A stretch of 32,000 nucleotides of DNA, from assembly GCF_000223395.1 (NCBI RefSeq), contig NC_015931.1, positions 270,001 through 302,000 of the forward strand, given 5' to 3'. The notes under the pieces are model-generated. The model did no database searches. It was not told the origin of the DNA and worked only from the letters and a program-made list of their open reading frames with translations. A program made the position numbers and the translations under genes. Positions 1 through 32,000 of the stretch are shown piece by piece. Source of the DNA: Pyrolobus fumarii 1A. GTDB taxonomy: Archaea > Thermoproteota > Thermoprotei_A > Sulfolobales > Pyrodictiaceae. Position 1 is the first letter of the stretch. Each line of letters starts with the position of its first letter.

Positions 1-19
1 AGTCTAAGCTCGACACTCC

Positions 20-2704
20 TCATGCCACCGCTTCACCCTCTTCCCCACTACGAGAGTTGCCCCTCCTCGCAGCGAGCAGCTCCATAACACGGCGGTGAAG
101 CTCAGCCAACAGCCTCCTCCTATCCTCCATCAACACAACATCACTATATCCCTTGACCACTAGGTGGTGAGCGAATGGGCTAGGCACCCTAGTAGGGCCG
201 AAGTAGTCGAGCTTCACGCGCCCCTCCTCGACCCACCGTAGAACCTGCTCGGCATTAGCAACGTCCATGTAATCCTCCAGTATCTCGCGATAAGCCTCCT
301 TTAACACCGGAAAGTCTCCAAGCTGCTCTACAGCTTGTAGTAGAGCCTGAGCGTTGATCTGCATACGGTGAACGCTGCGCTCCCTACCGCGGTACCTCCG
401 CAGTATCATCAACGCGCGCTCAGCACAGTGACGGAAACGCCTCTTTAGCAGCTCGGTGTTCCTCAAGACCCTCTTTAGAATATCTCTAAGCTCCCTGCTC
501 TTCACCGCGCGCGATAGTTTAACAACGAGGTCCATGTCTATAGCGTCGGTGCCGTCCACTGTCAGCATAAAGCCGTTGTCAGACACCGTTATCCTAACTG
601 GCTTAGCGAGCCACTCGGCAAGGTAGTATGCATAGGCCCTGGAGAGCGCGTCGTTGACACGGCGCCCGAAGAGAGAGTGGAAGATGACGTTGCTTGTCTC
701 ACTCTCATCGTCTATGAACAGCTCGACTAGTATCATACGGTCGTTTGGCACTTTCCCGCCGGTAAACTCGACCTGCTCCCTGATATACTCGTAGATGTTC
801 TCGGCTGCGTGTCTCTCTAGGAGGTATTCGCGTACAAGCCAGTCTACAATCTCCTCGCGGCTAACGCCGTTCATGATGGCCTCTGCTATCTTCCTCCTAA
901 ACTCGCCGACGAGAAGCGCAGAGTCGAAAGCCAAGGGTAGCATCTCGGAGAACCAGACTGGCACCGTTGGCTTCACGCCCTCCACGGGCTCAACTATGAC
1001 CCTGGCACCCTCGCTCCGTATGAACCTGTAAGTCCTACCACCCAGTACGAAGATGTCGCCAGGCGAGAGTATCTGTACAAAGGCCTCCTCTAGGTCACCC
1101 ACATAGCGGCCATCACGCGTATAGACGTGTATCTTCGCCTCATCGGGGATAGCACCGACATTAGGCGCGTAGATGGCTCGTGTGCTACGCTTCTTTCCGA
1201 ACTCGCCCTTCTCCTCGTCAAGCCATATCTTCGCGTATACCTTCATCTCCTCGAGGGTATCCGGGTAGAGCCCCGCAAGATAGCGCAGCGTGTTGATAAA
1301 GTCGCGGTAATCTAGCGTGTGGAAGGAGTAGCTCCTCCGGACTAACTTGTAAGCCTCCTCTATCTTCCACCTCCTCTCAAGAGCCATGCCAACCAGGTGC
1401 TGCGCCAGTATGTCAAGCGGGTTCCGCGGTATATGCACACGGTCTATCTTCCTCTCCATGGCAGCCTTAGCCAACACAGTACACTCGACGAGATCATCGC
1501 GGTCAACCACAATTATCCTGCCCTTGCTCACCTGCCTTATATGGTGGCCAGCTCGCCCAACTCTCTGTAGCAACCTGGAGACGCTTTTCGGGCTACTGAG
1601 TAGCACCACGAGATCGATATAACCGATGTCTATGCCAAGTTCGAGGCTAGTAGAGGAGACTACGACCTTTAGCTCTCCGCGCTTCAGCTTCTCCTCAACC
1701 TCCAGCCTCAAGTCCCTAGAAAGGCTGCTATGGTGTGCCTCTATCTCGTCCATGTCGGCGATGCCCTCCGCTGCCAGCAGTTTCCTAAGCTTGTACACCA
1801 CACGCTCTGTCGCACTCCTCGTGTTTGTGAAGACTAGAGTGGTCCTATGCTCCATCACGAGCCTGGCAAGGAGTCTATAGATGGCCTCGTTGACCTCCTC
1901 GGCGGGAGTGTTTATCAGGTCCCTCACGGGGCACAGAACGCGAATGTCAATGGGCTTGGCGAAACGAGCATCAACTATCTTACAGGAGCGTGGCTCACCA
2001 TTATCATCAAAACCTACGAGGAACTTGGCAACCTCCTCGAGCGGCGCTATTGTCGCACTCAACCCTATCCTCTGAAGGCGGCCACCAACAAGCTCTTCGA
2101 GACGCTCAAGAGTAAGGCTTAGTAGCGACCCCCTCTTGCTAGATGCGAGCTCGTGAATCTCGTCTATGACGATCCACCTTGTAGTTGCGAGTCTCTCACG
2201 GAACTTGGGCGCTACGAGAGCTATGGTGAGGCTCTCTGGCGTCGTTATAAGTATGTGGGGTGGCCTGCGTACCATCTCCTGCTTCTCGGATGGACTCGTA
2301 TCACTAGTTCTCACGGCGACGCGTACCTCAGGGAGCTGTATACCCATCTCCGACGCGACCTGCCTAATACCATGGAGAGGCTCGAGCAGGTTACGCCTCA
2401 TGTCATTGTTAAGCGCGCGTAGAGGCGAGACGTACACAGCGTATATCTGGTCCTGAAGCCTACCCTCCTCCCCAAGACGGAAAAGCTCGTCGATAATACC
2501 CAGGAAGACGGCGAGAGTCTTACCAGTACCAGTCGGCGAAGATACCAGCACATTCTCTCCACGCTTTATCAACGGGATGGCACAGCGTTGAGGTAGAGTA
2601 AACGAGCCGTAACGCCGACGAAACCACTCAGCGACATAGGGCCTTAACAGTGAGTAAACCTCGTCATCCTCTAAGCACCGCGTGACAAACGATATCCTCG
2701 TCAA
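20..2704 (-). CDS. lhr: Lhr-family large SF2 ATP-dependent helicase (894 aa)
   Basis: Walker A SSPTGTGKT. Motif II VIDEIHEL (DEIH). Motif III GLSATI. Motif VI LQRVGRAGH. Long C-terminal Lhr-type extension. TTG start at 2704. Confidence 0.9.
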   Translation of the reverse strand: MTRISFVTRCLEDDEVYSLLRPYVAEWFRRRYGSFTLPQRCAIPLIKRGENVLVSSPTGTGKTLAVFLGIIDELFRLGEEGRLQDQIYAVYVSPLRALNNDMRRNLLEPLHGIRQVASEMGIQLPEVRVAVRTSDTSPSEKQEMVRRPPHILITTPESLTIALVAPKFRERLATTRWIVIDEIHELASSKRGSLLSLTLERLEELVGGRLQRIGLSATIAPLEEVAKFLVGFDDNGEPRSCKIVDARFAKPIDIRVLCPVRDLINTPAEEVNEAIYRLLARLVMEHRTTLVFTNTRSATERVVYKLRKLLAAEGIADMDEIEAHHSSLSRDLRLEVEEKLKRGELKVVVSSTSLELGIDIGYIDLVVLLSSPKSVSRLLQRVGRAGHHIRQVSKGRIIVVDRDDLVECTVLAKAAMERKIDRVHIPRNPLDILAQHLVGMALERRWKIEEAYKLVRRSYSFHTLDYRDFINTLRYLAGLYPDTLEEMKVYAKIWLDEEKGEFGKKRSTRAIYAPNVGAIPDEAKIHVYTRDGRYVGDLEEAFVQILSPGDIFVLGGRTYRFIRSEGARVIVEPVEGVKPTVPVWFSEMLPLAFDSALLVGEFRRKIAEAIMNGVSREEIVDWLVREYLLERHAAENIYEYIREQVEFTGGKVPNDRMILVELFIDDESETSNVIFHSLFGRRVNDALSRAYAYYLAEWLAKPVRITVSDNGFMLTVDGTDAIDMDLVVKLSRAVKSRELRDILKRVLRNTELLKRRFRHCAERALMILRRYRGRERSVHRMQINAQALLQAVEQLGDFPVLKEAYREILEDYMDVANAEQVLRWVEEGRVKLDYFGPTRVPSPFAHHLVVKGYSDVVLMEDRRRLLAELHRRVMELLAARRGNSRSGEEGEAVA

Positions 2705-2953
2705 TGCTGGCGCCCTCGCCTAGCACAGCCCCTAACGCCACTACCCCAACCACACCCAGCCCTAAAACCAACACAATAGCTCCACGCGATGCACACTCCT
2801 ACAGGTAAAGCCTAGAGGGGCTCACACTCATACCAGGCCTACAAGGGCTGTGAGGCAGACAGCGCCGCCGCCCCTGCAAACAGCCGAGCGGTGCGGAAGG
2901 AGGTTAGCGCCGAGCCCCAGGCAGCACTATAACCATATCAATGTGTTGTTGCT

Positions 2954-3610
2954 CTACTCTTGCCTATGGACGGGTGCCACCGGGTAGACTTCTACGTCGC
3001 CAGTCTTAACCCTGAGCCCGCCGAAGCTGCATCCAAGACTCCTAATCCACTCCATAAGCTCATTGTGCGATACTAGCACGTCATACACGGTTACCTCCTC
3101 GGAGCCGTCTGGCGCGAAGCACGAGCCGAGCCATGAGGCGCCATTGGCGACTCCCTGCTCGCTTCCAAGTATGATGCCGGGTGGCGCGTAGGTCTCCATG
3201 GGGAGGGCGACTAGCCACCTTGGGGGGCCGAGCTTGACGACATCGCGGTAGTCGCTAGTCTGGAGCTCCGTAATCTCGTCGCAGGCGTTTCTAGCGAACT
3301 TGACGCTAGGCGAGGCGTAAACGGTTGCACGTAGCTCGACACCATCTATATACACGTGTGTCGTCACTCGCCTCCAAGGACTATCGGGTAAGTCGGCACC
3401 CTCGTAATGGTCTATGCGTGCGATGCTGTAAGCCGGTACGTGGTATAACTCGCCCCATACCCGCCCATCGCCTTCGAGCACGAGGAGCGGGTATCCATCG
3501 CAGAGGAATAGCTGTCCTTTGACCCACCCGCGGCCGGCGAAACGCGCACCTGCCATTAACCCGTGGCTGGGCATGCCGTACATCAGCGTCCCGTATGCGA
3601 AGAGAAGCAC
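2954..3610 (-). CDS. Gamma-glutamylcyclotransferase (AIG2/GGCT)-like N-terminal domain fused to an unassigned C-terminal domain (218 aa)
   Basis: N-terminus LLFAYGTLMYG...GYPLLV...GRVWGELYHV...IDHYEG matches the YGTL / GE-hydrophobic-Y signature of the GGCT fold. I do not recognise the C-terminal ~100 aa. Confidence 0.65.
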   Translation of the reverse strand: MLLFAYGTLMYGMPSHGLMAGARFAGRGWVKGQLFLCDGYPLLVLEGDGRVWGELYHVPAYSIARIDHYEGADLPDSPWRRVTTHVYIDGVELRATVYASPSVKFARNACDEITELQTSDYRDVVKLGPPRWLVALPMETYAPPGIILGSEQGVANGASWLGSCFAPDGSEEVTVYDVLVSHNELMEWIRSLGCSFGGLRVKTGDVEVYPVAPVHRQE

Positions 3611-3683
3611 CTTTAGATGCCCCCGGGTTTGGGCAGGAGGGCGTGGAGGGGTAAAGAGGCTCGGCTCATCCAGTACTCTGAGC

Positions 3684-5201
3684 CTATCGCCTCCTCGTGA
3701 TTAGCAAGCTGGTTACAAACCCAGCTATTGCGGCCAATGCGGCAACCAATATGATGGTTTTGACGTCTAGGCCTCCGCCAGCCTCTTCCGCCGGTACGGT
3801 AGTGCTTGCGGTGCTAGTGTGGGTCGGCTTGCCTGTGGCGCTGGGTTTCGCAGTGGTAGAGGTGCTGCTCTCGCCAGCGGCAACCACCTCTATTTGGGCC
3901 TTGTCTAGCTCTTCGAGCGGAGTGACCGAGGGCTTTACACGCACCCTCTCATCGCCGGGTTTGAGTATAACCGTCTCTGGCAGGGCCTTACTCGCCCCAT
4001 CAACCAGCATAGAGAGTATATCTAGGGTTGTTCTTAGCTCTCGGAAGCTCCTTGCAAGCTGGCCTAGTGTCTTCTTAGCATCGGCTACCGGGTCTCCACT
4101 TGGATACGCGTAGATAAGCCTGGGGCTCCTGTAATCTATCGTCACCCTGATAGCGTCGTCCGTGCCTTCTATGGCTACGCGTGTGAGGCTAGTGTAGGGC
4201 GGTTTTCCTGCCAGTAGCGGCGTGGAGATGAACATGGCTGTGGTGGCGGGTACTTGTGCTCCGAGAGCCCCTCCAAAGACGGATAGTAGTATTATAGTGA
4301 TTTTCGTGATAGCGGTTTTCGCCCTAGCATAGTCGAGCATGAGAGCGTCTATATCGCCAGTGGCGTTGAGGCCTGCCGCCAGCTCAACACGTATATGACT
4401 ATTGGTGCTCCTCGTGGCTAATCTTAGAGAGTAGCTACCCGTGACGTTATACTCGCCTTCGAGTAGCTTGAGAAGGTTCGCCACGTCGGTACTGGAGAGC
4501 CCGCGCATCATGAAATCAGAAAGCATGTTATTCACACTAGCCTCTAGAGACACGCGCGCCTGGCCGCTGCTAACGCTGCACTCGCGGAGTGTAAGCCACT
4601 CCAGCTCGCCAGTAATGTTCTTCAAGCTCTCGCATATAGCGTCCACGGCTCTCTTGAAGGCATCGGGGTTGGTGTTGCTGGGCTCCAGGCTCGCCTTTAG
4701 AACCGCGACAGTCTCGTTGAGCAGGATGTCATAGTTGAGGCGCAGGCTCGTGTCGTTTAAGACTAGAGTGCCGTTACCGGTTGTGGTGAGCCCCGGTCCT
4801 AGCCTAAACTCGCCCCTCACATCGAGGACTGTCGAGCCACTCTTCTCGCTGCTCGCGTTGCCGGCAGACGTGTTGAGTAGTATTGCGGGTATCGTGATGT
4901 TGAGTAGGGAGCTGTGCTCTAGCGAATCTGGTTCAGCGACGGTCTTTGACTCGTAAAGTAGGCGTAACCCTCCCGTGATATTCTCGAGGCCCTTCAGGAT
5001 AGCATCTAGGTGATAGACGTACTGCGCGCTACCATCGCTATAGACGAGGACGGACAGAGTGGCGTTGTTCACGTCTAGCTCTAAATGTAAAGCGGGCATT
5101 GATGCCGCAGGGGAGTGGTGAGCCAAGTGAGCCAGAAGCGTAAACAGCATAAACAATAGTACATCGTGCATTGTAACCACCTGCCCTACGCCTCCAGCCA
5201 T
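3684..5201 (-). CDS. Secreted, C-terminally membrane-anchored glycoprotein (505 aa), function unknown
   Basis: Signal-like N-terminus (MHDVLLFMLFTLLAHLAHHSPAAS). Many N-x-S/T sequons. Ser/Thr/Pro-rich stalk (STSTTAKPSATGKPTHTSTASTT). C-terminal TM helix ending in RRR. Confidence 0.7.
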   Translation of the reverse strand: MAGGVGQVVTMHDVLLFMLFTLLAHLAHHSPAASMPALHLELDVNNATLSVLVYSDGSAQYVYHLDAILKGLENITGGLRLLYESKTVAEPDSLEHSSLLNITIPAILLNTSAGNASSEKSGSTVLDVRGEFRLGPGLTTTGNGTLVLNDTSLRLNYDILLNETVAVLKASLEPSNTNPDAFKRAVDAICESLKNITGELEWLTLRECSVSSGQARVSLEASVNNMLSDFMMRGLSSTDVANLLKLLEGEYNVTGSYSLRLATRSTNSHIRVELAAGLNATGDIDALMLDYARAKTAITKITIILLSVFGGALGAQVPATTAMFISTPLLAGKPPYTSLTRVAIEGTDDAIRVTIDYRSPRLIYAYPSGDPVADAKKTLGQLARSFRELRTTLDILSMLVDGASKALPETVILKPGDERVRVKPSVTPLEELDKAQIEVVAAGESSTSTTAKPSATGKPTHTSTASTTVPAEEAGGGLDVKTIILVAALAAIAGFVTSLLITRRR

Positions 5202-5245
5202 GTGTTGCCGGACTGCACGTTACGCGGTCTTAACATTGTCGTGGT

Positions 5246-8011
5246 GTGGCAGTTGGTTTCCTTATCCCTCCGTCAATGGTGGGTCACTGTGGGTGCAGCA
5301 AAGCCTTGAGACGTAGACTAGCTCCAGCCCTAATAGCGCTGCTCCTAACGTTATGTTTGACGATGGTGACGGCACACGCCTCAATATTAGGAAAGTTCAA
5401 TGGGCTTTGGCTTTACGAGACGAACACCAGCGACGTAGAACAATTGAAGAAGGAGATTGTGGCGTTGCAGGTTAAGAGTGTAGTGTTGAAGTCTACGATA
5501 CCAGACCCTAGGATACAACGCGTGCTGAGCAGTATTGCGGTGTACACGCCCGGCAGTAAACTAGTCGAGCCTATCGCGACGCCATGGGGAGTGCTCGCGT
5601 GGAGCACCACGCCACAACTACAAGGCTCTGCATCCGCGTCGAAGGCCGTTAGCGCCTCGGGACTCGGCGGGGATAATAGCAAGGAGTTGATGCTCGTCAT
5701 AATACCTAACGAGACGCTGAGATGGTTTGGCGAGGGCATTGCCAAGCTCCATCCAGACCTCCGGGTCGAGATACTGACGTGGAAGGATATCGCGGCGCAG
5801 TGTAAACACCCGGCGGAGCCGCCTCCAGGTTTCGTGGACCCAGGGGATCTCGAGAGACAGTGTGGCCGCGGGTATAACGCGACGCTAGCGCTCTGCCTTG
5901 TGTCTCTAGAGCGTAGGCTGCTTGACGAGGGGCTCCGCTACGTGCTCATAGTGGGTGGTGCCTCTGTCTCCCCACCGATATACTACCGTAGTCCTCTCCT
6001 CGAGAGCGTTGGTATATCGTGTGGAGCCTACGTGCCGAGTGACTACTGGTACATGGATCCGGATTATGATTGGAACCCGGAAGTCGCGGTAGGGAGGCTA
6101 CCGTTCACTGATCGTAGCCTGCTAGAAGGGTACCTGGATAGTGCAAGAAAGTGGTTGGAGTGGGGCAAGCGCGACACTGCACTCTATGCGGGTGGCGCGC
6201 CGTTCCAGTCAACGCTGATGATGGGTGAGGTCGGTGTACTTGAAGCATCGCAGACAGCTCCTAGCCTCAGTGACGTAGAGTATCTCACGTTGACACTTGG
6301 AGGGTATAGGCCGTTAGCCGTGCAGAGCAAGCTAGGCTCCTACGGCCTCTACTACATAGTCTCTCACGGCGTAGGCGATGTGTTACTCGATGTGTTCCCC
6401 TCGGGGCTCTGGGGGGCGAAGGTAGACCTCGTGCTTGCACCGAGAGTGTTGCCCAGCAATACGCGCGAGCCGGGTGTCATCGTTACGCCGGCGTGCCTCT
6501 CCGCCTACTGGGACGTCGATGTTGTCGAGCCGCCGTTCAACCCTCCCAGCGTAGGTGTAGCGCTCCTCGAGAAGGGGTACGCAGTTGCATACTATGGCTC
6601 TAGCAGGCTAGCCATAGCGGCTATCACAGAAGTCAAGCTAGAGCCGAGCGGCAGTATAGAAGTCTCGACAGCAGGCGCAATACGCTTAACATCCATGCTC
6701 GCGGTCATGCTGACAGAGTCCAGAACGATAGGCGAGGCGGTAGTCAAGGCGCTAGCGGCGTACTCTAGCCTAACACGCGGCATAGCGATAGCCTACACCG
6801 CCACCGGCTCCGAGGACATCGCGGAACTAACGATGGTAGAGTTTGTGCTTCTAGGCGACCCCGCCCTGCCAGCACCATCCTCGAGAGGTAAACCGTCAAC
6901 ACCGCCAGCCCCCACAATACCCTACAATGAGACCATACCGGCTAGCATAGTCTACCCGCCCTACGCGAGCATATCAACCGGCGAGGCGCCTCTAGCGGTT
7001 GCCCCGCCGGGCTCTACACTCACAGTGAGAGTACCAGAGTGCCCCGACGACGCGAGGATCCTCGCCATACGCAACTACTACAGCTACATACTTGTGGAAA
7101 CCGTGCACGAACCGATAATCGTGCGCGAAGAAAACGGAGCTTGCAAGATAACAGTGAGGATCAAAGCCGGACCAGCACTGCACTACCTGATAATCCGGGA
7201 TGGGCACACGTTAGCACGGTACGTGCTCCTCGCAGCTGGTATTAGCGCTGAACCGGCCGGACTCGAGAAGATCAGGGTGAAGGCCACGGGCTTAGACCTT
7301 ATACGCGTGCTTGGGGACGAGCCTATAGGCGTGTACATCAACGGCTCGCTAGTAGCGTGGATACCCGGTGGGCTTGACCACGCCGAGCTAGTACTGAGGG
7401 CGGCTGGCCGCGTAGAGGTAAGCCTGGTGCCGTGGAGGATCTACACCGGTATAGTGACTGGGGACGAGGACCTAAACAGGATATCAGAGTTGCTACGCAA
7501 GATTTTCACCACGAGTGTTGTAGCGCCAGCCGTGCACGTAACCTACACGCCCGGCGGCGTCATCGTGACGGTAACAGGCTTCGATACAGTAACCTTCCGC
7601 AATGCTAGCCTCGTTAAAAGGATGGCACCAGGCACGTACCTAGTCAAAGGCAACGGGCTAGTTATACTCGAAGCCGGTAAGGGGGCGCTGCACGCAACCA
7701 TACCCATACCAGTAGTCCAGGTCACCGCCCGCGAGAGCAACACGACCGTTAAAACATACGGTGTCGCATCTACAAGCAGGGTATCGACGACAGAGGAGCG
7801 AGGAAACACGGGTAGCGAGGCAGCAGCCGGGCGCAATGTAACGACGGGAATGGAAAGGACGGCGACAAGTAACATAGTAACTATGGAGACGGAGGGTGGT
7901 GAAAGGGGTGCTGGTGTCTCGCCGCCAGTGCTCTTCGTAGTAGCGTTGATGGCCTGGACTGCTGCGTTCACCATAGCCTATTATGTCAGGAGGTTGTGGA
8001 GGGGTCGGTAG
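5246..8011 (+). CDS. Large surface-anchored protein with peptidase C25 / caspase-fold-like domain (921 aa)
   Basis: N-terminal signal/anchor. Block YVLIVGGASVSPPIYY...SDYWYMD...PEVAVGRLPF resembles the gingipain/C25 family. Candidate His (YYIVSHGVGD) and Cys (VTPACLSAYW) dyad. Thr/Ser-rich stalk. C-terminal TM plus basic tail (RRLWRGR). Confidence 0.6.
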   Translation: MAVGFLIPPSMVGHCGCSKALRRRLAPALIALLLTLCLTMVTAHASILGKFNGLWLYETNTSDVEQLKKEIVALQVKSVVLKSTIPDPRIQRVLSSIAVYTPGSKLVEPIATPWGVLAWSTTPQLQGSASASKAVSASGLGGDNSKELMLVIIPNETLRWFGEGIAKLHPDLRVEILTWKDIAAQCKHPAEPPPGFVDPGDLERQCGRGYNATLALCLVSLERRLLDEGLRYVLIVGGASVSPPIYYRSPLLESVGISCGAYVPSDYWYMDPDYDWNPEVAVGRLPFTDRSLLEGYLDSARKWLEWGKRDTALYAGGAPFQSTLMMGEVGVLEASQTAPSLSDVEYLTLTLGGYRPLAVQSKLGSYGLYYIVSHGVGDVLLDVFPSGLWGAKVDLVLAPRVLPSNTREPGVIVTPACLSAYWDVDVVEPPFNPPSVGVALLEKGYAVAYYGSSRLAIAAITEVKLEPSGSIEVSTAGAIRLTSMLAVMLTESRTIGEAVVKALAAYSSLTRGIAIAYTATGSEDIAELTMVEFVLLGDPALPAPSSRGKPSTPPAPTIPYNETIPASIVYPPYASISTGEAPLAVAPPGSTLTVRVPECPDDARILAIRNYYSYILVETVHEPIIVREENGACKITVRIKAGPALHYLIIRDGHTLARYVLLAAGISAEPAGLEKIRVKATGLDLIRVLGDEPIGVYINGSLVAWIPGGLDHAELVLRAAGRVEVSLVPWRIYTGIVTGDEDLNRISELLRKIFTTSVVAPAVHVTYTPGGVIVTVTGFDTVTFRNASLVKRMAPGTYLVKGNGLVILEAGKGALHATIPIPVVQVTARESNTTVKTYGVASTSRVSTTEERGNTGSEAAAGRNVTTGMERTATSNIVTMETEGGERGAGVSPPVLFVVALMAWTAAFTIAYYVRRLWRGR

Positions 8012-8114
8012 AGGTCCCGTCTCGTCACTGTCTCGGCACAGCCGGTTGCCTCGCCATCCCCCATCATCTTAAGGTCTAGTAGCGGGTTAGAAGAAGACAA
8101 CTCGGGGCAGCGCC

Positions 8115-8411
8115 ATGCAGCCAAAGGAGCCCGGGATAGAGTCGGCCATTGAGGCGCTAGCGCTCATAGTGCTCGGCGTGTTAGTTCTAGTAGCGGCGCT
8201 CCTGGTGGCAAAAGTGTTGATCATCATACTTGCTCCGCTCATAGCCGGTGGTGTAGCGGCTCTCGGTGTAGCGGCGCTAGTAGGCTGGGCTAGGGTCACC
8301 TACGAGGAGCGTGAATCGAGACACCGGCTCGTAATAGAGGTGTACAGGCCTCTAGAGTTCCTTCTAGCATGGCTACTTCTGGCTGTAATAGCGGCGGTCA
8401 TCCTAAGGTAG
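8115..8411 (+). CDS. Small integral membrane protein (98 aa), hypothetical
   Basis: Three hydrophobic helices. Preferred over the overlapping antisense ORF 8087..8299, which is Ala/Thr/Ser-rich with no structure-like pattern. Confidence 0.4.
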   Translation: MQPKEPGIESAIEALALIVLGVLVLVAALLVAKVLIIILAPLIAGGVAALGVAALVGWARVTYEERESRHRLVIEVYRPLEFLLAWLLLAVIAAVILR

Positions 8412-8415
8412 GAGC

Positions 8416-9159
8416 CTACTCAGCATTTTCACTCTCGTCTTCCTCGCGTATAGGGCAGCATGCGCGGCGCGCACCCGTAATCTCCTCTGCTGCGCACAGC
8501 AACTCGTGTATGACAGTCCAGGCTTTGAGCGGCACACCGCCATAGATACTGTATGTCCTCGAGGCCTTTCTCAGCGTGCTTTTCTTGAAGTCGCCGCGAG
8601 GGAACATGCCTATACCGATGGGCCACCCGGTCTCCAGAGCCTCGCGTACAATGTCGGCTGGTGTTGCGGGCTTGCCACGCTCCCACAGTAGTATCAACCC
8701 GCCCATCTTGTCGACGAACTCGCGTAGCGTGGACGCATAGAGGTGTATCAGCGGCTTGCCTGTAGGCGGTACGCGGTTGTGAATAAGCAATTGGGCCATA
8801 AGCCCCTTGAATCGGTCCAGATGCTTGGGGATCCTAGTCTCGGGCTCTACGCGGAAAACCCTCCCATCGAGGACATGGATGTATACCTCGAGGTGGCCGG
8901 TGAGGTTCAGCACCGAGTCTTGGAGTAGAAGCAGAGATACGTGCACTATATCCGGGCGTCCCCTCTTCCACTTCTGGGGTAGAGAAGCCATAGCGTAGTA
9001 ATGGTATGTCTTGTCGAGTAGAGCCTCGCCAGGGTCTATGCCAAAGCGCCTCGCGTACCTAACAACCTGAGGGTGGTTGCGTATCTCCCGAGGCACGAGC
9101 TCCAGGGGAGACTCCAGGAGCACGATGCGAACTCTCCTAGCTGCCGCCTCCACCCTCAC
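8416..9159 (-). CDS. nep1: Ribosomal RNA small subunit pseudouridine methyltransferase Nep1/EMG1
   Basis: VLLESPLELVPREI...HP, LLDKTYHYYAM, KRGRPDIVHVSLLLLQDSVLN, YIHVLDGRVFRVEPETRIPKHLDRFKGLMAQLL: the characteristic Nep1 (SPOUT) blocks. Confidence 0.85.
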   Translation of the reverse strand: MRVEAAARRVRIVLLESPLELVPREIRNHPQVVRYARRFGIDPGEALLDKTYHYYAMASLPQKWKRGRPDIVHVSLLLLQDSVLNLTGHLEVYIHVLDGRVFRVEPETRIPKHLDRFKGLMAQLLIHNRVPPTGKPLIHLYASTLREFVDKMGGLILLWERGKPATPADIVREALETGWPIGIGMFPRGDFKKSTLRKASRTYSIYGGVPLKAWTVIHELLCAAEEITGARRACCPIREEDESENAE

Positions 9160-9811
9160 CAGCCTCTAGCCATGATAGTTCGTCGCGCTTCCGCAGCTCC
9201 TTGACCCGCTCCTCTAGTATACTCTTGTCCACGCCAGCAAGGCTGGCGGCAGTGTCAATCTTCATAGCGCCGCGATAGACTAGTCTTGCTGCAAGCTCTA
9301 CTCTTCGCCCTTCTAGTCGCCTCCTAGCCTCCTCCAGGAAGAACTCCGGTGCAAGCAGGAATACTAAGCCCTCCAGCTCCTCGCTGCTCAGCCTAGCAGC
9401 CTCTACAAGGCTACGCGACGCCTCGAAGCCCACCTGGAATTCGCTGCTAGACTCGAGCCAAGGAAGCTTCTCAACTTCACCTAGCACATAGAGAGGCTCG
9501 CCTCCTAGACTCCTCTCGAAACGAAGAGTCAAAACCCCGACATCATAAAGCTCGTCAATAACCTTGTCGACTAGATTGCTACGAGGACCCTCCTCGCTAG
9601 CCTCGAAGCCCCAGTCGCCAACTTTACCCAAGCCATAAGCCACGAGGAACACAAGTAAATGGACATCCTTCCTCCTCAACCCGCGTCTCTCGGCGCCAGT
9701 GACAACACCGGCAACTGCTGCAGCCAAATCCCGCCTCTCCTCGATCAACACGATATGTCCCCTCCCCGCGGCGCGCAAAGAGGTACGCCCGAGCAACCAA
9801 CTATAAACCAT
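9137..9811 (-). CDS. Hypothetical protein (224 aa)
   Basis: Long ORF with archaeal-style composition. Overlaps the nep1 start by 23 nt (operon-like). No recognised motif. Carries a short GP-R-S..LVDKVIDEL stretch that loosely resembles GP-Y-S..LEPFLEEL in ORF 17582..18052. Confidence 0.5.
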   Translation of the reverse strand: MVYSWLLGRTSLRAAGRGHIVLIEERRDLAAAVAGVVTGAERRGLRRKDVHLLVFLVAYGLGKVGDWGFEASEEGPRSNLVDKVIDELYDVGVLTLRFERSLGGEPLYVLGEVEKLPWLESSSEFQVGFEASRSLVEAARLSSEELEGLVFLLAPEFFLEEARRRLEGRRVELAARLVYRGAMKIDTAASLAGVDKSILEERVKELRKRDELSWLEAGEGGGGS

Positions 9812-9975
9812 GCGTCATGCGAGATGCGGGGCGACGAGAGGCGGCCGCCCGAGGGGAAGGACCCACACAGGTTCATCCACGCGGCTTTACGCCGCAGTCC
9901 CCCGGTCCAACCCCAGTACGGCTAGTACACCAGCAGGAGCCTCTAAGCGTTACATTATACGAGAGTGTAGCGCGG

Positions 9976-10344
9976 CTAGCCAGGCAGCAACGAGAGCATT
10001 AGGGTGTAGCTAGTGATGAAGGCACCCAGCGCGTAGACCAATATGCGATACACGTTAGCTAATAGCCTTGCTGCTTGTCCACCGCCTCTGGATGCATAGT
10101 GTGCAATGATATCCGCGGTTGCCGCGGCGTGAACATAGCCGATTACGGCAAGTAGTGGAGGTAGCGTAGAGAGGTGCAGCTCTGCGCAAGCGGCATAGTC
10201 GAGTAAACCGAGAGTAATGGTGGAGGTGGCGCCCGGGAGCCTCAAGCATATACCGGTCAGTAGCGCGAGGAACGCGATGCTCGAGAGGAGTATACCCGTG
10301 GTACTAGCGATAAGCCTAACCCACGCTTGCACACCTATCACCAC
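9976..10344 (-). CDS. Integral membrane protein (122 aa), hypothetical
   Basis: About four hydrophobic segments. No recognised motif. Confidence 0.4.
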   Translation of the reverse strand: MVIGVQAWVRLIASTTGILLSSIAFLALLTGICLRLPGATSTITLGLLDYAACAELHLSTLPPLLAVIGYVHAAATADIIAHYASRGGGQAARLLANVYRILVYALGAFITSYTLMLSLLPG

Positions 10345-10355
10345 TCTAGGGCATA

Positions 10356-11171
10356 GTGGTATCCAGGCGAGTATTCCTACAACTAATCACAACGTCAATA
10401 ATGGCTACGCTCGTAACGCCACTAGCACTGATACTACACGCGAAGCGGACGTACAAACGCGGCCCAGAAGTGAGAGTCGGCGAGGATTGTATCGACCTCC
10501 CACCACCTAGGCTAGACGGTGATGTTAGCCTCGAGAGAAGCCTTGCAAACCGCAGATCCATACGCGATTATCTAGACGAGCCCCTGAGCATAGAGGAGGT
10601 CTCCCAGCTACTATGGGCGGCGTACGGAATAACCGAGACCATACACGGCTTCAAAACGTCGCCTAGCGCAGGTGCAACCTATCCAGCCGAGATCTACATC
10701 GTTGTAGGCGAGAAAGGGGTGACTATAGGAGACGAAGGCTACCTCGAACCGGGATCATATCACTATAATCCACACGCGCATAGAATATGCGTAGTGAAGA
10801 AGGGCGAACTTAGACACGAGCTGTACAAGGCTGCGTTGGAGCAAGAATGGGTGCTGAAAGCCCCAGTGTCGATCGTAGTAACGGTGGTCTTCGAGAGGAC
10901 GACTAGGAGGTACGGAGAGCGAGGCATACGCTACGTGTGGATCGAAGTCGGCCACATAGGGCAGAACATCTATCTGCAAGCCACGGCACTGGGCCTCGGC
11001 ACTGTGGCTGTAGGCGCCTTCTTAGACGAGCAAGTGAAGAAGATAATAGGTGCACCGGAGAGCCACAATCCGGCCTACATTATGCCCGTTGGTAGGCCAG
11101 TAACGCCCTACACGCTTGATGAGCGCGAGCTGCACGCCTATATAATGGCTCATAGAGAGAAAAGCACGTAG
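10356..11171 (+). CDS. SagB-type dehydrogenase / nitroreductase-family flavoprotein with twin-arginine-like leader
   Basis: RRSIRDYLDEPLSIEEVSQLLWAAYG and the later GHIGQNIYLQATALGLG blocks are typical of the nitroreductase/SagB family. N-terminus has SRRVFLQ followed by a hydrophobic stretch. Confidence 0.8.
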   Translation: MVSRRVFLQLITTSIMATLVTPLALILHAKRTYKRGPEVRVGEDCIDLPPPRLDGDVSLERSLANRRSIRDYLDEPLSIEEVSQLLWAAYGITETIHGFKTSPSAGATYPAEIYIVVGEKGVTIGDEGYLEPGSYHYNPHAHRICVVKKGELRHELYKAALEQEWVLKAPVSIVVTVVFERTTRRYGERGIRYVWIEVGHIGQNIYLQATALGLGTVAVGAFLDEQVKKIIGAPESHNPAYIMPVGRPVTPYTLDERELHAYIMAHREKST

Positions 11172-11199
11172 TAGTGAAGGGGGCTTATATGGGGCGAAA

Positions 11200-11400
11200 C
11201 TAGTGGCTATGCTCTTCTCCAGGCTTGTGTCCAGGCATGCCCTTAGGCCCGTGTCTCAGATAATACTCTGGGTCACGCTTGAACTCCTCTAGGCAAAGCT
11301 TGCTGCAGAAGTAGTAAACCTTGCCCCTATAGATGGTCTTCCAGGGAGTCTTGTCCGGGTTAACGTTCATCCCACACACGGGATCGATGGCAGTACTCAC
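11200..11400 (-). CDS. TRASH/YHS-domain metal-binding protein (66 aa), copper-chaperone-like
   Basis: DPVCGMNV...YYFCSKLC gives the C-x22-C-x3-C TRASH/YHS pattern. Lies just downstream of copA on the same strand. Confidence 0.8.
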   Translation of the reverse strand: MSTAIDPVCGMNVNPDKTPWKTIYRGKVYYFCSKLCLEEFKRDPEYYLRHGPKGMPGHKPGEEHSH

Positions 11401-11615
11401 TATGCCCGTCCCTTGTTGCTAAGCCCCGGGAAAAGAACTAGAGTTTACGCCGAGAACAACATCAAACAATCATAGCGAGGGTGTAGCGCCGCGCGAGACA
11501 CGCGGAAGGCGGTGCTATAGGCGGCAAAACTGGAACAAATTCTGTTAGTAATCAGCGCAATTGTATCGCGGAGCACCCCAAGACGTTTATTGTATGGTGC
11601 CGATCGCCCCAAACT

Positions 11616-13997
11616 CTACACCTTCATGTGCCTCACTCTTAAGCTCCACATAGTGACTGACAAGGAGCTCAACGACATTGCTAGTGCTGCATACTCGGGT
11701 CTAAGCGTTATGCCAAATGGTGCGAGTACACCAGCAGCCACTGGAATCAGTGATGCGTTGTAGACGGTTGCCCATAGAAGCGCCACTTTCGCGGCACGGT
11801 TGACCTTCTTAGCCGCTTCCAAGAACCTGGGTATTAGTGTTAAGTCGTCTCTCAATAGGATCGCGTCTCCCGCTTCCTTCGCTATCTCGGTCCCTCTATG
11901 TACTGCGATGCCAACATCTGCTTGGGAGAGGGCTATTGCGTCATTAATCCCGTCGCCCACCATAGCTACCACTCTTCCCGAGGATTGCATCTTCCTGATT
12001 ATCTTCGCTTTGTCGATAGGCTCGACACGATAATAGTACTCTGTGACCCCTAGTACCCTAGCTATCTCCTCTACAGCTTCACGCGAGTCTCCCGACAGTA
12101 TTGCAATCCTATAGCCGCGAGCCTTCAGGACACTGATGGCCTCTATGGCATCTCTCCGCACCTCATCCTTCAAGAGTATCACGCCAGCCAGCTTATCCCC
12201 AACAACCACATACACTCTCGTGCCGGCGTAGCCGCCTACAATGTCGGCAACTCCTCTTAGAGACTCGGGGCCTATCATCTGTTCGACAAGTTTCTCGGAG
12301 CCGATGGCAACAACTAGGCCATTGATATCTGCGACTACGCCCATACCCTTGATGTAATCCACGCGGCTGGGGTTGGTACTAACATCAAGTCCTCTAGCGC
12401 GTGCATACTCTACGATAGCCTTAGCTATCGGGTGGTTGACGCTCTTCTCAGCGATAGCCGCCAACCTGATAATCTCGTCGGCGCTTATGTCGGTCAGTGT
12501 GTAGACCCTCTCTACCACCAGCTTGCCCTCGGTGAGAGTACCCGTCTTATCAAAGACTAGCGTATCTACCCTAACCGCCTTCTCAAGAACCTCGCTATTC
12601 CTTACAAGTATCCCGGCCTCCAGCAACCTGTGGATACTAGCGGACATCGTCAGCGGAACGGCTATTCCTAATGCGCATGGGCAAGTAACCACCAGTACTG
12701 CTATGGCGCGTGACAACGCCACATCGATTCCCGCGCCTAAAAGGAGCCAGATGGCAAAGGCTGACGTGGAAGTGGCTATCGAGAGCCACGTTAGCATCGA
12801 GGCAAACCTATCAGCTATCCTCTGTACACGCGGCTTACCGAGCTTAGCCATCTCGGCGAGTAAAGCAATTTGTTTGAGGAGCGTTTGGTCACCCACTCTC
12901 ACAACCCTAACCCTTAGAAAGCCATCGACAACCAACGAGCCAGCCACAACCCAGTCGCCGGGCTTCTTCAAGACAGGCTTAGACTCGCCGCTGACCAGCG
13001 ACTCATCAACCAGCGCCTCTCCAGACACGACGACACCATCAACTCCAATCCTATCACCCTCTCTCACAACAACGATGCTGCCCGGTCTAACCTCGGCAAG
13101 AGGCTTCTCGCTTACAGCGCCCTTCTCCTCCACCAGCACTCTTGCAGGCAGCAGCTCCTCAACACGCTTTTCCAGAGACTCTAGCGCTCTACGCCTAGCC
13201 TTAGACTCAATACTCATACCCGTAAGCACAAAACCGAGTACAAGCAACGCTGCGCCGAAATAGGTCTCGCGAACCTCCATGCCGCCGATGACGGATAATG
13301 TCAGCACGGCAGCACTATACAGTATAGCTATGCCGGTCGCGATAGCCACAAGAGACTCCATAGTAGGGGCTCTAATCAGTAACGCACGGAAACCCTTAAC
13401 GTACAACCGTCTAGCAAGGAGCAGAACCACCAAAAGGGACAACGGCAAGCCCACAAGTGCAGACATCAACCTAAAGCCTAGGAAGTTCAGAGCCTCAACA
13501 AAAACGCCCATAGCCAGCACTAGCAGAGCTACACGCAACGGTATCGTATCTCCGCTCGCACCCCTAGGCTTGGAGCTAACACCCTCAACGCGAAAGCCAA
13601 GCTCCTCTAAGAACCTCTTAGCATCATCAACCTTCAACTGATGGGGATTATACACGATCAGCACACTCGAAGATGTCGAGGACGCGACAACATCGTAGAC
13701 ACCGTCAACTCTCCTAAGACGCTCTTCGACGAGCCTTTCGTGTTCGGGAGACAGGCCAGAGACTATGAAGACTCTCGACTCTAGCCTTACATCATAGCCC
13801 ACACGTCTAACAGCATCAACAACGTCTCTAATGCTGACACGCGACTCTTCATCAATGTACACGTCAACGATGCTGCTACTCGGGTAGGGTCTAACCTCCA
13901 CAACCCCCTCAAGCTTCCTAAGGGCGTAAGAAACGGCATAAACGCAAGAGGCGCACTCGACACCCAATAGCTCAATCCTGATGAGCTTTCTGCCCAC
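11616..13997 (-). CDS. copA: Copper/heavy-metal translocating P1B-type ATPase
   Basis: N-terminal HMA domain with CASC. Transmembrane CPC (VVTCPCALGIA). Phosphorylation site DKTGTLT. Hinge GDGINDA. HP dipeptide (VNHPIAKA). Confidence 0.95.
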   Translation of the reverse strand: MGRKLIRIELLGVECASCVYAVSYALRKLEGVVEVRPYPSSSIVDVYIDEESRVSIRDVVDAVRRVGYDVRLESRVFIVSGLSPEHERLVEERLRRVDGVYDVVASSTSSSVLIVYNPHQLKVDDAKRFLEELGFRVEGVSSKPRGASGDTIPLRVALLVLAMGVFVEALNFLGFRLMSALVGLPLSLLVVLLLARRLYVKGFRALLIRAPTMESLVAIATGIAILYSAAVLTLSVIGGMEVRETYFGAALLVLGFVLTGMSIESKARRRALESLEKRVEELLPARVLVEEKGAVSEKPLAEVRPGSIVVVREGDRIGVDGVVVSGEALVDESLVSGESKPVLKKPGDWVVAGSLVVDGFLRVRVVRVGDQTLLKQIALLAEMAKLGKPRVQRIADRFASMLTWLSIATSTSAFAIWLLLGAGIDVALSRAIAVLVVTCPCALGIAVPLTMSASIHRLLEAGILVRNSEVLEKAVRVDTLVFDKTGTLTEGKLVVERVYTLTDISADEIIRLAAIAEKSVNHPIAKAIVEYARARGLDVSTNPSRVDYIKGMGVVADINGLVVAIGSEKLVEQMIGPESLRGVADIVGGYAGTRVYVVVGDKLAGVILLKDEVRRDAIEAISVLKARGYRIAILSGDSREAVEEIARVLGVTEYYYRVEPIDKAKIIRKMQSSGRVVAMVGDGINDAIALSQADVGIAVHRGTEIAKEAGDAILLRDDLTLIPRFLEAAKKVNRAAKVALLWATVYNASLIPVAAGVLAPFGITLRPEYAALAMSLSSLSVTMWSLRVRHMKV

Positions 13998-14190
13998 AAC
14001 AGGATTTCCTCCAGCATAACGGGGTAAGCCGGGGCAAACGCCCTATAATGCTATCATCGCGGGCGACAAGTGTAATTCCAAATGATTGGTAAAGAGGGGC
14101 AAAAGACGAGACTGTAAAACAAGCGCATGCCGATTTCTGTATGATGTGGGAGAGTGGGCGTAGCCTTGCTAGTGCAAAGCTGTGCTGCTG

Positions 14191-14562
14191 TTACTCTACG
14201 CGGATGTCCTTCCTGGCCTCCCAGATCCCGTGCAGGTTGCAGTATGCTAGCGCGTAGAGAGTGCCGCTCTTCTCTAACTTGATGGTAATAGTGACCTCTG
14301 GCTCGCCATACCCCGGCTCAAACGTCACAGTCGCGATGTGTATGGGGTTGAAGGGGCGGCCCTCCTCAGCGAACCAAAGCTCGACACGCCTTATCGAGTG
14401 AGCCGCCTCATTGGGGTGAGGACCCACCCTCACAGTCACCTTGAACGGCTCACCCTTCTTGACGGCATCCGGCGCCTCTATTCTAGGCATGTGCGTCTCC
14501 TTCTTGGCTGCCACTGGTCCACCCACATCCTCAGTGTAGATTAGCTCGCCAAACTTGGCCAC
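14191..14562 (-). CDS. sor: Superoxide reductase (1Fe-SOR / neelaredoxin type)
   Basis: 123 aa. E..THMP, HPNEAAHSI and C-terminal CNLHGIWE match the His4-Cys iron ligand pattern of SOR. Confidence 0.9.
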   Translation of the reverse strand: MAKFGELIYTEDVGGPVAAKKETHMPRIEAPDAVKKGEPFKVTVRVGPHPNEAAHSIRRVELWFAEEGRPFNPIHIATVTFEPGYGEPEVTITIKLEKSGTLYALAYCNLHGIWEARKDIRVE

Positions 14563-14594
14563 GCCAGGCCACCATTAACTACGTCAAAGTCGGG

Positions 14595-14606
14595 TTATTT
14601 AAAAAC
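14595..14606 (-). promoter_or_regulatory. TATA-box-like element upstream of sor
   Basis: On the minus strand reads GTTTTTAAATAA. Centred about 38 nt upstream of the sor ATG in an otherwise GC-rich spacer. Confidence 0.35.
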
Positions 14607-14710
14607 TTAACAGCGCGGTGTTATGATGGCATCGCAGTAGGTTAACACGTCTAACCAAAACCGTTAGCCTATTCTAGCACCAGTGTGGAGCGAGGCTACG
14701 GTGTCGGGAC

Positions 14711-14959
14711 GTGCGGCGCGTTAAGGTAGGAGTTGTGGTATACGAGGAGAGGGATGAAACAGGTACCTGGTATATCGCTGTTGAGCCCATGAGCGGTGCG
14801 CAGGCGCAGGGCGAGTCTATAGAAGAGGCAATAGAGAAGTTGAAAGAAGAGGTTGTGAAGATGTTTAGTGCGTGGTGCGAATCCGAGCTAAGAGATGCTA
14901 TTGACGTCAAGCTCGTGGAGATAGAGGTGCCGACTACCGGCGAGAACAGCGAAACCTAA
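14711..14959 (+). CDS. HicB/UPF0150-like small protein (82 aa), no HicA partner seen
   Basis: GTWYIAVEPMSGAQAQGESIEEAIEKLKEEVVKMF resembles the HicB/UPF0150 pattern (W.A..P...G...QGES.EEA). GTG start. Confidence 0.5.
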   Translation: MRRVKVGVVVYEERDETGTWYIAVEPMSGAQAQGESIEEAIEKLKEEVVKMFSAWCESELRDAIDVKLVEIEVPTTGENSET

Positions 14960-15348
14960 GGTTGGAAGTATATCCATGCAAGCGCTAACTGCGGCCCTCA
15001 AGGTATGCTTTGACGACGGATGCGAGGCTAGGACTTAGGCCCTCGCCAGGGGCTAAGCGTCTAGAGACGTCTAAAACGAAACATGAGACCCGTTACATTG
15101 GCCTAGCCACTTGTCTTCCTCCCCGTATACGAGCGTAAGGAAGGTAAGGTTGAAGCCACAGCATGATATGCTCAGTATGGCTTTAGGAACGGGCAACCCC
15201 AACCCAACCACGCCTACATAGCACAAGCGGTTAGCTAGACTGCGGATACGCGCCCAGAGCTTCTTGATGTTTTTCGTTTTCCGCCTCTCGGCATTATAGG
15301 GGCAACCAGCCATGCTTGCTTGTAGCTTTTGTTTAAAGTGTTAGGAGG

Positions 15349-16578
15349 GTGCTAGACAATGGTTGTGTACGTATGCCCCGTATTCGAGTCTCAAAGGTAA
15401 CAGGTAACGTATACCAGATTCGCGTGGATGACGTCGAAACTAGGTTCTTTGAGGGCATCTGGGAGATCCCGGAGGGAGTAACATACAACGCGTACCTGGT
15501 CGACACCGGCGAGAAGAGGATTCTCATAGACACTGTGAAGTCTAGGTACGCGCTTGAATTCCTCGAAGCCTTAAGAGGTATACTTGATCCTAGAGATATA
15601 GACGCGATTATAGTGCAGCACTCGGAACCCGACCATAGTGGCGCTTTTCCAATAATCTACGAGGCTGCCGGCAAACCGAAAGTGTATGCGCACCCCATAG
15701 CAAAGAGCATCATAGAATCGGAGTATGGCGTGCGCCTCGAGAAGTACGAGGCTGTTAGAGATGATACCGTGGTTGATGTCGGCGATGGTAAGCTGGTGAT
15801 GGCTCTCGTGCCTTGGCTACACTGGCCGGACACCATCATAACCTTCTACCCGGAAGAAGGACTACTCTTCACCTGCGACGTCTTTGGCGTCTATGGTGTA
15901 CTGCCGCATATAGACGATGCGGGATTGAGCAGCTCCGAGTGGGCGCTATACGAGAGGTACATGAGGAAGTACTTCGCTAACATCGTGGGCGCCTATAGAG
16001 ACTGGGTCGTGAAGAACCTAGAGAAGCTTGAAGCCAAAAACTGGAACTTCTCTATCATCGCCCCGGGGCACGGCCTAGTGATCCGCAAGAGGATCGGGGA
16101 AGTGCTCGAGGCGTATAGGGCGTGGGGCTCTAGGAGGCTAAACCCGCGCAAAGCAACCATAATATACTCGACGATGTACGGCGCTGTCGAGAAAGCCGCA
16201 CTCTACGCAGCCGAGCGTCTAGCCGAGACAGGCTTCGAGGTGCACATATACGGCTCCAACGACGAGAAAGGGATAGCACTAGGAGATGTGCTAGGCGACG
16301 CTATCGACTCTAGAATACTTGTGCTCGGCGTGCCAGTATACGACGGCAACATACACCCCATTACAAGACTACTAGTGGACCTCCTATGCGAGAAGGTCGC
16401 AGCCGGTCAAGTAACAAGCATAATATCCAGCTACGGCTGGGGCCCAGTAGCGAAAAGAATCGTAGCCGAGAAGCTGGAGAAATGCGGGTTTAGAGTGGCA
16501 GGCGTCATAGAAGCAAGAGGCGCCCTGCCAGCAAACGATGTCGACAAGCTCATAGAGAATATGATAGCCGCCAAATGA
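15349..16578 (+). CDS. fprA: Flavodiiron protein (FprA-type A-type flavoprotein)
   Basis: Metallo-beta-lactamase-like diiron motif HSEPDHSG. C-terminal flavodoxin-like domain (ATIIYSTMYGAVEKAA). The true start is probably the ATG at 15373 (MPRIRV...). Confidence 0.9.
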   Translation: MLDNGCVRMPRIRVSKVTGNVYQIRVDDVETRFFEGIWEIPEGVTYNAYLVDTGEKRILIDTVKSRYALEFLEALRGILDPRDIDAIIVQHSEPDHSGAFPIIYEAAGKPKVYAHPIAKSIIESEYGVRLEKYEAVRDDTVVDVGDGKLVMALVPWLHWPDTIITFYPEEGLLFTCDVFGVYGVLPHIDDAGLSSSEWALYERYMRKYFANIVGAYRDWVVKNLEKLEAKNWNFSIIAPGHGLVIRKRIGEVLEAYRAWGSRRLNPRKATIIYSTMYGAVEKAALYAAERLAETGFEVHIYGSNDEKGIALGDVLGDAIDSRILVLGVPVYDGNIHPITRLLVDLLCEKVAAGQVTSIISSYGWGPVAKRIVAEKLEKCGFRVAGVIEARGALPANDVDKLIENMIAAK

Positions 16579-16580
16579 CG

Positions 16581-16678
16581 CCGAGCTTAGCATGCAGGCT
16601 GATTGTCTCCCTTCACACGCCTTTGAGGCTTCTCATGAAGTTTTGAAGGTTCTGAGAGGTGGTCTCACGAACCCTCCT
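16581..16678. repeat. att-proximal segment of element 1, homologous (with gaps) to 22691..22769
   Basis: ccgagcttagca...ttgaggcttctcatgaagttttgaaggttct...gagaggtggtctcacgaaccctc aligns with ccggcttagca...ttgagcctcttcatgggttgagggttct...gagagtggtctcgggaaccctc next to the tRNA fragment. Confidence 0.55.
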
Positions 16679-16943
16679 ACCCTTCCCTCCCTCGGCTGTC
16701 CTCCTGCACTAGAGGCGCTGGAGCGCAAGGGGCCCTCCTTGTCCGTGTCTCCTCCTCGAGGCTGATCATGCCCTCCGCCGCGGCCCACGAGAGCGACTTG
16801 GATGCGAGCTTCAGTATCCACCTGTTGCAGGGGAGCCTCTCCAACCCGAGAGATTCTATGATGCTGCGGTACCTTTCCCAGTATCTCAGGTAGTCGCGTA
16901 CCGAGAGCGGCGCCGTTCTACGGATGTACTCCTCGAAGCGCAT
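16677..16943 (-). pseudogene. Integrase pseudogene: N-terminal part only, catalytic domain deleted
   Basis: 57 of the first 70 residues are identical (hand count) to the N-terminus of integrase 22881..23867. Weaker homology runs to about residue 100. The sequence then joins directly to the att-proximal segment, so roughly 0.8 kb present in element 2 is missing. Confidence 0.85.
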
Positions 16944-17070
16944 ACTGGCGTGTACCCGTTGCAGTAGGCTGCCAGCTGCAGTGTGCGCTTGAGCCTAACC
17001 GGGTCTCTATCCCTGCGACCCCGTGACACTCGGGCGTATGCAGTGACGCTATCCGCCCGGTTCATGGTAT

Positions 17071-17084
17071 CCAACCGTGGTTGG
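17071..17084. repeat. Palindrome family member, one-mismatch variant CCAACCGTGGTTGG
   Basis: About 130 bp upstream of the integrase pseudogene start, the same relative position as 23996..24007 in element 2. Confidence 0.8.
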
Positions 17085-17087
17085 GCC

Positions 17088-17101
17088 ACGGGCCCGTATG
17101 G
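17088..17101. promoter_or_regulatory. Inverted copy of the CTATACGGGCCCGT motif (ACGGGCCCGTATGG)
   Basis: Contains the 10-bp palindrome ACGGGCCCGT. See 17241, 24458 and 24582. Confidence 0.5.
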
Positions 17102-17240
17102 TATGGGATGCAAGGAAGGACCGGGAACGGGCCATAGATGAGACTGGTATAAGGCCCATGTCCGAGCCAGCTTCACGATTGTGAATCGGTCCCGTAGTCA
17201 GCTTGTATCCGGGTATCATAGATGCTCCCGGATGTAGACT

Positions 17241-17254
17241 CTATACGGGCCCGT
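17241..17254. promoter_or_regulatory. CTATACGGGCCCGT motif (contains 12-bp palindrome TACGGGCCCGTA), candidate operator
   Basis: About 35 nt upstream of the GTG of the element 1 RHH reading frame. An identical 14-mer sits at 24582..24595 upstream of the element 2 RHH gene. Confidence 0.55.
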
Positions 17255-17288
17255 AGTGGGGATGTAAACGGGGCTGGGTTCGCCGTCG

Positions 17289-17544
17289 GTGAGGTTATAC
17301 CTAGATCTCTCTAGGTACGCCGAACTCGAGAGGCTAGCCAGAGAGCGTGGAGTGGCGATACCGCAGCTCTTGAAGAGACTTGTCGGGGATTGGCTTGAGG
17401 GCAGGCTATGCGGGAACAGTGAGGCCTGAACTCTCCGTCGACGAGACTAGGATAGAGCGGTTGGAGAGGCGCTTGGAACTCCTTGAGGAGAAGGTGAAGG
17501 TGCTATTGAGACTGGTAGGTGGCCCCGGTTTTGCTTCAGGTTAA
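17289..17544 (+). pseudogene. Ribbon-helix-helix (CopG-like) gene, frameshifted
   Basis: GTG-MRLYLDLSRYAELERLARERGVAIPQLLKRLVGDWLEGRLCGNSEA-stop (17289..17429). The C-terminal coiled-coil part (SVDETRIERLERRLELLEEKVKVLLRLVGG) continues in another frame to 17544. Homologous to the intact gene 24624..24878. Confidence 0.8.
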
Positions 17545-17581
17545 TGAGGGTAATACAAGGTGTTTTGATCTCCATGGGTAG

Positions 17582-18052
17582 GTGTGCCCAGGTGATGTGC
17601 TGATGGTGAAACGTGAGGATCTCGTGTTGGCGGTTGCGTGGGAGCTTCTCCGGGCGCGTAGGGAGCGGGGGTTGCGTGATCCGGTACCGAGTCTCTATGA
17701 CCTTACTAAGGTGTTGGCGAGGCTCCGCGAGATGGGCGTCGATGTCGGGCTGGAGTTTATCGAGTACAGTCACGGGCCTTACAGCCCCGACCTCGAGCCG
17801 TTCCTCGAGGAATTGAGTGAGAGGGGCCTAGGCGTGTATAGGGTCGATGTCCATATTCCGCGTGCTCCGGTTGGTGTCGACCCAGACTATGCATGGGCCA
17901 TCATAGAGCACCAGTTGTCCGAGAGGGATGCAGACCGCAAGTATGTCCGGAAGAGGTTCGAGCCTCGCGCTGAACCGGGGCAGCTCCCCGGGGAACTCCA
18001 GGAGAAGATACGGGCAGCCGTCCGCGGCTATCTCGAGGAGGCGTCTAGGTGA
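17582..18052 (+). CDS. Hypothetical protein with possible Panacea (DUF4065/SocA-GepA)-like motif (156 aa)
   Basis: LTKVLARLREMG...FIEYSHGPYSPDLEPFLEEL loosely resembles the F-x-W-x-YGPV-x-P-x-hydrophobic-Y core of DUF4065. The likely start is the ATG at 17603. Ends in a TGA that is in frame with the next ORF. Confidence 0.5.
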   Translation: MCPGDVLMVKREDLVLAVAWELLRARRERGLRDPVPSLYDLTKVLARLREMGVDVGLEFIEYSHGPYSPDLEPFLEELSERGLGVYRVDVHIPRAPVGVDPDYAWAIIEHQLSERDADRKYVRKRFEPRAEPGQLPGELQEKIRAAVRGYLEEASR

Positions 18053-18058
18053 CGTGGC

Positions 18059-18937
18059 TTGTACGTTGCAGAGCTGGTGCTGGAGGGCACGCATTACTAT
18101 TGCTCCCGGCTTCTGGCGAGAGCGCAGCACGAGTGGCTCCTTCGCCTCGTGAGGGGTGGCGGGCTCCGTAGCCTTCTCGACGCCGCTGAGAAGGCATACA
18201 AGCTGTTGGATCTGCGTGAGGAGCTGAGAGGCCTAGGCGACATTCGTGTAAGTAGCGCGAAAGACCTCTTCGCACGCATATGCATCGAGGATGATGACGT
18301 TAGACGCCTGGTTGCCTCAGTGGCATCGGCCGTAGGCTACTCGAATATCGTACAGTTTCTGGCTGATCGTCACACGCTGCTCATCCTATACGGGGCTGCT
18401 GTCGGGTGCCACGAGCCCAGCGTATACTGTGTGCTGGAGCCTCGCTTCGAGGTAGAGAACCACGATCTAAGCAAAGAGCTGGAGGGGAAAAGCCTCCTTC
18501 CATACCGCCTCTTCGACCTCCTTGTCGTCGAAGGCAACAGACTACGACTAATCGAGGTCAAGTACATCCTCTCACGCGAAAAGAACCCCCGGGGCACCGT
18601 ACCCGGCGGCACGATGCTAGCCCACCTGGCGTCGTTCGTTGAGAAGCTCGTATCAACGGCACAGCTGCTACACGAGCCGCTGCGCACGGCAGGCTATACT
18701 GTAGAGTACCACTTTGTCGCCATACTCGGCCCCGGCAGGGAGATCAAAAAGAGCGTCTGGAAGCACATCGAGAAAATCACTGGCGCCCTAGAGAGCCTCA
18801 TAGAAGCACCCGTGGAACCACACAATACCCTATACATTGACATAGCGAGAGAAGTCCAGAATGCAAATCCCACGCCACCCTACGCCTACCGGGCAAAGAC
18901 CAAGCAAACCGATCAAAAAAGAGATACGAAGAGATAG
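18059..18937 (+). CDS. Hypothetical protein with PD-(D/E)xK nuclease-like motif (292 aa)
   Basis: EPRFEVE...LFDLLVVEGNRLRLIEVKY gives an E...D-x13-E-V-K pattern typical of the restriction-endonuclease-like fold. TTG start two codons after the upstream TGA, in the same frame. Confidence 0.55.
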   Translation: MYVAELVLEGTHYYCSRLLARAQHEWLLRLVRGGGLRSLLDAAEKAYKLLDLREELRGLGDIRVSSAKDLFARICIEDDDVRRLVASVASAVGYSNIVQFLADRHTLLILYGAAVGCHEPSVYCVLEPRFEVENHDLSKELEGKSLLPYRLFDLLVVEGNRLRLIEVKYILSREKNPRGTVPGGTMLAHLASFVEKLVSTAQLLHEPLRTAGYTVEYHFVAILGPGREIKKSVWKHIEKITGALESLIEAPVEPHNTLYIDIAREVQNANPTPPYAYRAKTKQTDQKRDTKR

Positions 18938-18942
18938 ACAAG

Positions 18943-19002
18943 AGACCGGTGGCATGGCGCGGTGAACGCATCGCGGTGTTTACATTTCGTTTTGAATGGT
19001 TA
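18943..19002 (+). repeat. Conserved intergenic module, divergent copy a
   Basis: agaccggtggcatggcgcggtgaacgcatcgcggtgtttacatttcgttttgaatggttac aligns with copies at 19155..19209 and 25845..25899. Confidence 0.6.
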
Positions 19003-19154
19003 CCCTTGCTGTCCCGATCGTCCCCCGGTGACGGGTGACCGGTTACCCTTGCACCGAGGCATCACCGCAGGCTATGCGGCGGTTACTGGGCCTTACAGTA
19101 CATCTAGACCATACCAGAGGACGAACAGGGAGGATTAGAATGGAAATAAAGGAA

Positions 19155-19209
19155 AGACCGGTGGTATGGTGTCGTAAGGTGCTCGTGTTGTTTTCATTCT
19201 GGTGTTGAC
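19155..19209 (+). repeat. Conserved intergenic module, copy b
   Basis: agaccggtggtatggtgtcgtaaggtgctcgtgttgttttcattctggtgttgac is nearly identical to 25845..25899 in element 2. Confidence 0.75.
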
Positions 19210-19283
19210 TTGACTTTGTGAGGCTTTGGCTGCGAGCCTCTCCCCACATAATACCGCATTGTGATGGTCTCACGGCGTAATGC

Positions 19284-19735
19284 TTAGTGCTGCTCGAGAG
19301 ATCAGCTGGTATCGTGACGACCCTAACGCTCTTACCGAGGTGCCACACCGTCTTGTAAGCCACCTTTACACCGCTGCTCCTCAACTTACTGTACAATAGA
19401 GATAGGCTCTAGTAGCCTAAGCGTCTGGCAGTCTCGCTTGTTAACGCGATAAACTCATCCTTCCTGAAAGCAGCATCTCCCTCGAGCAACTTAGGTAGCT
19501 GCTCCCGGATCTTCTCGAGGAGCGACTTCTCTCCGGCTGTGGCCCTGACCTTCTCTCTGCTCTTCCTCTTCTTGTGTTTCTCCCCCTCTTCAACCGCGGT
19601 TGGAGCACCTCAAGCCTCTCGCACACTATGTGATCATCGCGGTCGACGACCACCACTAGCCTCATGCAACCAGCCCGGATACACCACCTTAGAAGCTTCT
19701 AGGGTATACTCGTGGATCATGTCTCTTCGAGTTGC
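19284..19735 (-). pseudogene. Remnant of the large ATPase gene (C-terminal ~150 codons only; frameshift, internal deletion and a nonsense codon)
   Basis: Nucleotide homology to 25968..~26520. Readable pieces: RLVVVVDRDDHIVCERLEVLQPRL, EKSLLEKIREQLPKLLEGDAAFRKDEFIALTSETARRLGY-stop-SLSLLYSKLRSSGVKVAYKTVWHLGKSVRVVTIP. Element 2 has LGYQSLSQLYSEL, so this is CAG to TAG. The upper boundary is approximate. Confidence 0.85.
19591..19602. repeat. Palindrome family member, core CAACCGCGGTTG
   Basis: Perfect 12-bp palindrome kept inside the ATPase pseudogene. Positional homologue of 26373..26384. Confidence 0.85.
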
Positions 19736-19914
19736 CCACAGCTTCCTCGCGGAGGACATCGCTCATGTATTATTATAGGGGTTTAAGTGTGATGAATGCC
19801 GGGTTATCTTCGCTGTTGGACTTATCCTCCTCCCCGAGGAGCTATAGATGGGCTGGGTGTCCTCGCCAGATAACGGGGAGGTGGTTGCAGAGAGTTTGTG
19901 CAAAGCTAAGGGTC

Positions 19915-20133
19915 GTGGTGGAGTATGACCGTGAGGCTGACGCAGCATACATTCGGCTCGGGGAGGGGAGGGTGGCAGAGACCATGGAGGTTGAGCCCGG
20001 GGTGTTGCTTGACCTTGACGATGAGGGGAGGGTGATTGGCGTGGAGGTTCTCGAGGCGAGCGTGAGGCTTGGGCGCGTCCTTTCGAGGCTAGAGGAGCTA
20101 ACCGTCAAGGCCAGGACTGATTACCAGGTGTAA
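19915..20133 (+). CDS. DUF2283-family small protein (putative antitoxin-like partner)
   Basis: (V)VEYDREADAAYIRLGEGRVAETMEVEPGVLLDLDDEGRVIGVEVLEAS matches the DUF2283 pattern (YD.E.D.LYI.L...D.D..G.IVGIE.L.AS). GTG at 19915 is preferred over the long ORF starting at 19732. Confidence 0.7.
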   Translation: MVEYDREADAAYIRLGEGRVAETMEVEPGVLLDLDDEGRVIGVEVLEASVRLGRVLSRLEELTVKARTDYQV

Positions 20134-20169
20134 TTATAGCATGTCCAGTCTTGATAGCGGGAGTGTAGT

Positions 20170-20412
20170 TTGAGGATACGCCTAACCAGGCACGCTGAGG
20201 AGAGGCTGAGGGAGAGGGGTATCAGCCTCGAAGAGGTGAAGGTGTGCATCCAAAACCCAGACTATACCGAGGAGTCCAGGGGTGCACTTAGATGCTGGAA
20301 GAGGATGGGCGACAAGTACATCGTCGTGGTGTACCGGGTCGAGTGCAATCAGTGGATAGTTATAACGGCTTACAAGACCTCGAGGAGGCCGCGGCTACCC
20401 GGCAGGCAGTAG
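20170..20412 (+). CDS. DUF4258-family small protein (putative toxin-like partner)
   Basis: RLTRHAEERLRERGISLEEVKVCIQNPD...YIVVVY...IVITAYK matches the DUF4258 pattern (T.HA..RM.ERGIS.EEV). 36 nt downstream of the DUF2283 gene. Confidence 0.7.
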   Translation: MRIRLTRHAEERLRERGISLEEVKVCIQNPDYTEESRGALRCWKRMGDKYIVVVYRVECNQWIVITAYKTSRRPRLPGRQ

Positions 20413-20493
20413 ACACCCACGCCTCTGTCTGCCTTTAGCTTGATTCTTCCGCTCGGCGTCGCGTAAAGTATGATGGTAGAGGCTGCCTCGTCT

Positions 20494-20817
20494 TTATGGT
20501 TGTGAGGCTGTTTGATCGCTAGTGATCCTATACCCAGTGTTGCAGAGGGCATGGTACTCCTGTATCCCATCCTGACCAGTGACTATGTCTCTTCTAGCTC
20601 CGTGGAGACCATGCGACCCGCTGAGTTGGCAAGTGCTATTCTTGCGGTGCACGTTGTACTTCAGAACGTTGGATGCGTCGAAGCCGATATCGTCTACCTG
20701 GCAGTAGGCCCTGAGGATAATAATAAGCTGTCTAATCTGTCTAGTTATTGAGCCAAGAGTGGAGAGATATCGAGTGCAGAATCCGGCCAAGAGGGCATAA
20801 CATAGCGTGTTCGCCAT
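20494..20817 (-). CDS. Hypothetical ORF (107 aa), possibly a gene remnant
   Basis: Only the ORF length supports it. Sits in a lower-GC stretch. A second overlapping ORF (20370..20570) in another frame suggests a frameshifted relic. Confidence 0.25.
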   Translation of the reverse strand: MANTLCYALLAGFCTRYLSTLGSITRQIRQLIIILRAYCQVDDIGFDASNVLKYNVHRKNSTCQLSGSHGLHGARRDIVTGQDGIQEYHALCNTGYRITSDQTASQP

Positions 20818-21128
20818 GTTAGCCCAGCCTCTTTAGGCTCGAGATTGCGAAGATTTTTGTGAAAGTGTAGCTAAGCCGTGCTAAACCATAATTATGTTGT
20901 TGCGATCCGTGTGAGCGGCTGTATGGCTAACAATGGTACTCCTATAGTCTTGTCTGTGAGCGTTGCACTAACAGCCCCCAGGATGTGTGTTTGTCTCTCT
21001 TCGTCGCGCACCCGGCGAGGGCGAGAGGCGATTGAGTGCAATGCGTGGCTCCACAGCCTCCGGTAATACGTTGTATGCTTCGCGTGTTACATTGTTCCTC
21101 CACGGTTCACGCAATAAGCTCCATTAGG

Positions 21129-21830
21129 CTAACCCTTTTCGTACAATCTGTTTTCGACGTAACGCTCTAACAGTTTGCAGAGCGCGTCCCTGCAGAACGC
21201 TCTCTCGGTTAGGCCCAGGTGTTTGGATAGTACGCCCTCGGGGGCAAGAGCATCTATAATCTTCTCCTCTAGTTCTTCATCGACCTTGCCGTGTAGAAGT
21301 TCGTGCATAACCTCGTGGTAGACAAGGTCTACGAGTTGTCTCGGCTCTACGGTCGGGTGTACAAGGGCTGCAATGTATAGGGTTTGGTTGTCGGTGCATA
21401 CCACGCTAGCGTCGAGGCGCGGGGTTAGAGAAGGTGCAAGTATAACCGCTAACCTCTTTAAGCGAGGTTTCTCGCTAAACGCGCCCTGACAGAAGCGTAT
21501 GAATCTACCCCAAGTGTCTGCAAGAATCCTCCTACACGCGTCTTGCAAGCCTTCAACATCGGCTATACTGTCGAAGCTCGCAGCCTCAACGCTATGGAAT
21601 ACACGAGCATGCATCGAGGTGCCAGTATCACACTCTCGGCCCGCTAGGCACTTTGCGAGACTGCACCAAGCTCCTCTACGCTCGGCTTCAAACGCGAACC
21701 TTGAAATAGCGATCGGGTTTTCCACGAGAGTCAACAAGCGTGGATCAACATGCTCGAGATGCGTGCAGAGGTAGGAGACGACATAGAGGGTTGCTAGAGG
21801 ACCGGTAATAAACTGGAGCTCCGGATACAC
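21129..21830 (-). CDS. Putative zinc metallopeptidase-like protein (HExxH), 233 aa
   Basis: LVDLVYHEVMHELLHGKVDEE contains an HExxH motif with a further His three residues later. No other family assignment possible by eye. Preceded by an AT-rich spacer at 21840-22050. Confidence 0.45.
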   Translation of the reverse strand: MYPELQFITGPLATLYVVSYLCTHLEHVDPRLLTLVENPIAISRFAFEAERRGAWCSLAKCLAGRECDTGTSMHARVFHSVEAASFDSIADVEGLQDACRRILADTWGRFIRFCQGAFSEKPRLKRLAVILAPSLTPRLDASVVCTDNQTLYIAALVHPTVEPRQLVDLVYHEVMHELLHGKVDEELEEKIIDALAPEGVLSKHLGLTERAFCRDALCKLLERYVENRLYEKG

Positions 21831-22074
21831 ATTGTCACCAGCAAGCTAGCCTCCTAATACTTGTTATAAAGTAGACCCTAGTGCACTATGCGGGCACTCC
21901 CCAGAGAAACTTAAATTGTAGAAGTTTTAGACTGTGAGGAAACGTTGCCCAGCACATCTAATACATGAGTAACTTTCGGTTCTGAGCTTTGAAGTGAAGA
22001 TAAAGAACGCTAATTATAGTATCTTATGCAACTTTTAAGAAATCGGAAAAACTGTAGGAAATGTGCACAAGTAT

Positions 22075-22218
22075 TCACTGCTTACGCCTCCAACAGTTGT
22101 TAAAACCACGGCGACAACAAGAAGCTGGAAACACGTGCATCCTCTTGACGTGCCTCTTGAGGCTGGATAGTTGCTTGTAGCTGCGCCCGCAGAACGGACA
22201 CACGTACAACCCAACCAC
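22075..22218 (-). CDS. Small C2H2 zinc-finger protein (47 codons from GTG); absent from the ORF track
   Basis: Minus-strand frame reads VVGLYVCPFCGRSYKQLSSLKRHVKRMHVFPASCCRRGFNNCWRRKQ-stop. YVCPFCGRSYKQLSSLKRHVKRMH fits Y-x-C-x2-C-x3-Y-x5-L-x2-H-x4-H exactly. May be a frameshifted remnant, since there is no in-frame ATG. Confidence 0.55.
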   Translation of the reverse strand: MVGLYVCPFCGRSYKQLSSLKRHVKRMHVFPASCCRRGFNNCWRRKQ

Positions 22219-22646
22219 CCCGCTATCGCCGCGAGCCTCTTGAGCCCCTCTCTACGCAACATCGCTGCACTGCCACTATGCTCTAGCAACTCAGGCGCGG
22301 CGAGAGTCCTTACGAGAACATCCAGCTCCTCTCGCCATGGCGGCTGCTAGGGCCAAGACGATCATGTTCCGAGGGTGACAATCACAGCGTCCCTCACTAG
22401 AGGCCCTATCCGTTCCAGTCTCTTCTCAAGCCTCGAGGCTGCCATGAGAAAAGTCAGTGATGCCGAGAGTGAGCAATCCGCGATGAGTGTAACGACTAAC
22501 CCGGCCCCCACTAGTGTGCAGTGTCCGGCGGAAACCTCTCCGGGAGCATCAAGGGCTGAATAAGTCATGCAAGTCAAACCGAACTATAATAAGTACGAAC
22601 ACTCATCAACATGCCGACACCGTCAACATAGATTGAGAAGAATGTA

Positions 22647-22706
22647 TGGCGCCGGGGGCGGGATTTGAACCCGCGCGGGGTTGCCCCCACCGGCTTAGCA
22701 GGTCGG
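22647..22706 (-). tRNA. 3' fragment (anticodon arm to CCA) of a type-II tRNA, anticodon GCU (Ser); att-site remnant, not a complete gene
   Basis: Minus strand: ccgac-ctGCTaa-gccgg, variable arm tgggggcaaccccgc, T arm gcggg-ttcaaat-cccgc, acceptor 3' strand ccccggc, discriminator g, cca. No matching 5' acceptor strand (gccgggg or GU variants) or D arm in the next 200 nt. One A-C mismatch in the anticodon stem. Confidence 0.75.
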
Positions 22707-22769
22707 TTGAGCCTCTTCATGGGTTGAGGGTTCTCGTGACCGGTCTGGAGAGTGGTCTCGGGAACCCTC
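22707..22769. repeat. att-proximal segment of element 2 (homologue of 16621..16678)
   Basis: See 16581..16678. Confidence 0.55.
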
Positions 22770-22859
22770 TTTGAGGGTTCATTGAGGGTTCTTGCATGGT
22801 GGCATTCAAGAGGGTTTATGGTGTAGGAGTGCGCCTCGTTAGGCACCGGGTGTCGATTA

Positions 22860-23087
22860 TTGCTTAACGCGCGTGTGGTGTTAACGCGTTATGCGAGGGT
22901 TCAGGTCAAGGTAAAGCCTGGCGGCAAGGAGCAGTACGTTGTAACCCTGCCCGTTGATATTGTCAAGTTGCTTGGCCTGAGGCGTGGCGACTGCCTCTCC
23001 TTCAACGTCATAGACGTTGGTGGTAGGCTCGTGCTGGTTGTCGACCGGAGCCCTGTCGACGCCTGTAGAGGCCCTCCTAGAGGCTAG
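22860..23087 (+). CDS. AbrB/SpoVT-like DNA-binding protein (75 aa)
   Basis: YVVTLPVDIVKLLGLRRGDCLSFNVIDVGGRLVLVV matches the swapped-hairpin AbrB/SpoVT pattern (hydrophobic-T-hydrophobic-P..hydrophobic...LG...GD.hydrophobic...). Lies antisense inside the 3' end of the integrase ORF. Confidence 0.6.
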   Translation: MLNARVVLTRYARVQVKVKPGGKEQYVVTLPVDIVKLLGLRRGDCLSFNVIDVGGRLVLVVDRSPVDACRGPPRG

Positions 23088-23867
23088 GATCTTCTCTATC
23101 GCCTCCTCTATCGTCGAGCCGTTCAGCAACGCCTCTATCCCAGGCTTCATCTCGAGGGTCTTTCTCACCGAGTGCGCCACGTACATCATGTAGTGCTTTA
23201 CTGACACAGGCCTGTGACGTCCGTGAAGAAAGCTGCATAGCAGCTCCTCCTCGCCACTTGCCGTCGCCAAGCAGAGTTCATAGTGGATCTTGCGCAGGCA
23301 GGTTGCCGGTGTCCCTTTGATTTCTCTTCTCGATTCGTAACTATACTCCTTGACAACACGCAACAACCTCTCCTCGAGATCAACCGGGAGTATGATGACG
23401 TTGACGCGCTTCCTGCCTATCGTTGCCTTCAGGTCGTAGACGGCTAGGCCCGCGGCGATCCGCCTCTTCGACGTGAACCTCGGGAGGAGCCACAGGTGTT
23501 TCAAGCGGCTTCCGCTCCACAGGACAGCTTGTTGTAACGTCTGCGCCCACTCCTTCTCGTCGAGCTCCACTCTACCCCAGTCCTCACAGCGCTCCCAGCC
23601 CTCGCCCCTCCTCCCCTCGATCACCCTCCCGCAGGCGAGCCTCTTGAGCGCCAGGAGCCTACGGGCCCGCGCCTCCTCCTCGAGGCTAATCCTCCCTTCG
23701 CTGGCCGCCCACGAGAGCCACTTTGACGCGAGCTTCAGGACCCACTTGTTGCACGGGAGCCTCTCGAACCCGAGAGACTCTATGATGCTGTGGTACCCCT
23801 CCCAGTACCTCATGTAGTCCCGGTAGCTTAGCGGCGCGGTCTTGCGGATGTACTCCTCGAAGCGCAT
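22881..23867 (-). CDS. int: Tyrosine recombinase (archaeal integrase family), 328-codon ORF
   Basis: C-terminal catalytic-type block FLHGRHRPVSVKHYMMY and upstream SGSRLKHLW. Adjacent to the tRNA-derived att. Its N-terminus is duplicated in the pseudogene 16677..16943. The last ~69 codons overlap the AbrB-like gene in antisense and may not be genuine. Confidence 0.8.
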   Translation of the reverse strand: MRFEEYIRKTAPLSYRDYMRYWEGYHSIIESLGFERLPCNKWVLKLASKWLSWAASEGRISLEEEARARRLLALKRLACGRVIEGRRGEGWERCEDWGRVELDEKEWAQTLQQAVLWSGSRLKHLWLLPRFTSKRRIAAGLAVYDLKATIGRKRVNVIILPVDLEERLLRVVKEYSYESRREIKGTPATCLRKIHYELCLATASGEEELLCSFLHGRHRPVSVKHYMMYVAHSVRKTLEMKPGIEALLNGSTIEEAIEKILASRRASTGVDRAPVDNQHEPTTNVYDVEGEAVATPQAKQLDNINGQGYNVLLLAARLYLDLNPRITR

Positions 23868-23995
23868 ACCGGCGTGTACCCGTTGTGTCTGGCCCCCGGT
23901 TGCAGTACACGCTTGAGCCTACTCGCTCCTCAAGCCTTGCGACCTCGTGACACCCGGGTGTATGTGGCGATGGTATCTGCTCCATTCACCGTGTA

Positions 23996-24007
23996 CAACC
24001 GCGGTTG
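23996..24007. repeat. Palindrome family member, core CAACCGCGGTTG
   Basis: Perfect 12-bp palindrome about 130 bp upstream of the integrase start. Confidence 0.85.
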
Positions 24008-24237
24008 GGCAGGTGCGGTGCCGCGTCTCGCCACAAGGCATTCAGGGCAAACGTGTGTGTTACGAGCGTGTTATGCGTCTACACAGGGCTCCTCGGGCGA
24101 CAGGCAACGGCAGTGGGGGACGCTAATCATCCCCTTTCCTCAGAGACGAGCGGAAAGAATTGCCAGTGATACTGTGGTATCACTTGCCTTGCATGCCGAT
24201 AGGGAGCGAGGGTAGGACCAGTGTACCGGGGGGTACA

Positions 24238-24367
24238 CCGGGGCCCGAGTCCCCCGCCCGGGGCAGCCTCGGCCGCTCTGTGAAGAGAGCGTGGACCGGC
24301 CGAACCCGTGAGGAGGGTGCGAACCGATGAGAGCGGCCTTGGCCCCGGGCGGGGCGGGATACCCCGG
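24238..24367. ncRNA. Candidate structured RNA or DNA cruciform: 130-nt GC-rich segment with about 32 nested base pairs
   Basis: Hand-checked pairings: 24238-43 with 24362-67 (6 bp), 24244-47 with 24355-58 (4 bp), 24252-64 with 24342-54 (13 bp), 24271-79 with 24330-38 (9 bp). A small hairpin at 24221-38 lies immediately upstream. Only low-complexity ORFs overlap. Strand unknown. Confidence 0.35.
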
Positions 24368-24420
24368 CTTACGTCTTGCTAGAGTCTTGTCTGTTAAGCG
24401 TTTGGGGTTGTTCACTCCCT

Positions 24421-24434
24421 CCAGCCGCGGTTGG
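24421..24434. repeat. Palindrome family member, one-mismatch variant CCAGCCGCGGTTGG
   Basis: In the integrase-RHH spacer, flanked by t...a like the 16-bp form. Confidence 0.75.
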
Positions 24435-24457
24435 AGTTCAAGGGCTGCGGACAGCCT

Positions 24458-24471
24458 CTATACGGGCCGGT
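24458..24471. promoter_or_regulatory. CTATACGGGCCGGT motif (one-mismatch copy)
   Basis: Direct repeat of 24582..24595, 124 nt upstream of it. Confidence 0.5.
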
Positions 24472-24581
24472 GACGGGATCATAACAAACCCTCAACGGGC
24501 TCGTATAGGAACCGTTATTGTTCCTGGCGCTAGGTGCAGGGTTCGTCCGCTTATAGCTCGTCTTGGGAATGGAGGCAGCCC

Positions 24582-24595
24582 CTATACGGGCCCGT
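24582..24595. promoter_or_regulatory. CTATACGGGCCCGT motif, candidate operator/promoter element of the RHH gene
   Basis: Identical 14-mer to 17241..17254. About 30-40 nt upstream of the GTG at 24624. Confidence 0.55.
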
Positions 24596-24623
24596 CTCTG
24601 GTGCCCTACCTGGGGCTGTCTTC

Positions 24624-24878
24624 GTGCCTCCGGTCAAGTTCTACCTTGATCCCTCCCGTTACGCTGAGCTGGAGAGGTTGGCGAGGGAGAGGGGTACGAC
24701 GATCCCCCAGCTTGTCAAGCGGCTCGTCGAGGATTGGCTCGAGGGCAGGCTGTGTGCCGGCACCGGGGCCAGACCCGGGCACAGTGTCGACGAGGCTAGG
24801 CTCCGTGAGTTCGAGAGACGCCTCGAACTCCTAGAGGAGACCGTGAAGGCTCTGCTCAGGATCATAGCGGGGAGGTGA
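24624..24878 (+). CDS. Ribbon-helix-helix (CopG/Arc-like) DNA-binding protein with C-terminal coiled coil
   Basis: VKFYLDPSRYAELERLARERGTTIPQLVKRLVEDWL is a strand-helix-helix RHH layout, followed by EARLREFERRLELLEETVKALLRII. The longest ORF starts at 24534, but the upstream part overlaps the operator-like motif and has no counterpart in element 1. Confidence 0.75.
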   Translation: MPPVKFYLDPSRYAELERLARERGTTIPQLVKRLVEDWLEGRLCAGTGARPGHSVDEARLREFERRLELLEETVKALLRIIAGR

Positions 24879-24885
24879 TATTGTC

Positions 24886-25839
24886 GTGGGCTCGGAGACA
24901 CTCTATGAGTTTACCCGAAGGCTTGTGAGGGAGTCAAAATGGCTTCAGAAGGTGCTTATGATACTAACGTATGCGTCTCTTATAGTGCTGGTGTCGGCAC
25001 TCATCCTGCAAGGCACGTTGCACAGCACGAGCGTATTGGTGGATGTGCTGCAGACGATTATACTGTCGTTGACGCTCCTTCTCACCATACCCCAGTTAAT
25101 CATCACGCCGTACACCGAGTACCTCAAGGTTCTCGAGGAACGGAGGTATAGGCACTGGTCTAGGCTTCGCGAGGCGCTCATAGTGCCACTGGCTAAACTG
25201 ATACTACACGAGAGTCGTTTTAGGGAGAGTTTTGAGGCCGGTTGCTACCTCCCAGTCTGCAGCATGCTAAGACGCTTGATGATCGACCACGGCCTTCAAC
25301 CCTACTACGAGGATCTAGGGAACCACGAGGCTACTCGGGGCCTCTACGAGGCCCTCCGCAGCCTCTGCGGGCCCCTAGACCACGTCTGCGGCTCGGGCCT
25401 CGACGCGGAGATAGAAGATCTCGTGGAAGCTGCGCTGAGGGAGGCTGGCATAGACCCCGGGAAGCCGCCCGGCCCGGCTGTCGAGGAGGCCGTACGCTGC
25501 GCAATCCACGTGGCAGCGCCTCAGGCCGCTGCGTTCATGCGGGGAGAAGACTGGCTCCGGGCTCTAAAGCAGCGCATCGTAGACGAACTCACCAGAACCA
25601 TGCCAAGCTGCACAACGACGGATGTAACAGTCGTTGGCGACCCTCTACTGCCGCGCGAGAAGGCCGAAGAAATAGCAGAGAGGATAGTCGAGAAGATCAG
25701 GAAGAGCCACCTACACGAGAGGCTCAAAGAGCTATACAGGAAGCTACGCGAAGAGCTAAACAGGGCGCTACTCTACGAGACACTTACCGACGACTGCCCC
25801 TACACGCTACCAGAGGCCAAGAAGAGCAAGAAGAGATAG
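24886..25839 (+). CDS. Membrane protein (two N-terminal TM helices) with unassigned cytoplasmic domain, 317 aa
   Basis: GTG start 8 nt after the RHH stop (operon-like), with GGAGG 11 nt upstream. Hydrophobic segments LMILTYASLIVLVSALIL and ILSLTLLLTIPQLII. Basic C-terminal tail. Confidence 0.6.
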   Translation: MGSETLYEFTRRLVRESKWLQKVLMILTYASLIVLVSALILQGTLHSTSVLVDVLQTIILSLTLLLTIPQLIITPYTEYLKVLEERRYRHWSRLREALIVPLAKLILHESRFRESFEAGCYLPVCSMLRRLMIDHGLQPYYEDLGNHEATRGLYEALRSLCGPLDHVCGSGLDAEIEDLVEAALREAGIDPGKPPGPAVEEAVRCAIHVAAPQAAAFMRGEDWLRALKQRIVDELTRTMPSCTTTDVTVVGDPLLPREKAEEIAERIVEKIRKSHLHERLKELYRKLREELNRALLYETLTDDCPYTLPEAKKSKKR

Positions 25840-25844
25840 ACGAG

Positions 25845-25899
25845 AGACCGGCGGCATGGTGCTGTGAGGTGCTCGCGTTGTTTTCATTCTGGTGTTGAC
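25845..25899 (+). repeat. Conserved intergenic module, copy c
   Basis: agaccggcggcatggtgctgtgaggtgctcgcgttgttttcattctggtgttgac. Lies between convergent genes. Contains a T-rich run (ttgttttcattc) on the plus strand. Confidence 0.75.
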
Positions 25900-25900
25900 T

Positions 25901-25958
25901 CGTGAGGCCTCGGTCGCGACCACCTCGCAGCATAATAACGTATTGTGAGGGCCTCACG
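25901..25958. other. Hairpin with 9-bp perfect stem (cgtgaggcc / ggcctcacg) and 40-nt loop
   Basis: 25901-25909 is complementary to 25950-25958. Lies between the stop codons of the convergent genes. A weaker equivalent exists in element 1 (19218-19275). Confidence 0.4.
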
Positions 25959-25967
25959 GTGCATAGT

Positions 25968-28900
25968 CTACTGCTGCTCGAGGAGCTTGGCGGGTAGCGC
26001 GACGACCCTAACACTCCTGCCCCGGTACCACACCGTCTTGTAGACAGCCTCAATGCCGCTGTTTCTTAGCTCGCTGTACAGCTGGGATAGGCTCTGGTAG
26101 CCTAGGTGTTTGACAGCCTCGCTCGTCAGCGCGATAAACTCCTTCTTCCTAAAGGCCGATCCCTCCTCGAGGAGCCTTGGCAGCTCATCCAGGATCTTCT
26201 CGAGTATAGACTTCCCTCCAGCTTTGGCTTCGACACTCTCTCCTTGTACCTTGGAGGCTTCCTCCTCTTCACCCTCTGCTCCAACCGCGGTTGGAACCAC
26301 TCTCACCTCCAGCGTCTCGAGAAGCTCAGCCAAGAGGTCTGGGTCGGCTCCTAGGGCTGCAGCAACCCGGTTCAACCGCAGTTGGAGCACCCGCAGTCTC
26401 TCCTCGACGACCCCAGGATCCCGGTCGACGACGATCACCAGCCTTCCGCAGCCTGCCCTGACGCAGCGCTTGAGGAGCTTCAGGGTATACTCGTGCGTCA
26501 TGTGCCTCTCCGGGTCGCTAACCACCTCGACGCAGAGAGCCTCACCCCAGTGCTCGTCGTCCAGGGGCTTCAGGGCGACGATATCCGGCCTATCCTCGCC
26601 ACCGGCCTTGTCAACCACGACATAGTAGCCTCTCTCGGCGAGCTCCTCCGCGATAGACCTGATGGCCTCGCGGTGCCACCCGCCGCCGTGCCTCGTCGAG
26701 AAGTCTAGTAGCTCCTCGCCCCTAGAGGTTAGGATGAGCTGCTCTCCCTTAAGCTCGAGGAACCCCCTCTGCCGGAGAGACTCTACGACCTGAGCTGCCC
26801 TCACCAGCCCAAGCTGCTCCGCAAGCCTACCCAGGGTCAAACCGCTCTTCTCGACCTGAACAAGGATCCTCCATTCTAGTGGCGACACCGGGGCCTCGAC
26901 GCTAACCCTCTCTGTCGACACCGGCGCGCCGTGGCGCCCGAGGCTCTCCTCGATCCTAGACCTGACAACCGGGTCGTCTAGGTAGGGGTTGCCTCTGCCC
27001 AGCTCCACGGGTATGTAGGGCGCCCTGAGGGTGAATGGTCGTAGCGTCGTCTTCCCGACTCTTATGCGCGCTATGAACGTGTAGTCGGGGAGGTTGATCA
27101 GGTCGTGGTCGGTGGCGTAGGGCTCGTATAGCTTCCTAAGCTCCCTGGCAGAGACAAGGCCGACCTGGAAGGTGAACACGTGCTTGGCCAGCTCGTAGAG
27201 CGCGGCACGCAGCCTCTCGGGGAGCTGCCTGGGATACTGGGTCATGGCGACCAGGAACACGCGGAACTTCCGGGTCTCCGCCATCATCTGCGCTATGAGC
27301 CTCGCCAACGCCGGCGACACGAAGTTGTGAAGCTCGTCGACAAAGACGAATGCTGTTGGTCTATCCTCCTCGCCGCGCTCGCCGCGCGCGTAGGCCGCCG
27401 CAAAGATCCTCGAGAGTATCAGGGAGCCGAAGAAGTTGAGGCTCTCAGTACCCTTCAGGGCACCCATGTTAACGACAACAATGTAGCCATTGTCGAGGGC
27501 CCAGCCTAGGTCAACCGTGGAGCGTTTGGCCTCCACGAACGGCCTTATCAACGGGTCCAGGGTGAACTTCCCGAGCTTGTTGAGAACCGACTGGACCGCA
27601 TCCGGCGCCTTCTTCAAGAGCGCGGGGTACTGCTCCTCCCAGAACTCTGCCACCTCATCATCCTCCACGTACTCTAGGAACCTTGCACGAGTCTCCTCAT
27701 CGACGAACACGCGGTACACGTCGCTAAGGCTGTAGGAGCCTGGCGGCGCGCTCAACACAAGCTTAACCGCCATCCTCATCAGGTGCTCGGTTCTCGGGCC
27801 CCAGAACCTCTGAAAGTATGCAGCAACCGCCCCCAGGAAAGTCTCCTGGAGCTTGTCGCGCTCGGCGGGCTCCCGGTACTCGAGGAAGTTGATCTTAACC
27901 ACGCGGCCATAATACTCGACCGTGCGCGGATCGATGTAGACGAGCCTATCGACACACTCCTCCGGGAGGCTCTTAACCAGCTTAAGCGCGTCATCGCCGT
28001 TAGGATCGATGTATACTATTGAGGTTCTACCGCAGCCCTCGGCCGCAAGCAGAGAGAGCATAAGGTAACGCGCGTAGCTAGACTTGCCGGCGCCGGTAGT
28101 CCCGAAGATGGCCTTGTGTGCACGCGAGAACTCGGAGACAGGAAGGCCGTACGCGGTGCCCTCGAACAAGCCTAGCGGCACGACGCGCCTGCCGCCCACA
28201 AGCCTCCTCAGGTCATCGAAGCTAAGCTCCCCCGGAAGCTCCCCGATCTTCACGATCTCGGGCGGCGGCTCTAAGACAGCGATGCCGAGGCGAACCGGGA
28301 GGCTCGGCACGGGCCTCGGCACGTTGACGAGAGCCGCAAGCTCCTTGGGTGTTAGGACTGGTAGCCTCTTGTCCCTGAAGAAGACGCCCAGATGCTCAAC
28401 CTCTCTTCTCCTAATCCTCTCGAGCATCTTCTCGTCAAGCCTCTTGATCCTACAGACTATGTTGTTGTAGTGGAACTGGTGGAAGGCCTCGCAGACACGC
28501 TCCACCTTACCCTTATCATCTGCGACCACCCTGACGGCGACAGCGTAGAGACGGTGCATGAGCTTAGCCTCAGCCTGCCTAACCTCCTCGTTCTCGACGG
28601 GCAGCAGATGCCGCTGCATCATGTAATGCTGGCGGCGCATCAACTCGTCATACGGGCTGTACGACGGGTCTATCAGGTCCAGCAGCTCCCTAACAACCAT
28701 CTTGACCGTCGACTCTCCACCCCCACGCCTCCTGTTATACACCCACTCTGCGATCACGCTCTTTGCCCGAGGCTCGTGCTCCCAGCATATCTGGACGAAG
28801 ACACCAGGCTCAACAGCATCGATCCACAATGCGGCTGTGTTTATGCTCACGGGCTTCTTCTCGGTGTGCTTGAAGAGCGGGTGGTAGAAACCCCTCTCAA

Positions 28901-29189
28901 GCCTCCCGACACCCACCCAGCCCCTGCTCGGAGGCTCCGGGGGCCTAGCCTCGACGACAACCAGCCTACCCTCGAAGAGATCCTGCAGAGCCTTCTTCAC
29001 GCCACCAGCCTCACCCTCAGCAACCAGCAGGTACAAGCGGAGATGCCTACCGTCGTGCACCACCTCGAAGCAGCCACGATGAAGCCTGGCCAAGAGATGC
29101 TCCAGGGCAAGAGGCTCCGGGTCGATCTCGGGATGCGGGAGAAGCTCCAGAGCCCTGAACCTCCACACGTTGCCCTGTCTACCGAGCAA
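25968..29189 (-). CDS. Large P-loop ATPase (HerA/FtsK/VirB4-VirD4-like) fused to a wHTH and a restriction-endonuclease-like C-terminal region (1073 aa)
   Basis: Walker A FGTTGAGKSS (about 28081-28110). Walker B AFVFVDELHNF (about 27330-27356). MTQYPRQL block. wHTH-like LEWRILVQVEKSGLTLGRLAEQLGL...LRQRGFLEL. GEDRPDIVALKP...ALCVEVVSD (about 26517-26600) looks like a PD-(D/E)xK fold, but the canonical Lys is not evident. TTG start. Confidence 0.8.
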   Translation of the reverse strand: MLGRQGNVWRFRALELLPHPEIDPEPLALEHLLARLHRGCFEVVHDGRHLRLYLLVAEGEAGGVKKALQDLFEGRLVVVEARPPEPPSRGWVGVGRLERGFYHPLFKHTEKKPVSINTAALWIDAVEPGVFVQICWEHEPRAKSVIAEWVYNRRRGGGESTVKMVVRELLDLIDPSYSPYDELMRRQHYMMQRHLLPVENEEVRQAEAKLMHRLYAVAVRVVADDKGKVERVCEAFHQFHYNNIVCRIKRLDEKMLERIRRREVEHLGVFFRDKRLPVLTPKELAALVNVPRPVPSLPVRLGIAVLEPPPEIVKIGELPGELSFDDLRRLVGGRRVVPLGLFEGTAYGLPVSEFSRAHKAIFGTTGAGKSSYARYLMLSLLAAEGCGRTSIVYIDPNGDDALKLVKSLPEECVDRLVYIDPRTVEYYGRVVKINFLEYREPAERDKLQETFLGAVAAYFQRFWGPRTEHLMRMAVKLVLSAPPGSYSLSDVYRVFVDEETRARFLEYVEDDEVAEFWEEQYPALLKKAPDAVQSVLNKLGKFTLDPLIRPFVEAKRSTVDLGWALDNGYIVVVNMGALKGTESLNFFGSLILSRIFAAAYARGERGEEDRPTAFVFVDELHNFVSPALARLIAQMMAETRKFRVFLVAMTQYPRQLPERLRAALYELAKHVFTFQVGLVSARELRKLYEPYATDHDLINLPDYTFIARIRVGKTTLRPFTLRAPYIPVELGRGNPYLDDPVVRSRIEESLGRHGAPVSTERVSVEAPVSPLEWRILVQVEKSGLTLGRLAEQLGLVRAAQVVESLRQRGFLELKGEQLILTSRGEELLDFSTRHGGGWHREAIRSIAEELAERGYYVVVDKAGGEDRPDIVALKPLDDEHWGEALCVEVVSDPERHMTHEYTLKLLKRCVRAGCGRLVIVVDRDPGVVEERLRVLQLRLNRVAAALGADPDLLAELLETLEVRVVPTAVGAEGEEEEASKVQGESVEAKAGGKSILEKILDELPRLLEEGSAFRKKEFIALTSEAVKHLGYQSLSQLYSELRNSGIEAVYKTVWYRGRSVRVVALPAKLLEQQ
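26280..26295. repeat. Palindrome family member, perfect 16-bp TCCAACCGCGGTTGGA
   Basis: Inside the ATPase coding sequence, translated PTAVG on the minus strand. Confidence 0.9.
26373..26384. repeat. Palindrome family member, one-mismatch variant CAACCGCAGTTG
   Basis: Inside the ATPase coding sequence. Positional homologue of the perfect copy at 19591..19602 in element 1. Confidence 0.7.
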
Positions 29190-29267
29190 CCCGGGGCCCC
29201 GCCTGGGAGGCGTGTCAACCGCAGTGGGCGCGGAGCATCACGGATCCCAACACCCGTTAGCTTAGGC

Positions 29268-29283
29268 TCCAACCGCGGTTGGA
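29268..29283. repeat. Palindrome family member, perfect 16-bp TCCAACCGCGGTTGGA
   Basis: Intergenic. Lies 1 nt below the stop end of the AbrB-like gene 29285..29500 and about 80 nt upstream of the ATPase start. Confidence 0.9.
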
Positions 29284-29284
29284 C

Positions 29285-29500
29285 CTATCCTCCTTTCCCG
29301 CTCTCGGCATCCTCGTACACAGGCTCTAGCAAGATCCTCCCAGTCTCCTCGTCTAGGCACACCCTGTAAGCCACTATCCCGAGCTTCTCGACGAGATAGA
29401 GGGGGACCCTGACCTTCACGTAGGAGTCCCTCCTCTTCCTTCCTCGCCAGGTCTTCGTGGTGAGCGTCAGCTTCACAATCCTCTCGCCGCTGCACCGCAA
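29285..29500 (-). CDS. AbrB/SpoVT-like small DNA-binding protein (71 aa from TTG; an alternative GTG start at 29476)
   Basis: SYVKVRVPLYLVEKLGIVAYRVCLDEETGRILLEP has the same layout as the AbrB-like ORF 22860..23087. Immediately upstream of the ATPase on the same strand. Confidence 0.5.
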   Translation of the reverse strand: MRCSGERIVKLTLTTKTWRGRKRRDSYVKVRVPLYLVEKLGIVAYRVCLDEETGRILLEPVYEDAESGKGG

Positions 29501-29517
29501 GGCAGCAGCCCCGAGGG

Positions 29518-29931
29518 GTGTACACCCGCAGAGGCTTTAAACCACCACGTAGGGCGTACACCCCACGGTGGCGGGGCTTGGCCGAGGAGAGGCGCGACAA
29601 AACCCAGGTGTACCTCGAGCGGGCAAAGAGCCTAGAGGAGAAGGCGAGGTCGACGTTCAACATGGGGTTTGTCGCCCTAGGCTCCATGCTCGTGCTCGCA
29701 AAATTCCTGAAGGATGTGATCGCACAGACGATCGTCATACTCCTGGGGCTGGGTGTCGCCGGGGTAGCTGTGCTGCAAGCTGCTATAATGAGCCGGGACG
29801 CCGAGAGGATATGGGAGAGGCTGTTGAGAGACCCGAGCCCCTACCCCAAGCTCACACTCATACAGGGGATCCTCCTGCTCGCCATCGGGGTGGCGGCGCT
29901 CATCCTAGCACTCCTCGGCCTCTGGAGGTGA
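29518..29931 (+). CDS. Membrane protein (about three TM helices), 137 aa
   Basis: Hydrophobic segments FVALGSMLVLAKFL, IVILLGLGVAGVAVLQAAI and LIQGILLLAIGVAALILALLGL. Stop overlaps the GTG start region of the next gene. The real start may be an internal Met. Confidence 0.5.
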   Translation: MYTRRGFKPPRRAYTPRWRGLAEERRDKTQVYLERAKSLEEKARSTFNMGFVALGSMLVLAKFLKDVIAQTIVILLGLGVAGVAVLQAAIMSRDAERIWERLLRDPSPYPKLTLIQGILLLAIGVAALILALLGLWR

Positions 29932-29935
29932 TAGT

Positions 29936-31168
29936 GTGAAGAGGCTCACGGCGCTCCTACTCCTGGCTCTCCTCGCCCTCGCCGCCCTCCTCCTCTACAC
30001 GCACGCCGCCGGGACCAACCGCGGTTGGACACCAGACCTGAAACCCGGCACCACCATCACCCTCGAGGAGATCAAACACCTTGAGGAGAGCGGCTGGAGG
30101 CTGGTTAGAACCCCGCTCTACAAGGGCGTGTTTCACGACGCGCCTTGCCCGTCCGGCCTCCTGCTAGCCTACAAGCCTGGGCCTCATAACGGCCCTCTAG
30201 GGGTCTCGTGGAGGACGGCAGACTGGGTCTACACGACGAGAACAGTAAAGCTGAGCAGCGTCGCCAACGCTACGATCTACTACCGCGCGAGACCCACAGC
30301 CACAGTCTACGCCACGAGCATAGCCTACTGCCTCGAGAAGATCAACAACACCGCCTACAGGGTGACAAACTACCTGAAACCAGCATACTACGCAAAGAGC
30401 TACACACTAGAGCCACACAGGATAGTCGTCAAGGTGGACCACGAGGCGTTCGAGAAGCTGCTGAGGAGAGAGTGGGTCGAGTCTTACGTGGCTAAGCTTC
30501 GGGTTTCTCCAAGGCTCGCCGAGGAGAGTGTTAACGACGTGCGTATCGTTGGCTGGTTTCGCGTGGAGAGGCGCGTCTGCGGGGTCGATGTTGTCGTCGA
30601 GGCTCCGAGGCTTAGAGTGGTTTACGGGGATCCCGCCTACACCTACCCCAACAGCTACCTGCGGCACGTCATAGTGTCGTTGGCGAGGTTCATGTGGGAG
30701 CTGCGCGTCTGCACACCCGACGAGGCGGTTAAGGCGAGCTACTGGATCATCTACGGCGGCGACGACACCGACCCATATCCGCCAAACTGGTTGATCAATG
30801 GCGGTGTATGTTGGCAATGGTCTGAGTGGACATTCAGGGCACTGAGGATGCTAGGCTTGCCAGTCTACCTCCTCTACACCCCCGGTAACCCGCCACACGA
30901 GTCTACACTCCTCTGTAGAGAGAGACCAGTGGCCTACCGCGGTTGGTGCTATGGGCTCCTTGCCGTAAACCCGGAGAGTGGGAAGAGGATCATCTGCTGG
31001 CTCTTCGACGACACGGGTTATGTGACAAGCCTTTGGAGGGAGATTGCGAAGATAGGCGCGAGGGTGCATCTAGGCAAGCAGGCATATCCGCCCGAGATAT
31101 ACAGGGTTGTAAAAACATGGGTGGGGTGTAGGATCCCAAGCGACGCTTTCAACGCTACGGCGGGATGA
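29936..31168 (+). CDS. Secreted transglutaminase-like (papain-fold Cys-His-Asp) protein, 410 aa
   Basis: Signal peptide MKRLTALLLLALLALAALLLYTHA. GGVCWQWSEWTFRALRMLGLPVYLLY...PHESTLL...WLFDDTGY resembles the transglutaminase-core pattern G.C..FS..F.ALLR.LGIP.R.V...H.W.E...FD.T. Confidence 0.5.
   Translation: MKRLTALLLLALLALAALLLYTHAAGTNRGWTPDLKPGTTITLEEIKHLEESGWRLVRTPLYKGVFHDAPCPSGLLLAYKPGPHNGPLGVSWRTADWVYTTRTVKLSSVANATIYYRARPTATVYATSIAYCLEKINNTAYRVTNYLKPAYYAKSYTLEPHRIVVKVDHEAFEKLLRREWVESYVAKLRVSPRLAEESVNDVRIVGWFRVERRVCGVDVVVEAPRLRVVYGDPAYTYPNSYLRHVIVSLARFMWELRVCTPDEAVKASYWIIYGGDDTDPYPPNWLINGGVCWQWSEWTFRALRMLGLPVYLLYTPGNPPHESTLLCRERPVAYRGWCYGLLAVNPESGKRIICWLFDDTGYVTSLWREIAKIGARVHLGKQAYPPEIYRVVKTWVGCRIPSDAFNATAG
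30015..30028. repeat. Palindrome family member, perfect 14-bp CCAACCGCGGTTGG
   Basis: Inside the secreted-protein gene just after the signal peptide, translated NRGW on the plus strand. This is a different frame from the ATPase copy. Confidence 0.9.
30933..30946. repeat. Palindrome family member, one-mismatch variant CCTACCGCGGTTGG
   Basis: Inside the secreted-protein gene, translated YRGW. Confidence 0.7.
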
Positions 31169-31994
31169 CCACTATCCTGGCTGTTAGCGGGGTTCTCCAG
31201 ACGCCCAGCTCCTCGTATGGGATCCTGAGCGTCTCGTTGAGCGCCACCACGTGGTATAGGAGTGCTCCGGTAGCAGCATCGTAGATGTACACCTGGCTGC
31301 CTATCGGCACCCCTGTTATCGTCACGTAGGGGTTGCTAGCCACGAGGAGCTTCGCTACCCACGCTGGTATCGGTACCGTTGGCGCTGTCGGCGGGGACTC
31401 GATGTAGAATGTTATGTTGACGGTGTGAGCTCCTGGGGGTAGCACCTCCCTCATTAGCCTCCATGTGAGCGGTGCCCATAGCTTCCTCCTGAACACATCG
31501 TCCACATACACGTAGGGTATCGTCTGTGCTAGTACGTCGGAGCCCCAGGCGCCGGGTACCCTGCCGTAGAAGCCCATCAGGTACGCGTACACTACGCAGC
31601 CCCCGTCGCAGCTCACGTTGAAGATTAGGCCTGCCCTTGGCCACTCTACCCACAGTTTCAGGGCATTGCCGAGGTTCGTGTCCTCGTAGGTTACCAGCGT
31701 GTAATTACCCCAGAGTTGGAGGCCGAGATCCTCGCCTGCGCAGGGTTCCAGCTCGCTCTCGAAGCAGTAGTACGAGATGAGACCCTCCGCCTCCTTCACA
31801 ACCTCATAGTCCGTCGCGTTGATCTTTACAACCCTGATTAAATCGCCGGGCCATAGTGTGCCGGTCCACACGGCTGGCTTCGCGGCCTCCGGTACGAGCT
31901 CCACGCGCCACACGCTAAACGCGTAGAGAGTGTCAATCTGGTTGAATGGCGCCGCTCCAGCCCTGGCTCTGCTGATGTTATACCATAGGCTCAC
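31155..31994 (-). CDS. Hypothetical protein (at least 279 aa), may extend beyond the window
   Basis: Long ORF convergent with 29936..31168 and overlapping its end by 14 nt. Several N-x-S/T sequons. No recognised motif. The first Met is 6 nt from the window edge. Confidence 0.5.
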   Translation of the reverse strand: MSLWYNISRARAGAAPFNQIDTLYAFSVWRVELVPEAAKPAVWTGTLWPGDLIRVVKINATDYEVVKEAEGLISYYCFESELEPCAGEDLGLQLWGNYTLVTYEDTNLGNALKLWVEWPRAGLIFNVSCDGGCVVYAYLMGFYGRVPGAWGSDVLAQTIPYVYVDDVFRRKLWAPLTWRLMREVLPPGAHTVNITFYIESPPTAPTVPIPAWVAKLLVASNPYVTITGVPIGSQVYIYDAATGALLYHVVALNETLRIPYEELGVWRTPLTARIVVIPP

Positions 31995-32000
31995 TACTAT

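Follow-up and report, generated by a model that had tools for sequence, protein, structure and literature searches.

What reads a palindrome that recurs, within genes and between them, across an integrated mobile element of Pyrolobus fumarii 1A? The palindrome, gcTCCAACCGCGGTTGGAgc, spans 14–20 bp and was studied in the window, the whole 32,000-nucleotide stretch that was analysed (NC_015931.1:270001-302000). Because it is scattered in the element, recurs at matching positions in relatives and lies at the exact junction of lost or swapped DNA, sequence comparison leads us to regard it as a real protein-recognition site, and the discussion below turns on which protein would bind it.

Form and distribution of the palindrome

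A sequence-only reading of this locus had described a family of such copies, and each was present where it had been placed. At up to two mismatches, the window holds nine copies of the 14-mer, whereas 0.09 are expected from dinucleotide-preserving shuffles, of which none in 100 reached nine. Perfect 14-mers start at 26281, 29269 and 30015, the first two extending to the 16-mer TCCAACCGCGGTTGGA; copies with one mismatch start at 17071, 19590, 23995, 24421 and 30933, and one with two mismatches starts at 26372. The 10-mer AACCGCGGTT occurs five times, as claimed, against 0.01 expected. A logo of 19 sites is symmetric over 16–20 bp with an invariant 12-bp core, and the site consists of a 6-bp CCGCGG centre between the 7-bp arms gcTCCAA and TTGGAgc. 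We looked for enrichment of isolated half-sites and found none, which supports the whole palindrome as the recognition unit and would fit the symmetric, dimeric reader that had been proposed.

The window contains a decayed copy of the element, A (~16.7–22.6 kb), and an intact copy, B, which begins at 22.64 kb (Table 1). The recognisable part of A is 70–82% identical to 23.6–26.5 kb of B. A related element, L256, has an intact tRNA-Ser(GGA) as its integration site. Because the window holds both copies, two of its nine sites are paralogues of others: 17071 and 23995 occupy homologous positions in A and B, and 19590 in A corresponds to 26372, 26281 or both in B, which would leave about seven independent positions. 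The sites reported about 130 bp upstream of both integrases do lie 128 bp upstream of each, but the two are homologous positions in paralogous copies. Two further placements from that reading, upstream of the RHH gene (24421, ~190 bp from the start) and between the AbrB-like gene and the ATPase start (29268–29283), hold as described.

Table 1. Element features and palindrome sites, in window coordinates
Feature	Position	Strand	Remarks
Recognisable part of copy A	16734–19740		Integrase N-fragment, RHH remnant, ATPase C-terminal pseudogene
Palindrome copy CCAACCGTGGTTGG, 1 mismatch	17071–17084		Decayed copy A, 128 bp upstream of integrase fragment; paralogue of 23995
Palindrome copy TCAACCGCGGTTGG, 12-bp core perfect	19590–19603		Within ATPase pseudogene remnant, copy A
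tRNA-Ser-like gene, 3' part	22640–22706	-	Taken as attachment-site copy, left end of B
Integrase ORF of B	22881–23867	-	Pfam Phage_integr_3
Palindrome copy ACAACCGCGGTTGG	23995–24008		Intergenic, 128 bp upstream of integrase start
Palindrome copy CCAGCCGCGGTTGG	24421–24434		Intergenic, ~190 bp upstream of RHH start
84-aa ribbon-helix-helix (RHH) protein, CopG-type	24624–24878	+	
1073-aa HerA/FtsK/VirD4-superfamily ATPase, Pyrfu_0327	25968–29189	-	
Perfect 16-mer TCCAACCGCGGTTGGA	26280–26295		Within ATPase gene, codons VPTAVG
Degenerate copy TCAACCGCAGTTGG, 2 mismatches	26372–26385		Within ATPase gene, codons QLRLN
Perfect 16-mer	29268–29283		Between AbrB-like stop codon and ATPase start, ~79 nt upstream of latter
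71-aa AbrB-like protein, upstream of ATPase	29285–29500	-	AbrB assignment by eye; no Pfam match
Divergent promoter (predicted), AbrB-like/117-aa genes	29501–29577		GTGTAC(A/G)C palindromes around TTTAAA box
410-aa signal-peptide protein gene	29936–31168	+	Two palindrome copies inside
Perfect 14-mer	30015–30028		Within 410-aa gene, 79 nt past its start, codons TNRGW
Palindrome copy CCTACCGCGGTTGG, 1 mismatch	30933–30946		Within 410-aa gene, YRGW

A further four sites follow shortly after the end of the window, at window-equivalent positions 33490, 33561, 33632 and 33815, bringing intact B to 11 in total; the first three form a phased array with a spacing of exactly 71 bp, and the DNA between them is not homologous. 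A CRISPR array was considered and rejected: just ~18 bp are common to the three 71-bp-spaced sites, short of the 23 bp or more of CRISPR repeats, TRF was negative and there are no cas genes. CRISPR-like arrays from metagenomes share the 12-bp core but were likewise set aside as unrelated. We also rejected a type II restriction–modification target (SacII-like CCGCGG), with no methyltransferase among the element proteins scanned, and host DNA shows no avoidance of CCGCGG, with 7 copies in its 16.7 kb.

Host DNA at window positions 1–16,700 contains no site at up to two mismatches and no copy of the 10-mer AACCGCGGTT, whose absence from adjacent chromosomal DNA had been noted by eye. Relative to these 16.7 kb of P. 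fumarii chromosome beside the element and 6.4 kb of L256 host DNA, the site is confined to the element, with none there and 21 in ~40 kb of element DNA (P ~5e-4). It is very improbable, then, that Pyrolobus and its relatives carry the motif genome-wide, as a repeat or host-factor site, and that it is dense here by chance. Unrelated repeat families elsewhere in nature do have the same 12-bp core, but besides these counts, the sites accompany the element in each of four genomes or metagenome-assembled genomes, and we looked for the palindrome in elements whose ATPase or integrase is more distant and found it absent.

Conservation and rearrangement in related elements

Three related elements from metagenome-assembled genomes carry the same palindrome at equivalent positions, which are kept across ~30% sequence divergence, and in every relative with an ATPase gene, sites precede that gene and also fall within its 3' end. 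The search of relatives for the same or a covarying palindrome, proposed from the window, thus turned up the same one in these elements and a different over-represented one in L002, whose ATPase is 49% identical (3 sites against 0.09 expected, one of which abuts the ATPase start).

Conservation differs from site to site. The 29268 copy is the sole conserved block of its intergenic region in B, L001 and L003, the rest being unalignable, and its distance to the ATPase start is not fixed (86, 55 and 78 nt among elements). The 30015 site is perfectly kept in L001 and L256, and the 26280 site is perfect in L003 and has one mismatch in L001. At 26372, L003 has one mismatch, outside the 12-bp core, and L001 has lost the site and kept the amino acids. 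The 24421 site has no counterpart at the equivalent place in L001, and 30933 is not conserved there. Being absent from the L001/L254 relative, the four-site array (33490–33815) is not a conserved core locus.

Sites inside genes use all three reading frames (PTAVG, QLRLN and NRGW/YRGW), which is stronger than the earlier claim of two genes in two frames, and codon identity at two coding sites is 9/10 against a background of 0.55. Together with the intergenic footprint across three elements, this supports selection on the motif as DNA rather than as peptide, the conclusion already drawn from the window.

Three rearrangements have palindrome endpoints. In copy A, the single site at 19590 stands where B has two (26372 and 26281), and the intervening 91 bp are deleted. 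L256, a reduced element that has lost the ATPase and kept two intact sites, shows a 3.7-kb deletion together with a mosaic switch between B-like and L001-like sequence, joined exactly at the palindrome; the sites at 26280 and 30015 are the deletion junctions, the partners share no homology beyond the ~19-bp site and the junction recurs in a separately assembled contig, L257. Finally, homology of B with both L256 and copy A breaks exactly at 23995.

These three events, and the lack of homology around the L256 site, could mean that recombination or cleavage is the dedicated role of the palindromes, in the shuffling, resolution or processing of element DNA; they would either form an integrase core site (7-bp arms, 6-bp CCGCGG) or be cut and religated by the ATPase through its nuclease-fold domain. 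Such a PD-(D/E)xK-fold domain is present, and the site matches tyrosine-recombinase core sites (lox, dif and att, with inverted arms and a 6–8 bp overlap) as an architectural fit only. Moreover, in Sulfolobus conjugative plasmids of the pING/pNOB8 family, a dispersed 16-bp motif reportedly lies at recombination borders; that motif is said to be, as here, short, partly palindromic and multi-copy, on crenarchaeal elements with TraG-like ATPases and at the borders of deletion variants, but its sequence and hosts differ. We nonetheless consider dedicated sites improbable. Because any dispersed 14–20 bp repeat is a passive hotspot for short-homology deletion, the junctions need no dedicated enzyme, and passive short-homology recombination predicts the same products. 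In addition, eleven active sites would destabilise an element with no methyltransferase among its scanned proteins, the nuclease-fold motif looks degenerate in the palindrome-bearing clade and the retention of positions over such divergence argues for a function other than excision.

Operators and local promoters

A serious rival, although a somewhat less likely one, is that the palindrome is the operator of an element transcription factor, be it the 84-aa RHH protein, an AbrB/MazE-like protein or another regulator. (A 75-aa MazE/AbrB-like ORF, 22860–23087, lies antisense to the C-terminal part of the integrase ORF.) Such a factor could jointly repress or activate the integrase, the RHH operon, the ATPase and a 748-aa gene, like the RHH repressor F55 of fusellovirus SSV1, with intragenic copies as roadblocks or neutral extras. 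Seven of the 11 sites in element B are intergenic, whereas intergenic DNA makes up 12% (P = 9e-5), and they lie upstream of four putative transcription units; a transcription factor fits this bias at least as well as an ATPase reader does. Cooperative repression would be possible at the 748-aa gene, upstream of which several sites adjoin. RHH dimers read DNA through a beta-ribbon, and the strongly conserved dyad centre suits a reader of that kind. An RHH gene is also present in all palindrome-bearing elements with enough sequence, including the ATPase-less L256.

Set against this, autoregulated small repressors normally bind their own core promoter, and the core promoters of the RHH and AbrB-like/117-aa genes, as predicted from sequence, lack the dispersed palindrome and carry other conserved ones. 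The RHH promoter region has TATACGGGCCCGT, conserved in L001, and the divergent AbrB-like/117-aa promoter has GTGTACAC pairs flanking TTTAAA, kept in L001 with covarying flanks, which are probably a local operator distinct from the dispersed palindrome. The suggestion that the RHH or AbrB-like proteins are the readers is weakened accordingly. Furthermore, two of the three best-conserved sites are intragenic with apparently no promoter downstream, and the ATPase start codon lies at a varying distance from its site. The likeness to SSV1, where a small RHH gene also sits next to the integrase and repeated sites lie upstream of several transcription units, has the same limits: the F55 sites are reportedly tandem 11-bp repeats overlapping core promoters, whereas the RHH promoter here has no palindrome and conserved copies lie within genes.

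The ATPase tail as candidate reader

Since other palindromes occupy the local RHH and AbrB-like promoters, we tentatively take as the best candidate reader the winged-helix (wHTH) and restriction-endonuclease-fold tail of the ATPase, which could work like clt or parS. We infer this reading by elimination and co-location, and binding would then serve DNA translocation. The ATPase matches DUF87 (HerA; 9.7e-9) and FtsK_SpoIIIE (6.1e-6) in Pfam, both above cut-offs, and its core is nearest to plasmid type IV coupling proteins, as which its plasmid homologues are annotated. In the predicted fold of the last 350 aa (window 25968–27020), a winged helix is followed by a PD-(D/E)xK restriction-endonuclease-like domain, then by a disordered Glu-rich linker and another winged helix; the AlphaFold model of this region (pLDDT 80) shows two winged-helix-like domains. 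In Foldseek, the wHTH matches TcpK, which binds oriT, and MarR proteins with probability ~1.0 and E-values of only 2e-3 to 5e-2, and the nuclease-fold domain matches the PD-(D/E)xK proteins Cap4, Can2, PaqCI and MspJI. The first winged-helix region is near-identical in the three palindrome-bearing ATPases and differs in other homologues. Cleavage by the nuclease-fold domain is doubtful, because its third catalytic position is Val in the palindrome-bearing clade (EVV) as opposed to EVE elsewhere.

Under the mechanism that we propose, the palindrome would serve as a recognition site in cis for a small clade of elements that integrate at tRNA-Ser in Pyrodictiaceae-like hyperthermophiles, and would be bound whole by an element-encoded, two-fold symmetric protein module. 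That module may be the C-terminal tail of the ATPase, from first winged helix to second; restriction-endonuclease-fold domains typically dimerise on palindromes. The sites would mark element DNA for translocase loading, like clt repeats (through the TraB winged helix), parS or KOPS. Because the palindromes are the sole sequences repeated in the element and the nuclease-fold domain may act on them, they could also be where DNA is broken and rejoined, yielding deletion derivatives and mosaics. Some findings count against the ATPase as reader, namely its possibly recent loss in L256 with two sites kept, the variable site-to-ATPase distance and the missing array in L001/L254. As a long palindrome, the dispersed site also cannot give polarity, and the translocase recognition sequences known so far to our knowledge (clt/TRS, KOPS and SRS) are short, asymmetric, direct repeats.

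The closest comparison for an ATPase reader is the clt/TRS–TraB (TraA) system of Streptomyces plasmids and AICEs. Both involve an integrative element that has no relaxase and whose single large motor is an ATPase of the FtsK/HerA superfamily ending in a winged helix, which is predicted in the archaeal protein; short motifs are repeated on the element and reach the 3' end of the motor gene or lie inside it. In Streptomyces, a clt extends into the 3' end of the tra gene, and helix alpha-3 of the C-terminal wHTH is the part of TraB that reads the repeats (PMC3583192, PMC4447253); in pWTY27, clt covers 16 bp of traA (PMC3583192). However, clt consists of 7–9 bp direct repeats at one 50–175 bp locus, and the 14–20 bp palindrome, spread over ~10 kb, departs from that pattern of short clustered direct repeats, with one local cluster of four, three of them 71 bp apart. 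Compared with TraB, the archaeal ATPase additionally carries a nuclease-fold domain and another winged helix, and in its core it resembles VirD4/TraD-type coupling proteins more closely. By reading of its sequence, it has no obvious N-terminal membrane segments.

The parS sites of ParB, and those of archaeal SegB and AspA, resemble the present ones in being highly conserved 16-bp palindromes with several copies in a limited region of coding and non-coding DNA, and multi-copy sites of ~16 bp, some intragenic, are what a centromere would look like. The element proteins scanned, however, gave no Pfam, NCBIfam or PHROG match to ParA/ParB, SegA/SegB or AspA, leaving the parS-type partition role once suggested for the palindrome lacking its ParA or ParB partner, and an integrated element has no need of partition in that state.

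Transjugation by Thermus ICEth1 likewise pairs an FtsK/HerA-type pump on an integrated element with a restriction-type nuclease: the HerA-like TdtA acts with the restriction enzyme Tth111II, whose proposed task is to generate or recognise the multiple entry sites used in DNA donation (PMC5365140). There the nuclease is separate and chromosomal transfer generalised, whereas here a nuclease fold of doubtful activity is fused to the motor and the sites are apparently confined to the element.

Tandem elements and their palindromes

Searching the window for CCAACCGCGGTTGG with up to two mismatches, we found nine matches (17071, 19590, 23995, 24421, 26281, 26372, 29269, 30015 and 30933) against 0.09 expected in shuffled sequence, all within 17-31 kb and none in the first 16.7 kb; for the 10-mer AACCGCGGTT the count is five and the expectation 0.01. 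These searches bear out the sequence-only reading, which had given the coordinates and sequences of the palindromes correctly, had counted five copies of the 10-mer and had held that such a 14-mer should scarcely arise by chance in 32 kb. Its list stands as a count of real matches but not of independent ones: 17071 is paralogous to 23995, and 19590 to 26372 and/or 26281, across the decayed copy A and the intact copy B, so that about seven independent positions remain. Up to 16.58 kb the window carries ordinary genes of the host, Pyrolobus fumarii, among them those for a P-type ATPase and an FprA-like flavoprotein. Elsewhere, the at least 120 matches to the 14-mer listed from the genome collection held only chance single ones in bacteria, with P. 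fumarii not among the genomes listed, and viral contigs gave 55 chance single matches and no clusters. We regard a host-wide motif as very improbable, and our literature search found no account of the palindrome or of the element.

Because B begins at a fragment of a tRNA-Ser-like gene and a related element from another MAG (L256) uses an intact tRNA-Ser(GGA) as its integration site (6413-6500), the window contains two elements in tandem, with the left part of A lost into its integrase gene. Copy A retains 70-82% identity to 23.6-26.5 kb of B. An SSV-type integrase that splits upon integration was rejected, as the attachment site, the tRNA-Ser fragment, lies outside the integrase gene.

Features of the two element copies (A, decayed; B, intact, running past the window end), in window coordinates
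Feature	Position	Strand	Content
Copy A, decayed	16.73-19.74 kb		integrase N-fragment, RHH (ribbon-helix-helix) remnant, ATPase C-terminal pseudogene
B left end	22640-22706	-	3' fragment of tRNA-Ser-like gene
B gene 1	22860-23087	+	75-aa MazE/AbrB-like ORF
B gene 2	22881-23867	-	328-aa integrase ORF, Phage_integr_3
B gene 3			84-aa RHH protein
B gene 4			317-aa protein
B gene 5			1073-aa ATPase (Pyrfu_0327)
B gene 6			71-aa AbrB-like protein
B gene 7			117-aa membrane protein
B gene 8			410-aa signal-peptide protein
B genes past window end			748-aa protein, VapBC, TumE

The C-terminal part of the integrase ORF runs antisense to the MazE/AbrB-like ORF. In L256 the integrase call is 237 aa long and converges with the 75-aa gene, so the P. 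fumarii ORF may be a read-through extension. Both element copies have toxin-antitoxin modules: A has a DUF2283/DUF4258 pair (19732-20412); B has VapBC (AF2212-like plus PIN) and TumE (100-1212 of L064, a P. fumarii read-assembly contig; window-equivalent ~33.9-35.0 kb); and the palindrome-bearing relative L001 has TumE and MJ0235. A 68-nt repeat, GAGATAGACGAGAGACCGG...TTTTCATTCTGGTGTTGACT, occurs twice in A (18931-18998 and 19143-19210) and once in B at the 3' end of the 317-aa gene (25833-25900), with a counterpart in L256 at 8626-8741.

L064 extends B to window-equivalent 35,084 and adds four palindromes, at 33490, 33561, 33632 and 33815, all within a 472-bp intergenic region upstream of the 748-aa gene. 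This brings B to 11 sites in ~10 kb, seven of them intergenic where only 12% of the DNA is (P = 9e-5). The bias favors the main rival to the reading we prefer, namely that the palindrome is the operator of a small regulator; we consider this somewhat less likely, and the promoters of the small regulators, discussed below, bear on it. Three of the four added sites are spaced exactly 71 bp apart with non-homologous spacers. TRF finds no tandem repeat in this triple, and a CRISPR mini-array was rejected given that result, the mere ~18 bp in common and the lack of cas genes. L001 and its companion contig L254 have no such four-site array. A metagenome scan for two 12-bp cores 55-85 bp apart returned 66 loci (L188-L253), none related to the element by tblastx; those with the core CAACCGCGGTTG include CRISPR-like arrays with a 68-70-bp period (repeat GCCAGCCGCTCCCAACCGCGGTTGGGACATGGGGAA), tandem repeats of 41 bp containing TTGCAACCGCGGTTGCAA and, in saline samples, AT-rich repeats.

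Selection on the DNA and conservation among relatives

A symmetrised logo built from 19 sites reads gcTCCAACCGCGGTTGGAgc, with the 12-bp core almost invariant. Half-sites in isolation are not enriched (2 observed against ~1.8 expected); on this sequence evidence the recognition unit is therefore the whole palindrome, which points to a two-fold symmetric protein as the candidate reader. We think it probable that the palindromes are protein-recognition sites kept by selection on DNA. The earlier proposal that selection acts on the DNA and not on a peptide motif is upheld, and the peptide reading rejected, by three observations: the coding copies occupy all three frames (PTAVG, QLRLN and NRGW/YRGW), the footprint extends to intergenic DNA, and at the counterpart of site 26372 L001 keeps the peptide PRLN in other codons while the DNA site is gone. 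An RNA-level reading was also set aside, with no Rfam matches and only a 5-bp stem with a 4-nt loop possible, a structure judged implausible above 100 °C; P. fumarii grows at temperatures above 100 °C.

The ATPase family is very small, with 13 matches among 5.8 billion proteins, and the related elements, from GCA_054016795.1, GCA_015521195.1 and GCA_054017235.1, lie on short MAG contigs. Two of them, L003 (ATPase 84% identical) and L001 (70%), have the same palindrome in corresponding positions, both ahead of the ATPase start and within the ATPase 3' region, and L001 has another ~100 nt inside its homologue of the 410-aa gene. The DNA upstream of the ATPase is otherwise unalignable, with the palindrome as its sole conserved block, and inside two sites nine of ten degenerate codons are identical between B and L001 against a background of 0.54-0.56. 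Sites 30933 and 24421 have no L001 counterpart.

The dispersed palindrome is absent from elements whose ATPases are at most 49% identical and from L258, a distant integrase relative. At 49%, L002 has a different over-represented palindrome, GGGGTGCACCCC (three sites against 0.09 expected), at 27-61 and 4594-4605, one of them abutting the ATPase start codon; two of these sites lie beside a TATATAAG box in the AT-rich non-coding contig end. Relatives at 37-45% have perfect 12-bp palindromes as a tandem pair 24 bp apart, TGTCATATGACA in L004 (18875/18899) and L007 (17584/17608) and TGTTATATAACA in L008 (11017/11041), ~150-190 bp upstream of a ~430-aa gene where one is called (L004 and L008). The pair covaries in sequence between lineages, but we rejected it as a covarying form of the dispersed palindrome because its architecture differs. 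The earlier suggestion to look in related elements for the same or a covarying palindrome thus gave a mixed result: L003 and L001 have the same site and L002 its own, but the 37-45% relatives have only tandem pairs.

Palindromes as rearrangement junctions

Several structural differences between elements fall exactly on the palindromes. Copy A has a single site where B has two 91 bp apart, and the intervening DNA is missing from A. The 4.65-kb reduced element L256, whose structure is identical in a contig from a separately assembled read set (L257), has the body of its 410-aa gene fused directly to the ATPase 3' tail at one palindrome. The deletion covers the whole interval from the 30015-type to the 26281-type site, 3.7 kb in B and including most of the ATPase, and the sequence common to the deletion partners is limited to the ~19-bp site. 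Because the left flank of this junction is B-like (78% to B versus 65% to L001) and the right flank L001-like (86% to L001 versus 61% to B), the palindrome is a point of mosaic switching as well. Homology to B begins exactly at site 23995 in both A and L256; there, B and L001 have ~420-460 extra bp ending near 24421.

These junctions show that element DNA has been broken and rejoined at the palindromes, with or without a dedicated enzyme. A dedicated recombination site would account for such joins, and Sulfolobus conjugative plasmids reportedly offer a precedent in a dispersed recombination motif; however, the joins may simply reflect short-homology recombination using the only repeats available, and we hold the dedicated site to be quite unlikely.

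Candidate readers of the palindrome

To our knowledge, crenarchaeal conjugative-type elements have no defined relaxase or origin of transfer, nor has their way of recognizing and mobilizing their own DNA been established. By its core, the ATPase comes nearest to the VirD4/TraD-type coupling proteins found on Streptomyces and haloarchaeal plasmids; the protein reaches no cut-off in curated NCBIfam, and its best PADLOC match, mad8, covers the core only. Its tail, the last 350 aa (residues ~724-1073), is modelled at pLDDT 80: a first winged helix is followed by an alpha/beta domain, then by a linker that is disordered and rich in Glu, and finally by another winged helix. In predicted structure, the winged helices match TcpK, which binds oriT, and MarR proteins; the first winged-helix region is near-identical across the three ATPases from palindrome-bearing elements, and the remaining ATPases differ there. 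The alpha/beta domain, modelled alone at pLDDT 87, weakly matches the PD-(D/E)xK nuclease domains of Cap4, Can2, PaqCI and MspJI (best E = 1.7e-3, probability 0.99). Its PD and E residues are invariant, and at the third motif position the palindrome-bearing clade has Val where the others have Glu.

We tentatively favor a mechanism in which the palindromes are read by this winged-helix and nuclease-fold tail and would thereby mark element DNA for the translocase. The proposal resembles TraB, in which a winged helix reads repeated sites and the tra gene may share its 3' end with clt (PMC3583192, PMC4447253), much as palindromes lie in the ATPase 3' region. Pairing a pump with a restriction-type partner likewise recalls Thermus, where the HerA-like TdtA works with a restriction enzyme (PMC5365140). 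A more elaborate version, which we offer as unlikely, makes the 1073-aa protein a fused coupling-protein/HerA-type pump and site-specific reader, an archaeal counterpart of Streptomyces TraB or Thermus TdtA/Tth111II. Its restriction-endonuclease-like winged-helix reader would recognize, and perhaps nick or cut, the palindromes as multiple entry points, the element DNA would be exported double-stranded without a relaxase, and the same sites would double as built-in crossover points at which co-resident elements swap modules.

The sequence-only reading had also named the RHH or AbrB-like proteins as possible readers, and this proposal has lost ground. The AbrB-like and 117-aa genes diverge from a promoter (29501-29577; promoters were assigned by eye) in which two GTGTAC(A/G)C palindromes flank a TTTAAA/TTATAT box; the pair is conserved in L001 (~1540-1600) with covarying flanks (GGGG..CCCC in B, CCAG..CTGG in L001) and has the appearance of a classic local operator. 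In the RHH promoter region lies the motif TATACGGGCCCGT, kept in A, L001 and L256. Both GTGTACAC and TATACGGGCCCGT are distinct from the 20-bp dispersed palindrome, which is absent from both promoters. Small autoregulated repressors usually bind at their own promoter, so by inference this absence weakens both proteins as candidate readers. The second family, TATACGGGCCCGT(ATA) or CGTATACG, occurs at 17088, 17240, 24455, 24497 and 24581, and upstream of the RHH and ATPase genes in L001; it is probably a promoter or RHH operator element.

The element offers a compact system in which one motor with a built-in candidate DNA reader accompanies 11 copies of a 16-20-bp site, together with natural deletion and mosaic variants joined exactly at the palindromes. 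Binding of the palindrome by the ATPase tail would give an archaeal DNA translocase a defined cis-acting recognition sequence and account for the way these elements lose and trade modules; binding by a small regulator would instead make the sites a compact regulon belonging to an integrated element, in an organism growing above 100 °C.

The integrase-RHH intergenic region also contains a GC-rich block (24216-24370; L001 7379-7536) that is 80% conserved, above the neighboring genes, has no significant Rfam match and is absent from A and L256. Its arms, GGGGCCCGAGtCCCCCGCCCGGGGC and GCCCCGGGCGGGGCGGGAtACCCCGG, could form a ~22-bp helix around a variable interior of ~75 nt; a non-coding RNA, a cruciform or origin and a recombination site are all candidate readings of the block.

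Follow-up and report, generated by a model that had tools for sequence, protein, structure and literature searches.

The origin of the Sulfolobus plasmid pRN1 consists of a 100-nt stem-loop with a 58-nt loop that contains a GTG, together with an adjacent 19-nt hairpin, and it works with the CopG-like orf56 (Joshua et al. 2013, PMC3869888). Mobile elements also encode structured RNAs, among them the small regulatory or copy-control RNAs of plasmids and phages (countertranscripts, and the RsaE/RNAIII type of Staphylococcus) and the bridge RNA of the IS110 family, which lies immediately upstream of a co-oriented recombinase gene. A further group of analogues acts as folded single-stranded DNA, such as the sso of rolling-circle plasmids and the oriT/Frpo of conjugative plasmids. 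To our knowledge, neither sso and Frpo nor the folded sites attC of integrons and attP(+) of the CTX phage have counterparts in Archaea.

The locus described here lies in a stretch of 32,000 nt, hereafter the window, from Pyrolobus fumarii 1A. This species is known as a 113 °C archaeon. The window holds an element, element 2, and upstream of it in tandem a decayed copy, element 1. A structured segment is found in element 2 between a gene for an SSV-type integrase, Pyrfu_0324 (identical to the ORF at 22881-23867 of the minus strand and carrying the archaeal SSV-type integrase domain), and a ribbon-helix-helix (RHH) gene. The host element is an integrative, conjugation-like element of the Pyrodictiaceae. 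It encodes a 1073-aa P-loop ATPase with HerA/FtsK domains and weak similarity to CedD/TraD/VirB4. The gene after the RHH gene encodes a 317-aa protein with hydrophobic N-terminal segments, and a 410-aa orphan core protein has a signal-peptide-like hydrophobic N terminus; both have the look of membrane or secreted proteins, and the orphan has only 7 relatives among 1.84 billion representative proteins. No replication initiator, primase, relaxase or HUH Rep could be recognized in the element with Pfam, PHROGs, NCBIfam or PDB. Nearly all proteins of this group of elements are orphans.

The segment resembles the pRN1 origin in belonging to a crenarchaeal plasmid-type element and in its anatomy of a long stem-loop, a loop of ∼50 to 58 nt, a small side hairpin and a GTG in the loop, and it likewise occupies a non-coding region next to a CopG-like RHH gene. 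There is, however, no sequence similarity between the two, and the stem described here has ∼32 bp with 75% GC. The segment also sits between the integrase and RHH genes, whereas the pRN1 origin is located 3′ of the primase-helicase gene. Unlike pRN1, the element has no ORF904-like Rep that we could find, and a promoter-like box points into the segment.

The segment is very GC-rich (73 to 78% GC, against ∼55 to 60% in the surroundings) and has a size of ∼165 nt, represented below by a 161-nt stretch (24207-24367) or a 166-nt unit. Its parts and neighbors are the following, with positions counted in the window.

23867, minus strand: ATG of the integrase gene, 340-500 nt downstream of the structured segment.
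24009-24440, no strand assigned: module of ∼425 nt, present or absent between elements, between two units of palindrome plus GTGAA; contains the structured segment.
24207-24219, minus strand: conserved unpaired tail, GGUCCUACC (plus strand GGTAGGACC, 24211-24219).
24216-24239, minus strand: side hairpin H3, with a 7-bp core at 24221-24238 and a 4-nt loop, extendable to 10 bp.
24280-24329, minus strand: apical domain of ∼50 nt, variable in secondary structure.
24330-24338 with 24271-24279, minus strand: helix H2, 9 bp (plus strand GGCCGCTCT at 24271-79 and AGAGCGGCC at 24330-38).
24342-24354 with 24252-24264, minus strand: helix H1, 13 G-C pairs (plus strand CCCCGCCCGGGGC at 24252-64 and GCCCCGGGCGGGG at 24342-54).
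24355-24358 with 24244-24247, minus strand: helix Hc, CCCG (plus strand CCCG and CGGG).
24362-24367 with 24238-24243, minus strand: outer helix Ho, with CCGGGG as the 5′ arm in the integrase sense (plus strand CCGGGG at 24238-43 and CCCCGG at 24362-67).
24392-24404, minus strand: promoter-like box CAAACG-CTTAACA, made up of a BRE-like and a TATA-like part and directed at the hairpin.
24421-24434, no strand assigned: palindrome CCAGCCGCGGTTGG with GTGAA, immediately upstream of the promoter-like box and paralogous to the unit at 23995-24008.
24624-24878: RHH gene (CopG type), with a conserved GTG start at 24624; corresponds to Pyrfu_0325.

The four nested helices contribute 6, 4, 13 and 9 pairs, 32 in all, and enclose a 50-nt apical region. 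The initial annotation of this DNA had listed these helices and the 7-bp hairpin at 24221-24238, and all of them can be read in the sequence at the positions given there; its description of the 13-bp helix as G-C in all but one pair needs correction, given that 13 of the 13 pairs are G-C. RNAfold recovered the same nested stem on both strands. The predicted energy of the 161-nt stretch was −90.9 kcal/mol on the minus strand (z = −3.76, with 0 of 200 shuffles as good) and −88.3 on the plus strand (z = −2.15, with 5 of 200 as good). For the 166-nt unit, z was −4.75 (minus) and −2.51 (plus) against dinucleotide shuffles at 37°C, and −4.2 (minus) and −2.9 (plus) at 90°C. The segment therefore beats dinucleotide shuffles on both strands, a comparison that had been proposed as a check on the structure. 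The prediction retains the long GC stem even at 106°C, with −13 kcal/mol, which, together with the raised local GC content, is as expected for the RNA of a hyperthermophile.

To find homologues, we searched with the integrase and the RHH protein, each of which retrieved only a handful of relatives, and then compared the contigs. Three further full homologues were obtained from vent metagenome contigs, in addition to partial copies. The segment is carried by L003, by L012 (L005 is the same element from another sample), by L013 (identical to L014) and by L015, whose copy runs off the end of its contig. Element 1, L001/L002 and the more distant loci L006, L007 and L018 all lack the segment. Scans with a DNA pattern yielded nothing in genome contigs, two chance matches in metagenome contigs, and no matches or chance matches only in viral contigs. 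A search with an integrase profile brought up only one distant locus without the module, a third protein search found further integrases without the module, and BLAST against plasmids and phages returned no match. In the databases searched, the segment is restricted to a small family of Pyrodictiaceae integrative elements. Within the window it is single-copy, as judged with nhmmer and a covariance model, and neither method finds a residual copy in element 1. It had been described as unique to the intact element, which agrees with its presence in element 2 and absence from the decayed element 1, whereas the supposed traces in element 1 (GATGAGA and ggaccg/cggtcc) are isolated 7-mers with an E value of about 4 and can be put down to chance.

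Presence and absence of the module are reflected in the palindromes that border it. Elements without the module (element 1 and L001/L002) have a single palindrome, CCAACCGCGGTTGG, between the integrase and RHH genes, and the carriers (element 2, L003, L012/L005 and L013) have two copies, each then followed by GTGAA; the unit at 23995-24008 lies upstream of the integrase. Both close relatives that lack the module have a decayed integrase, reduced in L001/L002 to a 237-aa remnant, and the segment accompanies an intact integrase in element 2 and in L004/L005. The integrase genes of L003 and L013 are cut by the contig end or lie beyond it, so that intactness is not judgeable for these two.

Between P. 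fumarii and L012, BLAST aligns positions 24207-24367 with 80.7% identity over 166 nt. The borders of this match coincide exactly with those of the structure, and the flanking spacer is not alignable. The proteins encoded on either side show 43% (integrases) and 74% (RHH proteins) identity between the same two elements. When L003, L012, L013 and P. fumarii are folded singly, the same long stem is obtained in four of four. Ho is invariant across these four homologues apart from one C.A in L012. The stem is interrupted by bulges whose side is constant in all homologues: Ho and Hc are separated by 3 to 5 nt on the 5′ side, and H1 and Hc by a conserved bulge of 3 to 4 nt (UCU/GACU) on the 3′ side. 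The internal loop at the H1/H2 junction is variable and ranges from 0x1 to 3x6. The apical domain contains an invariant motif, CUCCUCACG (plus strand CGTGAGGAG, 24307-24315), which is followed by CGGC and which, at zero mismatches, occurs in the window at its own site and once more at 18215. The core of H3 reads GTGTACC-GGGG-GGTACAC on the plus strand, and its loop, CCCC on the minus strand, is conserved; L013 has an insertion of 13 nt in this loop and still retains the H3 stem. The tail, GGUCCUACC, forms the terminus of a block that is conserved among distant elements.

We fitted a structural alignment of four distinct sequences by hand. Of its 154 cells, 94.8% pair, and both sides have changed in 9 of the 39 pairs. 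Control registers slid by 1 to 3 columns pair in 37 to 52% of cells with at most 2 both-side-changed pairs, and none of 1,000 column shuffles reaches the observed values. In H2, P. fumarii (GGCCGCUCU/AGAGCGGCC) and the other three sequences (CCCGCCGCC/GGCGGCGGG) differ at six of the nine pairs, in each case on both sides and with pairing kept. In H1 of L003, three adjacent pairs are flipped (G-C to C-G etc.) and one pair becomes U.G. Compensatory substitutions, for which a comparison of homologues had been suggested, are therefore seen in this hand-fitted alignment (n = 4). Automatic alignments mis-register H2 and return much weaker covariation numbers, and the covariation statistics are weak because there are four distinct sequences whose changes fall into two lineage-specific clusters. 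Since sequence has changed with complementarity kept, the data argue for a folded single strand, that is, an intramolecular fold, and not for a double-stranded palindromic site bound by a protein.

Indels of 1, 2 and 13 nt and the absence of a shared start codon show that the segment is non-coding, which bears out its earlier description as a non-coding spacer. We also considered a small ORF that follows an SD-like GAGGAGG (ATG at 24327; GTG in L012) and rejected it, given that L003 and L013 have no start and that 1-nt indels break the frame. The segment is real, non-coding, conserved in structure and under strong purifying selection.

The promoter-like box has the consensus CAAnCGCTTWACA and is kept in five of five sequences with variable flanks. 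Although the spacer has indels, these compensate, and the box stands 27 to 31 nt from the helix base in each of the five. The TATA-like part is close to symmetric, and the A-rich, BRE-like side lies upstream only in the minus-strand orientation. At the start predicted from it, ∼24367-24371, the sequence is a conserved GT(T/C/A)A. The sequence TGTTAAGA/CTTAACA, a TTAAG-type box, also occurs at a pair of host genes in the window (3684-5201 and 5246-8011), ∼30 nt before a start codon, which makes such a box plausible as a promoter in P. fumarii. An independent small-RNA gene of an archaeon would be expected to have a BRE/TATA element ∼25 to 30 nt upstream of the RNA 5′ end, which is found here as a consensus match only, and a conserved structure, which is found with compensatory changes (n = 4, hand-fitted; weaker in automatic alignments). 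An oligo-T 3′ end would be expected too; no run of five or more T follows on the minus strand, where TTCTT(T/G) is the only such sequence 60 to 70 nt downstream, and this counts against the small-RNA reading.

The reading that we favor, albeit tentatively and with less than even confidence, is that the segment is a small, element-encoded, structured non-coding RNA with its own promoter, read in the direction of the integrase. For this putative RNA we infer transcription, strand, ends and a regulatory role as follows. Transcription would proceed in the integrase sense (minus strand) from the BRE/TATA-like box at 24392-24404 and start at the base of the long hairpin, at ∼24367-24371, giving a gene body of ∼165 nt and possibly of up to ∼215 nt. 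Upstream of the box is a copy of the element's palindrome, AACCGCGGTT, which is found ahead of the integrase control region as well, and with a palindrome common to both control regions the RNA would be co-regulated with the integrase. The RNA itself would be a bulged stem of ∼30 bp, almost pure G-C, folded above 100°C and presenting the apical domain of ∼50 nt, with a short CCCC-loop hairpin and the conserved tail GGUCCUACC after the stem. C/U-rich unpaired motifs, such as the apical CUCCUCACG, would be the likely contact surfaces for a partner, which could be either an element-encoded protein or a G-rich site in another RNA, for instance a Shine-Dalgarno region. In this way the RNA may regulate how the element is maintained, excised or transferred.

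Such an RNA would share with the copy-control RNAs of plasmids and phages that it is element-encoded, promoter-proximal and a stable stem-loop, and with the C-rich-loop small RNAs of the RsaE/RNAIII type that its unpaired pyrimidine-rich motifs are conserved. Unlike countertranscripts, the segment overlaps no gene on the opposite strand and no target was found. The initial annotation had listed an antisense RNA among its options, and a search of the element for a complementary target did not support it; matches to the unpaired motifs CUCCUCACG and GGUCCUACC were at chance level. One 12-mer is common to the segment and the RHH gene of element 1 (17340) and is not conserved. The segment also differs from the regulatory RNAs of plasmids and phages in being archaeal, extremely GC-clamped and without similarity at the family level, Rfam giving no match at gathering thresholds in the whole 32 kb. 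The segment matches no described RNA family.

The two options first raised for this segment, a structured RNA or folded DNA, both remain as the live explanations, and the latter is the main rival to the small-RNA reading. It would make the segment a folded single-strand DNA signal, such as a replication origin, a priming site, a transfer-origin-like site or a "single-strand promoter," which we regard as unlikely, if still a serious contender. The hairpin would then extrude whenever the element becomes single-stranded or is unwound. The compensatory changes fit hairpins of single-stranded DNA equally well, and the wobble asymmetry detailed below has no consistent strand. The position in a non-coding control region beside a CopG-like RHH gene is that of plasmid origins, and the anatomy is like that of the pRN1 origin, with CGTGAGGAG as the invariant loop motif of the plus strand. 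The element further encodes a DNA-translocating ATPase, the protein with weak CedD/TraD/VirB4 similarity, L012 has a NikA-like RHH protein, and related elements do without the module, a dispensability that sso cassettes also show. A signal of this kind would nevertheless have to act in an element without a recognizable initiator, primase or relaxase and without a conserved AT-rich unwinding region alongside, and it leaves the promoter-like box and its fixed spacing unexplained. We also know of no demonstration of conjugation via single-stranded DNA in Archaea, which we count against it.

A comparison with the folded sites of other elements cuts both ways. Like integron attC, CTX-phage attP(+), sso and Frpo, the segment is an imperfect hairpin with bulges on fixed sides and a variable terminal structure, its structure is kept more than its sequence, and a tyrosine recombinase gene adjoins it. 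In contrast to attC-type sites, it has no AAC/GTT core triplets at the base of the stem, and the hairpin is intact inside the integrated element.

Markedly less likely is a role as the cis-acting 5′ leader of a long integrase mRNA, through which translation or stability would be controlled at extreme temperature. The segment has the orientation of the integrase gene, lies 340 to 500 nt upstream of its ATG with no strong terminator in between, and is present with an intact integrase (element 2, L004/L005) and absent with a decayed one (element 1, L001/L002). A second unit of palindrome and TATA-like box, however, separates the structure from the integrase, and elements that lack the module have this unit alone; the integrase thus appears to have a promoter of its own. 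A loosely conserved hairpin followed by TTCTT(T/G) is present 60 to 70 nt past the structure and also speaks against a continuous leader. Long leaders are unusual in Crenarchaeota, a further point against this explanation.

That the structured RNA is instead read from the plus strand, for example as a small RNA or as a terminator hairpin towards the RHH gene, seems improbable to us. The evidence on the strand is mixed. Absolute energies are lower and the RNAalifold consensus is fuller on the plus strand in three of four sequences, and the z-score at 90°C is better on the minus strand, also in three of four. Some 7 cells of the alignment, most of them in H3 or at the ends of helices, pair as G.U on the plus strand and mismatch as C.A on the minus strand, and some 5 others pair on the minus strand alone; the mismatches in H3, which become G.U on the plus strand, favor that strand in three homologues. 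Wobble pairs therefore favor no consistent strand. On the plus strand, the hairpin of L003 and L015 is directly followed by a T-run, TTT(T)CTT, but such runs are missing in P. fumarii, L012 and L013, and there is no upstream gene on the plus strand to terminate. A conserved TATA-like box at the right upstream distance is likewise missing for this strand.

We give only a slim chance to a role of the segment as a cofactor, in the form of RNA or of folded DNA, of the element's own machinery, either an RNA of the integrase or transfer system or a hairpin serving as a single-strand origin or promoter. As an RNA, it would be a partner of the SSV-type tyrosine integrase or of the DNA-transfer apparatus, steering excision, integration or transfer, and would be the archaeal tyrosine-recombinase counterpart of recombinase-associated RNAs. 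As DNA, it would be a hairpin that serves as single-strand origin or promoter, the first such case in a conjugative element of Archaea. The RNA would be similar to the IS110-family bridge RNA as a structured RNA of ∼170 to 200 nt immediately upstream of a co-oriented recombinase gene. It differs in that the recombinase is a tyrosine recombinase (SSV type) and in its internal loops, which are very small and vary in size (0x1 to 3x6). The integrase gene of L004 is directly followed by a tRNA-Arg gene, which is thus the likely attachment site, and unlike what a bridge RNA would show, no complementarity of at least 9 nt was found between the L012 RNA and this tRNA-Arg region. Guide loops of the bridge type had no enriched matches in the window. 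With no complementarity to attachment or target DNA, a bridge-type recombinase guide RNA found no support.

Self-cleaving ribozymes of the HDV type on the minus strand and RNP RNAs with a kink-turn (L7Ae) are very improbable. The best Rfam match in E-value mode was drz-agam-1 (RF01787) at 24254-24338 of the minus strand, with 25.6 bits and E = 0.0098 in a search space of 851 nt, and the P. fumarii copy does have an L3-like CCUCCUC and a GGCCG...CGGCCGG arrangement as in that family. The score is nevertheless below the gathering score of 37, and no match is obtained in six homologous loci (L003, L013, L014, L015, L005 and L012). The P1 partner and the GG of P1.1 are lost in L003 and L013, which read CGGCAUAG there, L012 forms a 7-bp hairpin in place of the 3-bp P3, and the candidate 5′ strand of P1 is one arm of the covarying helix H2. 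The ribozyme was rejected on account of its absence in homologues, the loss of P1/P1.1 and the conflict with H2. The resemblance to a kink-turn noted earlier, a GA/GA arrangement at the inner helix, exists on the plus strand of P. fumarii alone (UGU-GA / GA-GAGCGGCC); the homologues have no tandem G-A, the nucleotides beside the inner stem being AG in L012 and CA in L003 and L013. Models of C/D and H/ACA RNAs score 14 to 21 bits against cut-offs of 35 to 50 (sR14, 13.8 against 38; sR60, 13.8 against 50; PyrR205, 14 against 35.6; PyrR206, 20.8 against 46), and the homologues have neither a conserved ACA box nor a guide pocket, the H1/H2 internal loop being not conserved. Kink-turn, C/D and H/ACA readings were thus rejected because G-A positions and loops are not conserved. 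A tRNA or att remnant can be dismissed, as ARAGORN finds nothing.

Both live explanations would carry consequences for the biology of these elements. The segment is compact (161 nt) and testable, its borders are clear, and so is its promoter candidate. If it is folded DNA, it would be a first handle on the start of replication or transfer in uncharacterized archaeal integrative, conjugation-like elements. If it is transcribed, it would represent a new structured-RNA family, carried by mobile elements of the most heat-tolerant archaea in cultivation, built for folding above 100°C and linked to the control of the integrase.

The segments at 16590-21000 and 22881-31200 belong to one element family, arranged as tandem copies. 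Element 1, the upstream copy, is shorter than the intact element 2 by ∼3.3 kb. Of its integrase gene it has kept only the N-terminal part, and its RHH gene (17289-17429) runs into a stop after 46 codons. Towards the far end of element 2 lies an orphan gene:

29936-31168, plus strand, gene for a 410-aa protein with a signal-peptide-like N-terminus

We found only 7 relatives of this protein among 1.84 billion representative proteins, and it is retained even in the minimal element of the related metagenomic locus L001, where it is 422 aa long. It also weakly matches (E = 1e-4) the C-terminal part of P0003, the protein called as an 'integrase' on locus L003, which suggests that the P0003 gene call is chimeric.

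Two of the related loci carry tRNA genes that are likely to be attachment sites. In L004, a tRNA-Arg(GCG) gene (1427-1507) immediately follows the integrase stop codon, and in L001, where the element is short, a tRNA-Ser(GGA) gene (6413-6500) sits at its far end, adjoining the gene for ribosomal protein S10. We also looked for a tRNA gene in the P. fumarii window and found none. Three independent assemblies of one element have contigs that break inside the hairpin or at its edge, as follows:

L005, contig starts inside the hairpin
L004, contig ends just before the hairpin
L012, contig starts ∼150 nt from the hairpin

The long inverted repeat, rich in GC, has probably disturbed assembly here.

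Upstream of the integrase, the palindrome ACACCCGGGTGT (23950-23961) is kept in all related loci, with the module that holds the hairpin present or absent, and it follows a GGATAC(C/A)ATCG box by ∼25 to 30 nt. It may be an operator or lie at the point where integrase transcription starts. On the RHH side, the box CTATACGGGCC(C/G)G occurs at 24447-24471 and 24571-24595, with a further copy at 17230-17254. The copy at 24581 lies ∼40 nt upstream of the GTG (24624) that starts the RHH gene and appears to be the promoter of that gene, and the second copy in element 2 is found 124 nt further upstream.

The CTTAACA heptamer of the promoter-like box next to the hairpin also occurs in host sequence, in the 44-nt spacer (5202-5245) shared by the divergent host genes 3684-5201 (minus strand) and 5246-8011 (plus strand). 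There, TGTTAAGA/CTTAACA sits ∼30 nt ahead of the ATG of the minus-strand gene and is probably the TATA box for a leaderless mRNA.

Both elements also share a recurrent palindrome, AACCGCGGTT, mostly as CCAACCGCGGTTGG, with 9 copies within them:

17073, 19592, 23997, 24423, 26283, 26374, 29271, 30017 and 30935 (window positions), copies of the palindrome AACCGCGGTT

Allowing at most one mismatch, 10 occurrences are present in the window versus 0.67 expected, and several copies fall within coding sequence, in the genes for the ATPase and the 410-aa protein. The palindrome could be an operator, an iteron or a centromere-like site, with the RHH protein perhaps as its binder.
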